This document shows positions 1 to 64,000 of a stretch of 64,000 nucleotides of DNA, one piece after another. A model generated the notes under the pieces. That model saw nothing but the letters and a program-made list of their open reading frames with translations. It was not told the origin of the DNA and ran no database searches. The stretch is taken from the IMG/VR virus record IMGVR_UViG_3300028197_001738, positions 1 through 64,000 of that record; one strand, 5' to 3'. The translations under genes and the position numbers were made by a program. Numbering within the stretch: position 1 is the stretch's first letter; each line of letters opens with the position of its first letter. Source of the stretch: a virus.

Positions 1-1
1 T

Positions 2-253
2 CCACCGCCTCCTCCACCTCCGCCTCCTCCACCGCCTCCTCCACCCACTGCGACAGTTACGCCTACTGTGACAGTTACGCCTACTGTGACAGTTACGCCT
101 ACAGTGACAGTTACGCCTACAGTGACAGTTACGTCTACGGTAACAGTTACTCCTACCACAACTCCAACTCCGTCACCACCATCTTCTGCATATAGAGTGC
201 TAGCGCAAAGAGGAAGAATTGTCCCCAATATATCGAGCAGTATTAATCCTTAA
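2..253 (+). CDS. C-terminal fragment of a Pro/Thr-rich (mucin-like) protein, starts upstream of the window
   Basis: Frame is open from position 2: ~15 Pro, then (TVTPTV)n, ending at TAA 251-253. Confidence 0.75.
   Translation, partial: PPPPPPPPPPPPPPPTATVTPTVTVTPTVTVTPTVTVTPTVTVTSTVTVTPTTTPTPSPPSSAYRVLAQRGRIVPNISSSINP
52..141 (+). repeat. 18-bp tandem repeat, 5 copies (gacagttacgcctacwgt), coding TVTPTV
   Basis: Units read directly at 52, 70, 88, 106 and 124 (the last is degenerate). Confidence 0.9.
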
Positions 254-313
254 CAATGCAAGTCTAGTTGCTTAAAGTATTAAAATGTAAATAATTAAGA
301 GGTTTACGATAGT

Positions 314-330
314 GGTGTATCATTAAATAT
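314..330 (+). promoter_or_regulatory. Putative phage promoter motif GGTGTAT + AT-rich tail
   Basis: GGTGTATCATTAAATA in an intergenic gap; the same core recurs at 3063 and 14373. Confidence 0.5.
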
Positions 331-358
331 GTGGCATTTTACATAATGGAGAAAAAAT

Positions 359-697
359 ATGGCTGATCCTAATACAGTAGGACATTTTTTGGAAAATATG
401 ACCACTTCTATGGTAAGCATAATTATAGCTTTAATTGGTTTCTGGAGCACATTTATTAAAGGCTTGGTAAATCGAAAAGACGTAGAAGAGATGATAGCTA
501 ATAATTCTCAATCTAGTCAATATTTAAAAGATAGAGAGTTTATCATGGATAGATTAAAAGATCATAAAGAAGATAGCGCAACTTTATTCAGAGCTTTAAG
601 TAAAAATACAGAAGTAATGAGTGAATTAAAAGTTCAAATAGCACTTTTAAGTAAAACTTTAGAAGCACTAGAACATAGAATCGAAAGGTCAACATAA
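359..697 (+). CDS. Small membrane protein (one N-terminal TM plus coiled coil), holin-like
   Basis: Hydrophobic MVSIIIALIGFWSTFI, heptad-like C-terminus, GGAG SD upstream. Confidence 0.6.
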   Translation: MADPNTVGHFLENMTTSMVSIIIALIGFWSTFIKGLVNRKDVEEMIANNSQSSQYLKDREFIMDRLKDHKEDSATLFRALSKNTEVMSELKVQIALLSKTLEALEHRIERST

Positions 698-891
698 TGG
701 CAAATGATATAGAAATAATAACTGGCTCAGATCCTAAACACGGGACTATTGTTGTGGGACTACCTCCAACGGGTCCTTCTGTAGCTCCTGTTTATAGGAT
801 TAATACATATGTAACAAATTTACCAGCAAGTGGTGAGATTTTAGAAAAATATACTGATAGATTCGATGACCCAACATACTATTCTGCTTAA
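697..891 (+). CDS. Hypothetical protein
   Basis: TAATG coupling with the upstream gene; 64 aa. Confidence 0.6.
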   Translation: MANDIEIITGSDPKHGTIVVGLPPTGPSVAPVYRINTYVTNLPASGEILEKYTDRFDDPTYYSA

Positions 892-908
892 AATAATGCG
901 AGATTAAA

Positions 909-2840
909 ATGCCTAATGTAATTATTAAAATACGTAGAGATACAGCAGCAAATTGGAATGATGCCAATCCTACCCTAGTTCTGGGTGAAGCCGCCTATGA
1001 AACAGACACCAGAAAACTTAAAGTTGGTGATGGCATTGCTGATTGGGATAATTTAAACTATATTTATACTCATGAAGCTAACGACATAGATACTAAAGTA
1101 GCCTCTTTATTAACATCGGGCAGTGGAGTAGTATTAGATTACGATAGTGGTATTGGAGAACTAGCTATTTCCGCTATACCTTATATTGCTGGAAACTCTA
1201 TAGAAATTTCTAATAATATAGTTTCTTATACAGGCATATCAAGTTACGAAGCTGGCGAAGGTCTACAAATAACTAATACTAATTTAATTAGCTTTACGGG
1301 TCTTCCTCAATTTCAAGACACTTATGCAGGATCTATTAATAGTACTCATAATAATTGGAATCCTGGTGTGACAGCTCAAACTATTAGAGTAACAGGAGCC
1401 GACGGAATTTTAACAGGCATGTCTTCTGATGTATATCCCAATAGTATTTTTCTTAATATTGGGGATCAAAATATTACTATAAAACATGATCATCCTAATT
1501 CAGAAACCCAAAATAGATTTTTGGCCCCAAACAATAGGGATTATGTCGTTCCTCCAAGTGGAGGATCGGTAAGAATTATTAGAGATTATGTTGACAACTC
1601 TTGGAGAGTTTTAGGTTTTAGTAAAGACGGCATAGCAGATGAACAAGAGCAACAAGTCTATTCTTACGGTTCATCTAGTTTGGTTTTTGTTTATGATACC
1701 ACCAAAATTAGTGGTAAATCAATCATTTTCCCTGTCGGTGGTGTTAATCCTAACATAGAAGTTAATTGGGGAGATAGTAGTACTACCAAATATACAAGTA
1801 CAGGATTAAAATTTCATCACTATCCGAGTGACGGAACTTATGTTGTACAAGTAACTGGTAGTATGACAGCATTAGATTATTTAGTGTCTCCAAGTAACAA
1901 CTATGGCAAAGAAGCTTTGGTTAAATGCTTATCTTTCGGAACAGTAGGCTTAACATCTATCGATAGAGCTTTTTATAATTGTTCTAATTTAAATGAGTTG
2001 CCTTCAATATTATATACTGGAATTACAAGCATGGAAAATGCAGTATATGGAGCTACAAATTTAGATGATAGCAATTTAGTAACATGGAACACTAGCAATG
2101 TTACTAATATAGAAGGAATGTTTACAAATTCTGATACTTTTAATCAACAATTGTCAGCATGGAGTTTGTTTAATGTTACTAATTTAGATTCTGTTTTTGA
2201 AAATGCGTCAGCTTTTAATAGCAATGTTTCGTTATGGAATACTTCTAATGTCACCTCTACAAGATCTACTTTTAGGGGAGCAGCCAATTTTAATCAAGTT
2301 GTTGCAAGCTGGGATATGTCTAGGGTGACAGATATGTCATACATGTTTGCTGATGCTCAATCTTTCAACAGAGATTTAAGTTGGACGACAACTGCCTGTG
2401 CCAATATGGCTCATATGTTTAGCGGGTCTTTAGCTTTTGATTCTAGTGTAGATAGTTTTAATACTTCAAATGTAACAGATATGTCAGCTATGTTTGCTGA
2501 CTCTTTATCTTTCAATCAAAATATATCTAATTGGTCTACTTCTAGTGTAACAACAATGTCTCATATGTTTGACGGTGCAAGCTCTTTTAATCAAGACTTA
2601 AGTGGATGGGATATATCAGGATTGAATTCATCAAGTTCTCTTAATAACTTTATGAAAGGTGTTACATTAAGCACAAGCAATTATGATAATTTATTGAATT
2701 ATTGGAATACAAACAAAAACAGTTACCTTACAAATCTATCTCCTAATTTCGGACTTTCCAAACATTCTGCTTCAGCATCAGCAGCAAGGTCTGCATTAAT
2801 TAGTTATGGATGGGCTATCACAGACGGGGGCTTAGCATAA
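909..2840 (+). CDS. Putative tail fibre/adhesin: Mtd-N/hyaluronidase-N-like head, PKD-like domain, BspA/DUF285 repeats
   Basis: IKIRRDTAANW..NPTL..GE..YETDTRKLKVGDG; VNWGD; repeated W(N/D)TS.VT.M..MF..A.SFNQ. Confidence 0.8.
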   Translation: MPNVIIKIRRDTAANWNDANPTLVLGEAAYETDTRKLKVGDGIADWDNLNYIYTHEANDIDTKVASLLTSGSGVVLDYDSGIGELAISAIPYIAGNSIEISNNIVSYTGISSYEAGEGLQITNTNLISFTGLPQFQDTYAGSINSTHNNWNPGVTAQTIRVTGADGILTGMSSDVYPNSIFLNIGDQNITIKHDHPNSETQNRFLAPNNRDYVVPPSGGSVRIIRDYVDNSWRVLGFSKDGIADEQEQQVYSYGSSSLVFVYDTTKISGKSIIFPVGGVNPNIEVNWGDSSTTKYTSTGLKFHHYPSDGTYVVQVTGSMTALDYLVSPSNNYGKEALVKCLSFGTVGLTSIDRAFYNCSNLNELPSILYTGITSMENAVYGATNLDDSNLVTWNTSNVTNIEGMFTNSDTFNQQLSAWSLFNVTNLDSVFENASAFNSNVSLWNTSNVTSTRSTFRGAANFNQVVASWDMSRVTDMSYMFADAQSFNRDLSWTTTACANMAHMFSGSLAFDSSVDSFNTSNVTDMSAMFADSLSFNQNISNWSTSSVTTMSHMFDGASSFNQDLSGWDISGLNSSSSLNNFMKGVTLSTSNYDNLLNYWNTNKNSYLTNLSPNFGLSKHSASASAARSALISYGWAITDGGLA

Positions 2841-3040
2841 TGACTCACATATCTATAAATCCAACAAATAAAACGGTCTATTGGATATTTTATAATACTT
2901 CTGATCAGACATATTTATCTGGCCAAACTGCCATAGGGCAAGTTTCTGAGGCTTCTGACCAAAATTGGTCTTTACACTTACAAACTACCATACATGAACA
3001 ATGGGTGGAAGAGTGTAATAATTTAGATATTAACACATAA
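2840..3040 (+). CDS. Hypothetical protein
   Basis: Likely ATG at 2840 overlapping the upstream TAA (TAATG). Confidence 0.6.
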   Translation: MTHISINPTNKTVYWIFYNTSDQTYLSGQTAIGQVSEASDQNWSLHLQTTIHEQWVEECNNLDINT

Positions 3041-3062
3041 ATCATTTCTTATCTTAGGCATG

Positions 3063-3080
3063 GGTGTATATAATTGTATA
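3063..3080 (+). promoter_or_regulatory. Putative phage promoter motif GGTGTAT
   Basis: GGTGTATATAATTGTATA about 30 nt before the ATG at 3100, followed by an AGGAG SD. Confidence 0.5.
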
Positions 3081-3099
3081 CAATTGCAGGAGAATATAA

Positions 3100-3573
3100 A
3101 TGCGTTTTAAGCCAGGCTATAGAACTAGTGAATTTTGGTTTACATTAGTTAGTTTTGTATTTAGTGCTCTGTTTCTGACAGGTATAATCCAAGATAATGG
3201 CACTAAAGAAGAATTAATTAGTGTGGTAACCCATGCTGTCGAGAGTATTATATTGGTAGGGGGTCAAATCATTATTTTTTATAGATATGTCGCTAGTAGA
3301 GATAGACAAAAACGAGAATTCAATTATGACAATGAAAAAGCTATAGAAAGTCATGTCGGGGTTGGCAAGACTTATGATATTATTAATATAAATAATGCGG
3401 ACATAGGAGACCTGATACAATTACCACATATAGGCACAGCTATAGCTCAACGTATTATTGATTATAGATTAACCTATGACGGTTTTAAAGAGATTGAAGA
3501 TATTAAAAAAATAAAAGGTGTGGGCGATTCTATTTATCAAGAAATTAAAAATTTTATATCAATAAAAGGTTAA
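3100..3573 (+). CDS. Two-TM membrane protein fused to a ComEA-type helix-hairpin-helix DNA-binding domain
   Basis: KPGYRTSEFW plus two hydrophobic segments; ININNAD..L..LPHIG..IAQRIIDYR...F..IEDI..IKGVG. Confidence 0.8.
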   Translation: MRFKPGYRTSEFWFTLVSFVFSALFLTGIIQDNGTKEELISVVTHAVESIILVGGQIIIFYRYVASRDRQKREFNYDNEKAIESHVGVGKTYDIININNADIGDLIQLPHIGTAIAQRIIDYRLTYDGFKEIEDIKKIKGVGDSIYQEIKNFISIKG

Positions 3574-3581
3574 AACATAAC

Positions 3582-4025
3582 ATGAGCGAAACAACAAAAG
3601 ATCTAATCAGAAAAGAAGTAGCAGGTCTTATAGACGAAAGTAAAAAAGCTTTATCTGAGGTAAAAACTTTCGCTTTAGCAGAAGTGTGGAAGATACTACA
3701 ATTATTGACGGCTACTATTATTAGGCTAATTGAAAATTTAGGTAAAGATTTAAGTAGCCCAGAGAAAAAGACACTTGCTATGGAATTAATAGGTAAATTT
3801 TATGATGAAGTTTTTAAATATGTTGACGTCCCATGGGTTCCATCTCCTATAGAAAGTGTTCTTCATGGCTATCTCAAAAACATAATAATGTTATTGGTAG
3901 ATTCTGCTATTGATGCCATGGTTACTACATTCAGACAGGTTGGTATATTTTTAGATAAAGAAGTAGAGTCTCAGTCCGGAGACAATAATAACCTTGTTAA
4001 TGATTTTATAAACTCGATTACATAG
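3582..4025 (+). CDS. Hypothetical helical/amphipathic protein
   Basis: 147-aa ORF in a tight operon. Confidence 0.65.
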   Translation: MSETTKDLIRKEVAGLIDESKKALSEVKTFALAEVWKILQLLTATIIRLIENLGKDLSSPEKKTLAMELIGKFYDEVFKYVDVPWVPSPIESVLHGYLKNIIMLLVDSAIDAMVTTFRQVGIFLDKEVESQSGDNNNLVNDFINSIT

Positions 4026-4040
4026 TACTGTGAGGAAATA

Positions 4041-4427
4041 ATGAATTTTACAGAAACTTTTAATGATTTTAGTGCTAGTCTAGGCCCAATGGATATAGCA
4101 CTATATGGTGGTGTTGGTATAGTTTTATGGGTTTTGTTTAAAGACAAATTAAGCCCCGTTCAAAAAACTGTATTAGATTTATTTAATGGAATAAAATCTA
4201 AAGTTAATATAGATGGTATTTCTGTCATAGATGAAACTGTTTCAGACAAATCAGACGCTAAGCAAAAAGATCTGTTCTTTGACTTAGTAGTATCTTGGAA
4301 ACAAACTAGGGACTTAGCTGTTCGCAGTGGATGCAATAAAGCTGTTGAGGTTGCAGATTCCATGTTTCCTTACTTAAGTCCTACAGTCTGTGGAGACAAT
4401 GAAAAGGTTGACAACAATGCAGAATAA
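4041..4427 (+). CDS. Hypothetical single-TM protein
   Basis: IALYGGVGIVLWVLF; GAGG SD. Confidence 0.65.
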   Translation: MNFTETFNDFSASLGPMDIALYGGVGIVLWVLFKDKLSPVQKTVLDLFNGIKSKVNIDGISVIDETVSDKSDAKQKDLFFDLVVSWKQTRDLAVRSGCNKAVEVADSMFPYLSPTVCGDNEKVDNNAE

Positions 4428-4920
4428 ACTTTTATTAGCAGCTGGTGTTGTTTTAATATTTCTGGGTGTTGTAAAACCTAATTTAAATAATTTATTGCCT
4501 GCAAATTCAAACACAGTATGCTCTGTAGAAAACTTTGTAACAGACGCCCCTGCTGATATTGAATTAATGAATAAGGCCGAAGTTGTTGTTAAAATATTAC
4601 AAGAGTCTGATGATTCAACAAAAAAACAAGACTGTTTAAAATTATCGGCTTTATATTCTGATATGTCTCAATTAATAGAACTAGACGGAGATGATCAGAT
4701 TATTAATAATACTGCGAATATTAGAAAAGCAAACAGTTTAGCTGGTAAAATGCTTAGACTCAATATCAAAGACAAATATCCTAATCTAGCAGAAGCTGCA
4801 CAAGATTTGTTATTTTTTCAATTAGGAAATAAAGACGTTAAACTAGATAAAGAACTTAGATCAAAAGCCATAGAGGCTTTTAGAGCTTTATCCTGGGCTT
4901 TTTATAGAGGTGGTAAATAA
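4417..4920 (+). CDS. Hypothetical secreted/membrane-anchored protein
   Basis: Likely start MQNKLLLAAGVVLIFLGVV (signal/anchor). Confidence 0.65.
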   Translation: MQNKLLLAAGVVLIFLGVVKPNLNNLLPANSNTVCSVENFVTDAPADIELMNKAEVVVKILQESDDSTKKQDCLKLSALYSDMSQLIELDGDDQIINNTANIRKANSLAGKMLRLNIKDKYPNLAEAAQDLLFFQLGNKDVKLDKELRSKAIEAFRALSWAFYRGGK

Positions 4921-4922
4921 TA

Positions 4923-5849
4923 ATGCCAAGATTTACACCTAATGATCTTTATAATGAATACCGTAAAGGATTTAGTGGATGCTTATGGGAAGAGCATGTA
5001 TTTGAAGAATTAATTACCACTAGTAAGTATGCTTTTTTTAAAGATGGTGCTAAACGAATTAAAAATAGTGGTAAGGGAAAGCTATCAACACCTTTCAAAT
5101 CTGTATTAAAATTTGATAAAAATGCTTATATTGAAAGACAAACCACAGGAGATTGTGTTTCTCACGCGACACGTAATGGGTGCGATGTAACAAGAGCTGT
5201 GGAAATAGATATTAAGGGAGATAGAGAAAGCTGGGTCGCCAGAGGTGCTACAGAAGCAATATATGGAGCAAGAGGTCATGGTGGACAAGGCATGAGCTGT
5301 AGTAGAGCAGCTACATTTGTTAGTAAAACAGGAGGTGTGCTTGTTCGTAAAAATTATCCGGGAGTAGCAAATTTTAGCAAATACAACGGTAATATGGGTG
5401 CTAAATGGGGATCTAGAGGTCTTCCCGACAAAGTAATACAAAAAGCTGATGATCATCAAATCAGAACAGTTTCGTTGATTAAGACAGTAGAAGAAGCTAG
5501 AGACGCACTTGCCAATGGGTATGGTTTAAGTGTGTGTAGTGGTTATGGATTTTCTAATCGTAGAGACTCCAAGGGATTTGCTCGAAAAAGTGGGTCCTGG
5601 AATCACGCTATGTCCTGGACGGCTTGTGACGATACAGGTGATGAACCTGCCTTTCTTGTACAAAATAGCTGGGGTAAATTCAATAGTGGAGGACATCCAG
5701 AATGGGGTCCGATCCCAGATGGTTCTTTTTTAATACATGCAGATATAGCAGCAGGTATGCTTAGACAAAATGGCGCGTATGCTTTTAGCGACTTTAATGG
5801 TTTCCCCCCTCAAAAACTTCCGGACTACGGTTTCGTAGATTACTTATGA
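4923..5849 (+). CDS. Papain-like (C1) cysteine peptidase
   Basis: Q-TTGD-C-VSHA (oxyanion Q, catalytic C), WN-H-AM, Q-N-SWG. Confidence 0.8.
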   Translation: MPRFTPNDLYNEYRKGFSGCLWEEHVFEELITTSKYAFFKDGAKRIKNSGKGKLSTPFKSVLKFDKNAYIERQTTGDCVSHATRNGCDVTRAVEIDIKGDRESWVARGATEAIYGARGHGGQGMSCSRAATFVSKTGGVLVRKNYPGVANFSKYNGNMGAKWGSRGLPDKVIQKADDHQIRTVSLIKTVEEARDALANGYGLSVCSGYGFSNRRDSKGFARKSGSWNHAMSWTACDDTGDEPAFLVQNSWGKFNSGGHPEWGPIPDGSFLIHADIAAGMLRQNGAYAFSDFNGFPPQKLPDYGFVDYL

Positions 5850-6001
5850 AATTTTTAGATAAAATAGCCTTAAACAGATTTATTAAGATAATTACTGATT
5901 TTATACTTTCTATTATGAAAATGTTTCAACATACGAATAATAGTGTAAAACCAGAAAGAAAAAAACCCATCATTGATTTATTGAGGAGATGGATAAAGTG
6001 A
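5846..6001 (+). CDS. Small 51-aa protein missing from the ORF track (MKFLDKIALNRFIKIITDFILSIMKMF...)
   Basis: ATGA overlap with the peptidase stop; fills the gap to the next gene. Confidence 0.6.
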   Translation: MKFLDKIALNRFIKIITDFILSIMKMFQHTNNSVKPERKKPIIDLLRRWIK

Positions 6002-6246
6002 TTAATAAAATATTGTTAAGTACAATTGTGGCCTTGCCTTTAATTTTGGGTCAATCTAATTCAACTCAAACAAAAAGTTATTATAGTACTACTGCTGTGG
6101 TTTCTTTGGTGGGTGGTGTAATCAGTAGTTCTGATCAAGAAAACACAGAAAAGTATAAAAGAGAAGACTGTCCAGTGTGTGAAGGCAAAGGATGGTATAT
6201 GAGTGGCGATGGTATCAAAAAAATAACTTGTCAATATTGTGAATAA
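5989..6246 (+). CDS. Signal-peptide protein with CxxCxGxG zinc-finger-like C-terminus
   Basis: Hydrophobic N-terminus; CPVCEGKG...CQYC; GAGGAG SD. Confidence 0.65.
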   Translation: MDKVINKILLSTIVALPLILGQSNSTQTKSYYSTTAVVSLVGGVISSSDQENTEKYKREDCPVCEGKGWYMSGDGIKKITCQYCE

Positions 6247-6248
6247 GC

Positions 6249-7862
6249 ATGGCATTAGAATTAAATAACTGTAATAGTGCAAATTATAATTTTACGGCAG
6301 ACTGGAATAGTCAAGACGGGAATGTAAGCACGGTAGGATCTAACGGGAAAAGCAGTTATTATGGAACGTATGATCAAGCTGGAAATGTTTGGCAATTATT
6401 AGATTCCTTAAATGGTTCATACCAAGCCCTTAGAGGAGGAGCATATAATAGTATAGATACTAATATATCTAAAAATTATAGAAGTTCACAATATTTAGAT
6501 GCAAAAAGATCAAACCTTGGCTTTAGAATAGCAAAGAAGATAAATAATACAGATTCTTATAGTTCTTTCGTAAGTGTGACAGGAAGTAGTGTTCAAGACT
6601 CTACAACATACGGGGGAGTAGCTTACGATTTTAAACTGCAAACCTATCCAGTGACCAATACAGAATATGTCGAATTCTTAAATACAGTAGCTGTTGATGG
6701 GGCCCCAGGTAAAGAACTGTATCATATCAATATGGGTGTTTTCCCTCACGGAGGCATAGAAAGAAATGGAGAGTTTCCGACTTATACATATTCTATAAAA
6801 ACAGATATGGGGAATAAACCCATTAATTTTATTAATTGGTACTCTGCTGTTAGGTTTATTAACTGGATAAGCAACGGAAAACAAACAGATGTAGATACCA
6901 CAGAATCAGGAGTTTACACATTAAACGGGAATGTAAAAAGTTCTCCTCTTAATAAGAATACATACTGGCTACCAACAGAAAACGAATGGTACAAAGCTGC
7001 TTATTATGATCCCAGTTCTTCCACGTATTCGACTTATGCGACACAATCTAATTCATTACCAGATTCCGTTACTGTAGATTCCACAGGATACGCAGTAGAT
7101 ACAGCAAGCAATCCTGGGATTTGTATTAGTCCGACACCTACTCAGACCCATACTGCGAGTCGAACCCCAACAAATACTAGCACAGCATCTCCAACCCCAA
7201 CAAATACTAGCACATCCACGCAGACTCCCACAGCGACACCTACTAATACGGCAACACAAACTTCTACTGCTTCTACAACACCAACGCCAACTAACACCAA
7301 CACCTCTACTGTGACTCACACTCCTACTCATTCTTCTACAGTAACCCCCACAAGAACTCCTACTAATACTCCAACCGCTACGGCAACTCCAACTATCACC
7401 CCAACAGCTAGTACTACTCCTACAATAACTCCAAGTGTCACTAAATCTCAATGTCCTCAAGAAAAAATAGGTCAATTAATTTTTCAAGATAATATATTTT
7501 TAAATGATGCGATGGATATAGTGTATAAAGGTTTTGTGCTGTCTGGTAAAGTTATAGGACAAAATGTTTCTGTTTCCGAGGCTTTAGATGTTACACCTAC
7601 TACAACTCCTACACAAACACCAACCAATACATCAACTCCTACACAAACTCCGTCCAATACTCCAACAGGCACAACAACACCTACATCAACTCCTACTCCT
7701 ACAAACTCTAGAACACCACAGCAGACAGCGACAAACACCCACACGCCAACAGCCTCAGTCACATCAACACCAACTAATACCGAAACACCCACACCTACAC
7801 CTAGCGCAACAGAAAATTGGACAATTATATATGATGGTGGTGACGCATATGGAAATGTATAG
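6249..7862 (+). CDS. Circularly permuted FGE-sulfatase (SUMF1/CLec-fold) domain plus two Thr/Pro stalks
   Basis: [15 protein letters not shown] and GFRIA precede [21 protein letters not shown] and [12 protein letters not shown]. Confidence 0.8.
7130..7810 (+). repeat. Two Thr/Pro/Asn low-complexity coding tracts (~7130-7440 and ~7590-7810)
   Basis: TPT(N/Q/A)T repeats with degenerate codons. Confidence 0.85.
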
Positions 7863-7892
7863 CTCTATAAACCCAAAAATTTAAGAAATATT

Positions 7893-10800
7893 ATGTCAAA
7901 CACTTCCCTTCAACACAATTTACAACTTGATCCAACTCAGCATGTTATATTTAGCGAAGCTTTTAGGAATGGCGATAAACAACCCTTAAATGGAAGAACA
8001 TACTATAACAATCCCCTGTCTGTAACATTGTATGAAGGCGAAATTGCTAAAATAACAGCGACGGGATTGATAAATTTTAATAATCATTGTGACCCCTATA
8101 CTCCCGATGGTAGTGCTACATGTTCTAGTCAGACCGATATGGTCGGAGGTTCTCCTCCCGGAGCATTATATGGAAGATTAGGTTTAGGAAATATTTTCCG
8201 AATAGGGTCATCTTCTACAATTACTGTATCCAAAACACAAGTTTTACATTTATTTTTAATAGACAGACCAGCAGAAGATAATTCAGGTAGCTGGGATATT
8301 ACAGTAGATATTTCTAGTCTTCGAGCTGCTCGTAGAGATGAACAAAACTGTTTTAATAAATTAGATTCAGATTTGCCCCAAGGTTTAAATTGTTGTTCAT
8401 TCATACAAACAGCCCTTCCTAATAGTGCTAATTATGGTAAGAATGCCAATTGGAAAGGTAGTGTTAATTCAAGCCTGCCTTTCGTTTCAGGTAATATAAC
8501 GACTGTGGGCAGTAATGGAGGAGCTAGTTATTACGGAACGCGAGATCAAACAGGGAATGTTGCAGAGATTAACGACGCATATATAGTTGATCCTGTCGGA
8601 GGTGACTCTAGAGGTCTTAGAGGAGGATCTTTTGCAGAACAAATACAGTTTATTTCAAAATCTCATAGAGGGTCCGTGCCTGTTCAAGATGCAGGAGAAT
8701 TTAGTAGCGACATAGGATTTAGATTATCTTCTCCGTATGACGAAGGGGTGTATAGATTCCATAATCAATTTTTGCCTGTTCTTAATTCTGGAAATACCGC
8801 AGACTCTACGAGCTATGGGAATGTTGATTATAATTATTATATCACCAAATTCCCGATTAGTAATACTGAATATGTGCAATTCCTTAATACAGTGGATCCA
8901 AGCGGAGATAATCAGCAGGATTTATTTAAGTCATCTACTCAAAATTTTTATAGAGGCATATCTAACACAGGAACAGTAAGTGGTTCGATATACGGATGTG
9001 ATGTAAATATGGATTTCAAGCCAGTGAATTTGGTAGACTGGTTTAATGCTGCTAGATTTGCTAACTGGTTACATAATAAAGTTTCTATCGGCCCTGATGT
9101 TACTGGGGACGCAGCTACAGAAGATGGAGCTTATACTTTAAATGGCCTTAACAGCGGTGTTGTTTATGCTAATGCTGACGCAAAATACAGAATACCAACT
9201 GAAGATGAATGGTATAAAGCGGCTTATTATGATGGTTCTGTAGATAGTTATTGGAAATATGCGACACAAACCAATGACGACCCAGAACAAGTTTGTGCTA
9301 GTAACGCAGGAGATGGAGGACAGTGCGATCCTCTACCAACTCCAACAGCAACGCCGACGAGTACAGTAACCCCAACAAATACAGCTACCGCTGGTCCTAC
9401 TCCTACACAAACAGCTACAGCTACAGTTACTCCAACAAACACCGCTTCTGCTACAGCGACACCTACTAACACCCCTACTAACACCGTTACTCCAACTAAC
9501 ACTCCTACTTCATCTGTAACTCCTACTCAAACAGCTTCAGCAACAGCTACGACCACAGCTGTTCCTACGGCCACAGCTTCTGTGACACCGACACAAACAC
9601 CAACAAATACTCCTACAAATTCAGTTACTCCTACACAAACAGCTTCAGCAACAGCTACATCTACCACTACTGCCACTCCAACACAAACGCCAACAAATAC
9701 TCCTACTAATTCAGTAACTCCTACCACAACCCCAACAAATACGGCAACTACTACTGCCACGGCCACCACAACACACACTCCAACTAATACTCAAACACCA
9801 ACGAACACACCAACAAATAGTGTGACTCCTACTCAAACACCAACTAATACTGTTACTCCTTCTTCGACAAACACTAGTACTCCCACTCCCACAGCGACAA
9901 CAACGGGTACGGCTACTCCTTCTCCCACAGTCACTAGTACTGTCACTCCAAGTAACACTCAAACGAATACAGCAACTTTAACAGCTACTCCCACTAATTC
10001 CGCAACCCCTACTCAAACGCCAACGAACACGCCAACGCAAACTAATACGGCTAGCCCCAACAGCACACCAACGCTTACGACGACGAACACTCCGACCAAC
10101 ACCTTAACTCAGATGTTCTTCACTCCTACCCCAACGAATACCCCATCGAACACAGCTACTGTTACGCCAACAGCTACTACTACAGCAACAGCTACGCCTA
10201 CAAGTACCACAGAAGCAACAGCAACCCCTACAACAACACAGACAGCAACTGTCACGCCAACCTCATCAGTAACACCTACTATAACCCCTACAACAACTCA
10301 GACTCCAACCAATAGTCCAACCTCTTCTGTAACCCCAACGATAACTCCAACTAGTACTATAACTCCGAGTATTACTCCTACGATCACTCCTTCTGTAAGT
10401 GTCCTTGGGGACACGAACAACATGCAATTAGTTGTTGAAGTCGTTGACGCAGCAGTAACTAGTCAATCAACTCTAACAGTGCTTCTAGACCCAACTGATA
10501 CCTGTGTTATTAATTGGGGAGATGGTGAAGTGGAATATGTCACTAACGAACAACCATCAGTTTACACTCATACCTATTCGGCTAATGGAGTTTATAGAGC
10601 GTCAATTGTAAACCCAATTCAAAGAATAAGTTTTTATGGTTCGGTTGTATTGACCCATGTTTTGAGCTGGGGTAATTCTCCCGAATTAGGAAAATATCCA
10701 GGCTATGGAATGTTTGAACAATGTATAAATTTAGTAGGAGTCCCATCAATATTTCCCGCTAATCTTGTATTCGCATCATATATGTTTGCTGGTTGTAGAA

Positions 10801-11612
10801 AATTGGGCTCGATACCTATAGATCTTAGTGGATGGGACACAACAAGCATAGGTACTGCTGACTCAATGTTCAAAGGATGTATTTCTCTTGGTATGTATAG
10901 TCCTGTTGGTATTCAATATTGGAATTTACCATATCTCGCTGATGCATCCAGTATGTTTCAAGGATGTTTCTCTTTAAATGAATCTATATCCTGGAACCTT
11001 CCTAGTTTGTCAAAAGTAGACAACATGTTCAATAGCTGCAACCTGCTAAATAGCGATATCTCTATGCAGAACATGACTAATCTAAGTAATATTTATGCTA
11101 TGTTTATGGATTGTACTAGTCTTAATAGCAGCATTAATGTAAACACAGCGAACGCAACGTCAATGAGATACATGTTCTACAATTGTAATAGTTTAAATCA
11201 AAATTTAGCAGCAACTATGTCATTCGGCAAACTTGGACAAGGGGATGTTGCTACAAGATCTTGCTCGCTAGAAGGTTTCGCTGGAGGCGCAACAAAACTT
11301 ACTGGTGCCAACTACGATGGACTCTTGCAAGAGTGGAATGATAGTACTTATCCAGTAACTTTCACGAATGTAGATATGGGCCGATCCACTCCTAGCGTTG
11401 GCGCTGGTCAAAACGATAAAATCAGTCTTATTGATAAAGGCTGGACTATATTTGACGGAGAAAACCTCAATTTAAATCCTTCAGCACCTTCAGAGTGTGA
11501 ATTGGATACGCCATTTTATAGTGTGCCACCTCCACCTCCACAACTGCCACCGCCACCTCCACAACTGCCACCGCCTCCACCGCCGCCACCGCCGCCTCCA
11601 CCGCCATATTAG
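7893..11612 (+). CDS. Multidomain adhesin: PA-IL/LecA-like lectin, permuted FGE/CLec domain, long Thr/Pro stalk, PKD-like domain, BspA/DUF285 repeats, poly-Pro tail
   Basis: [11 protein letters not shown]...DNSGSW; [23 protein letters not shown] before [12 protein letters not shown]; INWGDG; repeated ..MF..C..LN; terminal Pro run. Confidence 0.8.
9335..10400 (+). repeat. ~350-codon Thr/Pro/Ala mucin-like tract
   Basis: [18 protein letters not shown] and VTPT units. Confidence 0.9.
11526..11606 (+). repeat. Poly-proline tail including two 21-bp PPPPPQL units
   Basis: ccacctccacctccacaactg / ccaccgccacctccacaactg followed by a Pro run. Confidence 0.9.
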
Positions 11613-11619
11613 GAGTTTA

Positions 11620-12021
11620 ATGATGAACAATAAACAAATCGTAGAAAATTTAACCAAAAAAATATACGACAATATGGGCTATAATTCAGATTTAGACAAA
11701 GCAGGAAGCATACTTATTATACTAGCTTTAGCTGGTATAACTTTATCATTAATTAGAATAATACAAGAATGTAATAGCAACAAACTATCTAAGATGACAG
11801 AAGAAGAACAAACTCAGTTCTTGCAAAGTAGAATCAAAACTTTGTGCTCTAAGAATACTTGGATTAGTAAGTGGAGATTAAACAAGATTGTTAAGAGACA
11901 TTTATCAACAGAAGAGTACAAAATGTTTGGTAAAAAAGCAACGGACGCGATAATTAAGTCAGGGAAGAATATAGAATATAAAGAGTGTCATGCTTTAATG
12001 GGAGAATCAAATAATGTTTAG
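11620..12021 (+). CDS. Hypothetical single-TM protein
   Basis: AGGAG SD at 11611 places the start at 11620; SILIILALAGITLSLI. Confidence 0.7.
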   Translation: MMNNKQIVENLTKKIYDNMGYNSDLDKAGSILIILALAGITLSLIRIIQECNSNKLSKMTEEEQTQFLQSRIKTLCSKNTWISKWRLNKIVKRHLSTEEYKMFGKKATDAIIKSGKNIEYKECHALMGESNNV

Positions 12022-12262
12022 TATAATTATATGGTGTGTATATGGTATATTCGTAGGAGCTATTGCTAAAAGTATCGTTCCTGGAGAAGAAAATTTTGGT
12101 TTTTTTAAGACTATAGCACTAGGAGTAGCGGGCTCATATTGTGGAGGCGCAGTATTATATATGCTTGGCGAATATTCAGCAGTAGAGCCAGCTGGTATTT
12201 TTATGGGAATAGCAGGTTCTGTTTTAAGCTTAGTGTTATATAATAAATTAACGACTAAGTAA
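12014..12262 (+). CDS. GlsB/YeaQ/YmgE (transglycosylase-associated) membrane protein
   Basis: IIWC.YGI.VGAIAK.I.PG...G...TI.LGVAGS..GG...G.F.GIAGS, three TMs, 82 aa. Confidence 0.8.
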   Translation: MFSIIIWCVYGIFVGAIAKSIVPGEENFGFFKTIALGVAGSYCGGAVLYMLGEYSAVEPAGIFMGIAGSVLSLVLYNKLTTK

Positions 12263-12281
12263 AAAACAACAAGGTCCATAA

Positions 12282-13889
12282 ATGCTTCCAAAAAATTTTG
12301 ATTGGGAATATTATATTTCTGCCAATCATGACCTACAAAAAGCTGGTATTCAGGACGAAACTTCTGCTATCAAACACTGGTTAGAAAATGGCTATAAAGA
12401 AAATCGTAAGTATTGCGGTTCGAAAAATACTCTGTCTCTGATCGTAGCATGTAAAGACCGAGTATACAATTTGGTCGAAGCATTAAATTCTTGGCTAGAA
12501 ATAGATAGAATTACAGAATGTATAATTGTAGATTATAATTCGAGTCCATCTGTATTAGAAAATGAATACTTTGAGTCTTTAAAAAATAATAGTAAAATTA
12601 AAATTGTTAGAGTTGTTAATAAAGAAAGATTTAATCTGGGGCAAGCATATAATATTGCAATAGATTACTGTAACAATAGAAATATATTAAAAATAGATGC
12701 TGATCATATATGTAAAGATTCTAGTTTTTTAGATTATTTTGTAGAACCCTATGTTCATACATGCTTTCTTCATGGAGACCACATTTTTTGTGATAGTGGT
12801 CTTTCTGGATTTTGCCTTTTCCCTAAAGAAGCGAATGTTTATTATAGAGAAGACCTAAATGCGTGGGGTCATGATGATTTAGATTTCTACAATCGTCTTA
12901 GGCAAAAACCTCATCCTTACGACCCAAAACAAAAATTGAAAGAAGTTATATTTTTTAATATTGACAAGTATATAGAACACAAGCCCCATGCAACAGATAC
13001 TCATTATTATCAAAACAAACACAAAAATAACCATTTAAATAAATCACTATGTTTAATTAATCCTTATTTAGAACCATTAAGACAAGAATATAAATTAAAT
13101 AATAACGAAGAAATTATTTTTAATAATAAAAAAACTATAGATAAAATTTATTGTATTAATCTTGAGCACAGGACGGATAGATGGCAAAACTGTAATAACA
13201 TAACAAATATAGAACGTTTCGATGCTGTTAATACTAGTGATGTTACGGATCAATATATTCAAAACGGGTTAACTTACAAACCTATCGATACGGAAGTAGC
13301 CATATATTTTTATGTACATTCTGGAGCCTATGGAGCATATTTAAGTCATTACTTATTATGGCAGAAAATAGTTGCCAGTGATGTAGACTATGCTTTGGTA
13401 TTAGAAGACGACATAGAGTTAAGTAGTGTTACAAATTTTTTAGACTCTAATCTTTTAATCGAAGAGTATGATTTTATACAACTTTCTAAAAAAATTAGAT
13501 TTGATATATATAACAACGCAATATTTGACGGTGCAGAATCGTATATTATATCTAACAAAGGAGCAAACACGCTATTGTCCTTAACTCATTCTCCATTTTT
13601 ATTTGACAAGTTGGGCGTAAACAAGTATAATAATGCAAACTATGTCGATTCTGTGTCTAATAATTATCGATGGTCAGAACAACCAGCCATCACTTGTCCC
13701 GTAGATAAGTTTATGGGGTATGCTTGTCAGACGGGGTTATTAAAATTTTTCTTGTATCCAACTATTAATATAGATAAAGAATTGTCAAAAAAATCGAACA
13801 TAGCAATAGAAGGTAGTATTAATGCTTGGAATTTTGATTATAATACTATTAAGCATTATTCTAAATTGATTGGAAACATAAATGAGTAG
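12282..13889 (+). CDS. Fused glycosyltransferase: GT-A (GT2/GT7-like) plus GT25
   Basis: IIVDYNS, FNLGQAYN, KIDAD, WGHDDLDF; then IYCINL..R.DRW, RFDAV, G.YLSH..LW, LVLEDD. Confidence 0.85.
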   Translation: MLPKNFDWEYYISANHDLQKAGIQDETSAIKHWLENGYKENRKYCGSKNTLSLIVACKDRVYNLVEALNSWLEIDRITECIIVDYNSSPSVLENEYFESLKNNSKIKIVRVVNKERFNLGQAYNIAIDYCNNRNILKIDADHICKDSSFLDYFVEPYVHTCFLHGDHIFCDSGLSGFCLFPKEANVYYREDLNAWGHDDLDFYNRLRQKPHPYDPKQKLKEVIFFNIDKYIEHKPHATDTHYYQNKHKNNHLNKSLCLINPYLEPLRQEYKLNNNEEIIFNNKKTIDKIYCINLEHRTDRWQNCNNITNIERFDAVNTSDVTDQYIQNGLTYKPIDTEVAIYFYVHSGAYGAYLSHYLLWQKIVASDVDYALVLEDDIELSSVTNFLDSNLLIEEYDFIQLSKKIRFDIYNNAIFDGAESYIISNKGANTLLSLTHSPFLFDKLGVNKYNNANYVDSVSNNYRWSEQPAITCPVDKFMGYACQTGLLKFFLYPTINIDKELSKKSNIAIEGSINAWNFDYNTIKHYSKLIGNINE

Positions 13890-14340
13890 GCCGGATTGGA
13901 CAGATTATTTTTTAGGATTAGCCAAAGTTGTTTCACAGAGGAGTCACGACATACACACTAAGCATGGCTGCGTAATTACAGATCAACAGCATAGAATATT
14001 AGGAGTTGGCTACAATGGCTTTCCAAAAGGCATGGATGATGGATCTCTTCCTACTTCTCGTCCAGAAAAATATCGCTGGATGATTCATGCAGAAAGAAAT
14101 GCATTGTCTAATTGCGTCATTCGTCCAGACAATGGGATTGCTTACATAACAGGACAATGTTGCAATGACTGTATCATGTCTTTGTGGCAAGAAGGCGTTA
14201 CTCATATTGTTATGTCTGACACTCACGGGACTCATTTGTTTGATGAGAGAGAACAAAACATTTTCGATTTATTTGTAAAACAAACAGGTATTAAAATTTC
14301 AAAATGTACACCAAATTTATCTTGGATAAAAAAAATATAG
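13882..14340 (+). CDS. dCMP deaminase
   Basis: RPDW..YF..LA..VS.RS, GYNG.P.G, HAE.NA, CNDC zinc motif. Confidence 0.92.
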   Translation: MSRPDWTDYFLGLAKVVSQRSHDIHTKHGCVITDQQHRILGVGYNGFPKGMDDGSLPTSRPEKYRWMIHAERNALSNCVIRPDNGIAYITGQCCNDCIMSLWQEGVTHIVMSDTHGTHLFDEREQNIFDLFVKQTGIKISKCTPNLSWIKKI

Positions 14341-14372
14341 TTAGCTAAAAGAATTTTTGGGGATTACCGGAT

Positions 14373-14388
14373 GGTGTATAATTAATAC
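14373..14388 (+). promoter_or_regulatory. Putative promoter GGTGTATAATTAATA upstream of the RNR gene
   Basis: Third intergenic copy of the motif; contains TATAAT. Confidence 0.55.
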
Positions 14389-14494
14389 AATCAATACTTT
14401 ATTCGGCCCTTGTCTACTCTAACAAATGATTTATCATATCTATGACAGAATCAATCTTCATTTCGGGCCTTACAGATATTTTTAAGGAGTCAGT

Positions 14495-16693
14495 ATGTCG
14501 GCATTAAACGAGTTACAAAATTATACTTTTGTTAGTAAATACGCTAGATGGGTAGAAGCCGAGAATCGCAGAGAAACTTGGAAAGAAGCAGTTGATCGTG
14601 TCAAAAATATGATGCTAACTTATTATGCTGAAAAAGACGTCAAGAAAGAAATAGAGTGGGCTTATGACCTGATGTTTAAAAAGAAAATTTTGGGTAGCCA
14701 AAGAGCTTTGCAATTTGGAGGAGAGCCTATTCTTAAACGTCATGCAAAAATTTATAATTGCACTAGTTCGCATTGCGACAGACCTAGGTTTTTTCAAGAG
14801 TGTTTTTGGCTATTACTTTGCGGTAGTGGCACTGGCTTTAGTGTTCAAAAACATCATATAGCTAAACTACCTAATTTATCACAAACAAAAAAAGATAAGC
14901 GTAAGGGTGTAAAATATAAAATAGAAGATAGTATTGAAGGATGGTCTGATGCTCTTGGTATCTTATTAAGCTCATACTTTAATAAGCCTAGCGAATCACG
15001 GTTTTCTGAGTATAAAGATAAGTATATTATCTTTGATTATTCTAATATTCGTGAAAAGGGAGCTCAACTATCTTCGGGAGTAGGCAAAGCCCCAGGCTTT
15101 GAACCCTTACAAAATGGATTAGAAAAGATTAGAGAGTTACTAGATAGGTGTGTTGCTAATGAACAAAAAAAACTTCGACCTCTCGATGCTTATGATATTA
15201 TTATGCACAGCAGCGATGCTGTATTATCTGGTGGTGTTCGTAGAAGTGCGTCGTTAGCTTTATTTAGTGCTGATGATGAAAATATGGCCAAAGCCAAAAC
15301 TGGGAATTGGTATATAGATAATCCCCAAAGGGCCAGAAGTAACAACTCAGCACTACTCCTCAAAGATACTACCACATATGATGAATTCAATAGTCTTATG
15401 GAGTCCGTAAAAGAGTTTGGAGAGCCTGGATTTATTTGGAGCGACTCAACAGAGATGACTTTTAATCCATGCGTAGAAGTGGGCATGTGGCCCGTTGATG
15501 AAAAAACAGGAAAATCGGGCTGGCAGGGGTGTAATCTTTCTACTATTAATTGTTCGTCTTTGGTAGATGAAGATGATTTTTATGAAAGATGTAAAGCTGC
15601 TGCTATTATAGGTACTCTTCAAGCAGGTTTTACAGACTTAGATTATTTGGGTCAAGTTAGTAAAGATATTTTTGATAGAGAGGCTCTATTAGGCGTTTCA
15701 TTAACAGGCATTATGGAAAAACATGAGTTAGTATTAACAGAAAAAGTACTAAAGAAAGGAGCTAAAATAGCAGTTGATACCAACCAAAAACTAGCCAAAA
15801 TAATAGCTATCAATCAGGCCGCTAGAGTAACGTGTTTAAAACCAGAAGGAACTAGCAGCAGTATGCTTGGAACCAGCTCTGGAATCCATCCTCATCATGC
15901 TAAAAGATATATTAGACATGTACAAGCAAATATTTTAGAGGCTCCGTATCTGCACTTTAAAAGTTACAATCCATTAGCTTGTGAAAAATCATCATGGTCT
16001 GCTAACGACACAGATGAAGTAGTCAAATTCCCCATCGAAGTTCCAGATGGGTCTAAATTAAAAAATCAATTGCCAGCAGTAGAGATGCTATCCGTTGTTA
16101 AGGATGCACAAAGGAATTGGGTGCATTCTGGAAAAAATAGATCTTTATGCACACAAGACTTTCTGAGTCATAATGTTAGCAATACAGTAACAGTACAGCC
16201 AGATGAATGGGAGTCTGTTACTAAATTCATTTACAACAATAGAAAGTTTTTCGCTGGTATTAGCCTAATACCTCAAAGTGGAGATAAAGATTATCCCCAA
16301 GCTCCCTTTACTACTGTTTATACAAGCAGAGAGATTGCAAAAGAATACGGTGACGCTGCTTTATGGTGTTCAGGCTTAATAGAATTAGGCTTAAATGCTT
16401 TTGATAATAATTTATGGTCCGCTTGTGACTATATAACATTAAATCAAGACACAGATCAAGATGGAGAAGATAAAAAGTTATTTTCTTTAAAAATGAAAAG
16501 ATTTTCAAAAAAATATTTCGATGACGATACAAAAAGATTAACTTATTGTATGAAAGATGTATATAACTGGAAAATTTATACTGACTTGTATGAGAGTTTT
16601 TCTAAAGTCGATTATACGCAACTATTAGAAACAGAGGACAATACCGTAGGAATAGAGGAAATTAGTTGCGCTGGCGGCGCATGTCTAATCTAA
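14495..16693 (+). CDS. nrdJ: Class II (adenosylcobalamin-dependent) ribonucleotide reductase, RTPR-like
   Basis: KYARW..E.RRETW.E.VDR, YNC, GGVRRSA, NPCVE, CNLSTIN, KPEGTSS, C-terminal CAGGAC; no ATP cone; no beta-subunit gene adjacent. Confidence 0.88.
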   Translation: MSALNELQNYTFVSKYARWVEAENRRETWKEAVDRVKNMMLTYYAEKDVKKEIEWAYDLMFKKKILGSQRALQFGGEPILKRHAKIYNCTSSHCDRPRFFQECFWLLLCGSGTGFSVQKHHIAKLPNLSQTKKDKRKGVKYKIEDSIEGWSDALGILLSSYFNKPSESRFSEYKDKYIIFDYSNIREKGAQLSSGVGKAPGFEPLQNGLEKIRELLDRCVANEQKKLRPLDAYDIIMHSSDAVLSGGVRRSASLALFSADDENMAKAKTGNWYIDNPQRARSNNSALLLKDTTTYDEFNSLMESVKEFGEPGFIWSDSTEMTFNPCVEVGMWPVDEKTGKSGWQGCNLSTINCSSLVDEDDFYERCKAAAIIGTLQAGFTDLDYLGQVSKDIFDREALLGVSLTGIMEKHELVLTEKVLKKGAKIAVDTNQKLAKIIAINQAARVTCLKPEGTSSSMLGTSSGIHPHHAKRYIRHVQANILEAPYLHFKSYNPLACEKSSWSANDTDEVVKFPIEVPDGSKLKNQLPAVEMLSVVKDAQRNWVHSGKNRSLCTQDFLSHNVSNTVTVQPDEWESVTKFIYNNRKFFAGISLIPQSGDKDYPQAPFTTVYTSREIAKEYGDAALWCSGLIELGLNAFDNNLWSACDYITLNQDTDQDGEDKKLFSLKMKRFSKKYFDDDTKRLTYCMKDVYNWKIYTDLYESFSKVDYTQLLETEDNTVGIEEISCAGGACLI

Positions 16694-16715
16694 TTTATTC
16701 TGAAAGGTTAACAAA

Positions 16716-17426
16716 TTGAGAAAACGAAAAAAAAATCCGACTATTAATGCTACAAATAAGCTAGTTCCAGATGATTTTGTACTTGGATTTAAAAATAGAC
16801 TTAAACCCAGAACAATAAATCAAAAAGAATATATCAGAGCCATAGCAGAAAATACTATTACTTTTTGTCAAGGGGTTGCTGGAAGCGGAAAAACTCACAT
16901 AGCTGTGGGTATGGCTTTAGAATATCTGCTTGACAACAAAGTAGACAAAATTGTAATAACAAGACCTGTTGTAGAAGCTGGAGAAAAACTAGGTTATTTA
17001 CCTGGAACAGCAGAGGAAAAACTTCATCCGTATTTATTGCCTTTGTTTGATGAAATTAATTATTTCTTACATATGCAATCTTACTCTAAATTAAAAGTAG
17101 GTAGACAAATAGAAGTTGTTCCTTTGGGTCTTATGAGAGGCAGGAGTTTTCATAATGCTTTCATAGTAGCAGATGAGTGCCAAAATGCATCTTACGATCA
17201 ATTAAAAATGCTTTTGACACGTATTGGCGTAGATAGTAAAATGGTCCTAACGGGAGATGTAGATCAATCAGACTTAAGAGAAGAACAAAGGGGTGGTTTT
17301 TCGTCTCTTATTAATTATCTGAATGGAGTAGATGACCTATCTATAACTACTTTAGATGGTTCTGATATTGTGAGAAATCCTATTATTGTTAATATATTAA
17401 ATAGATTAAATGAGTACAAACGTTGA
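16716..17426 (+). CDS. phoH: PhoH-like ATPase
   Basis: GVAGSGKT, ITRPVVEAGEKLGYLPG, MRGRSF, DECQN, TGD..QSDL, DIVRNP; TTG start. Confidence 0.95.
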   Translation: MRKRKKNPTINATNKLVPDDFVLGFKNRLKPRTINQKEYIRAIAENTITFCQGVAGSGKTHIAVGMALEYLLDNKVDKIVITRPVVEAGEKLGYLPGTAEEKLHPYLLPLFDEINYFLHMQSYSKLKVGRQIEVVPLGLMRGRSFHNAFIVADECQNASYDQLKMLLTRIGVDSKMVLTGDVDQSDLREEQRGGFSSLINYLNGVDDLSITTLDGSDIVRNPIIVNILNRLNEYKR

Positions 17427-18006
17427 CAAGAAAAAATGTTTATTATTAAATGCAGACTATGCTCCAATTAAAATAATTTCTTGGAAACAGGCAATGGTAT
17501 TAGACTATAAGAATAAGTCTAAAAATCATTCAATAATAGATATTTTAGAATATTATGAAAATATGTATGTAGCTGGTACAGATGAAAAAAAATATTCTGT
17601 GCCAGCTATTATGCGTATTAAAAAATACATTAATATATATAAGCACAAAATTAATTTTTCTCGTAAAAACCTATTTATCAGAGATAAATTTTCTTGTCAA
17701 TATTGTGGCAAACAATTAATTGGTACACAGTTGACATATGACCATGTAATCCCCAAATCTAGATATAAGCCGTTCTATAAGAAAAGCACCAGCTGGTCAA
17801 ATATAGTTACCTCATGCAGAAAATGTAATATAAAGAAGGGCAATAAAACCCCTGATGAGGCAGGTATGAAACTGATTAATAAACCGTTAAGACCCTTTTA
17901 TAGCGTTGAGTACTTGCCTATGTACCTTGAGGTTGTTAGTATAAGTGAAGATTCTACATATCATTGCTGGAAACCTTATATTAAACATATAATCAATAAT
18001 GAATAA
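17410..18006 (+). CDS. HNH endonuclease
   Basis: LLLNADY.P, RDKFSCQYCG, TYDHVIPKS, NIVTSCRKCN.KKGNKTP. Confidence 0.92.
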   Translation: MSTNVDKKKCLLLNADYAPIKIISWKQAMVLDYKNKSKNHSIIDILEYYENMYVAGTDEKKYSVPAIMRIKKYINIYKHKINFSRKNLFIRDKFSCQYCGKQLIGTQLTYDHVIPKSRYKPFYKKSTSWSNIVTSCRKCNIKKGNKTPDEAGMKLINKPLRPFYSVEYLPMYLEVVSISEDSTYHCWKPYIKHIINNE

Positions 18007-18400
18007 TTTCTATATAAAAAGTACAAATTACGATAGTAAAAATTTTTGTGCCATGGGTCAGGAAGACTATATAGATAAAAATGGAGACCCAAGAATCGAA
18101 GAAAATGATAGTGATAAAATAGCAGCTAAAATTATTTTCAATAAAAAATCTAGACAAGTAAATCAAAAAGATTTATCTAAATCGTATTTTATAAAGATCA
18201 ATCCGAAGATGGAAGTTTTTAATCCCATAGAGTTACTATCTAGTGTGAACAATAAACAAACAAATCATTTTATAGAAAACACATGCAAGAGTGAATGGTT
18301 TTTCAAAGAAGTAGATATGCATGTTTTTAACAAATACTTAAATTTTTTGAAATTAAAAAATGTAAAACTGATTAAGGATATTCAAAGAGATTTAAAATAA
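17999..18400 (+). CDS. Hypothetical protein, paralog of 19041-19427
   Basis: Shared G.PRI..AK..Y(F/Y)I..(F/Y)NP..FK.V..F..(F/Y)L..K..K pattern. Confidence 0.7.
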   Translation: MNNFYIKSTNYDSKNFCAMGQEDYIDKNGDPRIEENDSDKIAAKIIFNKKSRQVNQKDLSKSYFIKINPKMEVFNPIELLSSVNNKQTNHFIENTCKSEWFFKEVDMHVFNKYLNFLKLKNVKLIKDIQRDLK

Positions 18401-18401
18401 A

Positions 18402-18743
18402 ATGCCAATATATTCTTATTGTTGTAAAAAGTGTAGCCAAACATTTGAGATGTTTTTTAATTACAGTAATTACAAAGATAAACCTAAATGTGAAATTTGT
18501 GGATCAAAGGACACGGATAGACAAATAACACTAGATGCCGCAACAATAAATGGTTCTGTTAAAAAATCAGATTCTGAATTAAAGATTGGTGATTTAGCTA
18601 ACAGAAATAGAGATAAACTATCACAAGATGAAAAGATACACCTATATAATAAACACAATGAATATAAACAAGATAAACCAGCAAGCAAATTACCTCCAGG
18701 TGCTAAAAGACTTAAAAAGACTAAAGGTGTAAAATGGACATAG
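18402..18743 (+). CDS. FmdB-family zinc-ribbon protein
   Basis: MPIYSYCCKKCSQTFE...PKCEICGS. Confidence 0.85.
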   Translation: MPIYSYCCKKCSQTFEMFFNYSNYKDKPKCEICGSKDTDRQITLDAATINGSVKKSDSELKIGDLANRNRDKLSQDEKIHLYNKHNEYKQDKPASKLPPGAKRLKKTKGVKWT

Positions 18744-19051
18744 ATAAAACCTTAGAGCAAATATCTAATTTAGATAAGCAAAAAATAAAACACAGAGACT
18801 ACGAGAATCAGTCCGAATTATTTGATACCGAAGCCCCTATGCCTATTATTACAGACTCAGATCATGAAATCGTAATAGAGTTATCTATGAATTTGCTTTC
18901 TAAAAATTCAGAAGATACTGCTGCCTTACCAGAGACTCAGCCTATGTATCACAACAACTACTGGATACCTTTACAGTCTGGAATAAATCCAGAAGAATAC
19001 TGTAAAACTTTTTTAAATCATTTTCAAAACGCAATTACTGGTGCAATATAA
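18734..19051 (+). CDS. Hypothetical protein
   Basis: Overlapping operon gene. Confidence 0.6.
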   Translation: MDIDKTLEQISNLDKQKIKHRDYENQSELFDTEAPMPIITDSDHEIVIELSMNLLSKNSEDTAALPETQPMYHNNYWIPLQSGINPEEYCKTFLNHFQNAITGAI

Positions 19052-19427
19052 CATGGAAGATTTTAATATAAATCATATTGATAATGATAATAGCGGTGTT
19101 TTTTCTTATTACTATAGTTTTTTAGATGATTCTGATTTTGAAGACTCTTTAGGATATCCTAGAATTAAAGATCTAGATAATAGGGCTATGGCAAAAAAAG
19201 TTTGTGCTGACAAAGAACAGCAAAGCCATTACTATATTAGAAAGGGCTACGACAGTAAAATATATAATCCTTTATCACAAATTGCGTCTAAGAGTAAATT
19301 TAATATAACAGACAATTCAGACAATATGCGTTTTAAATTAGTTAGCAAAAAAGCTTTTGATTTATTTATGATATACCTGTCAACAAAAGATATAAAAATA
19401 TTAAACCAAACAGAGAGAGAAGTATAA
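19041..19427 (+). CDS. Hypothetical protein, paralog of 17999-18400
   Basis: See paralog; the true start may be the ATG at 19053. Confidence 0.7.
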   Translation: MQYNMEDFNINHIDNDNSGVFSYYYSFLDDSDFEDSLGYPRIKDLDNRAMAKKVCADKEQQSHYYIRKGYDSKIYNPLSQIASKSKFNITDNSDNMRFKLVSKKAFDLFMIYLSTKDIKILNQTEREV

Positions 19428-19429
19428 TT

Positions 19430-19759
19430 ATGGCTGATATAAGTAATACAAAAAAATATGCAATCTTATGGTTAAATTCTTTGGGTAGAGACATTTCTAC
19501 TATTAGTTCTGAACTTAAGATTTCTAAAGATAAAGTATTAGGCATTGTAACTGAAAGCGGTTCTGTTTCCGAAGAAACTACTCAGGCTCAATCTCAAACA
19601 AGCAAAGATCTCATGATCACACGTACTGCTGGGAAAGGCGTTAATTCTGTAGCAATAATGACCAAAGAGGCGTCGGAAGTTGGGGATGCTAAATTAAAGA
19701 ATGCTCAGAAACAAACGTATGATGATTTAGAAAAAGGTATATTTAGACCTACAAAATAA
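19430..19759 (+). CDS. Hypothetical protein with possible N-terminal HTH
   Basis: GRDISTISSELKISKDKV. Confidence 0.6.
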   Translation: MADISNTKKYAILWLNSLGRDISTISSELKISKDKVLGIVTESGSVSEETTQAQSQTSKDLMITRTAGKGVNSVAIMTKEASEVGDAKLKNAQKQTYDDLEKGIFRPTK

Positions 19760-19783
19760 TTTTTTGGATATTTAACTTTTATA

Positions 19784-20206
19784 ATGAAAAATACATTTCC
19801 CTCCCGTTACTCTAATGGGATAACAGTCTCTGCTGCACAATATATAACTGAGCTTATATGTGAAAATAAAGCTAAAATAGACAAAGAAGATCTGTATTAT
19901 AGATTTTGGTTGACTAAAAAATGGGATAAATATTATAGAAATCAAATAGCTTCTGCGAATAAGCTTGTTAAACAATATGATCCAAGAGCTATCATTCTAG
20001 CATTAAAAGACAAAAAAGCCCAAAAAATATATTCTTTGCGGGCCCCTCACTTAAAAGATATTATAGAGTATCACCAAGATATACTTGATAGCAAAAATCA
20101 AAGCTTTACTCTTGAGTTAGACAGAAAAGAAAACAAAACATTTAAGAAAATAGAACCAAAGAAAAATATAATTTCTAAAATAAAGGATTTAGATGATGGG
20201 CTTTAA
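19784..20206 (+). CDS. Hypothetical basic protein
   Basis: 140-aa ORF overlapping the recA start. Confidence 0.65.
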   Translation: MKNTFPSRYSNGITVSAAQYITELICENKAKIDKEDLYYRFWLTKKWDKYYRNQIASANKLVKQYDPRAIILALKDKKAQKIYSLRAPHLKDIIEYHQDILDSKNQSFTLELDRKENKTFKKIEPKKNIISKIKDLDDGL

Positions 20207-21215
20207 AGAAGATGTAATCAAAAAATTTGGAGATCAAGTAATATTATCTGCAAATGCTATAGTAGATAAAAAATTAGTTATAATACCTTTTAGTCCTTCA
20301 CTAGATATGGCTCTAAATGGAGGAGTACCAGAAGGTAGCTTTATGGTGTTGACAGGACAGCCGAAATGTGGGAAAACAACTTCTGCTTTATCCTTTGCCG
20401 CTATAGCACAGAGAGAAATTTATAAAGGAGAGTTAAAAAAAGATAGACATGTGTACTATCTAAACATAGAAGGTAGATTGAAGAAAAGGGATTTAGAAGG
20501 AATACCAGATTTAGACTTAGAAAGATTTGAAGTTATAGGTTCACAGCAAGGCAAAATTCTACACGCAGAAGAGTACTTACAAATCGCAGAGAGAATTATA
20601 AACGAAGAGCCTGGATCTATAGTAATTATCGATTCTTATTCGGCTTTATGTACAGAAGCAGAAATCACGGCAGATATGGGGAAAATGCAAAGAGCTGACG
20701 GAGCTAAATTGTTAGCTAAATTTTGCAGAAAGGTGGCCAATGTCATACCTGTTAATAAAAATGTAGTTATAGGTATTACTCATCTTATGGGTAATCCAAC
20801 AGGATATGGAGCAGAATTTAAAGAAAAGTCTGGTCAAGCTATTGCTTATCAAACAGATGTTAAGCTGAGAGCAAAAACTTTTAAACCGTGGGTCTTGGGT
20901 GCTGATGGCACACAGATAGGACAACAAGTAGAATGGCAAGTAGCATGCTCTGCGCTCGGACCTCCTGGTGCTGTAACCACTGGTTACATCAGATATGGCT
21001 GTGGTATAGATCAACATATGGAAATTATATCAATAGCTTGTGATGTTGGATTGATCAACAAAGCGGGAGCTTGGTATTCTTTAGATTTTTTGGAAGACAA
21101 AGAAAAGAAGAAGCAGAAGTTGCAAGGTACTGAGAAGATTAGAACATTTTTACTAGAGAACCCTAAAGCTTTCGAGAAACTATCAGCCGCTATTAAAGAA
21201 ACTATGGGCATATAA
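20193..21215 (+). CDS. recA: RecA/UvsX-like recombinase
   Basis: SLDMALNGGVPEG, GQPKCGKTT (Walker A), VIIDS, G.I.K.GAWY, QG.EK.R.FL.EN. Confidence 0.9.
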   Translation: MMGFKEDVIKKFGDQVILSANAIVDKKLVIIPFSPSLDMALNGGVPEGSFMVLTGQPKCGKTTSALSFAAIAQREIYKGELKKDRHVYYLNIEGRLKKRDLEGIPDLDLERFEVIGSQQGKILHAEEYLQIAERIINEEPGSIVIIDSYSALCTEAEITADMGKMQRADGAKLLAKFCRKVANVIPVNKNVVIGITHLMGNPTGYGAEFKEKSGQAIAYQTDVKLRAKTFKPWVLGADGTQIGQQVEWQVACSALGPPGAVTTGYIRYGCGIDQHMEIISIACDVGLINKAGAWYSLDFLEDKEKKKQKLQGTEKIRTFLLENPKAFEKLSAAIKETMGI

Positions 21216-21217
21216 AT

Positions 21218-21628
21218 ATGTTAATTAAAGATTTGGACGGCAAATCTCATAATTGGACTTTACTTGGGAATATAGCTCATGGACAAATTTCTAATAAGTC
21301 CAACGGGCATTTAGAAGCAAGAAAATTATTATCTGGTGTTTTTCCTACATTGCAGATATTAGAAGAAGTACCTATTCGATTAAGAAAATCACAAACTTTA
21401 TATTTAGATTTTTATTTACCATTAAATAAATTGTGCGTAGAAGTTCACGGTGAGCAACATTATAGATTTATAACACACTACCATCGTAATCAAATAGGTT
21501 TTTTGAAACACAAGAAGAGAGACAAGGAAAAGATGGAGTGGTGTGAAATTAATGATATTAAATATGTGGAATTGCCTTACAATGAGAATTTAGACCAGTG
21601 GAAACAAAGGATAGACAGTGAACACTAA
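21218..21628 (+). CDS. PD-(D/E)XK / Vsr-like endonuclease
   Basis: LYLDFYLP...VEVHGEQHY, RDKEK.EWC..N.I..VE. Confidence 0.8.
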   Translation: MLIKDLDGKSHNWTLLGNIAHGQISNKSNGHLEARKLLSGVFPTLQILEEVPIRLRKSQTLYLDFYLPLNKLCVEVHGEQHYRFITHYHRNQIGFLKHKKRDKEKMEWCEINDIKYVELPYNENLDQWKQRIDSEH

Positions 21629-22103
21629 AGAACAAGTATCTGAATGGGATAAAGTACTAGATGAGTACGAAAATACTCTTGGGTTTACTTCTTATGAGAT
21701 GCATAATAAATTTTCTGACGACGAACTCAATTTATACTTTACTATGAATAGAGACTCGATAGAAAAATTAACCCCAGAAGACTGTGCTCAAATAGCTATG
21801 AGATTATCTCAATACTCCTTGTTTATTCAAAGAACATTGAATAGAGAAATAGCTAGACATAATTGGGCAGAAGAGACTATTAAGGAAACTATTGCGGACG
21901 AGATCAATAACTATAAGGGTTATGGTTATATAGAAAAATCACTACAGGCCATCAAACACAATGATAAAGCGAATTCTTTAAATAAAATAAAAAAATATGC
22001 AAAACAAAGAATGGACAGAATGTCTTACATAGCTAACAACGTAAAAAATTTATCAGATATCTTATTAGCTGTACAGAAAACAAAGGTGAAACATGGATCT
22101 TAA
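21618..22103 (+). CDS. Helical protein, possibly a UvsY-like recombination mediator
   Basis: Long helical/coiled-coil pattern between recA and the helicase; the function is inferred from context. Confidence 0.5.
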   Translation: MNTKEQVSEWDKVLDEYENTLGFTSYEMHNKFSDDELNLYFTMNRDSIEKLTPEDCAQIAMRLSQYSLFIQRTLNREIARHNWAEETIKETIADEINNYKGYGYIEKSLQAIKHNDKANSLNKIKKYAKQRMDRMSYIANNVKNLSDILLAVQKTKVKHGS

Positions 22104-22503
22104 TGAACTCTTTAAAGACAAGAATCAAATTAAAAGTCTTATTACATTATTACAACAGGTTGTTGATTCTCAAGAAACAGAAGATGAGTCAAAAATAGAA
22201 GACACCGAGCAACAGGAAGCACAACCCAACAGTAAGATAAAGACCAGAGAATCTCGTAGAGTCGTAAAAAATAACGGGTTTGTGAATAAATTTGACAGTA
22301 TGTCAGAATTTAATTCCTTCAAAGCGGATGGTGCCATAGACAAAGTTTTATCTCAACAGCCTCCTGTAGCCAGAACTAGAGAATTTGAAGCGATAAATGT
22401 CGTATGTAGAGTATGTGGAAAACAAGAAAATGTAAATCCGTCATTAGCTCATGAAGGCCCAGCTAGATATAAGTGTAACAATTGTTCCAAATTACCAGGA
22501 TAA
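22093..22503 (+). CDS. Hypothetical protein with C-terminal zinc ribbon
   Basis: CRVC...CNNC. Confidence 0.65.
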   Translation: MDLNELFKDKNQIKSLITLLQQVVDSQETEDESKIEDTEQQEAQPNSKIKTRESRRVVKNNGFVNKFDSMSEFNSFKADGAIDKVLSQQPPVARTREFEAINVVCRVCGKQENVNPSLAHEGPARYKCNNCSKLPG

Positions 22504-22507
22504 ATAA

Positions 22508-23974
22508 ATGATACTTTGTGATCCTTCGTCAGAACGTGCTGTTCTCAGCGGTGTTTTGAAGTACGGAGAAGATGCTTTTTTGGATATTGCAGATGTTCTT
22601 CAGTCTTCATCATTTACTATTGATAGCAATCAAATTATTTATAAATGTATAAAAAACATTTGTGAAAAAGAACAAAAACCATCTATAGACATAGCTTCAA
22701 TATATTCAGCAGCTCAGGAGTTGGATTTATCTCATGTCTTTGATAAAAAAGATGAAGTTCAGCACCTAAAAGCAATATTTGATTTCCCTGTGAATCTTGC
22801 GAATGTAAGAAAATTTGCTGTAAAAATTCGTAAACTAGAAATTGCAAGACTATTACATTCCGAACTAAAAGACACTCAAAATAAATTATTGGACATTAAT
22901 GGTAGCGAGTCCATATCAACAATTTTAGGTATCGCTGAAGAAGCAGTATTTAACTTCGGAAGTCAATTAGGTACAGACTCAGAAGCTGCGCCATCAATGA
23001 TGGCAGAAGGTATTGAAGAATATATTGATGAGCTTAGAGAAAATCCAATAGACCAAGTTGGTATACCTACTGGATTTCCTGTTTATGATCAGTCTATAGG
23101 AGGGGGTTTACGTAGAGGTACTATTAATGTTATCGGAGCTAGACCTAAAGTTGGTAAAACTTTGTTATCAGACAATATGGGTTTTCATATAGCTAACAAG
23201 CTGAAGATACCTGTTTTAAATATGGACACAGAGATGACAAAGAATGATCATATACATCGCCTATTGGCTATGTCTACAGAAATAGAAATGTCTAAAATAG
23301 AAACTGGTCAGTTTGCAGATTCAGCAGCTTTAAATGAAAAAATTAATCAAGGAGCGCAAAGCCTAAAAGAATCTCCTTTGTTTCATAAAAGCATAGCAGG
23401 CAAATCTTTTGATGAGCAGCTTTCTATTATGAGAAGATGGTTACTTAAAGAAGTAGGGCTGAATGACGACGGGACCGCAAAAGAATGTGTTATATTTTAT
23501 GATTATTTGAAACTCATGGATTCTGCTGGAATTAATCAAGACCTAAAAGAATATCAAGTTCTGGGATTTATGATGACCGCTTTGCACAATTTTGCTATGA
23601 GATATCAAGTACCCATAGTGGCCTTTGTTCAATTAAACAGAGATGGTATCACAAAAGAATCAACAGATTCTGCATCTGGATCAGATAGAATTATTTGGCT
23701 GTGTAGTAACTTTACTATATTCAAAAGAAAATCTGACGAAGAAATTGCAGAAGATGGTGCTGATGTAGGAAACAGAAAATTAGTTCCTGTAATTAGCAGA
23801 CATGGTGGAGGCTTAGATGACAATGACTATATTAATTGTAAAATGAAAGGTTGGTGCGCAAAAATAATTGAGGGTAATACTAAACTAGAGGTATCTAATA
23901 ATATTAAGTCACAAAATGATGGGTTTATACTAGATGAAGACAGCAATTCGGAAGATGAAATCAACTTCGTATGA
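22508..23974 (+). CDS. dnaB: Replicative DNA helicase DnaB
   Basis: SERAVLS, GIPTGF, GARPKVGKT, DTEM, YDYLKLM, QLNR. Confidence 0.93.
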   Translation: MILCDPSSERAVLSGVLKYGEDAFLDIADVLQSSSFTIDSNQIIYKCIKNICEKEQKPSIDIASIYSAAQELDLSHVFDKKDEVQHLKAIFDFPVNLANVRKFAVKIRKLEIARLLHSELKDTQNKLLDINGSESISTILGIAEEAVFNFGSQLGTDSEAAPSMMAEGIEEYIDELRENPIDQVGIPTGFPVYDQSIGGGLRRGTINVIGARPKVGKTLLSDNMGFHIANKLKIPVLNMDTEMTKNDHIHRLLAMSTEIEMSKIETGQFADSAALNEKINQGAQSLKESPLFHKSIAGKSFDEQLSIMRRWLLKEVGLNDDGTAKECVIFYDYLKLMDSAGINQDLKEYQVLGFMMTALHNFAMRYQVPIVAFVQLNRDGITKESTDSASGSDRIIWLCSNFTIFKRKSDEEIAEDGADVGNRKLVPVISRHGGGLDDNDYINCKMKGWCAKIIEGNTKLEVSNNIKSQNDGFILDEDSNSEDEINFV

Positions 23975-25046
23975 TCAGAATCAGATTAAAGTTATAGCAG
24001 ACCTTGTGTGTGAAGACATAGAGGGCTTGTTAGAAGCTTTGGGTGTAGAAGAATACAAACTTTTAGACAATATGGTAATTACAAGTTGCCCTATTCATGG
24101 GGGAGATAATTCTTCAGCCTTAAATCTGTACCACACAGGAGACTCTTATAGAGGGAATTGGAAATGCAGGTCTCATAAATGTGAAGAGACCTTCATGCCT
24201 TCTGTTATAGGTTTTATTAGAGGCTGTTTATCTAGAATGAAATACGGCTGGGAAAAAGATGGTGATACTACAGCATCTTTTAAAGAGGCTTTAGAGTATG
24301 CTGTTAAATTTACTAAGCAAGACCCTAGTAATATTAAGGTTTCTAAAACAGCTAAAGAGAAAAATAAATTTGTTAATAATATTAGATACATACAATCCTC
24401 TCCAGTAAACAACAAAGTTAGCAATGGTGTTGGTAGAGACACAGTAAAAAACAATTTAAATATTCCATCAGAGTATTTTATCTCTAGAAATTTTAATAAA
24501 AACATACTTATTAAGTATGATGTAGGAGAATGCAAAACAGCAGGTAAAGAAATGTATGGAAGAGCAGTTGTGCCTATATATGATAATAGTCATAAATATA
24601 TGATAGGTTGTTCTGGCAGGACGCTAGATGATAACATTAAGCCTAAATGGAGGCATAGTACAGGCTTCAAGTCTGAGAACGTATTGTATAACTATTGGTA
24701 TGCTCAAAAACATATTCAAGAAACAGGTATTGCTATTTTAGTAGAAAGCCCCGGAAATGTATGGAAACTTGAAGAGGCCGGAATACATAATTCTTTAGCT
24801 ATATTTGGAGCATCAATAGCCGATAAACAAAAAATGATGCTAGATATATCTGGAGCAATGACTATAATTACTATTATGGACAACGATGAAGCGGGGGTAA
24901 AAGCTTCAGAACAAATAAAATTTAAATGCTGCAGAACATACAATGTAAAAAATATTGCTATCAAAAGTCATAATGATATAGGGGAAATGACATCAGAAGA
25001 AATCAAAAAAATAATCATACCCGAAATTAAGGACTGTTACAAATGA
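23955..25046 (+). CDS. dnaG: DNA primase (zinc finger plus TOPRIM)
   Basis: CPIHGGDN..WKC..C; R.V.PI.D..IG.SGR; LVES; DNDEAG; ND.GEM. The start is probably 23955 (track gives 23934). Confidence 0.9.
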   Translation: MKSTSYDQNQIKVIADLVCEDIEGLLEALGVEEYKLLDNMVITSCPIHGGDNSSALNLYHTGDSYRGNWKCRSHKCEETFMPSVIGFIRGCLSRMKYGWEKDGDTTASFKEALEYAVKFTKQDPSNIKVSKTAKEKNKFVNNIRYIQSSPVNNKVSNGVGRDTVKNNLNIPSEYFISRNFNKNILIKYDVGECKTAGKEMYGRAVVPIYDNSHKYMIGCSGRTLDDNIKPKWRHSTGFKSENVLYNYWYAQKHIQETGIAILVESPGNVWKLEEAGIHNSLAIFGASIADKQKMMLDISGAMTIITIMDNDEAGVKASEQIKFKCCRTYNVKNIAIKSHNDIGEMTSEEIKKIIIPEIKDCYK

Positions 25047-25639
25047 ATATAGTAGCACTTGCTGGAACAAAACAATCTGGAAAAACTTCCTCTTGTGTAT
25101 TTATTCAACAAGCATTCGATGCTTTGCCGGAAACGCAAGGAGTAGCTAAAATATATAATTTTGCTGACCCTCTAAAACAGATGTGTCTTGATATTTTCGG
25201 CTTCAAACGTAGTCAATGCTATGGTTCTGATGAAGATAAAAACGAACTTATAGACTGCTATTGGCCTCAATCTGGAAAACAAATGACAAGCAGGGAAGTT
25301 ATGCAATATGTCGGCACTGACGTTTTTCGGAAGATACAAACAAATGTATGGTCTGATGCAACTATGAGATTGATAAAATCTGAAAATCCTGATTTGGCAT
25401 TAATAGCAGACTGCCGTTTTCCTAATGAGGTTGACGTTGTTAAAAAAGCTGGGGGAGTAGTCATAAAACTTAATAGATCTCCTTATAGGTCTACACACGC
25501 TAGTGAGACAGCACTAGACGAATCGGTTTATGATAGTTCCAACTTTGATTTAATTATAGATAACTCCGAAATGATTCTTGGGGCTAAAAATAATATTATT
25601 TTAAATTACTTATCAGATAAAGGAATACTATCATTATAA
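25043..25639 (+). CDS. Deoxynucleoside monophosphate kinase
   Basis: AGTKQSGKT, FADPLK, REVMQYVGTD.FR, DCRFPNE, HASET.LD. Confidence 0.88.
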   Translation: MNIVALAGTKQSGKTSSCVFIQQAFDALPETQGVAKIYNFADPLKQMCLDIFGFKRSQCYGSDEDKNELIDCYWPQSGKQMTSREVMQYVGTDVFRKIQTNVWSDATMRLIKSENPDLALIADCRFPNEVDVVKKAGGVVIKLNRSPYRSTHASETALDESVYDSSNFDLIIDNSEMILGAKNNIILNYLSDKGILSL

Positions 25640-26676
25640 TTACATATTTTAGAAGCTCCTCTTACAACACCCACTCTATGTGCGAACAGCAGTACTTTAT
25701 AGAGTACGTCCTTGGATGGAGAGGCCCTTCGGGACAAAAGGCTGATAAGGGTACTATTGTACATAAAATTTTAGAAATATTGGCTGTAATCAAACAAGCT
25801 CAACAAAATAATCAAGAAGAAATAAATGATGATCTTTTGGGCCCGATAAGTACCGATAGCTATAATCTCAATACAATTATACATGACGTATATGAATATT
25901 ATACTACCAGAACACCTCATCATAAGTGGACCGCTAAAGATTATAAAGATTGCCATGCTTGGACCTACAAGGCAATAGATTTTAATGACGGAATGTTTGA
26001 TCCAAGAAATAGAAATATATTGTGCCCAGAACAACATTTCGATTTTGAAATTAAAAAACCATGGTCTAAATATAGTTATAAATTGCCAGATGGTAAAAAC
26101 TTAGAAGGTAATTTAGCTATGAAAGGAACCATAGATTTAATTACGCTGGTAAATGAAGATACTATTGAAATTATAGATTGGAAAACAGGAAGAAGGTTAG
26201 ATTGGGCTACCGGTAAAGAAAAAACACAAGAAAAACTTGAGACAGATCCTCAATTAAGAATATATCATTATGCCATTAAACATTTGTATCCCCATATAAA
26301 ACATATCATATTTTCAATTTATTATATCAATGATGGGGGTCCTTTTACTGTTTGTTTCGATGACAAAGATTTGATTTCTACAGAAGATATGTTGCGAGCT
26401 AAATTCAACACTATCAAAGCTGTTAAGCGTCCTAAATTAAAGAAAAGTTGGATGTGTACAAAGTTATGCCATTTTGGTAAAACAACTTTTGAAAATTCTA
26501 TACTTGACCCGACGGTTGAATATAGAGATAATCAAGTATGTAGTAAAGGTTCGTACATGACAAAGTGCGAACAAATTAAACACGATATAGAACTATACGG
26601 TATAGACACTTCTATGGCTCTATATAAACATCCTAATCACTCATTTGGTTCATATCAAGCCCCAGGTTCTGCATGA
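25633..26676 (+). CDS. PD-(D/E)XK RecB/Cas4-like exonuclease, probable non-AUG start
   Basis: In-frame IITYFRSSSYNTHSMCEQQYF, GT.VH.ILE, GTIDL..IIDWKTG, QLRIY, C..LC..C; first ATG is at 25678. Confidence 0.8.
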   Translation: MIITYFRSSSYNTHSMCEQQYFIEYVLGWRGPSGQKADKGTIVHKILEILAVIKQAQQNNQEEINDDLLGPISTDSYNLNTIIHDVYEYYTTRTPHHKWTAKDYKDCHAWTYKAIDFNDGMFDPRNRNILCPEQHFDFEIKKPWSKYSYKLPDGKNLEGNLAMKGTIDLITLVNEDTIEIIDWKTGRRLDWATGKEKTQEKLETDPQLRIYHYAIKHLYPHIKHIIFSIYYINDGGPFTVCFDDKDLISTEDMLRAKFNTIKAVKRPKLKKSWMCTKLCHFGKTTFENSILDPTVEYRDNQVCSKGSYMTKCEQIKHDIELYGIDTSMALYKHPNHSFGSYQAPGSA

Positions 26677-28541
26677 AAAACTATAGCGCATTACATGTCC
26701 ATTCCCATTACAGTTTGATGGATGGTCTTTCTAAACCTTTGCAGATAGCTGACAGATGTAAAGAAGTAGGTATTACAAGCTGTGCCATTACTGATCACGG
26801 CTCCATATCTGGTGCTGTTCAATTCTTTTCGGCTATGAAAAACCAAGGAATTAAACCGATACTGGGATGTGAAATATATGTTTGTAAGGAAAGTCCTGAA
26901 ATAAAAAACAAAACCAATAGTAAACTAAGTCATTTTTTATTATTATCAAAAAATTATGAAGGTTGGAGATCTTTAATTAATATTATTTCAGAATCAAATT
27001 TAGAATGTAATTTTTATCGAAAGCCAAGGCTAGATTTTAACACTCTGGCAAATCTATTAGATGGTAATATTATCGGATATTGTGGACACATGGGGTCCGT
27101 GTTGGCAAACGATCTGATGTCTTCTTCTGAAAATGACATAGGTAAGATAGGCTCAGAATTTGTTGCACATATGAAAGACATTTTTGGTTCTGATAACTTT
27201 TTTCTAGAATCACAGTTAATGGATAAAGAAAATACACCAGAACAAATAGAGATTACAGAACACATACGTAGAATTGCAGAAAACACAAACACTAAAGTAA
27301 TATGTACTCCTGATGCTCATTATTGTAGAAAAGAAGATGCGGTAGATCAGCGCATACTGTTGTGCAATAATCTAAAAACAACATTAGTGGAGATCAACAG
27401 AAAACTACTAAACGACGAAGAAGTTCCTATGTCTTGTTTTTTTAAATCAGATAATTTTCATATATTGTCTCCAGAAGAAATGCAAGAATTACATACAGAA
27501 GAAGAAATCGAAAACACTTTATACGTAGATAGCTTATGTGAAGACTATACCATATTAGATAAACCTATCTTACCCGATTTTAAATGTCCTAAAGGTATGG
27601 ATTCAGCTGAATACTTAAGACATTTGTGTAGACAGGGCTGGAAAAATAAAATTGAACACGATGTAGATAAAAATATGCATGCAAAATATGTTGATAGAAT
27701 TAAATATGAATTAGATGTTTTGCAAGGTGCGGATTTATCCAGCTATTTTTTAATTGTTCAAGATATAGTTCAATATGTTAAAGACAGTTCTTGGCTACCC
27801 GGCCCAGGCAGAGGGTCTGCTGCAGGATGTTTGGTATCTTATCTAATAGGAATAACTTCTATTGATCCAATTAAATATGATCTTATTTTCGAAAGATTTT
27901 ATAATGCAGGTAGAAATACCGGCGGGCATATTTCTATGCCTGATATTGATATAGACGTTCCAATTAACAAGAGAGAAGAGATAATCTCATATATTAAAAA
28001 GCAATATGGTGAAGATAAAGTTTCTCAAATGATAACTTTTAATACCATGAAAGGTAGAGGAGCTTTAAAAGAGGTTCTTAGAGTTTATGGAAATATAACC
28101 TTTGATGAAATGAATAAGATTACTAAATTTATACCAGACGAAGCAAAAATAGCAGATGAGTTGCAAGAAATGAGAGAAGACACAGGAGAGGCTTCTATTA
28201 TAAGATGGGCATTAGAAAATAATGTTGACAAACTAAAGGAATGGTGCTATATTAATGATGAGGGGCAGCTATCAGGGCCTCTAGCTAAAAGATTTGAACA
28301 GGCTATAAGGTTAGAAGGAACTAAATCAAATCAATCAAAACATGCTGCTGGTATCGTAATAAGTAAAGATCCTTTAAGAAGTGTTTGTCCAATGGTATAC
28401 GATTCTAAAAATAAACAATCAATTGCCGGAATGGAAATGCAAGACCTTGAGAGTTTAGGTGTAATTAAATTTGACGTCCTTGGCATAGCCATGTTAGACA
28501 AAATTATGACTATATCTAATATACTAAAAACTGGAGAATAA
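26673..28541 (+). CDS. dnaE: DNA polymerase III alpha, N-terminal part (PHP plus catalytic palm)
   Basis: HVHSHYSLMDG, TDHG, GCE, DAHY, GPGRGSAAG, PDIDID, HAAG, KFDVLG, then a stop. Confidence 0.93.
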   Translation: MKNYSALHVHSHYSLMDGLSKPLQIADRCKEVGITSCAITDHGSISGAVQFFSAMKNQGIKPILGCEIYVCKESPEIKNKTNSKLSHFLLLSKNYEGWRSLINIISESNLECNFYRKPRLDFNTLANLLDGNIIGYCGHMGSVLANDLMSSSENDIGKIGSEFVAHMKDIFGSDNFFLESQLMDKENTPEQIEITEHIRRIAENTNTKVICTPDAHYCRKEDAVDQRILLCNNLKTTLVEINRKLLNDEEVPMSCFFKSDNFHILSPEEMQELHTEEEIENTLYVDSLCEDYTILDKPILPDFKCPKGMDSAEYLRHLCRQGWKNKIEHDVDKNMHAKYVDRIKYELDVLQGADLSSYFLIVQDIVQYVKDSSWLPGPGRGSAAGCLVSYLIGITSIDPIKYDLIFERFYNAGRNTGGHISMPDIDIDVPINKREEIISYIKKQYGEDKVSQMITFNTMKGRGALKEVLRVYGNITFDEMNKITKFIPDEAKIADELQEMREDTGEASIIRWALENNVDKLKEWCYINDEGQLSGPLAKRFEQAIRLEGTKSNQSKHAAGIVISKDPLRSVCPMVYDSKNKQSIAGMEMQDLESLGVIKFDVLGIAMLDKIMTISNILKTGE

Positions 28542-28542
28542 A

Positions 28543-28722
28543 ATGGTTAAAAAATTTAGAGAATTAAATGTCGGAGATCAGTTTACTTATGCTGGTACTC
28601 AGTATATAAAAATGAATCCTGTAAAAGTAAGCTGTTGTAGATCAGTTAATATGCATGTTGTGGGAAACACATCACAAAGAACTTTTTTAAACCCAGATGT
28701 AGAGGTTACAGTTAATGCCTAA
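28543..28722 (+). CDS. 59-aa protein missing from the ORF track (MVKKFRELNVGDQF...VSCCRSVN...)
   Basis: GGAG SD at ~28533; open frame to TAA 28720-28722, overlapping the dnaQ start. Confidence 0.75.
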   Translation: MVKKFRELNVGDQFTYAGTQYIKMNPVKVSCCRSVNMHVVGNTSQRTFLNPDVEVTVNA

Positions 28723-29407
28723 TTTTCAGAAGATATGCGTTTTTGACATGGAAACGGACGGGGCTAAACCTGATAAGTGCAGCCCCGTTCAAATCGCAGC
28801 CATTATGATTGATCCTAATAGGCTGGAAATTATTAAGGATTCGGAATTCAATATTACATTAAAGCCATTGGCTTTAGAAGATGATAAGGACTATGACTAT
28901 AGTGATTCCGATGTGTTAGACTTTCATGCTAAAGTCCAAGGATGTTCAAAAGAAAATATTTTGGATAAGTGGAAGGACTATCCTAAGCAAGAACTGGGTT
29001 GGAAAAATTTTGTTTCTTATCTAGATATGTATCATACTAGGTCTGAAAGAAAATCATGTTTCACAGCACCAATTGCTGCAGGTTATAATATTAATGGTTT
29101 TGATTTAAAAATAGTTGAGAGACTAAGTTCTAAATACAAAAATGTTAATAAAGAGGGAAGATCAAATTTATTTTTCCCTAGAGACGTTATAGATGTAATG
29201 AATTTAATTTTTTATTGGTTTGAAGGAAATAATGAACTAAAGAACTATAAAATGGATAATCTTAGAGAATATTTCGGTATGGATAAAGATGGAGCACATG
29301 ATGCCCTCAAGGATGTACAAGATACAGCAGGGTTACTTATTCGTTTTTTGAAATTGCATAGAAATGTTGCTCAAAAAGTCAGTTTTAGAGATTCTTTTGT
29401 TCAGTAA
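28715..29407 (+). CDS. dnaQ: DEDDh 3'-5' exonuclease (DnaQ/epsilon-like)
   Basis: FDMETDG (ExoI), GYN..GFD (ExoII), HDALKD (ExoIII). Confidence 0.88.
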   Translation: MPNFQKICVFDMETDGAKPDKCSPVQIAAIMIDPNRLEIIKDSEFNITLKPLALEDDKDYDYSDSDVLDFHAKVQGCSKENILDKWKDYPKQELGWKNFVSYLDMYHTRSERKSCFTAPIAAGYNINGFDLKIVERLSSKYKNVNKEGRSNLFFPRDVIDVMNLIFYWFEGNNELKNYKMDNLREYFGMDKDGAHDALKDVQDTAGLLIRFLKLHRNVAQKVSFRDSFVQ

Positions 29408-29409
29408 TT

Positions 29410-31041
29410 ATGTCAGAATATTTTGCTTTTTCTTGTGGCTGTAAGTTCAAAGTCTTAAATAAAGATTGCGATCCTCCACTTATTGATTTTAATCCTGAAT
29501 TAGAGTCTATAAATCTTAATTGTGAAAAAACTTGGGATCTGATATCTTCTGGTAATACCAAAGGGTGTTTCCAGTTAGAATCTCGCTTAGGCCAGACAAT
29601 GGCCAAGAAGCTAAAACCCTCAAATATTAATGAGCTTTCTGGATTGATAAGTATTCTTAGGCCGGGATGCCTAGAAGCTTATCGTGATGGAAAAAGTGTT
29701 TCCAGTCATTATATAGACAAAAAGAATGGTTTGGAATCAATTGATTATTTTCATCCCGCTTTGGAGCCTATTTTAAAACATACATATTCTGAAATGATTT
29801 ATCAAGAACAAGCTATGTCTATATCTAAAGAATTGGCTGGTTTTGATCTACAACAAGCTGATGAATTAAGAAAAGCTATTGGTAAGAAACAAGCAGATAA
29901 AATGGCAAAGCTTAAAAAGAGCTTTATCAAAGGTTGTGCAAAAAGAAAGTCTGTGTCTAAAGATGAGTCAGAACAGATATTTGGATGGATTGAAAAATCC
30001 CAGAGGTATTTATTTAATGCCAGTCATTCTATTAGTTATGCCATGAATGCCTATCTGTCTGCTTATGCTAAAGCGCATTTCCCTAAAATATTCTTTGCTT
30101 CATATTTACGTTTTGCCAAAGACAAAATGGATTCTCAACAAGAGATTAAAGAGTTGGTAAGAAATGCTAATGAAATGGATATTAAAATTAGCATACCTGA
30201 TTTAAGAAATCTCAATGAATTTTTTATCCTAAAAAACAAAATCATATACTTCGGCCTAACAGACATAAAAGGCGTCGGTCAGTCCGTATATAAAAAAATA
30301 ATAAAGATGGCAGAAGAAAAAGATATTATTGAGTATAGTTGGCTGGAAACTTTATTTGAAGTACTATTAAATATTAATTCAACTGCCAGTAAAGCACTAA
30401 TTTCTTGTGGTGCTCTGGATTATTATAAAAAAAATAGAACAGATATGTTATTCAATTATGATCTTATTTCTGAATTAACAAAAAAAGAATCAGACATATG
30501 CAGAAACATTATATCTGAGTCTAAAAATAAAGATATCAAAATAATAAAAGTGCTAGAGCAACTACTAGAAGCCCCTAGAATACAGAAAAATAGAAAAAAA
30601 ATAATAAATAATATAATTAGCAGTATCAAGAAACCTCCTTACTCCCTGATAGATAAGATAGAGTGGCTGTCCGACTCCGAAAACAATATGCTCGGTGCAT
30701 CAATTACGTGTTTTAAAATTGATACATATGATACTGCTATGGCTAACTGTAATTGTAAAAGCTTTAAAACTTCAGTTGTAAGTAGTAATATTGTCATTGC
30801 TGGAGAAATTAATAATATAAATATTATTAAAACCAAAAAAGGTAAAAATCCTGGACAAGAAATGGCTTTTGTTAGTATTGAAGATCAGTACGGAATACTA
30901 GACTCTGTAATATTTTTCCCTGAACAACTGTCTAAATATAGAACACATCTTTTCAATGGCAATATCTTAATATTCAGCGGTAACAAAAGCAAAGATAAGG
31001 ACGGATTGATAGTAGAAAAATGTTTTATGCCAGCGACTTGA
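29410..31041 (+). CDS. dnaE: DNA polymerase III alpha, C-terminal part (fingers, HhH, OB fold)
   Basis: GCFQLES, LRPG, YQEQ.M, LRKAIGKK, YLFN.SH, FGL..IKGVG, MAFVSIED..G. Confidence 0.92.
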   Translation: MSEYFAFSCGCKFKVLNKDCDPPLIDFNPELESINLNCEKTWDLISSGNTKGCFQLESRLGQTMAKKLKPSNINELSGLISILRPGCLEAYRDGKSVSSHYIDKKNGLESIDYFHPALEPILKHTYSEMIYQEQAMSISKELAGFDLQQADELRKAIGKKQADKMAKLKKSFIKGCAKRKSVSKDESEQIFGWIEKSQRYLFNASHSISYAMNAYLSAYAKAHFPKIFFASYLRFAKDKMDSQQEIKELVRNANEMDIKISIPDLRNLNEFFILKNKIIYFGLTDIKGVGQSVYKKIIKMAEEKDIIEYSWLETLFEVLLNINSTASKALISCGALDYYKKNRTDMLFNYDLISELTKKESDICRNIISESKNKDIKIIKVLEQLLEAPRIQKNRKKIINNIISSIKKPPYSLIDKIEWLSDSENNMLGASITCFKIDTYDTAMANCNCKSFKTSVVSSNIVIAGEINNINIIKTKKGKNPGQEMAFVSIEDQYGILDSVIFFPEQLSKYRTHLFNGNILIFSGNKSKDKDGLIVEKCFMPAT

Positions 31042-31068
31042 CACCATAAAACCAGCATGTATTATAAT
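31038..31068 (+). promoter_or_regulatory. Sigma70-like promoter for ssb
   Basis: TTGACA at 31038-31043 and TATAAT at 31063-31068 (19-nt spacer; alternative TATTAT at 16 nt). Confidence 0.55.
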
Positions 31069-31108
31069 GTATTGAACGATAACTAATTACTTTCTCGGAG
31101 ATTAATTT

Positions 31109-31504
31109 ATGAATATTACATTGTTGAGAGGCAACCTAGCCCGTGACCCTGACTTAAGAGTTGTTAATACTGGAGGCAAACAAACTTCTGTAGTGAATTT
31201 TACAGTAGCTGTATCCAGAGAGTACACTAAGTCTGACGGGACAAAAGATAAGGTTACCTCTTTTATTAATTGCGAAGCTTGGGATACCGGAGCTGAAGTT
31301 ATCAATGAATCCTTTAATAAAGGGGACTTGGTTATGATTGAAGGATCTTTAAGGAATGATTCTTGGGAAAAGGATGGTGTTAAACACAGCACTCTAAAGA
31401 TTAGGGTTAATAATTTCTCAAAAATCACTAAGTTGTCTAGATATAAGCAGCAGCAACCTGCCAGCACAGAAGACTCTAGTAAAGAAGAAACTGTCGCCTT
31501 TTAA
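31109..31504 (+). CDS. ssb: Single-stranded DNA-binding protein
   Basis: MN...L.GNLARDPDLR, F.VAV.R, FINCEAW..AE, KGD.V.IEG.L...WEKDG; acidic tail ending in F. Confidence 0.95.
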   Translation: MNITLLRGNLARDPDLRVVNTGGKQTSVVNFTVAVSREYTKSDGTKDKVTSFINCEAWDTGAEVINESFNKGDLVMIEGSLRNDSWEKDGVKHSTLKIRVNNFSKITKLSRYKQQQPASTEDSSKEETVAF

Positions 31505-31527
31505 CTAGTAATCATAGGATCTTAGAT

Positions 31528-31557
31528 AATAGGGGGGAGTTAATCCCCCCTATTTTA
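31528..31557 (+). terminator. Rho-independent terminator
   Basis: AATAGGGGGGA-gttaa-TCCCCCCTATT followed by TT. Confidence 0.85.
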
Positions 31558-31562
31558 TATAT

Positions 31563-33221
31563 ATGAAACCAAAACTTAAAATTTTAATGTGCTCTGAAGC
31601 AAGCTTTCTTAGTTCCGGATTTGGAACATATACAAAAGAGCTTTTGACTAGATTACACAACACAGAAAAGTATAACATAGCAGAATTTGCTTCTTACGGC
31701 TATGTCAATGATCATAGGGATAAAGACATCCCTTGGAAATATTATGCTAATGCAGTAAGAGAGAATGACAGCAGGCATAGAGAATATTCCTCTCGGCAGG
31801 ACAACCAATTTGGAAGATGGAGATTTGAAAAAGTATTGCTGGATTTTAAGCCAGATGTTGTAGTTGATATAAGGGATTACTGGATGAGTGCTTATCAAGG
31901 TATTTCTCCTTTAAGAAAATATTTTCACTGGATTCTAATGCCCACAGTCGACTCTGCTCCACAGCAAGAAGATTGGATTGATACTTATCTTTCTGCCGAT
32001 GCCATATTTAGCTATTCTGACTGGGGAGGACAAGTTATTCAGCAGCAAAGCAGTGGTGCTGTAAACTATATAGATACTGCATCTCCCGGAGTGGATTTAA
32101 ATATCTTTAAACCACAAAACAAAGCCGCTTGCAAAGCATATCTGGGTATTCCAGAAGATTCCATAATTATAGGATCTGTGATGAGAAATCAAAAACGAAA
32201 ACTTATTCCAGAATTACTCCACGCTTTCAGATCGGTATTAGACAACTTAAAAGAAAACAAAGAAGATGAAAAGGCTAAAAAACTATTTCTTTATCTTCAT
32301 ACTAGCTATCCCGATATGGGTTGGGACATCCCCGAACTATTGAAAGATTTAAGATTATGTAATAAGGTGTTTTTTACATATAGCTGTAGAGGATGTAAAA
32401 ATATTAAATCGACTACATTTTCAGGCCCACAAAAAACTTGCAGTAAATGCATGAACAATGCTTGCTTCTTACCCTCTGTCACAGACGGTATCGAACAAGA
32501 AGATTTAAGCAAAATATATAATACTTTTGATATGTATGTTCAGTATTCCATATGCGAAGGTTTTGGTATGCCTCAAGTGGAGGCCGGAGCCTGTGGAGTA
32601 CCCATTGCCACCGTAGACTACAGCGCTATGTGTGACATTGTTAAAAAGTTAAATGCTTTTGCTGTGCCTCCTAAAACTATTTTTAAAGAAATGGAAACTA
32701 AAGCATATCGTGTCTATCCAGATAACGACATCCTAGAACAGCATATACTAAATTTTATAGACAAGCCATCTCCGATACGAAGTCGAATGGGTTCTGAGGT
32801 AAGATCCTTAACAGAACAAAACTACTGCTGGAATAGAATAGCCAAGGTGTGGGAAAAATATTTAGACGAACTCGACGATAGAGGATACAGGTCAGACTGG
32901 AACGCAGAAGCTACTTATATACAAGAGCATGAAATGAATAAAGATGTGTCTAGCGTTCAAAATTTATTTAAATATTGTGCTACGTATGTTTCTGATTTAT
33001 CTAAAATTGGTAGCTATAAATTTTTAAATATACTTAAAGACTCAGACTATGGTTTTACCGTTAAAGGCCCTACTTCCATAGTCCCTGCTGGTAAACAGGA
33101 TATGGAGAATTTCTTTCAAATGTATGCCAAAGCCCATAACACTGCTGAAAAAGCCAGAGTGTCAGGAGCAACATCTCAAGAAGACTTTATAGTATATGCC
33201 AAAATGAAAGCATCTTCATAA
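31563..33221 (+). CDS. GT4 (GT-B) glycosyltransferase with an inserted CxxC..CxxC
   Basis: KILMCSE..SGFG, PGVD..IFKP, MRNQKRK, EGFGMPQVEAGACG (EX7E), W..IA..W. Confidence 0.88.
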   Translation: MKPKLKILMCSEASFLSSGFGTYTKELLTRLHNTEKYNIAEFASYGYVNDHRDKDIPWKYYANAVRENDSRHREYSSRQDNQFGRWRFEKVLLDFKPDVVVDIRDYWMSAYQGISPLRKYFHWILMPTVDSAPQQEDWIDTYLSADAIFSYSDWGGQVIQQQSSGAVNYIDTASPGVDLNIFKPQNKAACKAYLGIPEDSIIIGSVMRNQKRKLIPELLHAFRSVLDNLKENKEDEKAKKLFLYLHTSYPDMGWDIPELLKDLRLCNKVFFTYSCRGCKNIKSTTFSGPQKTCSKCMNNACFLPSVTDGIEQEDLSKIYNTFDMYVQYSICEGFGMPQVEAGACGVPIATVDYSAMCDIVKKLNAFAVPPKTIFKEMETKAYRVYPDNDILEQHILNFIDKPSPIRSRMGSEVRSLTEQNYCWNRIAKVWEKYLDELDDRGYRSDWNAEATYIQEHEMNKDVSSVQNLFKYCATYVSDLSKIGSYKFLNILKDSDYGFTVKGPTSIVPAGKQDMENFFQMYAKAHNTAEKARVSGATSQEDFIVYAKMKASS

Positions 33222-34190
33222 ATGAATATTTTATATGTAGGACCATATAGACAAGATAATTTTTATGGCTTGTATTCTCAAGCAGTTATACAAGATTTGG
33301 GATCAAAACATAATTTAAAACTTAGACCTATATTTTATAATAGCTCACAAATTCAACGAGAAACTCTACCTAATATATTCCCACAACTAGAAAATCAAAC
33401 ACTAGAGAGCTATGATTGTCTAATACAGCATGTGGCACTACAAGATATACTATATACTAACGCTTTCAAAAGAAATATAGTAATTCCTATTATAGATCAT
33501 GAATATGATGACGGTCTTATATCTAACAAAGGTGTTGATGAATTTTTCTTAGACTCTGACTGCGAAAACATACCTTTACCAGAACAAAAGGTAAAGAAAT
33601 TTGAATTAAACCTAGACTTTTCAGTTGACAAAAATCAAATTTTTGATATTGGTCCATTAATAGCAACACGCAAGCTGTATTTTGTTGGGGACTATCAAGA
33701 CAATATAGATATTATATTAAGTACTATTAGGTCTTTTGTATATCTCAACAATTTCTTGGATACAGATATCAGCCTAGCTCTGTTTGTTTTTAATATTAGT
33801 GCTCAAGAAATACAACAAATCAAAGAATACATTAAAAAAGTATATGGTGTTTTTGGCTATAAATTCATAGTTGATAAAATTTCTATCACCCCATTATCTA
33901 TGAATATACAAAATATATTATCTGCACATAATTCTGGTAATATTTTCTTAAATTTAAACACACACGCATGTAATGCAATAAATTCTGTGATTGCTACTAG
34001 TCTATCTAAAGAAGTAGTTGATTTTGAATTAAATAATGATATTAGTAATTTATACATCAATGAAAAACCAACTAAACAATGGATAAAAACTTACACGGAT
34101 AAGTCTATAGTCAACAGTATAAAAACCCATTTCACTGCCAAAAATACGAAACAACCAATTAAGCACAAAAAAATAAATAACTTATTATGA
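33222..34190 (+). CDS. Divergent GT-B-like protein
   Basis: MNILYVGPYRQD..YG N-terminal strand; no intact EX7E. Confidence 0.5.
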   Translation: MNILYVGPYRQDNFYGLYSQAVIQDLGSKHNLKLRPIFYNSSQIQRETLPNIFPQLENQTLESYDCLIQHVALQDILYTNAFKRNIVIPIIDHEYDDGLISNKGVDEFFLDSDCENIPLPEQKVKKFELNLDFSVDKNQIFDIGPLIATRKLYFVGDYQDNIDIILSTIRSFVYLNNFLDTDISLALFVFNISAQEIQQIKEYIKKVYGVFGYKFIVDKISITPLSMNIQNILSAHNSGNIFLNLNTHACNAINSVIATSLSKEVVDFELNNDISNLYINEKPTKQWIKTYTDKSIVNSIKTHFTAKNTKQPIKHKKINNLL

Positions 34191-35044
34191 AATCATTACC
34201 TGTAGCTAATATAGTCAATAGTCTAATATATCAAGATAATTTTAATATCGTTTATGATAGTCATGGAAGCTTATTTGATCTGATTATAAAATCTATGGAC
34301 TTTGCCATACACGACGCAGATATTGCTCATTCGGATATGTGGTATCATTCATTTTTAACTAATAATCCTATAAATTTCACAAATAAATATATGAACACAG
34401 CTATATCTTCTCATTTAAATACATTGGCGATTTTTCATGATGGAGTACCTCCTCAACTCAAAAAAGAGGATGTAATGATATTGCAAAATCAAATTAAAAA
34501 TTCAATTAAGATATTAACAGATGGATCTTTAGCGAGTCAGTGGCTTCCGTCAGATGACAAATGGTATACTGTTAATTATGGCATTCCCTATATAGATCAT
34601 GAGGAAGAAGACAGGACAATAGATTGTATCTTATTTAATTTTAGACAAAATAATAATATCACATCATTATTTGACAATATTAAGAAGTCTATCCCTAATA
34701 GTATGATGATGAATGAGTTACCCAAGAGTTTGGAGGAATTATATTCCATACTAGATAAAACTAAAATTTGTATTGATTTCGACAATCGTATAAATTCCTT
34801 AGTTGCAGCATCAAGGGGATGTTTTAATATAACTTCCTATGAGAACACTTTAATAGGATATTACGAAAGAATTAATTCTACAGAAAGTATTGATCAACTT
34901 ATCCTAAATTGTTTGCAACAGATAGATAAAGACAAGACTATTGAACAAATTAATTTTATAAAACAGCACTATTCGTTTGATATATTTGCAGAAAATTTAA
35001 CAAAGATAATTTCGCATATTTCTAAAGAGGTATTTTTATTATGA
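34187..35044 (+). CDS. Divergent GT-B-like protein
   Basis: VNYGIP, L.KTKI.I...SLVAASRGC..IT, FIKQHYSFDIF..NL. Confidence 0.5.
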   Translation: MKSLPVANIVNSLIYQDNFNIVYDSHGSLFDLIIKSMDFAIHDADIAHSDMWYHSFLTNNPINFTNKYMNTAISSHLNTLAIFHDGVPPQLKKEDVMILQNQIKNSIKILTDGSLASQWLPSDDKWYTVNYGIPYIDHEEEDRTIDCILFNFRQNNNITSLFDNIKKSIPNSMMMNELPKSLEELYSILDKTKICIDFDNRINSLVAASRGCFNITSYENTLIGYYERINSTESIDQLILNCLQQIDKDKTIEQINFIKQHYSFDIFAENLTKIISHISKEVFLL

Positions 35045-35457
35045 GAAGAAGCATAAATATTATATGTGATGACTACCGCAATATAGCAGAGGGGTTTGAG
35101 TCAGTCCATATATCTTCTATTAGTAATTTGGTAGATTTTTCTATAGACACTATATTGTATTATAACATAGGTTATTCTCAAAAAGTTGAATCTAAAAAGA
35201 ATTTGCAAGTACTGTCTAATAAACTACGACCTGGAGGATCTATGGTTGTGAAATTTACTAATCTCGATCTGATATGTAAAAACTATTTAGATAAAAAAAT
35301 AAAAAACAATGAATTAATTGACGCTATTAAACATATTAATACCGGGATGTCTGTAGACGAAATGTTTACATTTATAAATAATGATTCTCTAAGAATAACA
35401 AAAATAGCTAAAGAAAATAATGATATTTCTATGGTAGTTACTAAGGTTAGAGTATGA
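35041..35457 (+). CDS. Truncated/degenerate class I methyltransferase-like protein
   Basis: SIDTI...L..L..KLRPGGSMVV. Confidence 0.45.
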   Translation: MRRSINIICDDYRNIAEGFESVHISSISNLVDFSIDTILYYNIGYSQKVESKKNLQVLSNKLRPGGSMVVKFTNLDLICKNYLDKKIKNNELIDAIKHINTGMSVDEMFTFINNDSLRITKIAKENNDISMVVTKVRV

Positions 35458-36239
35458 CAAATAAAACAATAGGAACAGACTGTTCTAGATGCCACTTTTC
35501 ATCACCCATTACTGAAAACAATAACTGTGAATTTAATATTATTGACAATATTAAAGACATTAAAGAGGTAACAGAAAAAAACGGATATTATTACGTCAAC
35601 AACTATAGTTGTGCGTACGCTTTCCCTAAAGACAAAATTAAAGAATTACTAGAACCATTTCCAGATTTAGATGTAGTGGAATATTCTAAATACAGAAGGT
35701 ATGTAAAATATTATTTGATTATAAACAATATGGACAGTAAAGAAGGAATTGATTATATATGTGAACAGATTAATAAATTAACGATAAAACCACAAGCGAT
35801 ATCTATATTAGTTAAATCCACAGATATGGTTAGCCTTATCGAAGAATGCAACGAAAAAATAAATCATGTTGATGACATGGTATGGAGACTACATAATTTT
35901 AAAAATAAAGACATATCAGAATCAATGGCTATGCACACTGTGTTAAGCACAAGTTCTCATTTAAAGAAATGTCATTTTATTTGGTCTTTAAACGACACAG
36001 ATTTATTATATTCTGCCGATAACAAGCTGATAGAGAATATTAATTTTATTGCAAATGTTATTCAGCCTCCAGTGGGTATACTTAAATCTAAAAAATCAAA
36101 TAATTATCATAGCAATATTTTCATTACTAAAAGCAATTACCAAAATCTAATTAGTCAATTATCTCAAGATCTTGACAAAGCCATTCAAATGTTTCTAGAA
36201 GAAGAACCGGAAGCAGAAATAACTATTTATGATGATTAA
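35454..36239 (+). CDS. Hypothetical protein with Cys-rich N-terminus and possible degenerate GT-A fold
   Basis: CSRC..C..C; I..LTIKPQ.I.I. Confidence 0.45.
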   Translation: MTNKTIGTDCSRCHFSSPITENNNCEFNIIDNIKDIKEVTEKNGYYYVNNYSCAYAFPKDKIKELLEPFPDLDVVEYSKYRRYVKYYLIINNMDSKEGIDYICEQINKLTIKPQAISILVKSTDMVSLIEECNEKINHVDDMVWRLHNFKNKDISESMAMHTVLSTSSHLKKCHFIWSLNDTDLLYSADNKLIENINFIANVIQPPVGILKSKKSNNYHSNIFITKSNYQNLISQLSQDLDKAIQMFLEEEPEAEITIYDD

Positions 36240-36915
36240 TGCTCTTATAATAGCATCTGAAATCACCAAAGGCATGAAATCTCTAGGTTCGAGATCGATG
36301 CTTAATATCAATTCAAAGAATAAAATTATTGATCAACAAATATCTTCTATCAAAACTATTCACAGAAATGCAGAAATTACCATTTCTTGTGGTTTTGAAT
36401 ATGAAAAAATAAATAATTATATTAACAAAAGATATAAAAACATTCAATTAATACATAATAAAGACTATGAAACAACCAATGAAGCCAGAGATATAGAATT
36501 ATTTTTAATCGATAAAAAACCTGATGATATAGATTATTTGTTTATAATCAGCGGTGGCGTTTTATTAAAAAAGAAGGCTATCTCTTTTACTAAAATCAAA
36601 AAGTCCTCAAGAATTTTTTTAATGAGAAGTGTAAAAAATAATTTTAAATTGGGGTGTTCAAAAAAAGATAATATAGAGTATGTGTTTTATGACTTAGACA
36701 TACCTTGGTGTGAGTGCTTATTATTGAATAAAGAAAGTGTTATTAAATTAAAATCTTTTATACAAGGAAACAACGTATTAAATATGTATTTGTTTGAAAT
36801 GTTGAACAGCATACTCACAATAGACGATATCCAACCGTGCTATATTAATAAAAATGACATAATGAAAATTACAAGTTTTGCAGATATAACTAGGGCTAAA
36901 AGTTTTATAACATGA
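36229..36915 (+). CDS. Degenerate NTP-sugar/choline nucleotidyltransferase-like (LicC/GlmU fold)
   Basis: ALIIAS...KGMKSLG..SML.I..IIDQQI..GFEYEKI..NKDYETTN; canonical G.G.R motif altered. Confidence 0.6.
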   Translation: MMINALIIASEITKGMKSLGSRSMLNINSKNKIIDQQISSIKTIHRNAEITISCGFEYEKINNYINKRYKNIQLIHNKDYETTNEARDIELFLIDKKPDDIDYLFIISGGVLLKKKAISFTKIKKSSRIFLMRSVKNNFKLGCSKKDNIEYVFYDLDIPWCECLLLNKESVIKLKSFIQGNNVLNMYLFEMLNSILTIDDIQPCYINKNDIMKITSFADITRAKSFIT

Positions 36916-37619
36916 AAAAAATATTTATAGAATCGATAAACAATAAACTGTTTACAAACCTGAGAATAATTAAAGACAATATACAAATATTTAATGGCAA
37001 CTTAGGTAACAATATATATCAAATATTTTATAAAACTAAATTTGATTCGATAATTATAGCATCAGTTATTAACGAAAGTATAGTCCAGTTTGCAGAAGAG
37101 TTTAAAGATAAAAAAGTATACATATACGATCAAAATAGATCGCTAGATCAAAATATAATAGACAACAACAAGTCTATAGATTTTATCTTGCCATCAAACA
37201 ACAAAACCAATAAACAAGGCAATAGACTAAACATAAACACAAATATGATAAACGATCAGTTGCTACAAAATACTGATGGCTCTAAGCAAAACTATATATC
37301 ATGCTTTTTAGACAGCGTACAAATATTACCACAAGAACTAAATTCAGAACTTTATCCAAACTCGCACAAAAAAATTAAAATGTTTAACAATGTAAAAATA
37401 CAACATCCTCAAAATCTTGGGATAATAACAGAAAGAGAACGGCTTAAAATTCTATCTGAGTCAGAATATTATTTAAATTTAGACGATCAATATGTTATAG
37501 AGGCTGCTATCAATGGATGTAAAATTCTTAGCCTAGAATCTTTGTCAAAATTAAAGCCTATGGATTACGACATCCCTGAATATGAAACATATCAAAACTT
37601 TATTAAGGAATACATATGA
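36912..37619 (+). CDS. Divergent GT-B C-terminal-like protein
   Basis: NLGII.E.E..KILSESEYYL..YVIEAAINGCKIL. Confidence 0.45.
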   Translation: MKKIFIESINNKLFTNLRIIKDNIQIFNGNLGNNIYQIFYKTKFDSIIIASVINESIVQFAEEFKDKKVYIYDQNRSLDQNIIDNNKSIDFILPSNNKTNKQGNRLNINTNMINDQLLQNTDGSKQNYISCFLDSVQILPQELNSELYPNSHKKIKMFNNVKIQHPQNLGIITERERLKILSESEYYLNLDDQYVIEAAINGCKILSLESLSKLKPMDYDIPEYETYQNFIKEYI

Positions 37620-38092
37620 GAGAACTACCAGATATAGGAGTAGTATTATTAAATCTGGATAATAGTCCTGTTTACTCTTTAATTTTAAAAAATTTATCAA
37701 CAATGGCTAGTAAACTACCATACAACCAAGTTGTAGTCTTTTCTAGTTCTTGCACTATCGCAGACACTCAACATGTCCCAGTTCTGCATATAAGTCACGC
37801 TAAATTCTTCCGTGGTATTTTAATACATATCGATGTAAGCGGTTTGATTATTAGTCAGAATTTCCCTAATCTTACTGATAGATATTTATTTGCTTTTGAC
37901 ACCCCTTGGGTTGGTCAAGAAGTAGGGTATAAACAGTGGAAAAGTCTTTTTATAGATAATAATTTAAAAATAATTAGTGCTAATGTTAGTATAGATAATA
38001 TATATAATTTGTGTTGGAAAGAACCATCAGGAATAGCGGAGGATTTTAATCATGAAAGAATACTCGACATTATCGAAAAAACAAAAAGTTGA
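37616..38092 (+). CDS. Hypothetical protein, possible GT N-terminal-like fragment
   Basis: ATGA overlap; alternating beta/alpha pattern. Confidence 0.45.
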   Translation: MRELPDIGVVLLNLDNSPVYSLILKNLSTMASKLPYNQVVVFSSSCTIADTQHVPVLHISHAKFFRGILIHIDVSGLIISQNFPNLTDRYLFAFDTPWVGQEVGYKQWKSLFIDNNLKIISANVSIDNIYNLCWKEPSGIAEDFNHERILDIIEKTKS

Positions 38093-38843
38093 TCTTATAG
38101 ACAAGCTTTATGTTAAAGAAAATAAAAGTTTTGCTGATATAGCAAAAATTTATGGAACATATCCCAATAAAATACTGAGAGACGCGAAGTCTTTTAATGT
38201 GCCTATTCGGACCAAGTCTGAAGCTCAAAAGAACGCACTTAAAACAGGTAAGCACAGACATCCGACCAAGGGGAAGGAAAGATCAGAAGACATTAAAAAC
38301 AAAATAGGTAAAAGCGTAATGAGTGCTTGGGAAAATTTAACAGAATCTGAGTTAAATGATAGAAAAACAAAAGCTCAAGAGAATTGGAGTAAATTAACAG
38401 AAGATAAAAAACTGTCTATTCAAAAATCTGCTACAGATGCTGTTAGATTAGCAAGCAAACTGGGTTCAAAGTTAGAACACTATTTATTAAGAAAACTTAT
38501 AGATAGCGGCTATGCTGTAGACTTTCACAAAGAGCACACTTTGGTAAATACAAAATTGCAGATTGACCTTTTTGTTAGAGACAATAATATAGCAATAGAA
38601 GTCGATGGCCCTTCTCACTTTGCTCCCGTGTGGGGTGAAGAAGTGCTAAAAAGGAATATTGCTTATGATCAAAAAAAAGAAGGACTAATTATAGGCAAGG
38701 GATGGCACTTGATAAGAGTGCAACAGCAAAAAGACTTTTCAAAAACAAGAGCCGACTTTCTTTTCGAAAAATTAAGAAATGCAATTGTTCAAATCATAGA
38801 TTCAAATTCGGATACTGTACTATCGCTAACTATAGAGGATTAA
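38052..38843 (+). CDS. HTH + NUMOD3-like + Vsr/DUF559 endonuclease (homing-endonuclease-like)
   Basis: SFADIAKIYG; KGKERSEDIKNKI; QIDLF..IAIEVDGPSH..DQKK..GW.LIR. Confidence 0.75.
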   Translation: MKEYSTLSKKQKVDLIDKLYVKENKSFADIAKIYGTYPNKILRDAKSFNVPIRTKSEAQKNALKTGKHRHPTKGKERSEDIKNKIGKSVMSAWENLTESELNDRKTKAQENWSKLTEDKKLSIQKSATDAVRLASKLGSKLEHYLLRKLIDSGYAVDFHKEHTLVNTKLQIDLFVRDNNIAIEVDGPSHFAPVWGEEVLKRNIAYDQKKEGLIIGKGWHLIRVQQQKDFSKTRADFLFEKLRNAIVQIIDSNSDTVLSLTIED

Positions 38844-38844
38844 A

Positions 38845-39570
38845 ATGGCAAAAAAAGCATCTACTAAAAATAATTTGGAAACCAAAGAAATAACCAAAGA
38901 AATAAGCAGTCCCAATATTACGGATGTCGAATGGACTGAATATGTTTTAGGATTATTGTCTGATGACGAAAAAATCAAAGGCAACCCTACAACAGATGGT
39001 CTTAGGAGAGTGTTTGAAATAGCTTTAGATTGTATCATAGTGGATTCTACATCAGAAGTTTCTCAGGCTCCAGATCCAGACAATGGAAATAGAGCTACTG
39101 TAGTCCATGGTCTCAGCTATATTTTAAATGACAGCACTCTCACCCCAGAAACTAAATGCAGGACCGTAAACGGTGCGGCAGACGTATACTGGGGCAATTG
39201 TGACAAGATATTTAGAAACCATCCTGTTGCTGTAGCAGAAACTAGAGCAGAAGGAAGGGCTCTTAGAAGAGGTCTTAGATTAAGAAAGGTTGTTGCTGCT
39301 GAAGAAATTGCAGAAAATATAGAAGATGACATTGATGGAAATAATGCTGGGAAAATTACTAATAATCAAATTAATTTTATAGATGTAATATCAGCAAGAT
39401 TAAATGTGAATGTTTTAGAGTTATTGAAATCAAATAAATTAAATAAAGATAATATATATGATATTGACCATTCTTCTGCTGTGTCTATTATTAGATTGTT
39501 ATCTGGATATCAGCAAAACATGAGTGATATATCAGAAAAAATTACGGGCTACTCTAAAGACTGGAAATAA
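38845..39570 (+). CDS. Putative Rad52/Sak-like ssDNA-annealing protein
   Basis: ATV..G.AD....AETRAEGRALRR.L, then IT..QI..I C-terminal module. Confidence 0.55.
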   Translation: MAKKASTKNNLETKEITKEISSPNITDVEWTEYVLGLLSDDEKIKGNPTTDGLRRVFEIALDCIIVDSTSEVSQAPDPDNGNRATVVHGLSYILNDSTLTPETKCRTVNGAADVYWGNCDKIFRNHPVAVAETRAEGRALRRGLRLRKVVAAEEIAENIEDDIDGNNAGKITNNQINFIDVISARLNVNVLELLKSNKLNKDNIYDIDHSSAVSIIRLLSGYQQNMSDISEKITGYSKDWK

Positions 39571-39572
39571 AC

Positions 39573-39893
39573 ATGAAGGCATCATATAAGGCTAACGACA
39601 AACTGCAATTTGAAGTTCAGGGAGAAGGTCAGAAAGAAATATTTAAAGAACTGGCCGCAATACAAGAAATTTTTGGAGAAACAAAATGCGGTGTGTGTGG
39701 GTCTGAGAACATTAAATTTGTAGTAAGAGCTGTTGATGACAACGAATACTATGAATTGCGATGTATGGACTGTGGAGCTGTTCTTGCTTTTGGTCAGCAC
39801 AAAAAGGGAGGAACTCTCTTTCCTAAACGTAAAGACGAAAAGGGAGAATACATGCCGAATAAAGGATGGTATAAATGGACTAACGCTAAGTAG
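39573..39893 (+). CDS. Zinc-ribbon hypothetical protein
   Basis: CGVC...CMDC; aromatic C-terminus GWYKW. Confidence 0.65.
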   Translation: MKASYKANDKLQFEVQGEGQKEIFKELAAIQEIFGETKCGVCGSENIKFVVRAVDDNEYYELRCMDCGAVLAFGQHKKGGTLFPKRKDEKGEYMPNKGWYKWTNAK

Positions 39894-39898
39894 CGTTA
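39881..39898. terminator. Inverted repeat at the convergence point of the two transcription blocks
   Basis: TAACGCTA-ag-TAGCGTTA, covering both stop codons. Confidence 0.45.
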
Positions 39899-40267
39899 CC
39901 ATTTACCCTCTGGACATTTTTCAGATTCCCATGATAATTTGCTAATATATTTTCTGTGTTGAAAAACGGGACAACCGCATTTATCACAGCTGTAATTATT
40001 AAAAAATTCACAACTTTCACATATTGAATATCTTTTAGATATAGTTTCATCAGGTGCTAATTTCATACCTTGAGATATATGCTCTGAAGTAGCCTTAGCA
40101 AAATTTTTCACCTTATTAATAAAAGATGGCTTACTTTCATTGGGTCTTTTAAAAGTCGTATTACGACAAGGAAAAACTGGAGGCTGTCCATCATTCGAGC
40201 GTAACTGGATATTGCAGTTACTACATCTGTACCATCCCTGTCCTTCTACAATAAAATCACAAAGCAT
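39896..40267 (-). CDS. Cys-rich small protein (DUF6171-like C-terminus)
   Basis: R..ICESCEF...CDKCGC...K..W.SEKCP.GKW. Confidence 0.65.
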   Translation of the reverse strand: MLCDFIVEGQGWYRCSNCNIQLRSNDGQPPVFPCRNTTFKRPNESKPSFINKVKNFAKATSEHISQGMKLAPDETISKRYSICESCEFFNNYSCDKCGCPVFQHRKYISKLSWESEKCPEGKW

Positions 40268-40269
40268 TA

Positions 40270-43200
40270 TTAATCTCCAGTATATTCATGAGGAATCATG
40301 AAAGCATCGAATTCTGACACTATCTGTCCTTGCTCCCTATTTTCTGCTCCATCAACACTTCCCATATATGCTCTATACGATAACTCATTAAGAAGTTGCA
40401 TTAATCTAGTATTGCTAGTTTTTTGCAGATTAGAATCTTCATCAAACTCATAACATTGCCACATATAGGGAAAGTTATACAAATATCCTTGAGCTATTGT
40501 TGTTTGTATAGGTTGAAGAGGTGCAACTCTTGAGTCTTGTCTGTATTCTGTAACATCTCCATATCTATAAAGAGTAGCAAGCAAGTCTACTCCTCTTAAG
40601 CTCCTGGGTATTTTTCTAAACTTTACTCTTAAATCTTTAGTATTATCTAGATTAAAAATGTTTGTCACCCTTGATGGAGCACCCACTCTCAAACCATCGT
40701 CTTCTGGATCTAAAGCTGATAGTAGCCCCAAGCCTCCTGGAGAACCATCAGTGCAAGCAGGATCATCCCCAATTCCTAATACGGAATTGACATCTGCTGA
40801 ATAATCATTTCCTATTAATCCTTCTTCAATTGCTTTTTTGGGAGGCAAAATGTTAGAAGCTGGTAAAGCTACTTCATAATATTCTCTAACCAAAACGATA
40901 TAATTCTGTGAAGCATTTGAGCCGATATCTTGTGTTGTTGGCATATAAAAAGTTCTAAAAACATCATATGTTGCCCAACCAGCAATAGATGGATATTTCT
41001 TTTCTAATTCTTCTTTTTGTTTTTGTACTGTTTCTTCTGGTATTGTATACGTAGGAGATAGTGTTTGACGAAAATCAACTGAACCGATTGGATTATCACC
41101 GAACTCTAATTGTTCTACTCCTTCGTCCCCCGCTGAGAAACCTCCACCATAAGCAAACTGAGGACACACATTATTATCAATTTGACCTTCTTGACCTTGA
41201 AGATTGGGATCTAAAAATGCACAACTAGTTACTGTTTTAATTAGAACTTTAGGTCGGAGTTCTTCTGCAATAGAGCATGATTGCTTGGGATCAATATTTA
41301 TCCAGTATAGATTATTATTTATTGAGTAATCTACATCATAAGTATTTATATTATTATCAGTAACAGATAATGTCGCTACAACATGAGAAGTAACATCCTC
41401 CTCAGCTATTTGTAACAATAGTCTTTTCAAAGAATTTCCTTCTGCGCATAATTTTTCTATATTATCAGACAACTTTATTAAAGCATTTACTTCATCTGAA
41501 TCTTTGGAATTATCATAATACAACAAGGCTGTCGATATCGAAGGTTCTAATTTAAAAAACTTGCGTATTTCTTCCATAGATAATTTTTCTGGAATAATAG
41601 ACTCGGTGACCTCTCCGTCTAAAGTTTCTAATCTTTTGTTGATATCACTCTTGGTATTTCCATATAGATTAACCTTATTAGATATAGTCATATCTCCTTG
41701 AAACATTAATTGATAATCAGACCAAAGATCTTCTTCATATATATCATTAAAATCTTTATTTTTTATATAAATAATTTCATGCTTTTTATTCTGGTATTTA
41801 TAATCTTTATATTTATTTTCAAAAGTCTCTTTTATCTCTGCTAAAGTATCAGGAGTTACAATATCGCTATCTATTACTCTTTTTTTCTTTTCTTCTTCTC
41901 TGTCATCAAAAACTTCTTGAAAATTTAATAATTCATTAATACTACAACTGAAACCCCTTGTTTTCGATTTTATAAAATCAGAAAAAGAGCTAGTATTCTT
42001 ATCATATAATAATATTTTATTGTATTTAAATTTATTATTATCTCTATTATTGTATATTTCATACAACTTTTTAATTTTATTGACTTTGTCAAACTCATTT
42101 ACAAAAAACTTATTATGTAATAAAGATATGTCTCCATAGCTACCACGACTAAATAAATTATTTTTTGGTGGATATATAGGGTGTTTGGCAGAAGTCCATT
42201 GATCATCGTAGCTTGAATCATTAATCTCTCCGTCGAATTTAAACTGATTAGTAGGATCTGATCCTATATTTTCTTCATCTTCCAAAGTATCTGCAATACT
42301 CGTAACAGGATCGATAATTGCTATTACGCTATTATCAAGACTCATGACTTTATTTCTGCCTACTAGAGTGTCTCCCTGTGCTGGGCAGAATACTCCTTCT
42401 TTTTCATCAGAAAGGGCAAATATAGAAACATGCTTATTGTCTAATATAATTTTTGCTTTACCTAATATTGTAGCTGTTGTTTCTTCAAAATCTCCTGTGC
42501 TATCTATAATGTTCATATCTTCATCAACATCATATAGATCATAAGGTATAGAATTTTCTATTTTTATAACAGTTATATTACATCTATTACCGATAGCACT
42601 ATATGTATCATCATCGAATATGTGATATGCACTACCTATATTACTATTTAATAAATCTATTGTTTCACTACCTGGTTCATACAGTTCGGACTTACTGGAA
42701 ACAATCGAATATTCAAAATTAGATAATAGTATTTCTAAATCCGTAGACCCATTAGAAATAGGAGTAATGTCTCTAAGCATAGTTTTAATTCTGGGAGTAT
42801 TAGATAGTCTAAAGATAGATGCTTCAAGATTATACCAAAAAGCACCATCCTTACTAACATTAAGCAAAATTTTATCTCCAGACCCAAACTGGTATCCATC
42901 ATGATTAAGAGCATATATTTCTCCTTGCTTTCTATCAGCACCTCTCCATTTTCGTGTTTGAGAAAAGTAATCAAATATTTGTCCATAAGCAGAATTACTA
43001 GCAGACCCCGCTATACTAGCCCCAGCAGCAGCAGCACCAGCACCAGCAAAACCCAAACCTGCCCCAGCAGCACCTGCAGCAAGTATAGAGACCGTTGCGG
43101 AGCTTGGAAATTCGGGAGGTCCAGCAATTGCAATATCTGTTTTAAAAGGATTGTCTGTGTTATTCGGACAGGGTGTGAAGTCTTGAATATATTGAAAAGG

Positions 43201-46200
43201 AGCATTAACATTAGCCAAAGGCATTAGTTCTAGCATTCCTGTAAGGTCAGCAATAAAACTATTACCATAATACCCACTATCTTTATTTATTGGTTGTGTT
43301 TGATAGTCTATGAATCCCAGGATATCACTACCACTTCCATAGTGTTCGCTATCATTACTTGTTGGAACTGGTTTGGTTTCGGAATCTACATGTAAAATAG
43401 TTTCCCATGTGCATAAAGTGCTGAATTTTTGTGTAGACGTAACTTTACTGCTGGGCTGTGTAAAATTATTGTATAAAACATTACTTTTAACATTATCGTA
43501 AGGTCCCATTAAGTCTGTTTCATTAACTACTGCTATTTTTAAACTAAATTTTGTTTGTGAATCAAAAGCATCTCCCTGCTGTTTAGGCATTTGGTCTTTA
43601 CAGGGGCCAGTTTCAGGACCCGGATTGACAAAAAGAATCTTATTATGGAATTTACTGAATGTATTGCATGGTATAGTTAGTCCATTGCGAGGTATTATTT
43701 TGTCCATGAGGTGATGATCTTCAGACGAAAATCCCATTGCTGCTGTTGTTGGTTTTAATGAGCTAAAATTATCAACAGCTGTATATCTGGTATCGAACCT
43801 ACCATCAGCAGAATTATTAGTTTCAGCATTATCAGAAAATTTTAAAGATAAATTAAATTCGTTATTTTTTACGTATTCCTGATTCAAAAGCATTAACTTA
43901 AAAGGTTTTTGAGGAGCAGTGGAATTTATAGTTGTTAGTTCAGTTAAATAACTTTTAAGTAATTCTACATCTACATGTCCTTCAATAGTTTCTTTAATTC
44001 CTGTGTTTGAAAAATAGTCTTCTAATTGTTTTTTAATATTACTATCAGTATTAGACCATTTTATATCCGTTGATTGATACTGAGTAGAGCTACTAAAAAC
44101 CTGATCTAAAAATGGCTCGTCAACATTTATTAAGTCAGGATATTTAAGTTCTCTCTTACCCCGGCCCTTTTGAGCATCTATTTCTTTTTCTGACAATTCT
44201 GCTTCTAGCCATATTACTAAATCTTGAGTATTTACATAGTTAAAAAATCTTAAATTTACTTCTAAGTCTTTTATTTGGAAAGAATTAACTCTAGGGTCTC
44301 TTAATTCTAAATCAGAATCCATATCATCTTCGGGAAGTCCTCCCTTTCTTAGTAGTTCTTCCAATTCTGGAGATAAATCTTTTAGATTGTTAGCTGGTCC
44401 AGTAACTCCAAATTCATATAATGTTTCATAATCGAGAGAACTATTTTCTTTTGTTGTTATAAAAAATTCATCATTCACATCATAATTTAGAGAAAGAGTT
44501 CTTTCCATTTGTTTAGGATAGCCACCAGCCAACATTCTATAACCATGAGTAGACTCATATTGAATTTCAGATCCGCTTGTCATAACCTTTTTATTCGTAT
44601 TATAGGCATCTGCATATTCTTTATGCAACTGATTGATAGTGTTTTGAAATCGCATTCTCTTATTAAAACTGTTCCCTGCTGCCCCACCTCCTTGAGCAGG
44701 GGGACACTCGCACAGAGGATCCCACCGAACACCCTTAGCTATTCCTAAACTTACAGTACTAGTAAATATCTTAGGACTATTGTATGTGACGCCTCCTAAA
44801 TTTATAATACTACTACTGTCAATATTTAATTTAGGTCCATTAAAAGTAAATGAATCTCTAGCTCCGGGGTTGAATTTTAAAACAGAAGATTTGTTGATAT
44901 CTATTCCGTCAACCCATCCACTATTAGGAATAAACGAACCCTTTTTAAAATTTACGTAAAAATCTCGACTGTCCACACTATCTATTATAGCATCGCTAGC
45001 TTTAGGATAACATAACTTATGCCTAGGAATATTTGCACTTTCTTCTTCATCTTCTTGAGCCTGAGGGCCAGATTGAGCATCTGCGATGTTATTATTTATT
45101 TCTTTGGATTTGGCTAGTTCACTAAGATCGTCCAAAGGATATCCAGTAATCGGAGGATATGTTATATCGAGTCCTAAAGCAACATCAGGTAATTCTAATT
45201 CGTTGTGAAAATTTGTTTTTTGCTCACTATCTAGACTATTATAACCCCCATAAGATCTTAACGGGCTACCACGATCAGTAGAGAATGTAGTCAATCCAAA
45301 AGTTTTAGTTTGACGTTCGTCCGGCATTGCTGCTAAAGCAAAACCTAAATAATTATTGGTATAGCCAAGCGTATTTCCTGTAACACCTTGACCAGCAGCT
45401 CTTCTTTCATATGCAGATATTGTGTTTGAAAATAGAGATAAACAATCCGAACATTCTGTACTTCCATTCCTGACTTTTTCTACAATAATTCTATCTACAT
45501 AGACTCTAATGTCGCTGTTGTTCATATTGTATTTAACATTATATAATGAACCGCTAGTTTCTCCTGTATTAATTAATACTTTACCACCATCTGTTTCGTC
45601 AATGGCATTAAATATAAATTTACTTCCTGATAATTGCATAACTGTAGATGAGAGAAAAGCACTTTCGACAACCTTAAAATTTGTAGAGACAGGCCAAACA
45701 GCACCTTCTGCTTTAAATGCTACCTTAGTCATTGATCCAGCTACAACTTTTATCCCCCTAGGATTTAGAGCAATCGGATTTCTTTGAGCTCTAAAAAATT
45801 TATTATACTTATTGATGAGAACATTAGTATTAACTATTTCTCTTGTTCTATTCATATAGTTATCATAGCTATAAGTGGCTGTCTCGTTTTTTTCTGTTTC
45901 TACGATAAAAGTTTTATATTTAACATGAACACCAAAAGGACCAGATATAGTACACTTAACCGTGATGGCCCCATAATCAGAAGGCAATATATCAACTATA
46001 TCGGCTGTAGAAGTATTATATAAAGTTCTCTTTCCTGTTCCAGAAATATTTGTGTCTGTAAATTTAATCTCTGGTCCACTAACATGCTCCCATAAAACAC
46101 CAAAGTCACTTAGCGCTTCATTGCTAGCGAGGAAGAAGGTCCAATCTTCCCTCCCAACCATAACTGCTTGAGAAAGAATAGGGAAAAATGCAGATAAGCT

Positions 46201-47844
46201 AATAATTGGTGCGTTAATTTCTTCAGCAGGTCTAGGATCATCCGATGACAAAACCTGAGGAAATGCTGGATTATTATCAATAGACGATTCTCCTGGTAGT
46301 ACTCGATCTGGGAATGAAGGATTCTGGGAAGCCGCAGGGAGAGGTATGAAAGTAAACACATTTGATAAAACCGACCAAGGAGCATCTCTTGGAATCCCGT
46401 CTGTAACTACTCCAGAGTCTGTCGTATTATCATAAGCCATAGCTATATTTATATTGAGTCGAGGTCCCCAATATGGCTCTATTCCATCATATAGAGGTAT
46501 CCTGTTTTCTGCAATTTTGTCTCCTTTAACTTTTGATACAATATTCAGTTCGGCATAAGGATTGAATTCAGGGTTGTCGTTATTTATCTTGGATAATATT
46601 GTAATATTCTTGGTTTCAAATTGTTGAGTTGCTGTTACTGTTTGACCCAAAGAGCTAGCGTTATTAGTAACAAGATCAGAAACTTGGGTAATGGCAATAT
46701 TGTCTCCATTTTTTATATCAAAACTACCCAAGTTAACTGTACCTCCATCTCTTAACGCCAATTTTGCTCCATACTTATGAAATAATTTATTGAATACCTG
46801 ATCTGGAGTTCTTAGTATACCTCTAGTAGGTAAAGGGTTTTCATTCTGTGTGCCTGTGTCTTGATTTAAATTTAGGTCTGTATTTAAAGATGCTGAATTT
46901 AACTCAGCACTAATGTAAGATAACGCTGTCTTTAAATTCGTATCTCCGTTAAGAAAATTATTTTTGATATTTTTTATTGAATCTAGACGCAAAGCTTCGA
47001 TATGAAAATTAGAAACTAAAGGACTACTAGCCAAATATTTTGATAAGTTTTTTAGTCTTCTACGATATTGCGCGTCTCCAAGTACCAATTTCCGCAGATC
47101 ATATGTTATAGCATTATATATAGCATTATAAGATTTATACAGTGCTGGTGATATAAAACTTTTGTCTGGCAGACCCACAGCCTGATTCTCTGTATAAGAA
47201 AAAACATCTCCATCAGGTATCCATAATTCTGTGGTTGTCTCATTTAAATAAAGCTTATAGCTTTCTTCATTATATTTAGGCCCCAGTATTTCTGAAGCCT
47301 CTTTTACAGCGGAATTTTCTATTATTGGAGTATCAGATGTTGATGATAAAACCCTATCTTCTGGAAGTTTTATAAAAGGACCATTTCCATCGCTTGTATA
47401 AAATGGAATATGGGTTGCTAAATTTTCCCAACTAAAAAATCTTTCTTCACTGTTATCAACTAATTTTCTTGACCAATACATCAAGCCTTCTGTAACAGTA
47501 AATGGGAATTCATAACTATTTAGTCTCCAGCATATGGACATATAACCATCAGAATATCCAAAATTACGAAAGTCTGGATTAAAAGTTACATAATCATTAA
47601 TTCCTATAGAGTTTTTATTGTATACTCCTCTATTGCTTATTTTTTGAATATCACTATTAGCAGAAAGAAGTGTCGGAGTCCAATGTTCTTTTGGCTGCAA
47701 AGAAGGTAATAACGTGTTATCAATTGAGATATTAGAGACACTACCATCAAACCAATCCTCTATGGTTTCTTTAGCACTGCTAACTTCCGGTTTAATTAAA
47801 TCATCAGACAGATAACTGTCGACGATAGTACAATCTGCTACCAT
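40270..47844 (-). CDS. 2524-aa putative virion tail/baseplate protein with PKD-like and expanded P-domain-like segments
   Basis: Size and context; WEHVSGP...; IKDLEVNL..DLVIWL..FSDNA..FSKF..F.LKI..L.TW..IL. Confidence 0.65.
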   Translation of the reverse strand: MVADCTIVDSYLSDDLIKPEVSSAKETIEDWFDGSVSNISIDNTLLPSLQPKEHWTPTLLSANSDIQKISNRGVYNKNSIGINDYVTFNPDFRNFGYSDGYMSICWRLNSYEFPFTVTEGLMYWSRKLVDNSEERFFSWENLATHIPFYTSDGNGPFIKLPEDRVLSSTSDTPIIENSAVKEASEILGPKYNEESYKLYLNETTTELWIPDGDVFSYTENQAVGLPDKSFISPALYKSYNAIYNAITYDLRKLVLGDAQYRRRLKNLSKYLASSPLVSNFHIEALRLDSIKNIKNNFLNGDTNLKTALSYISAELNSASLNTDLNLNQDTGTQNENPLPTRGILRTPDQVFNKLFHKYGAKLALRDGGTVNLGSFDIKNGDNIAITQVSDLVTNNASSLGQTVTATQQFETKNITILSKINNDNPEFNPYAELNIVSKVKGDKIAENRIPLYDGIEPYWGPRLNINIAMAYDNTTDSGVVTDGIPRDAPWSVLSNVFTFIPLPAASQNPSFPDRVLPGESSIDNNPAFPQVLSSDDPRPAEEINAPIISLSAFFPILSQAVMVGREDWTFFLASNEALSDFGVLWEHVSGPEIKFTDTNISGTGKRTLYNTSTADIVDILPSDYGAITVKCTISGPFGVHVKYKTFIVETEKNETATYSYDNYMNRTREIVNTNVLINKYNKFFRAQRNPIALNPRGIKVVAGSMTKVAFKAEGAVWPVSTNFKVVESAFLSSTVMQLSGSKFIFNAIDETDGGKVLINTGETSGSLYNVKYNMNNSDIRVYVDRIIVEKVRNGSTECSDCLSLFSNTISAYERRAAGQGVTGNTLGYTNNYLGFALAAMPDERQTKTFGLTTFSTDRGSPLRSYGGYNSLDSEQKTNFHNELELPDVALGLDITYPPITGYPLDDLSELAKSKEINNNIADAQSGPQAQEDEEESANIPRHKLCYPKASDAIIDSVDSRDFYVNFKKGSFIPNSGWVDGIDINKSSVLKFNPGARDSFTFNGPKLNIDSSSIINLGGVTYNSPKIFTSTVSLGIAKGVRWDPLCECPPAQGGGAAGNSFNKRMRFQNTINQLHKEYADAYNTNKKVMTSGSEIQYESTHGYRMLAGGYPKQMERTLSLNYDVNDEFFITTKENSSLDYETLYEFGVTGPANNLKDLSPELEELLRKGGLPEDDMDSDLELRDPRVNSFQIKDLEVNLRFFNYVNTQDLVIWLEAELSEKEIDAQKGRGKRELKYPDLINVDEPFLDQVFSSSTQYQSTDIKWSNTDSNIKKQLEDYFSNTGIKETIEGHVDVELLKSYLTELTTINSTAPQKPFKLMLLNQEYVKNNEFNLSLKFSDNAETNNSADGRFDTRYTAVDNFSSLKPTTAAMGFSSEDHHLMDKIIPRNGLTIPCNTFSKFHNKILFVNPGPETGPCKDQMPKQQGDAFDSQTKFSLKIAVVNETDLMGPYDNVKSNVLYNNFTQPSSKVTSTQKFSTLCTWETILHVDSETKPVPTSNDSEHYGSGSDILGFIDYQTQPINKDSGYYGNSFIADLTGMLELMPLANVNAPFQYIQDFTPCPNNTDNPFKTDIAIAGPPEFPSSATVSILAAGAAGAGLGFAGAGAAAAGASIAGSASNSAYGQIFDYFSQTRKWRGADRKQGEIYALNHDGYQFGSGDKILLNVSKDGAFWYNLEASIFRLSNTPRIKTMLRDITPISNGSTDLEILLSNFEYSIVSSKSELYEPGSETIDLLNSNIGSAYHIFDDDTYSAIGNRCNITVIKIENSIPYDLYDVDEDMNIIDSTGDFEETTATILGKAKIILDNKHVSIFALSDEKEGVFCPAQGDTLVGRNKVMSLDNSVIAIIDPVTSIADTLEDEENIGSDPTNQFKFDGEINDSSYDDQWTSAKHPIYPPKNNLFSRGSYGDISLLHNKFFVNEFDKVNKIKKLYEIYNNRDNNKFKYNKILLYDKNTSSFSDFIKSKTRGFSCSINELLNFQEVFDDREEEKKKRVIDSDIVTPDTLAEIKETFENKYKDYKYQNKKHEIIYIKNKDFNDIYEEDLWSDYQLMFQGDMTISNKVNLYGNTKSDINKRLETLDGEVTESIIPEKLSMEEIRKFFKLEPSISTALLYYDNSKDSDEVNALIKLSDNIEKLCAEGNSLKRLLLQIAEEDVTSHVVATLSVTDNNINTYDVDYSINNNLYWINIDPKQSCSIAEELRPKVLIKTVTSCAFLDPNLQGQEGQIDNNVCPQFAYGGGFSAGDEGVEQLEFGDNPIGSVDFRQTLSPTYTIPEETVQKQKEELEKKYPSIAGWATYDVFRTFYMPTTQDIGSNASQNYIVLVREYYEVALPASNILPPKKAIEEGLIGNDYSADVNSVLGIGDDPACTDGSPGGLGLLSALDPEDDGLRVGAPSRVTNIFNLDNTKDLRVKFRKIPRSLRGVDLLATLYRYGDVTEYRQDSRVAPLQPIQTTIAQGYLYNFPYMWQCYEFDEDSNLQKTSNTRLMQLLNELSYRAYMGSVDGAENREQGQIVSEFDAFMIPHEYTGD

Positions 47845-47861
47845 TTTTATTCTATCCTACT

Positions 47862-50800
47862 TTAATTCATAGATGTTAATGTCCATGATCCGTCTATAAA
47901 AGAAAAAACTCCAGGGGCTCCTGAATAAACTTTAAAATCTAATGGGTTATTAAAATTAACTACCAAATCACTGCTTACTGCTCCTGTTTTAGATTTAGCA
48001 TATGCTGTATCAATATTAGCCTCTCCATTATTTATAACTCCTAGGGCCACTATATTAGGCTTGCTAATAGGTTCATAATAACCAAGATCAGGATTATACC
48101 TACACAATAACCTAACACCAGCAGGAGCACTGTATCCTGCTCTATCTATAACATATACTAGTCTTCTAAACCCCTTAGGTAAAGGTTCAGTTATATATTC
48201 TAAATCATCAATATATCCCCTAACAACATTAGTATAGAAAAATATATCAGGATCTCTAATTAGATCTTGTTCTAACGTAATATATACCATTTTATATGGG
48301 CATCCGCTATCAGTTTTTTCACTAATATAATCAGCTAATGTAGAGTTGTCAATTTTATTAGTAACAATATATGGTGGCAATAATTCTTCTCCACAGCCAC
48401 CATCTCCTCCAACCCAGACTCTGCGTTCATGATCCCATCGCAAGTCTACAGGACCAACAGGCCAAGTATCAGGTTTAGATGCCCAATTTTCACTAAAATA
48501 CTTACTAGGTTTTTTACTCATAACCCATTGACTACCGTCCCATGAATATCTTTTTGTAATAATATCCCCTAAATGAAGCAAGAAAAAAGGATTATCTTTT
48601 GTTTTCCTTATTGGTTCAAATGCTCCTGGATGTGTCATATCATTGAATCCTTTTCCGTCCAACTTAAATCTTTTCGGTCTTCCTTTTTCATCTATTTCTA
48701 GCGGCTCATCACTATAATTAGGTATGGGGTAACCATCTTTATCATACCCCCATCCGTGAACCATTAAGGGACCTCTTAGCGAAAAGAATCTTTGATTATT
48801 TAAGAAAAGTGTTCCTTCTGCCTCTTTTGATTCAAAATCAAATTCTTCAAAAGCAGGAGGTATCGTTGAACTCTGAGTGTTTCTGCCGTGGAAATTATCA
48901 AGATTTGCTTCTATACCAGGAAGTTGTTGACCTCTACCAACAACTCTAATACTATGTGTATCAGGAATATTCCCGGATGGATACGCATTAGGATTAGCAA
49001 ATTCTCCACGAGGAACAACCACAGGATTTAAAGAATAAAAATTTATACCTATATCTTTAGATTTAGGATCAGAGTTTAATACTACACGAGGAGCCTTGTC
49101 TTTAGTTGGTTTCTCGTCTAAGAATTTATCATAAGACACTCTAGAAGCATTACAGTTTGGACAAGCATACTTAACAGTTTGTCTATCTTCGGAATTAGGA
49201 TAATTCACAAACGTATCTTCAATATATCCGACATTTTTACATATGTGACAATAAGCTTTGGTTGCATAGCCGTCAAGTACTGCAGGTATGTTTCCACTTT
49301 CTAATGTAGCAAGCCTTGTTTGTGCTGTTGTGAAATTTGATAAATTGTGTGTAGAATGATAGGATGTAGCATAAAAAGAAACAGGAGATAATAAACCGTC
49401 TAGGCTCATAGCAGATTTAACATTATAGCCTTGCAATAATTCTGGACCTACTTCTTCAGCCATAAATAATCCAGCCCAAGATTCCATTTGTTTATTTTTA
49501 ATCATTTTTTGAGCATCACTACCATTATTACTGGCCGCTATGAAATGCCTAGATGATCCTATCAATAACTCTCCTGGACTATTTCCAAACATACTATCTG
49601 AATATAAGTCAGCAGCCTCTTTTAAGACATCAGTAGTGTTTGTTTGGTTTTCTATAATAGATAAAACTTCTTCCGCTAATTGATTTGTGCTACTGTTTTG
49701 ATTAGTTAGCACCTCATTACCCAGTTTCAGAAATCTTTGGTTTATTTTTTTCTGAGTATCAGACAGTTCTTTGTTATAACTACCCATTTTTGGATTGTAG
49801 GAGCCAATATTATATGAGGTAGTCACTCCTTCTGTAGCGACCGAAATATTAATACCTTGAACAAAAGGATATCCTTGATTATATGTAGAGCTTTGATCTA
49901 AAAATGTACATTTAAAATCCTGACTTACAAAACCTCCTTGCGTATTATAATCTTGCATTTTTATGGATTCAGTATCAACAGAATAAGGAGATACCAAAGT
50001 ATTAGCGCTAGTAGAAAATTGAGACCCTATAGTAAAAATAGGAGGTCCTAAAATTTTAACAGAACCATTTTCTTCTGTAGTCAAATAATTTTCTTTGGCA
50101 TTTATATCCCAAATAACGGCTTTGTCAAGTAAAGAGGTTCCTCCATAATTCCAAGGAACGTAGTCACTGTTGCTCTCTACAGTAATATTGTCTACTAAGT
50201 TTTCTACGATAGTGTCAGGATTGTTTACATAGCTCCATATATTGTTTTTATTTAAATCTGGATAGTTTGCCCACGGACCATAAACATATCTATTGCTTTC
50301 TACTGGAATAGCAGCAAAAAACGGCTGTGCTGCTTTTGCTCCCATTTTCCTGTGATTGGCTGATACGTTAGTTTTGGAACCTTTTTCTAGTAAATTACCT
50401 TCTTTGATTACCGGTGTAAGAAAATTACTTTCTAGATATTCCATATGATCATATTCGTCTTGTGTTAAGTCAAAACCGGTCCCAACTAATTCAGGTTCTC
50501 CATTCTCATCTATTCTATATTTTCTTGCTGCTCCTGTTGCGTATCTATAAAAAGATATATCTTCACTGGCAACATTAGGCATCACGTAACCGTTTGGATC
50601 ATGCTCATAGGCATAAGTAGTTGTGTTTAATTCAATTCTATTACCAATAGAAATAATAGCTCTAGGATCACTCAAAAACTCTGGTCTGCCATATGCTATT
50701 TTAGCATTGTTGTCTATAGAAGCTTTTTTATAAAGTTTTTTGCCTCCTGCACAAGGATCTGCGTCTGCGCCATAAGCAGAAACAAAACCTACATTATAAG

Positions 50801-53800
50801 GAACAACAACATGCTCTTTGCTATCTCCAGCTGTTGACCATTTAATAGAAGGAATTAAGAAACTGTCTTCATTAACAAATACTTTAGCTGTCGCATTTAA
50901 ATTACCGTTGTTTTGCTCTAATGCTTCTTCGGCTGTGCATTCTATGGCAGCAGGCATATCTGCTGTTACTGCCGCTGCCTGTCTTTTTAAAGCTTGAAAT
51001 TTTTTAAAACCTTTGAATGTCTCCTCGTCCATCCCTACGAAACTCTGCTTTAAGTACTCATCAGTTTCACTACCTGTTAATTCTAGGTATCCATCAAGTG
51101 CGCAAGTCAGAACGATATTGGGTGCTCCATTATCCATCGTTTGAGGACAAACTATTCTAAATGTCCAATTGCTTAAAGGTCCAACAAAAGGTTGTCTTAT
51201 AAATTGAACTTGTTCAAGCACGACCAACTCTACAAATAATTCATTAATTGCTTGGGCTCTTATCCCTGATAGTTTTTTAGCTTTTTCTAAAGCACTAAGA
51301 GCACACCATGCTTTTTTAGTATAATCAACTTTATCGCTAACATTAAATCCTAACAGAGGAGGTATCATACCCTGTTCATCTGTTAGAGCTGACCAGTAAG
51401 CTCCTCCTACCATAACTCCATCATCAATGAAATTACCTGGCTCTTCCCATGCTGATCTAGCTAAAGAATATTCACTAAATGTTTTGGCGCTACCTGAATA
51501 AACAAAAAGATCTCCTCCTCTAAAACCAGGTATATTAAAATTAGAGTACGCCTGATCTCTATAGCTTTGCATATATGGAATTTTAACCATATATTTTTTA
51601 CCATAATACTTACTAGCCAAAGTAGAAAGAAAATTAGTTAATATTTTAAGGTCATTAATAAAACCAGGATGCATAAGCATAGAAAAATTAATATCTGATA
51701 TTTTGCTTTTTTGAGCACCTTTTCTTTTACCTGGTCCTCCACCAGCATTTGCAACATTATTATCATTACCATGAGCTGCTAATTCTGAGGGAGATCTTGT
51801 CAGACCTTTCTTATTAGACACAACACCACTTGATATTTGAACACCTTTATCTTGCCAGCATTCTAATAACATTAAAAATAAATCTGGTTTTGTGCTTGGC
51901 ATTTTAGCCAAACAATATTTTAAATAACTTTCCCAACCAGACATAGCAGCTCGAAGCTCTGATTCTGTTACCAAAAATCCAGTACCTTTAAAATTTATTT
52001 CTCTTTTTAATTCAGGAGTTATATTTGGTTGAGTAGGGGGTACTCCTGTAGGAGGTATAGTTTCAGGATTTCCAGGACTATCACCACCAGATGCTAAGTC
52101 ATCAGGGTCTTGATCAAGCCCTTTGTCGGTTCCAGGTAAAGCTCCACTATCTTTACCGAAAAAAGCTTTGTCATAAACAGAAACTAAAGGACCACAACTA
52201 ACCGGAGGCAATTCATTTATATCAAAAGCTACACATAATTGACCTGTCCAACTATCTAGCCAAACAGGTCTAATATAATTATGCATGTTCGAGTCTTGCG
52301 AGACCGGGAAAGTTCTATCATATTTAAAACCGAAAAAAGGACAAATAGAGTCTTTAAATATAGGTATATATCTATTAGATTGGTCGATATTTGTTATAGT
52401 TGTCTCTGAACCTGAACTACCAAGGGTTCCTAGACTTCCAAAGAGAGCGGTTCCAAGAAGACCGCCACTAAAAAGACTACCTATAGACGGTGTTGTTTGT
52501 GTATCGGCTTGCTTAAATACTCCCAATAAAGTTAATGGACTCCCAACTGCTGTAAAACCAACAACATTGTTGCCTATGTTGCCAGCTAAACCAATTCCAG
52601 GAAGTTTAGCGGCATCAGTAATATTATCTATAATAGGTAGCCCGGTGTTTTCATCTATAGCAAAGTCTTTATTACTATAAACATCTAAACAACTTGCGTC
52701 TCTAGAAAATACGGTGTCGTCCACCCAAAGATTGTTTGGATCAGTAAACGAATTTCCAGTAATAAACTTTCTTACTTTTTCGTCGGTATCTATAATAGCA
52801 TTATAATTACCGTGAATTTGATCTCCTAATTGTGGATTTCTGGTCGATGTCGCCATAGGAACTTTGTATTTGTCCGTAACAATATCGTCGAATCTTCTAA
52901 AATTAATAAACTCTGCAGTAACTGGATTCCATATATAATTATCTTGATTGAAAGCTAATCTATAATTTTTAACTTGATATATTCTTTTTTGCTTACCTCC
53001 TATCATTACTGATCTAACATTAGCTTCTTTATTTTTTCTTTGACCAGAAGAACTAGATGTAGCAGCATACCCACTATTTACTAATTCGTTAACAACATAA
53101 TTGATTGTATATGGCTTTATATAATTTTCTTTAGGTACAGCTTTTACTTTTAATATATTATAAGGATTACTCTGTTGCACTAAAGATTCAGCAAAGACCC
53201 AATAATTTTGTTGACCATTCAGTTCTAGCATTTGGTTTAAAAAATCACTAATTCTTAAAATCCCACCCTTAGCCTCTACTCTAAAATCATCAGGAGGTAT
53301 TTCTATTTCAGATAGATCTAAAGCAAATTCTGTTCTAGGGATACCATTATGATCGAGTGTTGGAGGTATAACCCCAAAAGCATTATTTCGAAAAGAAGTT
53401 TGAATATTTAGATATCCCGTACTTTCAACTTTCTGCATCACTTTTGATAGTATTCTGCCAAAAGGAGAAAACATATTTTTAGATTGCCATTTTAATTGAC
53501 TCTTATCTGTAGAAGAAGTCAAAACCTTTAAAGCCTGCAATGCTAATCTGTAGGATATTCCTTTTTCATTCTTATTTGCTCCTCCAAAACCAGCAGGACC
53601 TAACGAATCAAGGAAACCATAGGCATTAAAAGTGTTATGTAAATTTCCAGATTTTATATTCGCCGTAGCGTCCAATGAACCTGCATAATTTCTTGGTGCT
53701 CCATAAATATCGCCAGGAGCCATAGAGAATACTGTTCCTGCGTATTGATCTAAAATAATATGAGAATTTTCTAATAGAGAACCAGCTGATTCTATTTCTA

Positions 53801-54371
53801 CTTTGAAAAAATTTCTTCCATTTCTAAAATTTCGTTCCCATCCTTTGACAATTCCAGTAAAAGTCATATTATCAAATTTAAAAAATACCGCAACTCCTAT
53901 TATATCATAAACATTAGTGTTTGTATTATCTATACTTCCATTCTCATTAATTTTAGTTCCTGTCGCAAAAAACCCAGGATCTTCAGCTAACCAGTATTTT
54001 GAAACAACGCCGCTGTCTGTCCACGTATAATATATTTTACCAGGAACATTTTTTTCTTTAGGAGGATTAGGATCTCCATCCTTATCCACTCTTGCAGGAT
54101 CGTAGGGTTTTCCTAATTCATCGATATAGCAATCCTCATCTGTACTGCAAGTATGGTAATGGTCATCTCCATAAGACGGAACATCATTAAATGGGTTTAT
54201 CGGATTTGTTCCGTTATAACAAGTTAACGGTTGAAAATCTTCTACTAATTCTACTGTGCATGTAGAACTTGTTCCTCCCCAACCAAGATTCATGTTGACA
54301 GACACAACGCTTGCGCCTAAAAATAAAGTTTGTCCTATAACTTTGGTGCCGTCACATTTAGTAGTAGCCAT
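47862..54371 (-). CDS. 2169-aa putative tail/baseplate hub-type protein
   Basis: N-terminal FLGASV.SV..NLGWG...STCTVELVED, F.F..M.F.GIV..W beta pattern; position in the structural block. Confidence 0.6.
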   Translation of the reverse strand: MATTKCDGTKVIGQTLFLGASVVSVNMNLGWGGTSSTCTVELVEDFQPLTCYNGTNPINPFNDVPSYGDDHYHTCSTDEDCYIDELGKPYDPARVDKDGDPNPPKEKNVPGKIYYTWTDSGVVSKYWLAEDPGFFATGTKINENGSIDNTNTNVYDIIGVAVFFKFDNMTFTGIVKGWERNFRNGRNFFKVEIESAGSLLENSHIILDQYAGTVFSMAPGDIYGAPRNYAGSLDATANIKSGNLHNTFNAYGFLDSLGPAGFGGANKNEKGISYRLALQALKVLTSSTDKSQLKWQSKNMFSPFGRILSKVMQKVESTGYLNIQTSFRNNAFGVIPPTLDHNGIPRTEFALDLSEIEIPPDDFRVEAKGGILRISDFLNQMLELNGQQNYWVFAESLVQQSNPYNILKVKAVPKENYIKPYTINYVVNELVNSGYAATSSSSGQRKNKEANVRSVMIGGKQKRIYQVKNYRLAFNQDNYIWNPVTAEFINFRRFDDIVTDKYKVPMATSTRNPQLGDQIHGNYNAIIDTDEKVRKFITGNSFTDPNNLWVDDTVFSRDASCLDVYSNKDFAIDENTGLPIIDNITDAAKLPGIGLAGNIGNNVVGFTAVGSPLTLLGVFKQADTQTTPSIGSLFSGGLLGTALFGSLGTLGSSGSETTITNIDQSNRYIPIFKDSICPFFGFKYDRTFPVSQDSNMHNYIRPVWLDSWTGQLCVAFDINELPPVSCGPLVSVYDKAFFGKDSGALPGTDKGLDQDPDDLASGGDSPGNPETIPPTGVPPTQPNITPELKREINFKGTGFLVTESELRAAMSGWESYLKYCLAKMPSTKPDLFLMLLECWQDKGVQISSGVVSNKKGLTRSPSELAAHGNDNNVANAGGGPGKRKGAQKSKISDINFSMLMHPGFINDLKILTNFLSTLASKYYGKKYMVKIPYMQSYRDQAYSNFNIPGFRGGDLFVYSGSAKTFSEYSLARSAWEEPGNFIDDGVMVGGAYWSALTDEQGMIPPLLGFNVSDKVDYTKKAWCALSALEKAKKLSGIRAQAINELFVELVVLEQVQFIRQPFVGPLSNWTFRIVCPQTMDNGAPNIVLTCALDGYLELTGSETDEYLKQSFVGMDEETFKGFKKFQALKRQAAAVTADMPAAIECTAEEALEQNNGNLNATAKVFVNEDSFLIPSIKWSTAGDSKEHVVVPYNVGFVSAYGADADPCAGGKKLYKKASIDNNAKIAYGRPEFLSDPRAIISIGNRIELNTTTYAYEHDPNGYVMPNVASEDISFYRYATGAARKYRIDENGEPELVGTGFDLTQDEYDHMEYLESNFLTPVIKEGNLLEKGSKTNVSANHRKMGAKAAQPFFAAIPVESNRYVYGPWANYPDLNKNNIWSYVNNPDTIVENLVDNITVESNSDYVPWNYGGTSLLDKAVIWDINAKENYLTTEENGSVKILGPPIFTIGSQFSTSANTLVSPYSVDTESIKMQDYNTQGGFVSQDFKCTFLDQSSTYNQGYPFVQGINISVATEGVTTSYNIGSYNPKMGSYNKELSDTQKKINQRFLKLGNEVLTNQNSSTNQLAEEVLSIIENQTNTTDVLKEAADLYSDSMFGNSPGELLIGSSRHFIAASNNGSDAQKMIKNKQMESWAGLFMAEEVGPELLQGYNVKSAMSLDGLLSPVSFYATSYHSTHNLSNFTTAQTRLATLESGNIPAVLDGYATKAYCHICKNVGYIEDTFVNYPNSEDRQTVKYACPNCNASRVSYDKFLDEKPTKDKAPRVVLNSDPKSKDIGINFYSLNPVVVPRGEFANPNAYPSGNIPDTHSIRVVGRGQQLPGIEANLDNFHGRNTQSSTIPPAFEEFDFESKEAEGTLFLNNQRFFSLRGPLMVHGWGYDKDGYPIPNYSDEPLEIDEKGRPKRFKLDGKGFNDMTHPGAFEPIRKTKDNPFFLLHLGDIITKRYSWDGSQWVMSKKPSKYFSENWASKPDTWPVGPVDLRWDHERRVWVGGDGGCGEELLPPYIVTNKIDNSTLADYISEKTDSGCPYKMVYITLEQDLIRDPDIFFYTNVVRGYIDDLEYITEPLPKGFRRLVYVIDRAGYSAPAGVRLLCRYNPDLGYYEPISKPNIVALGVINNGEANIDTAYAKSKTGAVSSDLVVNFNNPLDFKVYSGAPGVFSFIDGSWTLTSMN

Positions 54372-54373
54372 GA

Positions 54374-56320
54374 TTAATGATCCATATATCCTTTACCTAT
54401 TTCACAATTTTGATATATCCATGTCACAGATCTACTATATCTACCTTGATTAGCAGACCAAGACTCGTTATCCGACTGAGTGTAAACTAATCCATTTGTA
54501 GTCTTAGCCGTAATAAGTTTACTAGTTACAAAAGGCTGGTTTCCGATTATTAAATCCTGTATAGTACCATACACCCTTCCTCCAGTATATAATGGACATT
54601 CCTTATCTGTTAATAATGTTCCTTTAACACTAGAAGGTGGGACAACAACAATACTGATATTAATAGTTTTAGTACTAGCACTTCTGCCTGTTCTAGATAA
54701 AATAGGACCTAATGCTCTACCGGGAACTGCTATAGTAGCTACCTCATCACGAGGAACAGCAAAACTTACATCAATATTTTCACTTAAAACACCACTAATA
54801 ATTCTCAATCTATTATTATATTCTGCAGTATATCCTATGGTTCCTTTTCTTGGATTGTGACTTTCTGTTAAACTATTACAGGTTGGAGAAAGAGGTCTTT
54901 CTTTACTATAAATGGGGTTGTTAGGAGGATCTGTAGTCTTTGCTGGGTCTGTATATTGTAAAGTTCTGTCCGAAGAATTCATGCCTATGCATGCTCTACG
55001 ATACAAATGTGGTTTAATGTCGTCTGTCCATCCTGTGATAGCATTGCCATATCTTGCAGACCCGTTCATACTAGAAACAAGACCAGGCTTTGTTTGGTCG
55101 TCAAGTTTTTGATAAGCTATAGTTCTATCGGCTGGTGATTCAGCATTGAGATTTATCCCACTTGCTGGGGCTATATCTAAAGCTGGATCTTGACTATATA
55201 ATTGCAAACCGGCAATATTACCAACAACTCTTACAGTTTTTGTCATATCTTCAGAGGTAGAAGTTTCAATAGTATATTCTTCTGTATAAGGGATTCCTGT
55301 TGGTAGAGCTAACCAGCTTTCAGTAATTTCATAATTACTATAATCTATATTAATAGAACGAACATGATTATATAAATTAGTGTTCGATGCAGAAGATCCC
55401 CCACCATTTCCATTTGGTGGCCATACAACAAACGGCATAACTCCACTGCCTGCATCTGCACTATCAACAACTCCTCTGTCAATTTGAGCTAAAACCCAAT
55501 CTCTAGCCTGGCTTAAATTATTACCCCTAGCGACTTCAGATGTTAAACATTGTCCACTTGGCTTTGTCATACCTCTTGCAGAAACTGTATGTGTTATACG
55601 GAATTGAGGAATATCTATTATATCAATACTTGTGCTGCTAGTATTACCTCCACCTACATTGCCTGGAGGAATAGTGGAGTTTGGAGTTGCACTAAGTATA
55701 GGATTACTAAATTCTGGTCTTTGGTGGGAAATATCATTTTGGAAAAATGTTGCATAAGTATTATCTATACTTTCTACTGACCACCTGTCTGTTTTATCTG
55801 TTACCCAATCTTCTGAGGACAAACCACTTAAAGGCGTTACTTGTTCTAAACTTACAGTATAGTCAATAGTGCTTGTCCAATTATCTGGAGTTTGATTAAA
55901 AGAAATATCTGTTAATGTTGACCCCGAAGCAGAAAAAATTGACGCTCCATCACACTTTATTTGAAAATCCCCGTAAGGACAAGATCTGAACAAAGTATTT
56001 AATCCACTGGCTGCTCCGAGCAAACCTGTAATACCGCTACCTGGGGGTTTTAGCTCTACATTATCAGCAGGATTATTATACCTAACTATTTTACCTTCTA
56101 TATTAATAGATGTAGTTTGAATACTGGGAATATCACTAGAGTTTTTTTGAACACTAGTAGAAATATTAACAAAAGGCACCGGTCCTGTTATTTCGGCTAG
56201 CTCTTGTTCATTATAGAAAATCTGTGTACCTTTATTCTGAGTAGCATCTTGGACTACTACAGTCTTGTTATTTTCACTGTTTGACGAATCACCGTCAAGT
56301 AATAGGTTTGAGTACACCAT
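54374..56320 (-). CDS. Putative tail structural protein (beta-rich)
   Basis: 648 aa, strand-rich, adjacent to the giant proteins. Confidence 0.6.
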   Translation of the reverse strand: MVYSNLLLDGDSSNSENNKTVVVQDATQNKGTQIFYNEQELAEITGPVPFVNISTSVQKNSSDIPSIQTTSINIEGKIVRYNNPADNVELKPPGSGITGLLGAASGLNTLFRSCPYGDFQIKCDGASIFSASGSTLTDISFNQTPDNWTSTIDYTVSLEQVTPLSGLSSEDWVTDKTDRWSVESIDNTYATFFQNDISHQRPEFSNPILSATPNSTIPPGNVGGGNTSSTSIDIIDIPQFRITHTVSARGMTKPSGQCLTSEVARGNNLSQARDWVLAQIDRGVVDSADAGSGVMPFVVWPPNGNGGGSSASNTNLYNHVRSINIDYSNYEITESWLALPTGIPYTEEYTIETSTSEDMTKTVRVVGNIAGLQLYSQDPALDIAPASGINLNAESPADRTIAYQKLDDQTKPGLVSSMNGSARYGNAITGWTDDIKPHLYRRACIGMNSSDRTLQYTDPAKTTDPPNNPIYSKERPLSPTCNSLTESHNPRKGTIGYTAEYNNRLRIISGVLSENIDVSFAVPRDEVATIAVPGRALGPILSRTGRSASTKTINISIVVVPPSSVKGTLLTDKECPLYTGGRVYGTIQDLIIGNQPFVTSKLITAKTTNGLVYTQSDNESWSANQGRYSRSVTWIYQNCEIGKGYMDH

Positions 56321-56334
56321 ATCATTTTTAATTC

Positions 56335-59300
56335 CTATGTAATTGGAGCAGTATTTCTAGCCCTGTACTTAATAATTACTATGCCGCTTCCTCCGGTGGC
56401 TGAAGCTCCTCCTGCTCCTCCAGTATTTGCTGCTCCAGGCGCTCTTCTAGAACCACCTCCGCTGGATGCTCCTCCTCCACAAGAACCTCCTTCTCCGTCT
56501 CCTCCTCCGCCTCCTCCGAATTGATTACTATTTATACATCCATCTGCTATGTCTACGGTTAAACCAGCACCACCATTACCTCCTCTTGTCTGACATCCTG
56601 AGTTGCAACTGCCCCAACCTGCTCCAGCTCCTCCTCCTCCTCCTATGCCTGCTCCTCCTCCACCAGCAATGCAACTGCCGGAACCAAAAGCAGCACCGGT
56701 GTAACCCTGAAGACAGCCATCATTATTACTTAGTGGTCCGCCGTATTTTGCACCGTTCAATTCTATGCAATCACTAGTTCCGTTAGGGTATGTAGTTGGG
56801 TCAGCTGCTATTTGAGCTGCTGTTAGAATAATGAGATCATCAGGATTCTTGCCGCAATCATATTCTTCTGTTGCTCCCCATGGAGCTTGAATCAAGCCAG
56901 CGCCAGGATATCTGCATCCCTGACCACCACCACTTGCTCCTCTACTACCAGGGAAAGCTGTGTTGCCCCTTAATTCTCCACTTCCACCAAAACCACCACC
57001 ACGAGCAACCAGCACCCTTTTTTTTACAGCGTCTCCATCAGGCTGATCTCCTGTTTGACTTGTTGTTTTGTATCTAATTATAACTATTCCGCTTGCTCCG
57101 CTAGCCCAAGGACCACCTCCACCCCCACCAGTATTAGGTGTTCCGTTTGTTTGAGCCGTCGCACCATACCCTGTTCGACCAGGTTTATAGCTTTGTCCAC
57201 CACCTCCGCCATTTCCTTCGGCTGGGGTGTTGTTATATTGTCCAGTATAGAACAAACCAGCCCAGAAGCCTGTTAGACGACCTCCTTGTGCCTCATTGCC
57301 TCTACCTCCGCCTCCTACTCCTCTTAGGTAATAAGCGTTGTCTCCTACACCTTGAGGGCTTCCGCCTCCTCCACCGCCATACCATTGTGTTGTTCCAGAT
57401 ATATCGGTTCCGTATGAAGATCCCCCATCTCCTCCTTTATTATGCCAGGCTGGGCCGCTTCCTTGAGTTGGGTCCCAAGATAGACTACCTCTTCCGGAGA
57501 TACCGGCTCCAGTAGCCCCTCCTCCTCCACCGCCCGACACGGTAGAAGAACCAGATTCAGAATATCCTTGAGGACCTCCAGCAAAACCTTCGCCAGAATC
57601 TCCTCCTTCATTAGCAGATCCAGGACTACCTCCATTAGCTTCTATAATCAATGAGTTTCCTGAGATAGATGAATTAGATCCACTTTGCTTATATATGCCT
57701 CCATCACCAATAACAATATTATATTGCCCTGTAGATGGGAAAATTATATCTCGTTGATGCTTAACACCACCGCTGCCTCCTCCTCCACCAATTAATGATT
57801 CATTTGGTGATCTTCCAGCTCCTCCGCCACCCCCAACAACTAGAATATCAAATTTTGCATCAGCGGGCAAGCTGCCAATGCCGAATGTTCCATTTTGTTT
57901 AAAGGTATGTATGGTATATTCTCCAACAGTAGTTTTTTCTCCACCATTAGCAAATATTTCTGTGTCTGGAGCATCTGGGTCTTGTGGCTCAGGAGCAGCG
58001 CCATTATAGAATATACTACTGTTCTTACCCCTAGCTCCAGGGGCTCCGCCATCTCCAACATGTATGTCGTAAACTCCAGCTCCATCTGCACCATTTTGAT
58101 TTAAAGAATAAGATGTTCTTAATGCAGCTCCTCCTGATCCTCCTCCACCAGCAGCTCTATTTACTGGGCCGCTTCCGCCGCCTCCACCACCTCCCATTAA
58201 GAAGACATCGAAAACAGCGTCATTATCTATAGTATTAATCGTAAAGGTATCATCATTTGTAAAGATATGAACATTATAATCTCCTTGAGTACACAATGTG
58301 CCACCAGTGGCATCGACGTTAGGAACTCTAGCTCTACATACCTGTAGTTCTCCTATCCAATTCCCTGATGTTGCAGCAACGGACTCCCAAGCATTTGTCA
58401 CATCGTTCCATGCCCAATGAAATTGAGCTCCAGGATTAGGATAATTTGTTTGATTAACAAACAACCCACACTTTGCCATACTATCAATAAGGCAAATTTC
58501 TACATTGTTTTCAGCTTCTATTTGTCTGATTTTGTTAATAGTTATTTGATCAAGTCTTACGGTAGCTGTTCCATTTTGTGTATCTAAACCATATCTAGCA
58601 GCAATCTTTTCTGGAGCACAAAAGTACAGAGAAAAACCTGGAGTATGACTTGGTGTCGGTGTTGGGGTGTGAGTATTAGTTGCCGTAGGAGTTGCTGTAG
58701 CCGTAGCAGTAGGAGTTGCTGTTGCTGTAGCTGTGGGAGTAGCTGTTCCTGTTGCTGTTGCTGTGGCTGTTGCAGTAGGGGTTGCTGTTGCTGTTTCTGT
58801 AGCAGTATTAGTCACAGCAGGAGTGTGTGTATTAGTTGGCGTTATACTAGGAGTAGGAGTATTTGTAGGTGTTTCTGTTTGCGTAGGAGTTGGTGTTTTT
58901 GTTGGCGTTCTACTAGCAGTAGCAGTAGGAGTACTAAAAGCTGTTGCTGTGTTCGTTGGAGTAGGGGTATTACTTGCAGTATTAGACGGAGTAACAGTAT
59001 TAGTAGGAGTTATAGTAGGAGTGACGCTATTAGTAGGAGTAGGACTAGCTGTAGCCGTTGTAGTAGGTGTAGCCGTTGTAGTAGTAGTAGGTGTATTAGT
59101 TGGGGTTTTAGTTGGTGTGACTGTAGGAGTAGGAGTTGGACATAAGTAAACAGTGTTTTGTGAATAAACATCTCCATTAAAGTTATTGGTAGTTATAACT
59201 TCAAGCAAAACCAAATTTACATGTTGACTTTTTCTCAATAAAAAAGGAACAGTTTTCTTATTAGAATTAGCGGTAAAAGTAACTGTATCTCTATCTATTT

Positions 59301-59403
59301 CAGCGAATTCATCATAAGTGTTTCTTAGCTTAACCTTAACAGTATATTCATTTCCTACAATAAGATCTTCTAGATCAATATTTATAATGTCTGTTGTTAT
59401 CAT
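56335..59403 (-). CDS. Fibre-like protein: Thr/Pro stalk plus two glycine-rich domains
   Basis: TPT repeats; two copies of Y..H.F...TF..FD.L..GGGG.G and GSG.VII(R/K)Y. Confidence 0.8.
58640..59140 (-). repeat. Thr/Pro/Ala mucin-like coding tract
   Basis: [10 protein letters not shown]...TATATATPT. Confidence 0.9.
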
Positions 59404-59442
59404 TTTTTATCCTAGTAATATAAAGTTGACTAAAAAGCTACA

Positions 59443-61368
59443 CTATTCTAAATAAGTAGCGTTGGAATTGCATTCCTCGCCACATAAAAGACCTAAAAAT
59501 CCAAGAGATTCTGCACCTGTGCCGATATCTGTTAATGTAGCTTGTGCCAAACCTTGTTCTCTATTAGTAAGTGCTGTAGTCATAAGAACAGGAACAACAG
59601 CTTTTCCATTTCTTCCTATATAAACAACACCTGTGTGAGGAACAAAATTAACCTGACCAGATAGGCTAGCTAACTGATATTTGTAAGCTGTATCTGGATT
59701 TGCACCTGTAATAGAAACAAACATCATATCTGTGCCAGAGCAACATGATAGCGGTAATTCTAAAATAGGAGCACCGGAGAAACTAATAGTTGAGCAATTT
59801 AAACAAGGCAAGCAATCATTGCACTGCATATCAATATTGGCTCCTTCATAATATAATCCAGAACACTCTTTATTATATAATACTGTATGAAATTTATTAA
59901 ATTTATTTTCATACTCTTGATTGTAAGAGGTGATATTGTAAGCTAAAGCCCCAGGGTTATTGAGAGCATCTCCTGTTGGTAAAGCAAAAATAGCTTTATG
60001 TCCAAACGTTTGAGTCGTTTCTCTAGCTCTAAATTCTCCAGAAGGAGGATCCGCTATAACAGGCCAATTCCCATCTATACTTTCAAATTTATAACCATAA
60101 GTTGTTTTAGGTGTCAAATTATCAAATGTTACAGTAAAATCGCTAACTTGAGAAGCAGCAGAAATTTCCACATCAGTATCTTTAATAATAATATCTTTAT
60201 CAGTAGACATAGTAACTTCTGGATCAATAAAGCAATCGTCACAGGATAGAGTAAATTGATTACTTACCCCTGCTTGTAATTGACAATTTGCTGGCTCTAC
60301 ATAAAGATATAATGTATTCATCTTATGATCTTTTTGAAGACACACGTTCGTTGCTGTTAGTATGCCGTTGTTGCCAACATTACACACATCTTCAGAATCA
60401 CAAAAAGAATACATAGAATCTAAAGCGTAGAAAGTATTGTTGTTTGCAATAAAAGTTCCAGAAACATTAGTTAGATTTATTGGCCAGTTGCCACCAGCTG
60501 AATGAAATTGATAATTATAGCTTTTATTCTTTTGTACATTATTAATTTTTGCATGTAAATGCCCTGTACTCCCAGTATTCTTAGTAAGCTCTACATCTTG
60601 TATATCTTCAACAGAAATATTACCTAGACAGTCTTGACAAGAAAATGTCATAGGATCACTGGTGTAAATTTGTTGACTATTACAATCTTGGTCAGCAATA
60701 AGCTCCATACCGATTGTGGCCGTTAGATCAAAATCATCAAAACATGTAGGAGTAGTATTATTAAAAATATTGTCAGAAATAATACCCGTTGCTTCGTTAA
60801 AAGTAATTCTGCTATATACTTGAGAAGATGCGCTATTGGGGACAAATGTTCCAGAAATATTGGAAATAGTTACGGGCCAATTGCCTCCCAAAGAATAAAA
60901 TTTATATGTATATTTTTTGTTTGGAATTAGATTAGTTAAATCTATTTTAATATCTGAGCTATTACCCATAGCGGTAGATAATGTGTTTATGTAAGTAGGT
61001 TCAACCGAAGGTTTGCTGGTGCAGTCTTCACAGTTAACTCTAATATTTTTTGTTAATTGTACCGCGTCGTTGGCATCTTTTTTTATAATTAATTCTAAAA
61101 CAGAATAAACGTCAGTAGATTTAATATCACAAGATTCAATACTGTACGGAAGTAAGTTTAATTCACCTTGGCAAGACCCTGTTGTAGAGCAGAACTGCAG
61201 TCCTGTATTAACATCATAGGTAGTGCTATAAGCGTCAGAAGCAATCACTCCAGATTTTGCTCCTAACAAAGCTGGCCAATTACCACCAAGACCATTCCAC
61301 ATATAACTATATGTAGCATTTGGTTCTAAACCACTTATTTTAACGGAAACATTTTTGTAATTAGACAT
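59443..61368 (-). CDS. Protein of 4-5 Cys-rich ~130-aa 'GGNWP' repeats
   Basis: GGNWP x3, DGNWP, plus a degenerate fifth unit; units end in CxDC. Confidence 0.8.
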   Translation of the reverse strand: MSNYKNVSVKISGLEPNATYSYMWNGLGGNWPALLGAKSGVIASDAYSTTYDVNTGLQFCSTTGSCQGELNLLPYSIESCDIKSTDVYSVLELIIKKDANDAVQLTKNIRVNCEDCTSKPSVEPTYINTLSTAMGNSSDIKIDLTNLIPNKKYTYKFYSLGGNWPVTISNISGTFVPNSASSQVYSRITFNEATGIISDNIFNNTTPTCFDDFDLTATIGMELIADQDCNSQQIYTSDPMTFSCQDCLGNISVEDIQDVELTKNTGSTGHLHAKINNVQKNKSYNYQFHSAGGNWPINLTNVSGTFIANNNTFYALDSMYSFCDSEDVCNVGNNGILTATNVCLQKDHKMNTLYLYVEPANCQLQAGVSNQFTLSCDDCFIDPEVTMSTDKDIIIKDTDVEISAASQVSDFTVTFDNLTPKTTYGYKFESIDGNWPVIADPPSGEFRARETTQTFGHKAIFALPTGDALNNPGALAYNITSYNQEYENKFNKFHTVLYNKECSGLYYEGANIDMQCNDCLPCLNCSTISFSGAPILELPLSCCSGTDMMFVSITGANPDTAYKYQLASLSGQVNFVPHTGVVYIGRNGKAVVPVLMTTALTNREQGLAQATLTDIGTGAESLGFLGLLCGEECNSNATYLE

Positions 61369-61382
61369 AATTTGGTACCTTG

Positions 61383-63032
61383 TTATTCTATATCTGCTGA
61401 AACAAAACTTACTGAATCGGATAGTTTACAATCTGTACATGTGACTCTGAAAATATTACTCTCAAATATATTGGCTTGGCAATCAGATTCTTGAACATAT
61501 AATCTAACATCAACATATTCTGGTAAATCATTTTGATAAGCCTTCACGGTCTTGCTTGTGTCTACATAGGGGTTGTAATCCATAACATACGTAAACCCTG
61601 AAGGACAAGATCCAGTGGACTCACAAAGAGTAAAAGGGAAATCTATGGTTTGATAAGAAAGTTCAGGACGTATAATACCAGTAGATAAAGGAATGTATAG
61701 AGGCCAGTTACTACCCTCCTCCGATTCTATATAATAATTATATATTTTCTTAACATCTAGATCTGTTAGTTTGGCCTGAACAGAGACTCCATCTCCTCTA
61801 CTTAAGCTAACCTCTTTAACTCCTTTAGCAGAAAGCTCCGGAGTAGGATCAGGAGGAAAACAATCATCACAACCTAAATGCATAATATTAGACTTTATAG
61901 ACTGATCTGGACAATCTAGTGCTGATACGCTCATTGTAATTTTAGCTTCATAATCATCTTTGTTAAACAAGCATCCGTCTTCTAGCTGATAGTCCAATAC
62001 TTTGTCATGAGATTGTATAGCTAATCCAGTAGCTTCGGAAAATTCTACATACGAATCTATACAATATGTATTTGTAGGGGAATGGAACATTCCTGTAATG
62101 TTATCCATAATCACAGGCCAGTTAGACCTAATGGCTGAGTATTCATACTTATATTGTCTGTATGGAACAATACCACTAACTATGGCAACAAATTCGGCAT
62201 AATTGTTATTGTTTTCTGTTAGTACTAATCGACTAGGTATTCCTAATATGGGTTTGGGTAGACAGTCATTACAGTCTAGATTCATAGTATTGCTATAGAC
62301 TTCATCATAATCACAAGAATCAGGCTCTATGTATAATCTCAAATTGCAAAAATTTTGATTATTATTCATGCATGTAGGATCTAAATCATAAGCCATAACA
62401 CTGTCAGAGCCATTTGGACAAACACCCGTGCCTTCACAGAACACAACCTTGGTTGGTATCATACAGTTATCTTCTGCTGCTAATATTTGTCCTGTGGGAG
62501 GATATACTTTAGCTGGCCAGTTAGCATCAACAGATTCATATCTATAGTTGTATCTTTCTTTGGGAACTAAACCTCTTACATTAGCAGTAAACTCTATGTT
62601 ATTTGTAGCTGTTTGTTGATTATCTAACACAATATTATTTGTAAGGGTGTATTGTTCAGGTAGCTCAACAGAGACATTGGGTATGCATGTGTCACATGTT
62701 ACATAAACGGGATCGCTAAAAACCTGAATACTTGGGTCCTCTACTAAGGATGCTTTTAGTCTAACAAAAGCAAATACGTCAGATCTATCTTTTGTGCATG
62801 TCTTAGTCATAGAATATGGCATAGTCTGTGTATCCTCTGAACATCCACTAGATGAACAAAAAGAAACAGCAGCTGAAACAGAACCACTTTTAGCAACAGC
62901 AGTGAATTCTCCAGATGTTGGTAAAACAGTAGCTGGCCAATTACCGCCTAAACCCTCTACTGTAAATGAGTAATTTAATCGTTTTAATAGGCCGTTTAAT
63001 TCAAAATTGATAGGAACAGTATTATTTGGCAT
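61383..63032 (-). CDS. Protein of 4 Cys-rich 'NWP' repeats
   Basis: GGNWP, DANWP, RSNWP, GSNWP; CDTC/CNDC/CDDC/CTDC. Confidence 0.8.
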   Translation of the reverse strand: MPNNTVPINFELNGLLKRLNYSFTVEGLGGNWPATVLPTSGEFTAVAKSGSVSAAVSFCSSSGCSEDTQTMPYSMTKTCTKDRSDVFAFVRLKASLVEDPSIQVFSDPVYVTCDTCIPNVSVELPEQYTLTNNIVLDNQQTATNNIEFTANVRGLVPKERYNYRYESVDANWPAKVYPPTGQILAAEDNCMIPTKVVFCEGTGVCPNGSDSVMAYDLDPTCMNNNQNFCNLRLYIEPDSCDYDEVYSNTMNLDCNDCLPKPILGIPSRLVLTENNNNYAEFVAIVSGIVPYRQYKYEYSAIRSNWPVIMDNITGMFHSPTNTYCIDSYVEFSEATGLAIQSHDKVLDYQLEDGCLFNKDDYEAKITMSVSALDCPDQSIKSNIMHLGCDDCFPPDPTPELSAKGVKEVSLSRGDGVSVQAKLTDLDVKKIYNYYIESEEGSNWPLYIPLSTGIIRPELSYQTIDFPFTLCESTGSCPSGFTYVMDYNPYVDTSKTVKAYQNDLPEYVDVRLYVQESDCQANIFESNIFRVTCTDCKLSDSVSFVSADIE

Positions 63033-63037
63033 ATTGA

Positions 63038-64000
63038 TTACCTGATAAATGATATGGTACTAGTATTACTATACACTTTATTTCCTGGACAGTCATAAGA
63101 TTCGACAGCTGCACGAACTTTAACATTATATACACTAGTTAATATGTCTTCCCCTGCTAAAAAAGTAGGATATTTGGGAACATCATAATTAGGTATATTA
63201 TCTCCTCCCTGTGGACATAATCCACTAGTAGGACATAAGAAAAATCTGGTGTTTTTTTGAACAGCTAAATCAGATCCTTTTTTGGCCGTTATAACTCCTC
63301 CAGTAGGAGAAACAAAAATTATGGGCCATTCTGCATCTAGTATTTCTATACTATAATTAAAATTTGTATCTTTTTCAAAAACCCCACCAGGACTTTTGTC
63401 CGTTGGCGTAAGAGCAAAATTAAATTCATGATAAGCAAAGCCGTCGAAATCTTCTTCTATTATTGTTTTTTCATTAAGAGTAGCACCCTCTGTGTCTGTA
63501 ATTTCTATTTGATAATTATCTGGTAAACAATCTTCACAAATTACAGTTTGTTGATCGCCATAAACTTGTAAATCTGGACGTATTACAGGACTTAAACCTA
63601 AGCGGATATTAGCATATTTGATACTATTGTCTCTCATCAAACATCCATCATTTATAGAATAATCTATTACATTATCTCCGCAAACAACTCCTGTTGCTGG
63701 ACAAAATAGTAAATTTACATCAATTTTACCAGTATCTTTAGAAGGTTTAATTAAGCCAGAAACAGGGGAGATATTAACTGGCCAGTTTGCAGCAACGCTT
63801 TCCACATTATAAGAATATACCTCAAAAGGTCTTAAGTTAGATAAATTAAATACTATATCAGCAGAATTATTCTCTGTCAATTTTATCTGAGATATTCCAT
63901 TTGTTGATTGAACATTAAATAATAATGGTGGTTCATCTTCAGAAACGTCACCATCGCCATCTCCTCCCCCATCTCCGCCCCCATCTCCCCCATCTTCAGG
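63038..64000 (-). CDS. 'NWP'-repeat protein, 5'-truncated by the window edge
   Basis: Frame stays open beyond 63880 to 64000 (PEDGGDGGGDGGGDGDGD...); AANWP, DAEWP, CEDC. Confidence 0.8.
   Translation of the reverse strand, partial: PEDGGDGGGDGGGDGDGDVSEDEPPLLFNVQSTNGISQIKLTENNSADIVFNLSNLRPFEVYSYNVESVAANWPVNISPVSGLIKPSKDTGKIDVNLLFCPATGVVCGDNVIDYSINDGCLMRDNSIKYANIRLGLSPVIRPDLQVYGDQQTVICEDCLPDNYQIEITDTEGATLNEKTIIEEDFDGFAYHEFNFALTPTDKSPGGVFEKDTNFNYSIEILDAEWPIIFVSPTGGVITAKKGSDLAVQKNTRFFLCPTSGLCPQGGDNIPNYDVPKYPTFLAGEDILTSVYNVKVRAAVESYDCPGNKVYSNTSTISFIR

Follow-up and report, generated by a model that had tools for sequence, protein, structure and literature searches.

Thr/Pro-rich stalks in the tail adhesins of a marine phage as candidate substrates of GT60-type mucin-like O-glycosylation

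The 64,000-nt stretch of DNA analysed here (the window; positions 1–64,000 of IMG/VR record IMGVR_UViG_3300028197_001738) encodes four proteins with long threonine/proline-rich (PT) stalks, and our comparison across phages suggests that these stalks are, on balance, probably glycosylated, by an enzyme other than the glycosyltransferases (GTs) named in a first, sequence-only reading of the window. In the mechanism that we propose, uncharged, extended (X-Thr)n stalks would keep interchangeable carbohydrate-binding modules (an FGE/C-type-lectin fold, leucine-rich repeats of the BspA type and a glycine-rich domain) at a distance from the tail and would act as acceptors of cytoplasmic mucin-type O-glycosylation. 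Glycan synthesis on the stalk would be initiated by a soluble phage transferase of the GT60 family (PF11397) and continued by variable accessory GTs, with the GT2+GT25 fusion at 12282 as a candidate extender. We infer the action of GT60 on the stalks from sequence comparison, and found no description of a phage GT60-stalk system in the literature searched. Phage particles are usually regarded as unglycosylated, and to our knowledge the mycobacteriophages are the sole worked-out exception.

The window belongs to a contig of 95.7 kb (66% complete) of a marine, uncultured, siphophage-like phage with a genome of about 145 kb. No close relatives were found among deposited phages by megablast, and its DnaE protein shares at most 36% identity with those of cultured phages. 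Contigs from four marine runs, compared over positions 5800–14400, contained the same phage at an identity of at least 99% in three studies; short-read contigs break within the PT tracts and the joints found there are cross-mapping artefacts, which makes them uninformative on tract length polymorphism. Upstream extension by an exact 39-mer scan gave no match among viral contigs, and among metagenome contigs a single 3-kb contig that reaches only about 140 nt beyond the window start.

Stalk proteins and their position in the tail module

PT tracts of 68–363 residues were found at positions 2–205, 7119–7466, 7572–7826, 9327–10415 and 58624–59163, so that the four or more stalk proteins reported from the sequence could be confirmed as four. 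Threonine makes up 41–45% and proline 16–19% of the tracts, compared to 6.1% and 4.0% in the proteome background, while serine contributes only 6–12%. The longest tract (363 aa) contains three charged residues, and 55 of the 56 Pro-Pro intervals have an even spacing, corresponding to a strict (X-Thr)n alternation. In the DNA, the tracts consist of degenerate tandem repeats whose periods are 18, 30, 60 and 90 nt. Each tract is flanked by domains, and these were of the lectin/adhesin type, as the sequence-only reading had described them: an FGE-sulfatase/C-type-lectin fold (E values of 1e-18 and 3e-15), DUF285/BspA leucine-rich repeats (2e-22) and Gly_rich_2 (7e-13). In the relatives, PT tracts are placed between FGE, DUF285, DUF642 and PA-IL modules. 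The tracts share the features of interdomain Pro-Thr linkers (low complexity, location between folding domains, variable length, optional presence in homologues) and are also Thr-rich, Pro-containing and low in charge, as are the acceptor domains of GT60-type mucin O-glycosylation. The complete stalk proteins were indeed found to carry no signal peptide and, in addition, no membrane segment (maximum KD19 ≤ 1.5), which indicates that they are soluble.

On the plus strand, the window opens with a 5'-truncated ORF (2–253) encoding a poly-Pro stretch followed by TVTPTV (TV/TP) repeats, its tract (2–205) including six copies of an 18-nt unit with a 92% match. It is followed by a tail-fibre-like protein without a PT tract (909–2840), which combines an Mtd_N N-terminus (6e-15), matching tail fibre PHROGs, with four DUF285 repeats (9.5e-91). 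Stalk protein 1 (6249–7862) consists of an N-terminal FGE/C-type-lectin-fold module, the tract 7119–7466, a conserved module of about 40 aa and the tract 7572–7826. Homologues with 50% identity occupy a tail-module slot in the relatives G004 and G002, and a 315-aa homologue in the stalk-free relative G007 lacks the stalk. Stalk protein 2 (7893–11612) carries an N-terminal domain, an FGE/lectin fold, the 363-aa tract (9327–10415), DUF285 leucine-rich repeats and a poly-Pro C-terminal tail. Stalk protein 3, encoded on the minus strand (56335–59403), has an 87-aa N-terminal domain, the tract 58624–59163 and then a large glycine-rich domain.

Stalk protein 3 sits in a variable slot of a tail-fibre/baseplate region (40270–63880, minus strand) that also encodes Ig/FN3-repeat paralogues, a 648-aa protein and two giant proteins of 2169 and 2524 aa. 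The whole region lies on a single strand downstream of a tape measure ORF of 4757 aa (72100–86373, outside the window). By synteny, the stalk proteins occupy a swappable slot of the tail module, among the tail-fibre genes that follow the tape measure ORF, and do not belong to a capsid coat; the word coat in the earlier proposal is inaccurate. For nine ORFs on the upstream side of the tape measure ORF, PHROGs gave no informative match, and no capsid or tail-tube gene was found among them. We also considered that the Mtd_N and FGE proteins could belong to a diversity-generating retroelement, which was rejected as no reverse transcriptase (PF00078) was matched on the incomplete contig.

Glycosyltransferases encoded in the window

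The block at 31563–38092 (plus strand) had been read as a source of many GTs. By sequence it yielded one, a GT4 of 552 aa (31563–33221) with an intact EX7E motif and a Cys4 insertion that is kept in every relative; structure prediction with AlphaFold2 followed by Foldseek added two GT-B folds, and the other genes remained unmatched or gave weak likenesses. The first of the two (33222–34190) is a diverged GT-B-fold protein without the EX7E motif; in stalk-free relatives, its orthologue is a canonical GT4 about 380 aa long. The second (34187–35044) is compact, also has a GT-B fold and is structurally nearest to SenB, TarM and SdgB. The GT-B nature of these two genes became visible only after structure prediction: Pfam, PHROGs and NCBIfam were almost silent for the block genes from 33222 to 38092, and profile searches of the two genes against PDB sequences gave no match. 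The remainder of the conserved block (35041–38092) comprises five genes, one of which (36229–36915) shows a weak likeness to a sugar-1-phosphate nucleotidylyltransferase (3e-5). The other four had no family match in Pfam, PHROGs or NCBIfam, and the ORF 35454–36239 no usable Atlas match.

The GT-A+GT25 fusion reported at 12282 was recovered as a soluble GT2 (GT-A) + GT25 protein (12282–13889, plus strand) with intact DAD and EDD motifs. The gene is strain-specific and lies in a hypervariable island, and its stop overlaps the start of a dCMP deaminase gene. No relatives of the fusion were found in IMG/VR, and among the relatives of this phage it is unique. Its GT25 domain has no close homologue beside GT60 genes, and a homologue of its N-terminal domain is present at 6 of 80 GT60 loci.

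Neither set of genes followed the stalks. The GT4 block was found in all 11 relatives examined, with or without stalks, including four stalk-free ones. It forms a core operon encoding three GT-B folds, which is not linked to the stalks and would act on some acceptor common to the lineage. GT and stalk genes of the variable island assort independently: two genomes have both, two to three have GTs only, two have stalks only and four have neither. Total GT counts are equal between the groups (3–7 in stalk-bearing and 3–7 in stalk-free genomes); one PF00535 match in G005 is the GT60 ORF itself. Because GT genes and stalks are distributed independently, the named GTs cannot be upheld as the partners of the stalks. 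What stands of the glycosylated-fibre proposal are the soluble, modular tail adhesins and glycosylation as the state favoured by comparison, while the GT4 block and the fusion fall away as the stalk-tracking enzymes.

Co-occurrence of GT60 and stalks across phages

The family that does follow the stalks is GT60. All five complete stalk-bearing relatives encode a full-length GT60 of 431–448 aa (E values of 1e-58 to 1e-65), and none was found in the complete stalk-free relatives G006 and G007. In G008, which also lacks stalks, the only match is a 319-aa ORF that covers the C-terminal half of the GT60 profile. Overall, all 12 complete genomes with GT60 have stalks, compared to none of the three complete relatives without a full-length copy. 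In the lineage itself, the two features define one clade, which corresponds to only one or two independent events. In the reciprocal test, the motif TPTxTPT was present in 24 of 25 further GT60-bearing records (7/7 complete ones), compared to 0–1 matches for a reversed-pattern control. Among 49 PT-motif contigs of other, unrelated lineages in IMG/VR, 17 carry a full-length GT60 despite a median completeness of about 22%, while the core GT4 of this lineage is found in only one; the baseline for GT60 is 4 of 50,697 deposited phage records (0.008%). Of 80 GT60 loci, 30 have a PT tract no more than 6 kb away, compared to 1 of 80 DnaE control loci. CM1 is a cultured phage carrying GT60, and the cultured GT60-bearing phages checked (XacN1, RAS14 and Xoo-sp13) showed 22–51 motif matches together with long (X-T)n tracts, which in XacN1 are part of large proteins encoded next to the tail sheath genes; five cultured control phages without GT60 had no stalks. 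PT tracts can exist without GT60, however, because three small near-complete PT-motif records (27–31 kb, 91–95% complete) have the tracts only.

GT60 is absent from the contig of this phage and from that of its nearest relative, G013, and since both contigs are 66% complete the link to GT60 for this phage rests on phylogenetic bracketing. The phage nests within the clade having both stalks and GT60 (support 94/93 and 100/100). In all five complete relatives, GT60 lies 17–27 kb upstream of the homologue of the ORF at 3100–3573, and by this synteny the gene would be expected 17–27 kb beyond the 5' end of the contig, that is, we infer that this phage carries GT60 on the missing third of its genome. 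The GTs visible beside the stalks in the window are thus not the enzymes that track them, and the contig ends just short of the likely key gene. The GT60 of G004 is predicted to be soluble and gave no match against PDB sequences; a GT25 gene follows it directly, and a GT25 gene also adjoins GT60 in G014 and G003.

Many tailed phages, including this marine lineage, unrelated jumbo phages and the cultured Xanthomonas/Stenotrophomonas phages, may run a cytoplasmic, GT60-started mucin-type O-glycosylation of tail-adhesin stalks, extended by variable GTs into a glycocalyx-like virion fringe, a generalization that in our judgement could equally hold or fail. If GT60-started sugars do decorate the stalks, environmental phages would commonly carry a mucin-like modification regarded as characteristic of eukaryotes, and this would have consequences for adsorption, protease resistance, adherence to mucus or marine gels and the antibody recognition of therapeutic phages.

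Alternative explanations and comparison with known systems

An alternative explanation is that the PT tracts are unmodified, semi-rigid, polyproline-II-like spacers that determine how far the lectin modules extend, with the GTs acting elsewhere. We consider this less probable than glycosylation, but it has several observations in its favour: stalks are optional, as shown by the homologous lectin module without a stalk in G007, the tracts evolve as degenerate tandem repeats, the contig and the small near-complete PT-bearing viruses are without GT60, and the named GTs spread independently of the stalks. Moreover, PT linkers of bacterial enzymes function unglycosylated too, which counts against glycosylation. 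Plain spacers would, however, leave unexplained why a family so rare among deposited phage records accompanies stalks in every complete genome that has it, why the two are also found together in unrelated jumbo phages and in cultured Xanthomonas/Stenotrophomonas phages, and why XacN1 virions contain glycoproteins. It is unlikely, in our view, that the GT4 and its diverged GT-B partner (31563–34190) start stalk glycosylation in the manner of GtfA/GtfB, helped by the GT2+GT25 fusion. The three adjacent soluble GT-B proteins, the presence of GtfA, SdgB and TarM among the structural neighbours, a weak NCBIfam match to GtfA (1.4e-5) and the block in every stalk-bearing genome speak for such a role, but the block is equally kept in the stalk-free relatives (G006 and G007, which are complete, G008 and G009), which are also without any other Ser/Thr-rich tract, the acceptor is Thr/Pro-rich instead of Ser-rich, and the fusion is confined to this phage.

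That the GTs hypermodify the phage DNA as in T4 or RB69, unrelated to proteins, appears highly improbable. In its favour, the block comes after the DnaE/ssb genes, the fusion and the dCMP deaminase gene overlap, and a dNMP kinase gene is present at 25043–25639; in known DNA-arabinosylation clusters, BshA/MshA-like GT-B enzymes are accompanied by a nucleotidyltransferase and a dNMP kinase (PMC13326640). However, no thymidylate-synthase homologue (PF00303) was found in the contig or the 11 relatives, canonical ThyX in seven of eight near-complete relatives points to an ordinary dTMP supply, no C5 DNA methylase was found, and a Tet/JBP search, run without a positive control, gave no match. DNA modification was rejected as no route to a glycosylatable base (ThyA homologue, Tet/JBP or C5 methylase) was found.

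For GT60-started glycosylation of the stalks, the closest precedent is found in protists, whose GT60 enzymes (Trypanosoma cruzi TcOGNT-2, Dictyostelium Gnt2) put alpha-GlcNAc on Thr of Thr-rich mucins or peptides, a core that is lengthened by galactosyltransferases in protist mucins (PMC3769586). The phage enzymes belong to the same Pfam family and the putative acceptor is likewise Thr-rich and nearly uncharged; the GT25 gene beside GT60 in some relatives recalls the extension by galactosyltransferases. The protist enzymes are Golgi membrane proteins; their phage counterpart, in contrast, is soluble, would work in the cytoplasm of the bacterium on a strict (X-Thr)n acceptor, and is known from sequence, with its gene outside this contig. 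XacN1, a Xanthomonas jumbo phage, shares the GT60 homologue (ORF334), long (X-T)n tracts and at least two PAS-stained virion glycoproteins, the bands of which are unassigned to proteins (PMC5852040), but it is an unrelated 385-kb myovirus whose authors linked the glycoproteins neither to PT tracts nor to GT60 (PMC5852040). In the mycobacteriophages, according to Freeman et al. (2023) as cited in PMC11256854 and PMC12582341, phage-encoded cytoplasmic GTs likewise modify the phages' own virion proteins, with capsid and tail-tube subunits as acceptors, other GT families and an actinobacterial host, whereas the putative acceptors here are long stalks in the tail adhesins of a marine phage.

The likeness to GtfA/GtfB that had been suggested extends to a GT4 adjoining a diverged GT-B partner, to soluble cytoplasmic enzymes and to a repetitive adhesin as would-be acceptor; it breaks down at the acceptor, which is Thr/Pro-rich and not serine-rich, and at the enzyme pair, which is kept irrespective of stalks and does not co-vary with them. 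The Pro-Thr linkers of bacterial glycoside hydrolases such as Cellulomonas fimi CenA and Cex are alternating PT boxes that join a binding module to another domain, are extended and are glycosylated in the native host. As secreted proteins, these hydrolases receive their modification outside the cytoplasm, whereas the tracts described here reach 363 aa and are located in phage tail proteins.

Thr/Pro stalks and the tail region

The phage is marine and recurs at at least 99% identity in three independent studies; its parent IMG/VR contig (95,663 bp, the first 64 kb forming the window; G+C ~35%) has a CheckV completeness of 66%. A DnaE protein search yielded 148 related IMG/VR stretches, and eleven whole records (82-244 kb; eight at least 91% complete) were compared. 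Translation confirmed long Thr/Pro (PT) tracts in four ORFs: at 2-205 in an ORF that the contig start truncates, at 7119-7466 and 7572-7826 in ORF 6249-7862 (stalk protein 1), at 9327-10415 (363 aa) in ORF 7893-11612 (stalk protein 2) and at 58624-59163 in the minus-strand ORF 56335-59403 (stalk protein 3). The tracts contain 41-45% Thr and 16-19% Pro, compared to 6.1% and 4.0% in the remaining proteome, and the longest holds three charged residues among its 363. Since 55 of 56 Pro-Pro intervals are even, Thr alternates strictly with other residues, as (X-Thr)n, instead of being mixed in at random; the underlying DNA is built from degenerate tandem repeats whose periods range from 18 to 90 nt. 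The modules set apart by the tracts are an FGE-sulfatase/C-type-lectin fold, DUF285 (BspA-type) leucine-rich repeats and a glycine-rich domain. PT tracts of relatives also connect DUF642 and PA-IL lectin modules, and in the stalk-free relative G007 the lectin-fold module of stalk protein 1 has a 315-aa homologue that lacks a stalk. As proposed from sequence, the stalk proteins lack a signal peptide, and no hydrophobic signal or membrane segment was found in them or in the glycosyltransferases (GTs).

From 95.5 kb down to 40.3 kb of the contig, all large ORFs lie on the minus strand, in the order 4757-aa tape measure ORF, 1187-aa protein, 819-aa protein with a minor-tail-protein match, Ig/FN3-repeat paralogues, stalk protein 3, 648-aa protein and giants of 2169 and 2524 aa. 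In relatives, the position of stalk protein 3, flanked by the Ig-repeat proteins and the 648-aa protein, is taken by other PT proteins; those of G004 and G002 are homologous to stalk proteins 1 and 2 (50% identity). The stalk proteins are therefore interchangeable adhesins of the tail region, and this synteny does not bear out the virion coat that the sequence-only reading had envisaged.

The neighbouring paralogues (59443-63880, minus strand) are three adjoining ORFs of repeated Ig/FN3-like modules (weak PhoD_N and Pur_ac_phosph_N matches), whose copy number differs among relatives. A non-repetitive module of ~40 aa (7467-7571; aa 406-441 of ORF 6249-7862) between the two PT tracts of stalk protein 1 has recognisable counterparts in PT proteins of G005, G004 and G002 and may be an anchoring or oligomerisation element. 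Poly-proline runs occur at the C-terminus of stalk protein 2 (11524-11609), at the contig start (1-45) and in a 434-aa protein at contig positions 90204-91508 (minus strand). Sequences of other organisms cross-map heavily to such CCN-rich DNA (a word depth of 4363 in one run), and this DNA is probably the reason for the contig break. Long Gly/Pro-rich tracts, possibly collagen-like, occur as well in the stalk-bearing relatives G003, G001 and G005, where they add up to 157-534 aa.

Distribution of the first glycosyltransferase candidates

The GTs first proposed to modify the stalks were a GT2+GT25 fusion (12282-13889), which is real and has intact DAD and EDD motifs, and a block at 31563-38092, in which sequence matches identify the first gene alone as a GT4. 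Alignment-based AlphaFold2 models compared with Foldseek predicted GT-B folds for the second gene (33222-34190; pLDDT 84; best match the chlorovirus GT 3oy2, E 6e-10) and the third (34187-35044; pLDDT 89; nearest SenB, TarM, SdgB and GtfA), while ORF 36229-36915 weakly resembles a sugar-1-phosphate nucleotidylyltransferase. The core GT4 (31563-33221) has a Cys4 insertion (C275, C278, C293, C296) and a C-terminal extension of ~120 aa. Its distant homologues in the cultured siphophages S-CBS4 and TJE1 adjoin methyltransferase genes near portal and terminase genes, accompanied by a galactosyltransferase (S-CBS4) or nucleotidyltransferase (TJE1) gene.

These GTs were not tied to the stalks. PT tracts are present in G001-G005 and G013, as in the window phage; G016, a fragment that derives from the G013 phage and is 58% complete, has almost none, and G006, G007, G008 and G009 have neither PT nor any other Ser/Thr-rich tracts. 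All eleven relatives keep the GT4 block in synteny (45-63% identity), with an invariant EX7E and Cys4 insertion. Stalk-bearing and stalk-free genomes alike have GT2, GT4 and GT25 counts of 3-7. The fusion belongs to a hypervariable island bounded by a conserved gene (4923-5849) and the dCMP deaminase gene; this island holds GTs and stalks in two genomes, GTs only in two to three, stalks only in two and neither in four. The named GT genes thus assort independently of the stalks, and the GT4 operon is a lineage-wide system. A use of GTs in DNA modification is also unlikely, because no ThyA homologue was found anywhere in the contig or the relatives searched, ThyX is canonical (in seven of eight near-complete relatives) and no C5 methylase was found.

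At the end of the block, an HNH endonuclease gene (38052-38843; 54-61% identity) is kept in 10 of 11 relatives, unusually stable for a homing-type gene. The conserved gene at 4923-5849 encodes a 308-aa protein, among the most conserved here (65-87% identity in the ten relatives covering the region), with no match in Pfam, PHROG or NCBIfam. Upstream of it, three small proteins that have hydrophobic segments at their N-termini (3100-3573, 4041-4427, 4390-4920) could make up a lysis cassette.

GT60 as a candidate starter enzyme

It is somewhat more likely than not that the stalks are glycosylated, as the original proposal suggested, but with a starter enzyme that is not among the named GTs; GT60, and not the enzymes first named, tracks the stalks. 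Full-length GT60 (PF11397, E about 1e-60) occurs in all five complete stalk-bearing relatives; of the stalk-free relatives, G006, G007 and G009 gave no PF11397 match, and G008 gave just a half-length ORF of 319 aa. This ORF (63090-63494 in G008; 107857-108261 in G010, likewise a stalk-free relative) matches only GT60 profile positions 199-350 (E 3e-34); it could be either a remnant or a short form in its own right. All stalk-bearing genomes, including the window phage, fall into one 100/100 clade in the DnaE and GT4 tree, so that the association within the lineage represents only one or two events.

Beyond the lineage, the exact motif TPTNTPTNT was found in at least 120 IMG/VR stretches, and the 49 parent contigs searched (median completeness ~22%) carried full-length GT60 in 17 cases and the lineage's GT4 in one; GT60 was missing from three small, nearly complete PT-bearing records. 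Reciprocally, 24 of 25 further GT60 records had the PT motif (7/7 among complete ones), and a PT tract lay less than 6 kb from GT60 at 30 of 80 loci, compared to 1 of 80 control loci. GT60 was not found on the window phage's 66%-complete contig. The five complete relatives all carry it 17-27 kb upstream of their counterpart of ORF 3100-3573, so that in the window phage its expected position falls beyond the contig start. The G004 cassette comprises an HtrL-like gene, GT60 and a GT25, and the link between the fusion and this cassette is weak. Directly upstream of GT60 in G004 (9-1307 of locus L304) and at 70 of 80 GT60 loci lies the gene of a conserved 432-aa protein that matches HtrL_YibB weakly; this protein may act as a partner enzyme of the pathway.

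Published work is consistent with GT60 in this role: enzymes of this family attach alpha-GlcNAc to Thr-rich peptides of mucins, and the glycan is extended by galactosyltransferases (PMC3769586). No description of a phage GT60-stalk system was found in the literature searched. GT60 was present in four of 50,697 deposited phage records (XacN1, Xoo-sp13, RAS14 and CM1), and the three examined (XacN1, Xoo-sp13, RAS14) had 22-51 motif matches each and long (X-T)n tracts, located in XacN1 in large proteins adjoining tail sheath genes; five cultured control phages without GT60 had neither motif nor tracts. XacN1 virions contain at least two PAS-stained glycoproteins, and ORF334, listed there as one of two GTs (PMC5852040), is a GT60 homologue. 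A 765-aa gene annotated as carbamoyl transferase lies 3' of GT60 in XacN1 (219791-222088) and Xoo-sp13 (223218-225515), which hints at a carbamoylated glycan.

Follow-up and report, generated by a model that had tools for sequence, protein, structure and literature searches.

Two neighbouring plus-strand genes, P0001 and P0002, are found in a viral sequence window of 64,000 nucleotides (positions 1 to 64,000 of IMG/VR record IMGVR_UViG_3300028197_001738); the term ‘window’ is used here for that whole stretch. Their products are 38% identical over 299 aa (E 1e-50), and each contains two regions that correspond to the two halves of the FGE-sulfatase domain (PF03781) of Pfam. We will call these regions the C-type and N-type halves, according to the part of the Pfam model that they match, and their boundaries were placed with family HMMs built in this analysis. 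In both proteins the domain is followed by Thr/Pro-rich stalk sequence. P0002 runs from an N-terminal region through the C-type-lectin (CLec) domain and a 365-aa Thr/Pro stalk to DUF285/PARCEL repeats and a poly-proline tail. No signal peptide is obvious by eye at the N-terminus of either protein. The minus-strand ORFs within the stalk regions, such as those at 7056-7475 and 7484-7792, were interpreted as a side effect of the ACN-rich repeats and not as genes. The coordinates of the features are collected in Table 1.

Table 1. Features of the P0001 and P0002 genes, in window positions and in residues of the encoded proteins
Feature	Position	Strand	Residues	Remarks
P0001 ORF	6249..7862	+	537 aa	N-terminal permuted CLec/FGE-sulfatase domain, then two Thr/Pro stalk segments
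P0001 C-type half	6267..6539	+	7-97	Matches C-terminal half of PF03781 (HMM 155-255, GFR end)
Most variable segment of the family	6396..6518	+	about 50-90	P0001, between GNVW and GFR; from column entropy
P0001 short joint	6540..6566	+	98-106	Old C-terminal GFR strand to old N-terminal strand (FVSV)
P0001 N-type half	6567..7100	+	107-284	Matches PF03781 HMM 35-136
P0001 stalk segment 1	7113..7460	+	289-404	Thr/Pro-rich; 41% T, 16% P
P0001 segment between stalks	7461..7565	+	405-439	Not Thr/Pro-rich; kept in close homologues (consensus)
P0001 stalk segment 2	7566..7832	+	440-528	Thr/Pro-rich
P0002 ORF	7893..11612	+	1239 aa	
P0002 N-terminal region	7893..8420	+	first 176 aa	0 families matched
P0002 C-type half	8421..8732	+	177-280	Matches PF03781 HMM 162-253
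P0002 N-type half	8769..9320	+	293-476	Matches PF03781 HMM 35-140
P0002 stalk	9312..10406	+	474-838	Thr/Pro-rich; 45% T, 16% P
P0002 best DUF285 stretch	10908..11210	+	1006-1106	PF03382, BspA/PARCEL-type repeat; second stretch nearby
P0002 poly-proline tail	11496..11609	+	1202-1239	C-terminal; 63% P

The two genes adjoin glycosyltransferase and nucleotide-metabolism genes and are not inside the main tail module. Also in the window is a gene for a fibre-like protein (909-2840) with an Mtd_N domain and four DUF285 repeats. A third paralogue lies outside the window, on the minus strand at 68,530-72,084 of the genome, in a run of giant minus-strand ORFs.

Order and packing of the two halves

The first-pass annotation had proposed that both proteins share a circular permutation, with the two halves of the domain in reverse order, and that a search with the FGE-sulfatase HMM would give two partial matches per protein. 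This is what is seen, and at the positions it had assigned to the halves. With a curated whole-protein cut-off of 23.3 bits, PF03781 scores 68.2 bits against P0001 and 57.0 bits against P0002, in two stretches each; neither protein gives one colinear match in which the N-terminal half precedes the C-terminal half. When P0001 is scanned in pieces, aa 16-96 match HMM positions 155-255 of 255 (E 8e-6) and aa 126-265 match positions 35-136 (E 1.4e-12). In P0002, aa ~199-278 match positions 162-253 (E 1.6e-4) and aa ~313-462 match positions 35-140 (E 2.7e-12). Because the C-terminal part of the model is thus matched before the N-terminal part, the HMM order is reversed in both proteins. The same reversal appears in alignments with the sequences of solved structures, including FGE (5nxl and 6s07), TvpA (2y3c), CarF (5aoh) and pFGE (1y4j), the last of which matches the family profile with an E-value of 1e-9. 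The N-type half of P0001 contains the motif run PVTNTEY...KPIN..W..A.RF.NW...LPTENEW.

An 85-aa ORF upstream of P0001 (5989-6246) was considered as the source of a missing N-type half and rejected, as it has no FGE match. Since that ORF lacks a match and a Thr/Pro stalk comes after the N-type half, no canonical half is hidden beside the P0001 unit.

AF2 models residues 1-290 of P0001 as one compact domain, with a pLDDT of 94.5 (at least 93.5 in all five models) and a pTM of 0.93. The input for this final model was a domain-trimmed alignment of 86 rows. The first model, from a 42-row alignment of whole proteins, was poor (pLDDT 65), and the Foldseek search with it was uninformative. Predicted strands flank the joint of P0001 on either side (E95-97 and E107-110).

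A structure search with the model against 48,161 chains (VIA, Z>=2) returned 15 matches, and all 15 are FGE/CLec folds, each matched over one half of the model with Z from 2.7 to 6.4. Residues 98-290 align to the N-terminal parts of CarF, TvpA, PvdO and CalU17, and residues 3-101 to the C-terminal parts of EgtB-IV, Mtd and TaqVP. The match to TvpA has a Z of 6.0 over 142 residues; Mtd and TaqVP match the first 100 residues. Sequential alignment with Foldseek covers only ~100 columns of FGE-family chains, and when the PDB and BFVD were searched with the final model, Foldseek had no match at E<=0.001 and gave only partial FGE-family alignments. Such partial alignments are what a sequential aligner should give on a permutant, and they do not count against the fold. 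Together, the confident single-domain model and the half-by-half matches, with Z only 2.7-6.4, suggest that the halves are packed as in the canonical fold.

The C-then-N unit in phages and its bacterial relatives

Homologs with the same order, which the annotation had suggested looking for, are plentiful: the search yielded a large family of C-then-N proteins with the same boundaries, which is conserved in hundreds of ORFs. The C-then-N unit stands on its own. The joint inside the unit has a median length of 6 aa (IQR 5-6, n=289 units), the gap between successive units has a median of 184 aa and can reach 798 aa, and the inter-domain linker of canonical tandem arrays is 14 aa. Some proteins of 307-317 aa consist of one C-N unit only. 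In addition, a Cys just before the new N-terminal motif is accompanied by a Cys just after the new C-terminus in 53 of 55 units, compared with 52 of 105 units without the first Cys (raw counts, uncorrected for shared ancestry). P0001 has this pair, C8 and C292, and paired terminal cysteines fit new termini that touch.

These observations bear on a different reading, in which C-then-N is not one domain but what is left of a tandem array, either non-functional or completed in trans by domain swapping in an oligomeric fibre. Phage fibres are usually oligomers, and canonical tandem NCNC proteins, the closest non-viral relatives, are colinear with the phage unit across their C1-N2 junction. However, the joint is fixed in length in units that can be far apart, single-unit proteins exist, the cysteines near the two new termini covary, the family is kept across hundreds of ORFs, and the monomer alone is modelled as one compact body with high pTM. 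We consider the reading unlikely. A circular permutation common to both paralogs is supported by the reversed HMM and PDB alignments, the single AF2 domain, the half-by-half structural matches and the large family with the same boundaries. The general marks of a circular permutant are all present, namely homology of both halves to the canonical domain, a reversal of their order, a short link that joins the old termini and an autonomous unit. Textbook permutants (concanavalin A versus favin, permuted DNA methyltransferases and cpRAS) represent the same kind of event in different folds.

The permuted form is common in uncultured phages and absent from the best 80 bacterial loci. Arrays in 76 viral contigs comprise 84 CN, 16 CNCN, 2 CNCNCN, one CNNC and two single C halves, with no canonical NC; the bacterial loci comprise 66 NC and 11 NCNC, with no CN unit. 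A tblastn search of 50,697 GenBank phage records with the domain found nothing at E<=1e-5, and the ESM Atlas gave only generic bacterial FGE-sulfatase clusters, in which the order of the halves is not readable.

On a tree of 457 units, half order changes 6 times, compared with ~145 times when the labels are shuffled. The CN units are in a few groups, the largest of which holds 174 of the 209 CN units and has 11 NC units inside it. As the tree was made with FastTree and is unrooted, and CN units occur in several groups with NC units inside the largest, a single origin is not established.

The closest non-viral sequence relatives are single and tandem FGE-sulfatase proteins from Planctomycetota and Verrucomicrobiota, annotated as ‘SUMF1/EgtB/PvdO family’ or ‘formylglycine-generating enzyme’. 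Unlike the phage units, these proteins are N-then-C at all of the 80 best loci. Identity is 31-46% in the best segments, and in the tandem proteins an alignment across the C1-N2 junction gives 31-43% identity over 83-96% of the query; the linker at that junction, ~14 aa, resembles the joint of the permutant. These bacterial proteins are plausible ancestors by duplication and truncation, a known route to natural circular permutants (PMC3320104).

The annotation had also held that the permutation frees a new C-terminus for the Thr/Pro stalk, which fits poorly with the positions of the units. Among 127 viral units, 54 are at the start of the ORF and 24 at its end, and a Thr/Pro stretch comes after the unit in 59 of 104 cases and before it in 36 of 81. 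The permuted domain is thus found at either end or internally, and stalks are not attached to its C-terminus in particular.

The variable segment and probable ligand binding

Like TvpA (Treponema denticola variable protein 1, 2y3c), Mtd (1yu0) and TaqVP (5vf4), the phage domain would be a binding module with a non-enzymatic FGE-sulfatase-type C-type-lectin fold. Unlike them, it has a rotated chain order, in which the segment that ends those proteins comes first; it is carried on Thr/Pro stalks and may be N-terminal, internal, C-terminal or repeated; and no DGR was found with it in the 95.7-kb genome record or in 76 related loci.

As in TvpA and other FGE-type CLec-fold DGR proteins, variation is highest in the segment between the GNV.EW and GFR motifs, with a column entropy of 2.1-3.2 bits versus 0.7-1.8 in most other blocks. 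Motif-by-motif sequence alignment makes this segment equivalent to TvpA 251-291, and it corresponds to the variable region that DGRs act on in TvpA and Mtd; we infer that it forms the ligand-binding surface. The annotation had this region moved inward by the permutation. That description suits P0002, where 176 residues stand ahead of the domain, but not P0001, where the counterpart of the variable region (aa ~50-97) is at the extreme N-terminus.

The domains could themselves be DGR targets. A reverse transcriptase and template repeat would then be located in the third of the genome that the record lacks, and the permutation would have brought the variable region into the 5' part of the domain. 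Among DGR targets, FGE-type CLec domains are the most frequent kind (PMC5758913). Further points in favour are the neighbouring gene with an Mtd_N domain, the high variability of the very segment that corresponds to a variable region, and a genome record that is only ~66% complete. However, the 95.7-kb record contains no RVT_1 match for a reverse transcriptase, with control genomes that did match, and no template repeat with adenine-specific differences was found in the window, the whole record or the 76 related loci. In the record, the C-type halves repeat only as the conserved cores of the paralogues. The repeats in the 76 viral loci, taken with 6-kb flanks, are likewise only paralogous copies of the conserved core and not of the variable segment; most are without adenine bias, and in loci L020, L023 and L025, 12 of 22 mismatches are at A. 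These results make a DGR target very improbable.

The proposal that the domains are enzymes of the FGE, EgtB or OvoA kind (copper- or iron-dependent oxidases) encoded by auxiliary metabolic genes can draw on the significant PF03781 match and on EgtB, OvoA, SenA and FGE among the structural matches, but it is scarcely credible given that neither protein has a cysteine in the stretch that aligns with the active site of FGE, that a Pfam scan of both found no DinB-like N-terminal domain, that the equivalog models for EgtB (TIGR03440, 19.3 bits with a cut-off of 360) and for the type IX secretion lipoprotein PorK/GldK (TIGR03525, 18.8 bits with a cut-off of 350) score far too low, and that mucin-like stalks and adhesin repeats are surface-protein architecture. 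The only cysteines in P0001 are at 8, 292 and 402, leaving none in aa 9-291, and P0002 has none in aa 169-368; the copper-binding pair that comes after the RGG motif in catalytic FGE is absent from both. FGE and its paralogue pFGE/SUMF2 (1y1e, 1y4j) have the Pfam family and the predicted fold in common with the phage domain, but the latter is without the catalytic cysteine pair, has its halves reversed and occurs in another protein context.

Proposed origin and function

We think it probable, with good confidence, that P0001, P0002 and the third paralogue carry a circularly permuted, non-enzymatic and DGR-free CLec domain that arose from a tandem array and serves as the binding head of a phage fibre. 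Each protein would have one such FGE-sulfatase-type domain, its chain starting midway through the canonical domain (about HMM 150), running to the canonical C-terminus at the GFR strand, passing by a joint of ~6-9 residues to what is the N-terminal strand in the canonical form, and ending where the canonical chain would have gone on, so that the whole unit would make one compact domain. The most variable surface would be kept where DGRs diversify the canonical relatives. As to origin, the likeliest course is that canonical domains in tandem, of the sort found in Planctomycetota and Verrucomicrobiota, lost the two outer halves of their array. As to function, the domain would most likely act as a lectin-like binding head on long, flexible Thr/Pro stalks, which would belong to fibres or decorations on the virion of an uncultured marine phage, and the heads may owe their variety to ordinary mutation, to duplication and to the shuffling of domains.

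A wider proposal is more tentative. The permuted domains might form a phage-restricted CLec lineage, derived once or a few times from bacterial FGE-like domains in tandem, and an undescribed class of adhesin heads in which the chain ends have moved to another face and are locked by a disulfide between the new termini in a subfamily. The variable surface might then be presented at the tips of mucin-like stalks or as beads in giant fibres and diversified without a DGR.

For the programmable binding of ligands, phages and bacteria rely mainly on FGE-type C-type-lectin folds (Mtd, TvpA and other DGR targets), and the permuted form of this scaffold is missed or mis-bounded by colinear tools, appearing as two partial matches in Pfam and ~100 columns in Foldseek. 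It would be a clean natural case of a domain permuted through duplication and truncation, for which bacteria still have candidate intermediates. Recognizing it points to many proteins of uncultured phages, both marine and freshwater, that probably serve in receptor binding or adhesion, and a CLec scaffold that tolerates new termini in mid-domain may help in the engineering of display scaffolds. The literature searched contained no description of a permuted FGE/CLec domain, and neither a jumbo-phage review nor the CIRPIN permutation survey mentions one. Some of the metagenomic C-N proteins are encoded on contigs of 130-235 kb.

Order of the domain halves in two paralogues

The first-pass annotation described two adjacent ORFs in which the FGE-sulfatase/C-type-lectin (CLec) domain runs in reversed order, and both ORFs, here P0001 and P0002, are borne out as it gave them (see the table). 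We call the half that matches the C-terminal part of Pfam model PF03781 and ends in GFR the C half and its partner the N half, so that C-then-N (CN) is the permuted order, NC the canonical one, and a unit the two halves of one domain. The proteins share 38% identity across 299 residues (E 1e-50) and score 68.2 bits (P0001) and 57.0 bits (P0002) against PF03781 (cut-off 23.3 bits), with two matching stretches in each. Scanned one by one, the pieces give two partial matches per protein in reversed HMM order. Solved proteins can be compared in the same way: segments 90-114, 156-175, 196-226 and 251-291 of TvpA (2y3c) align to query residues 184-208, 233-252, 18-48 and 55-95, respectively, while positions 40-100 of the family profile align to pFGE 198-267, and positions 117-147 and 191-207 to pFGE 17-52 and 116-132. 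The piecewise scan and these comparisons show that the claimed reversal is real in both proteins. From the HMM ranges and the two alignments, the break lies near HMM positions 140-155, past the LPTE.EW helix region and ahead of the 'aN..' segment. The old N-terminal strand is now joined to the old C-terminal GFR strand.

Features of the window and of the same virus record beyond it (L160 and L161 are loci of that record outside the window)
Feature	Position	Strand	Details
P0001	6249-7862	+	ORF, 537 aa
P0001 C half	residues 16-96		PF03781 HMM 155-255 of 255; E 8e-6
P0001 N half	residues 126-265		PF03781 HMM 35-136; E 1.4e-12
P0001 Thr/Pro stretches	aa 289-404 and 440-528	+	
Segment between P0001 stalk segments	7461-7565	+	~35-50 aa, poor in Thr/Pro
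P0002	7893-11612	+	ORF, 1239 aa
P0002 C half	residues ~199-278		PF03781 HMM 162-253; E 1.6e-4
P0002 N half	residues ~313-462		PF03781 HMM 35-140; E 2.7e-12
P0002 Thr/Pro stretch	aa 474-838	+	
Third paralogue	68,530-72,084 of the record (L160:4530-8084)	-	1184-aa ORF, outside the window
Mtd_N protein	909-2840	+	643 aa; Mtd_N, then four DUF285/BspA-like repeats
Glycosyltransferase gene	12282-13889	+	GT2 + GT25
Glycosyltransferase gene	31563-33221	+	PHROG glycosyltransferase
Giant ORF	40270-47844	-	2524 aa
Giant ORF	47862-54371	-	2169 aa
Giant ORF	L160 8100-15998	-	~2600 aa
Giant ORF	L161 2-6361	-	>2120 aa

Predicted fold and the permuted unit

A shallow alignment yields a poor AlphaFold2 model (pLDDT 65). 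A second alignment of 86 rows, for which the domain was excised from 55 non-redundant viral loci and re-aligned together with short homologues, gives pLDDT 94.5 and pTM 0.93; none of the five models falls below 93.5. In this model nine residues lie between the GFR strand (E95-97) and the old first strand (E107-110) that comes after it. A structure search independent of Foldseek, run over 48,161 representative chains, returns 15 at Z>=2, all of them FGE-type CLec folds: CarF, TvpA, EgtB, ToxD, PorK, PvdO, CalU17, EgtB-IV, pFGE, OvsA, SenA, a second EgtB, OvoA, Mtd and TaqVP. The matched ranges form two complementary classes: model residues ~98-290 pair with N-terminal chain regions (CarF 2-187 and TvpA 53-245 among them), whereas residues ~3-101 pair with C-terminal ones (EgtB-IV 334-442, Mtd 146-380, TaqVP 134-381). 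Foldseek, a sequential aligner, aligns just ~100 columns of FGE-family chains. The modeled structure strongly suggests, short of proof, that the two halves pack as in the canonical fold.

Both halves were mapped onto every retrieved protein and locus. The C-to-N joint is short (median 6 residues, IQR 5-6, n=289), and in multi-unit proteins the gap from one CN unit to the next has a median of 184 residues (maximum 798). Canonical proteins have an unbroken N-to-C connection and, between tandem domains, a linker with a median of 14 residues. A single CN unit makes up the whole of some proteins of 307-317 aa. The CN unit is an autonomous, conserved module, probably one domain rather than two fragments.

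In a true circular permutant the new termini must touch. Where a Cys stands right before the new N-terminal N-x-A-N motif, another stands right after the new C-terminus in 53 of 55 units, compared with 52 of 105 units lacking the first Cys (Fisher p 2e-10, a value that ignores shared ancestry). P0001 has both, C8 (6270-6272) and C292 (7122-7124), adjoining its new termini. This pairing fits touching termini and suggests a disulfide that clamps them in a subfamily.

The fold is known; no report of its permuted form was found in the literature searched, and neither a jumbo-phage survey nor the 2026 CIRPIN survey of permutations mentions it.

Putative binding surface, stalks and alternative roles

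The highest column entropy in the family (2.1-3.2 bits) falls at P0001 aa 51-90, the counterpart of the TvpA/Mtd variable region, and thus the putative binding surface seems to be kept in the permutant. The adaptive reason first offered for the permutation is weakly supported: it was said to move the binding region inward, and in P0001 the equivalent segment is at the extreme N-terminus; it was also said to free a C-terminus for the stalk, and Thr/Pro stretches precede 36 of 81 viral units as well as following 59 of 104, so that the permutation is not specific to C-terminal stalks. Among 127 viral units, 54 begin at the ORF start and 24 finish at the ORF end. The segment between the P0001 stalk segments (around [12 protein letters not shown]...KGFVLSGK) is kept in close homologues, and past its stalk P0002 has adhesin-type DUF285/PARCEL repeats, then a poly-proline tail. 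We infer that the two domains are probably lectin-like binding heads, carried on flexible stalks that belong to virion fibres or decorations.

Two other roles were considered. As targets of a diversity-generating retroelement (DGR) the proteins are rejected on present evidence: no reverse transcriptase is found in the 95.7-kb record (~66% complete), and no template repeat in the window, the whole record or 76 related loci, where the matches are paralogous conserved-core matches only. An enzymatic role is rejected because neither protein has a Cys in the stretch that aligns with the FGE active site, Pfam finds no DinB domain, and scores for the EgtB and PorK/GldK equivalog models reach ~19 bits where the cut-offs are 350-360.

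Distribution and genomic setting

The family comprises 2768 proteins at E<=1e-3 (90% clusters) and 6491 representatives (50%); both sets mix CN and canonical forms. Relatives are encoded by 279 stretches of IMG/VR viral contigs, many of them large (100-240 kb). Homologues with the permuted order, sought as the first-pass annotation had proposed, are the rule here: ORFs of 76 kept loci and three loci of this genome give 84 CN, 16 CNCN and 2 CNCNCN arrays, longer CN arrays once each, one CNNC and two lone C halves, with no canonical NC unit among them. Species representatives of bacteria and archaea (185,579 species) contain 511 stretches coding for relatives, and the best 80, mainly from Planctomycetota and Verrucomicrobiota, include 66 NC, 11 NCNC, 2 NCNCNC and a handful of truncated arrays; none of them has a CN unit. 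Since a colinear CN match would rank first, the permuted form is at least rare in these representatives. GenBank phages give no match at E<=1e-5, and BFVD no full-length match. On a FastTree tree of 457 non-redundant units (half-alignments concatenated), the order switches 6 times, versus ~145 with shuffled labels, and the biggest CN group (174 of 209 units) contains all three copies from this phage. The tree supports few origins of the permutation, perhaps a single one.

The window covers the opening 64 kb of the record (completeness from CheckV), with ~33% G+C, climbing to ~40% across 6-12 kb. DNA nearly identical to 6249-9330 turns up in metagenome runs, marine and seawater, from several independent studies (word shares 0.61-0.95; at least 61% of sampled words in six runs from five studies apart from the possible source), and thus the carrier is a recurrent uncultured marine phage.

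The third paralogue, with its permuted unit at ~aa 750-1056, lies within a run of giant minus-strand ORFs and adjoins an 819-aa fn3 protein. The four giant ORFs presumably form a tail or fibre module; Pfam gives no match for the two that lie in the window. In the Mtd_N protein, which has tail-fibre PHROG matches at its N-terminus, DUF285/BspA-like repeats stand in place of the CLec domain. Some 670 nt separate the Thr-rich stalk proteins from the first glycosyltransferase gene, which follows them downstream, with ORFs 11497-12021 and 12014-12262 in between; speculatively, the stalks might be O-glycosylated. Poly-proline and (T-V-T-P)n tracts occur in several proteins: 1-253 (+), 11496-11609 (+) and 56335-59403 (-), the last a 1022-aa protein that has a long repeat tract besides its Gly_rich_2 domain. 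The DNA polymerase comes in two pieces, ORFs 26673-28541 and 29410-31041 (both +), which match phrog_405 42-610 and 622-1074 in turn; the 230-aa ORF between them (28715-29407, +) may be an insertion, with a homing endonuclease as one candidate.

Follow-up and report, generated by a model that had tools for sequence, protein, structure and literature searches.

A conserved eight-gene operon of mostly glycosyltransferase-fold proteins in uncultured marine phages, a possible soluble glycosylation machine

The window analysed here is a 64,000-nt stretch of DNA from an uncultured marine phage (IMG/VR record IMGVR_UViG_3300028197_001738; labelled G000 below), in which eight plus-strand open reading frames, o1 to o8, occupy exactly positions 31563-38092. 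The block is located within the replication and nucleotide-metabolism arm of the genome, directly 3' of dnaE and ssb and 5' of an endonuclease-like gene, o9, and a dCMP deaminase and a T4-type dNMP kinase are encoded in the same arm. The features, in window coordinates, are as follows.

31528..31554, + strand: GC-rich hairpin with a T-run, terminator- or attenuator-like, between ssb and o1
31563..33221, + strand: o1, predicted canonical GT4 (GT-B), 552 aa; Pfam and PHROG matches
33222..34190, + strand: o2, predicted GT4-derived GT-B protein, EX7E lost; HMM ortholog match
34187..35044, + strand: o3, predicted compact GT-B fold without EX7E; AF2 model and Foldseek
35041..35457, + strand: o4, putative stand-alone class-I methyltransferase remnant of 138 aa with a K-L-R-P-G-G region; weak evidence
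35454..36239, + strand: o5, predicted N-terminal 4-Cys zinc ribbon and GT-A fold (nucleotide-diphospho-sugar transferase); AF2, VIA and Foldseek
36229..36915, + strand: o6, putative LicC/GlmU-like nucleotidyltransferase with the variant loop KGMKSxGSK; sub-threshold profile matches
36912..37619, + strand: o7, predicted compact GT-B keeping only the second EX7E Glu; ESM Atlas model
37616..38092, + strand: o8, predicted stand-alone Rossmann-like domain, one half of a GT4 GT-B; ESM Atlas model
38052..38843, + strand: o9, conserved endonuclease-like gene with a basic product (pI 9.6); shares 41 nt with the 3' end of o8

The products of o1 to o8 are 552, 322, 285, 138, 261, 228, 235 and 158 aa long, respectively, and successive genes abut or overlap by 0, 4, 4, 4, 11, 4 and 4 nt. 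The order dnaE-ssb-o1..o8-o9-o10-o11 is kept in ~100 IMG/VR loci, wherever the contigs reach far enough, with the exceptions that o5 is absent in ~14 loci and o3 was undetected in two; in the 14 loci lacking o5, which belong to one subclade, o4 abuts o6 directly. As these genes recur in one order in ~100 independent viral contigs, the arrangement is far beyond chance. The eight genes form a single conserved operon and are probably translationally coupled, and their start/stop overlaps of 4-11 nt, together with the constant order in these loci, fit stoichiometric co-production. In addition, a terminator scan of the ssb-o1 spacer identified a hairpin of 11 pairs (6 GC) at 31528..31554, and a stable hairpin (MFE < -8) was observed in 47 of the 61 distinct spacers of relatives, with variable stem and loop sequences. 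The initial annotation had described a tightly overlapping eight-gene block directly after ssb, which these comparisons bear out, and had asked for synteny and dN/dS in related phages; both analyses were run, and evolution of the block is not neutral. Each of the eight genes evolves under purifying selection (dN/dS 0.06-0.18), which is relaxed in o2, o3, o5 and o7 (0.12-0.18) compared with the flanking replication genes (0.02-0.04), and o2 to o8 are fast-evolving. The block is essentially absent in cellular genomes, where two MAG contigs account for all occurrences, and in a phage lineage widespread in aquatic habitats it forms a fixed core module.

All eight products could be assigned to folds, with uneven support, and seven of them have nucleotide-sugar-enzyme folds (glycosyltransferase or nucleotidyltransferase), that of o6 at a sub-threshold level. 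By sequence, o1 is assigned as a canonical retaining-type GT4: it passes the Pfam Glycos_transf_1 gathering cut-off (E 2.4e-14, 53.7 bits against 26.4), matches PHROG 2170 at 5e-26 and evolves at a dN/dS of 0.055. Both glutamates of the EX7E motif in its C-terminal domain (E332 and E340) and the four cysteines of a zinc ribbon inserted in that domain (C275/C278/C293/C296) are invariant in 35/35 orthologs, and the protein ends in a variable extension of ~110 aa. Its only isolate homologs are glycosyltransferases of phages S-CBS4 and TJE1, at 22-24% identity. The window copy of o2 has no Pfam match and carries Ala and Ile in place of the two EX7E glutamates. Nevertheless, an HMM based on 45 window-clade orthologs without EX7E matches three EX7E-bearing orthologs from a sister clade (6e-52 to 3e-48), which are themselves Pfam GT4-positive (9e-11). 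Ortholog comparison therefore indicates that o2 has lost a motif still kept by its own sister-clade orthologs: the second Glu is retained in 3 of 48 orthologs, the nucleotide-binding Glu being replaced by a hydrophobic residue in the other 45, and dN/dS is 0.12.

Structural models extend the GT-B assignment to three further genes. The AF2 model of o3 (pLDDT 93, pTM 0.90) is predicted to be a two-Rossmann GT-B fold, and its Foldseek matches in the PDB include SenB, TarM, PimA and BshA (best E 1e-7, up to ~1e-5; probability 1.0; TMq 0.5-0.63), with GtfA and BGluT also among them. Its nearest viral structural neighbours are giant-virus and archaeal-virus glycosyltransferases, and none of the top 50 is named as a DNA glucosyltransferase. 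No EX7E or equivalent donor/catalytic motif was found in o3, where the corresponding positions carry D/S and L; its only conserved motif is KKED (92-95) in the N-domain, each position of which is conserved in 41 or more of 47 orthologs (87-96%). An hhalign comparison relates o3 to o7 with 81% probability. For o7 and o8 the structures are ESM Atlas's own models. That of o7 matches GT4, GT28 and DUF354 clusters over residues 1-235, its full length, at TM 0.56-0.66; the second Glu of the motif (E197-A198) is retained, with E197 present in 48/52 orthologs and the first-Glu position variable, and a cluster of H165, N168 and G170 is also present. The o8 model (pTM 0.86) matches one domain only of GT4 clusters (TM-by-query 0.74-0.81, TM-by-target 0.22-0.40), and no longer fused form of o8 was found, itself a weak indication.

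The remaining three genes are more diverse. Weak, sub-threshold similarities suggest that o4 may be a class-I methyltransferase remnant: three of 71 family members match Pfam Methyltransf_31 (best 4.8e-5), others match Methyltransf_25/24 or Anamorsin_N, and there is a weak match to CmoM, while the 138 aa contain no GxGxG motif I or other Gly-rich motif, thus lacking the SAM-binding motif I, and do not make up a complete seven-strand fold. The family is large, with 1058 cluster representatives at E <= 0.001 (clusters at 50% identity), and the 150 representatives listed are 127-146 aa long. The AF2 model of o5 (pLDDT 95) predicts a zinc ribbon, with C10, C13, C25 and C53 invariant, followed by a GT-A fold; residues 82-261 align with GT2-type glycosyltransferases and sugar nucleotidyltransferases in VIA (Z 10.5-13.5, rmsd 3.0-3.5, 150-170 residues aligned), in agreement with Foldseek. 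No conserved DxD was found: across 44 orthologs no Asp is invariant or nearly so, and the site following the fourth strand varies; W144, K145 and H147 are invariant. For o6, which has no Pfam match, a LicC/GlmU-like nucleotidyltransferase is suggested by sub-threshold profile matches (E 0.01-0.3), aligned at the signature loop, to PntC, UGPases and GlmU, by an NCBIfam sugar-1-P nucleotidylyltransferase match at 3.3e-5 (23 bits, cut-off 600) and by the name given to its orthologs by JGI, 'CTP:phosphocholine cytidylyltransferase-like'. The GxGxR signature loop is missing and reads E-I-T-K-G-M-K-S-x-G-S-K instead, invariant in 44 orthologs and alignable to the UGPase loop. This basic protein (pI 9.2) has 18 residues invariant in those orthologs, including K14, K17, E162 and E190, and is the best conserved among o2 to o8.

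The motifs quoted in the initial annotation, EX7E in o1, VAASRGC in o3, LRPGG in o4, the Cys cluster in o5 and IEAAINGC in o7, are all present, as is its LicC/GlmU-like ORF without G.G.R, in which o6 has KGMKS in place of GxGxR. One intact GT4 was confirmed (o1, at the Pfam E value given above and with invariant EX7E), and the GT-B-like ORFs with eroded motifs correspond to o2, through its GT4 orthologs, to o3 and o7 with GT-B folds, and to o8 as half a GT-B. Its fold guesses hold for the GT-B/GT4 members (o1, o2, o3, o7 and o8) and reach only sub-threshold support for the methyltransferase o4 and the nucleotidyltransferase o6, and the ORF described as Cys-rich does have its Cys cluster but proved to be more than that, with the predicted GT-A fold in addition.

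The preceding reading of the block as a phage-encoded cytoplasmic glycosylation system is supported by the seven nucleotide-sugar-enzyme folds, by conservation and selection, and by the lack of any indicated transmembrane segment or signal peptide in o1 to o8, as also claimed: Kyte-Doolittle hydropathy stays at or below 1.3 in every 19-residue window. We propose, at slightly less than an even chance, that o1 to o8 constitute a soluble GtfA/GtfB-like glycosylation machine, in which one or more enzymes work with non-catalytic helpers on a macromolecular acceptor. In such a machine, o6 would activate a donor (a sugar-1-phosphate or a phospho-alcohol) as an NDP or CDP derivative, o1 and possibly o3 and o7 would transfer residues, and o2, o8, o4 and perhaps o5 would act as non-catalytic partners in holding or selecting the acceptor, presumably a macromolecule made during infection. 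With EX7E lost in o2, half a GT-B in o8, a methyltransferase remnant in o4 and perhaps, for want of a DxD, o5, these members cannot be complete enzymes, which makes the pseudo-enzymes postulated earlier plausible. For o3, o6 and o7, an eroded motif is no proof of inactivity, as each keeps invariant polar residues. Many GT-B families lack EX7E yet work (CAZy GT1, GT28 and GT63), so that inactivity is not proven by the missing textbook motif. The same observations would suit a plain assembly line of mostly or wholly active, divergent members, each adding or tailoring one glycan residue, with no pseudo-enzyme or obligate complex; invariant polar residues in o3 (KKED), o7 (H165/N168/G170/E197), o6 (K14/K17/E162/E190) and o5 (W144/K145/H147), purifying selection on all eight genes and the working EX7E-less families agree with it. 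We regard it as unlikely, given that neither the half-domain o8 nor the 138-aa remnant o4 is a complete enzyme alone, that the nucleotide-binding Glu of o2 is hydrophobic in 45/48 orthologs, and that o5, which one subclade does without, shows no conserved acidic motif.

The closest precedent for the proposed machine is GtfA/GtfB, the O-GlcNAc transferase pair of the accessory Sec system that acts on serine-rich-repeat adhesins of streptococci and staphylococci and is followed by further soluble glycosyltransferases, and in which GtfB is an inactive GT-B protein serving the GT4 enzyme GtfA. Both systems are cytoplasmic and soluble, place a canonical GT4 beside a GT-B with a degenerate donor site, and have further GT-fold genes in the operon; likewise, the GtfA/GtfB acceptors are long Ser/Thr-rich repeats, and the window phage has Pro/Thr-rich stalks. 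However, sequence similarity is at the superfamily level only (o1 matches the NCBIfam GtfA model weakly, at 1.4e-5, far under its cut-off). The block also differs in having as many as six degenerate partners, a half-domain and a methyltransferase remnant among them, and in its phage setting without secretion genes, where one block-bearing relative has no repeat-rich acceptor.

Phage particle proteins, for example long Pro/Thr-rich stalks, are the leading acceptor candidate, a tentative choice that is somewhat likelier to fail than to hold, with DNA second. The window genome encodes three proteins with Pro/Thr-rich stretches of ~150-350 residues, and one relative, G001, encodes six. No Pro/Thr-rich protein was found in G002, a complete relative that has the block, which excludes these stalks as the acceptor in every block-bearing phage. 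Against the particle-protein reading, the block lies in the replication arm, outside the structural genes. Virion glycosylation operons have been reported in the mycobacteriophages Che8, Corndog and Myrna (Freeman et al., 2023, cited in PMC12619734). Similarly, an o1 homolog of Synechococcus phage S-CBS4 sits between portal and protease in a cassette of glycosyltransferases and a methyltransferase, and Tetrasphaera phage TJE1 has a nucleotidyltransferase, a nucleotide-sugar epimerase, a methyltransferase and one glycosyltransferase upstream of its terminase genes. Like the block, these cassettes contain phage-encoded soluble glycosyltransferases, some with a methyltransferase or nucleotidyltransferase, and are thought to decorate capsid or tail proteins; unlike it, they comprise 2-5 genes, lie among head or packaging genes and appear to consist of ordinary enzymes. 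No similarity to o4, o5 or o6 could be detected in the other members of the S-CBS4 and TJE1 cassettes. Virus-encoded cytoplasmic clusters of multiple glycosyltransferases with nucleotide-sugar enzymes of their own also include the Mimivirus fibril glycosylation clusters and the PBCV-1 capsid glycosyltransferases of chloroviruses, which decorate virion surface proteins. Giant-virus glycosyltransferases head the list of viral structural neighbours of o3, but active sugar-synthesis enzymes are recognisable in these clusters, which serve viruses of eukaryotic hosts and show no specific orthology to the block.

A host component might instead be modified, or a soluble glycoside made, aiding take-over or counter-defence. 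Among the best structural matches of o3 are SenB, BGluT and BshA, GT-B enzymes acting on small molecules; the top NCBIfam matches of o1 are MshA- and BshA-type models (far under their cut-offs), and expression with the replication genes would apparently be early or middle. Fold likeness does not reveal the acceptor, however, and no partner biosynthetic genes for such a metabolite were seen in the block, nor the membrane or export components that an envelope target would call for; we consider this explanation improbable.

Glycosylation of DNA, in which an oligosaccharide on new phage DNA would counter restriction or CRISPR, accords with the position of the block in the replication arm, 3' of dnaE/ssb and 5' of the basic o9, and with the dCMP deaminase and dNMP kinase encoded there. 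Further points in its favour are the zinc ribbons in o1 and o5, the fast evolution of o2 to o8 and the resemblance of o11, under cut-off, to Lar-type restriction-alleviation zinc ribbons. To our knowledge, every known DNA glycosylation pathway depends for its hydroxylated base on a ThyA homolog or on a methyltransferase together with a dioxygenase. In G000 and four relatives (87-100% complete), no ThyA homolog (PF00303), C5-methyltransferase (PF00145) or DpdA/TGT was found, nor was TET/JBP (PF12851), whose model matched one control genome only and below cut-off; ThyX was found in only one. The missing acceptor-making enzymes weaken DNA glycosylation by known routes, and the acceptor base would have to arise by an undescribed one. 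Moreover, the T4 beta-glucosyltransferase family (PF09198) gave no match, the GT-like proteins of the block are acidic to neutral (median pI 5.5-6.5), and no C-terminal docking tail is shared by the GT-like and replication proteins. Phage DNA glycosylation systems, namely the T4 alpha/beta-glucosyltransferases, those of RB69 and DLP3, which form arabinosyl-5hoC (PMC13326640), and the MT/TET-dependent glycosyltransferase clusters (bioRxiv 10.1101/2023.12.21.572611), do resemble the block in combining GT-A/GT-B with donor-synthesis genes encoded with replication genes. The same preprint likens phage GT-A/GT-B enzymes that glycosylate 5hmC to teichoic-acid and BshA/MshA-type enzymes, a further point for DNA. 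Nevertheless, these pathways of lytic phages add up to three sugars stepwise, far fewer than seven GT-fold proteins would suggest, and the block differs in having no base-hydroxylating enzyme found and many more GT-fold proteins, mostly with degenerate motifs. Glycosyltransferase contigs without a neighbouring base-modifying enzyme have also been judged less likely to act on DNA (Pyle et al.). Taken together, DNA as the acceptor has a minor but real chance. A heteromeric 'glycosylation factory', with one catalytic GT4 assisted by up to six GT-fold pseudo-enzyme subunits, a replication-stage DNA or replication-linked target and acceptor chemistry without a ThyA- or TET-made hydroxyl, seems very improbable.

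Phage glycosyltransferase clusters are already known to protect DNA or shield virions, and this block consists almost wholly of GT-fold proteins that lack textbook catalytic motifs yet are under selection. If the degenerate members are regulatory or substrate-selecting subunits, the proposed machine would be an extreme viral case of pseudo-enzyme recruitment and would offer a compact model in which to study the steering of an active GT-B by its inactive paralogs. The identity of the acceptor would tell particle glycosylation from an undescribed DNA modification in abundant marine phages, with consequences in either case for host range, defence evasion and the appearance of such phages in metagenomes.

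Immediately 3' of o8 in every case, o9 is 54-63% identical across relatives and matches PHROG 559 'HNH endonuclease' at 3.9e-10 and, under cut-off, Pfam REase_MTES_1575 at 0.001; it is a constant neighbour and may or may not be part of the system. In addition, a separate GT2+GT25 fusion gene adjoins two of the Pro/Thr-rich protein genes.

The eight-ORF block at 31563-38092 reads as a soluble, multi-component glycosylation machine of a virus whose DNA recurs in marine metagenomes of several studies. The window represents the initial 64 kb of an IMG/VR record, a single contig of 95.7 kb (CheckV completeness ~66%), in which a plus-strand arm of nucleotide-metabolism and replication genes is followed, from 40.3 kb onward, by giant structural proteins encoded on the minus strand. 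The initial annotation had described eight ORFs without membrane segments, and both points were borne out: o1-o8 fill the interval exactly on the plus strand, with junctions that abut or overlap by 4-11 nt, and no 19-residue stretch attains Kyte-Doolittle 1.3. The genes around the block are as follows.

~12-40 kb, plus strand: arm encoding a GT2+GT25 fusion, dCMP deaminase, RNR, PhoH, RecA, DnaB, primase, dNMP kinase, exonuclease and SSB
within the arm, plus strand: dnaE, split, with DnaQ between the DnaE halves
12282-13889: the GT2+GT25 fusion, 535 aa, separate from the block
38052-38843: o9, endonuclease-like, pI 9.6, overlapping o8 by 41 nt and always directly after the block
39573-39893: o11, a zinc-ribbon protein of 106 aa with a CxxC...CxxC pattern, conservation 67-76%

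A strong sigma-70-like promoter (31038-31065, 11/12 matches) precedes ssb, and a strong terminator-like hairpin with a T-run (31528-31554) separates ssb from o1. A stable hairpin is also present in 47 of 61 distinct ssb-o1 spacers of relatives, with differing stem and loop sequences. The block is therefore probably expressed below the level of ssb, via read-through or an unrecognised promoter.

Comparison of 103 IMG/VR loci, fetched with o1 and then o6 as probes, revealed that each of o2-o8 is detected by HMMs in 85-100 of them. As far as each contig extends, the genes follow the order dnaE-ssb-o1-o2-o3-o4-o5-o6-o7-o8-o9-o10-o11, with few exceptions. One is a subclade of 14 loci (including L027, L035, L037, L045 and L051) that lacks o5, with o4 abutting o6; in two loci an unrecognised ORF of ~250 aa takes the place of o3. 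In locus L015, the o3 position holds a 126-aa ORF only. Identity among relatives is 21-47% for o2-o8 vs 54-80% for flanking genes. The dN/dS ratios (Nei-Gojobori, on independent moderately diverged pairs), which are approximate as dS is near saturation, are 0.055 for o1, 0.12 for o2, 0.18 for o3, 0.10 for o4, 0.14 for o5, 0.08 for o6, 0.15 for o7 and 0.07 for o8, and 0.02-0.04 for ssb, dnaE and o9. Neutral evolution, which would have counted against the proposed system, is thus not observed (0.055-0.18), and constraint is relaxed for several of its genes. Among 185,579 species genomes the block is all but missing, with two MAG contigs as its only carriers, and a DNA search of phage isolates gave no match. 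Four core GT orthogroups have been described in a jumbo aquatic lineage in the 'moraphage' paper (PMC12619734).

The intact GT4 proposed directly after ssb is confirmed: o1 matches Pfam Glycos_transf_1 over threshold (2.4e-14) as well as PHROG 2170, and E332/E340 of the EX7E motif and an inserted zinc ribbon (C275/C278/C293/C296) are invariant in 35 orthologs. A phmmer search of o1 against the PDB returned nothing at E <= 0.001. The further GT-B-like ORFs do have eroded motifs, as had been suggested, with EX7E lost in o2, neither Glu in o3, the second Glu only in o7, and half a fold in o8. Pfam and PHROG searches with o2-o8 as they stand in the window returned no significant match, nor did PDB profile searches with o3, o4, o5, o7 and o8. 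For o2, which has no Pfam match here, three orthologs of the deepest sister clade match Glycos_transf_1 at 9e-11 with GEAFCRPAAEA at the EX7E site, and an HMM built from only the 45 EX7E-less orthologs recovers these three at 6e-52 to 3e-48. The second Glu is replaced in 45 of the 48 orthologs, with Y, I, L, F or M as the usual substitutes; o2 has lost donor-site residues that its orthologs in that sister clade retain.

The AF2 model of o3 is confident (pLDDT 93, pTM 0.90), and its PDB neighbours in a structure search are the GT-B enzymes SenB, TarM, PimA, BshA, SdgB and GtfA (best E 1e-7). The four residues of its KKED motif (92-95), placed in the loop and helix start following the fourth N-domain strand, are individually conserved in 41 or more of the 47 orthologs. 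The catalytic base of some inverting GT-B enzymes sits at the loop or helix start after that strand, and the KKED location may be comparable to this site. o7 appears as a compact GT-B in ESM Atlas's own model (TM 0.56-0.66 to GT4, GT28 and DUF354 clusters), with E197-A198 kept in 48 of 52 orthologs and the first Glu not kept; around this E197-A198 helix, hhalign pairs o3 with o7 at 81% and o1 with o3 at 49%. o8 corresponds to one Rossmann half of GT4 proteins only (TM-by-query 0.74-0.81), and no fused longer forms were found, which is weak evidence.

For o4, o5 and o6, the earlier assignments stood in part. The methyltransferase-like o4 shows weak but coherent matches to class-I methyltransferases, in their C-terminal part, and to Anamorsin_N, and motif I is absent; its family is large, with 1058 representatives at E <= 0.001, of which the 150 listed measure 127-146 aa. 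An LRRTM match of o4 in the PDB profile search was rejected as a repeat artefact. The Cys-rich o5 begins with an invariant 4-Cys ribbon and, beyond what had been claimed, continues into a GT-A / nucleotide-diphospho-sugar transferase fold (pLDDT 95; VIA Z 10.5-13.5 over residues 82-261, with Foldseek in agreement) in which DxD is not conserved. The LicC/GlmU-like o6 is the best conserved among o2-o8, with 18 invariant residues, and its matches to PntC, UGPases, GlmU and an archaeal sugar-1-P nucleotidyltransferase are consistent and align on the KGMKSxGSK loop, all below threshold. JGI names its orthologs 'CTP:phosphocholine cytidylyltransferase-like', and it is basic (pI 9.2) in contrast to the other block proteins.

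The proposed phage cytoplasmic glycosylation system is therefore upheld with respect to solubility, GT and nucleotidyltransferase folds, conservation and selection, and less so for o4 and o6, whose matches are sub-threshold. In such a machine, o1 is the one certain catalyst and o6 a probable donor-activating enzyme; o8 and o4 cannot be full enzymes. The closest working model, offered as an analogy and with no membership claimed, may be the GtfA/GtfB pair with follow-on GTs in bacterial serine-rich-repeat protein glycosylation. What sets the block apart is how many degenerate GT-fold members it has, together with strict operon conservation.

We consider DNA a rather unlikely acceptor. Known phage DNA glycosylations all begin at a hydroxylated pyrimidine, whose synthesis depends on a ThyA homolog or on a methyltransferase paired with a TET/JBP dioxygenase (PMC13326640; bioRxiv 10.1101/2023.12.21.572611). 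PF00303, PF00145, PF12851 (a model that matched one control genome only, below cut-off) and PF01702 are absent from this record and from four relatives that are 87, 94, 95 and 100% complete, and family searches for ThyA, ThyX, TET/JBP, C5-MT, TGT and T4 beta-GT were negative save for ThyX in one relative. In addition, the GT-like proteins have acidic to neutral pI values, and a C-terminal docking tail in common with replication proteins was not found. The support for DNA is limited to the genomic position of the block, the encoded dCMP deaminase and dNMP kinase, the adjoining conserved basic o9 and the Lar-like o11. o9 carries a D...E-V-D-G-x-x-H motif, belongs to a PHROG HNH family and weakly matches REase_MTES_1575; its constant place directly behind o8 and its 54-63% conservation suggest that it is resident, not a mobile homing endonuclease. 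The NCBIfam matches of o11 are sub-threshold (ECs_2282 family, 1.6e-5; Lar restriction-alleviation proteins, 0.0016). This virus has dCMP deaminase (13882-14340), dNMP kinase and RNR; thymidylate synthase of either type is absent from it and from relatives G001, G003 and G004, and only G002 has a ThyX, of the ordinary type.

Virion proteins are the likeliest acceptor, if short of an even chance, and the remaining probability falls to targets other than virion proteins or DNA. Three proteins here and six in G001 contain Pro/Thr-rich stretches of roughly 100 to 600 residues that resemble classical O-glycosylation substrates.

6249-7862, 7893-11612 and 56335-59403: Pro/Thr-rich stalk genes with mucin-like (T-P-T-x)n stretches, some 150-350 residues

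The GT2+GT25 gene lies just downstream of two of these stalk genes, beside the dCMP deaminase gene. The stalks were rejected as a universal acceptor, because no Pro/Thr-rich stretch occurs in the complete relative G002, which does carry the block. Among phage isolates, the only homologs of o1 recovered by protein search are GTs (22-24% identity) of the Synechococcus phage S-CBS4 and the Tetrasphaera phage TJE1; they lie in short glyco-cassettes next to head and packaging genes, between portal and protease in S-CBS4 and upstream of the terminase genes in TJE1. The remaining cassette members have no detectable relation to o4, o5 or o6, as hhalign of these against the S-CBS4 methyltransferase and galactosyltransferase and the TJE1 nucleotidyltransferase gave no meaningful similarity. 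Outside the block, three relatives carry extra ordinary GT4 genes of ~350-390 aa (G002:C1:50550-50963, G003:C1:30691-31086 and G004:C1:8474-8866).
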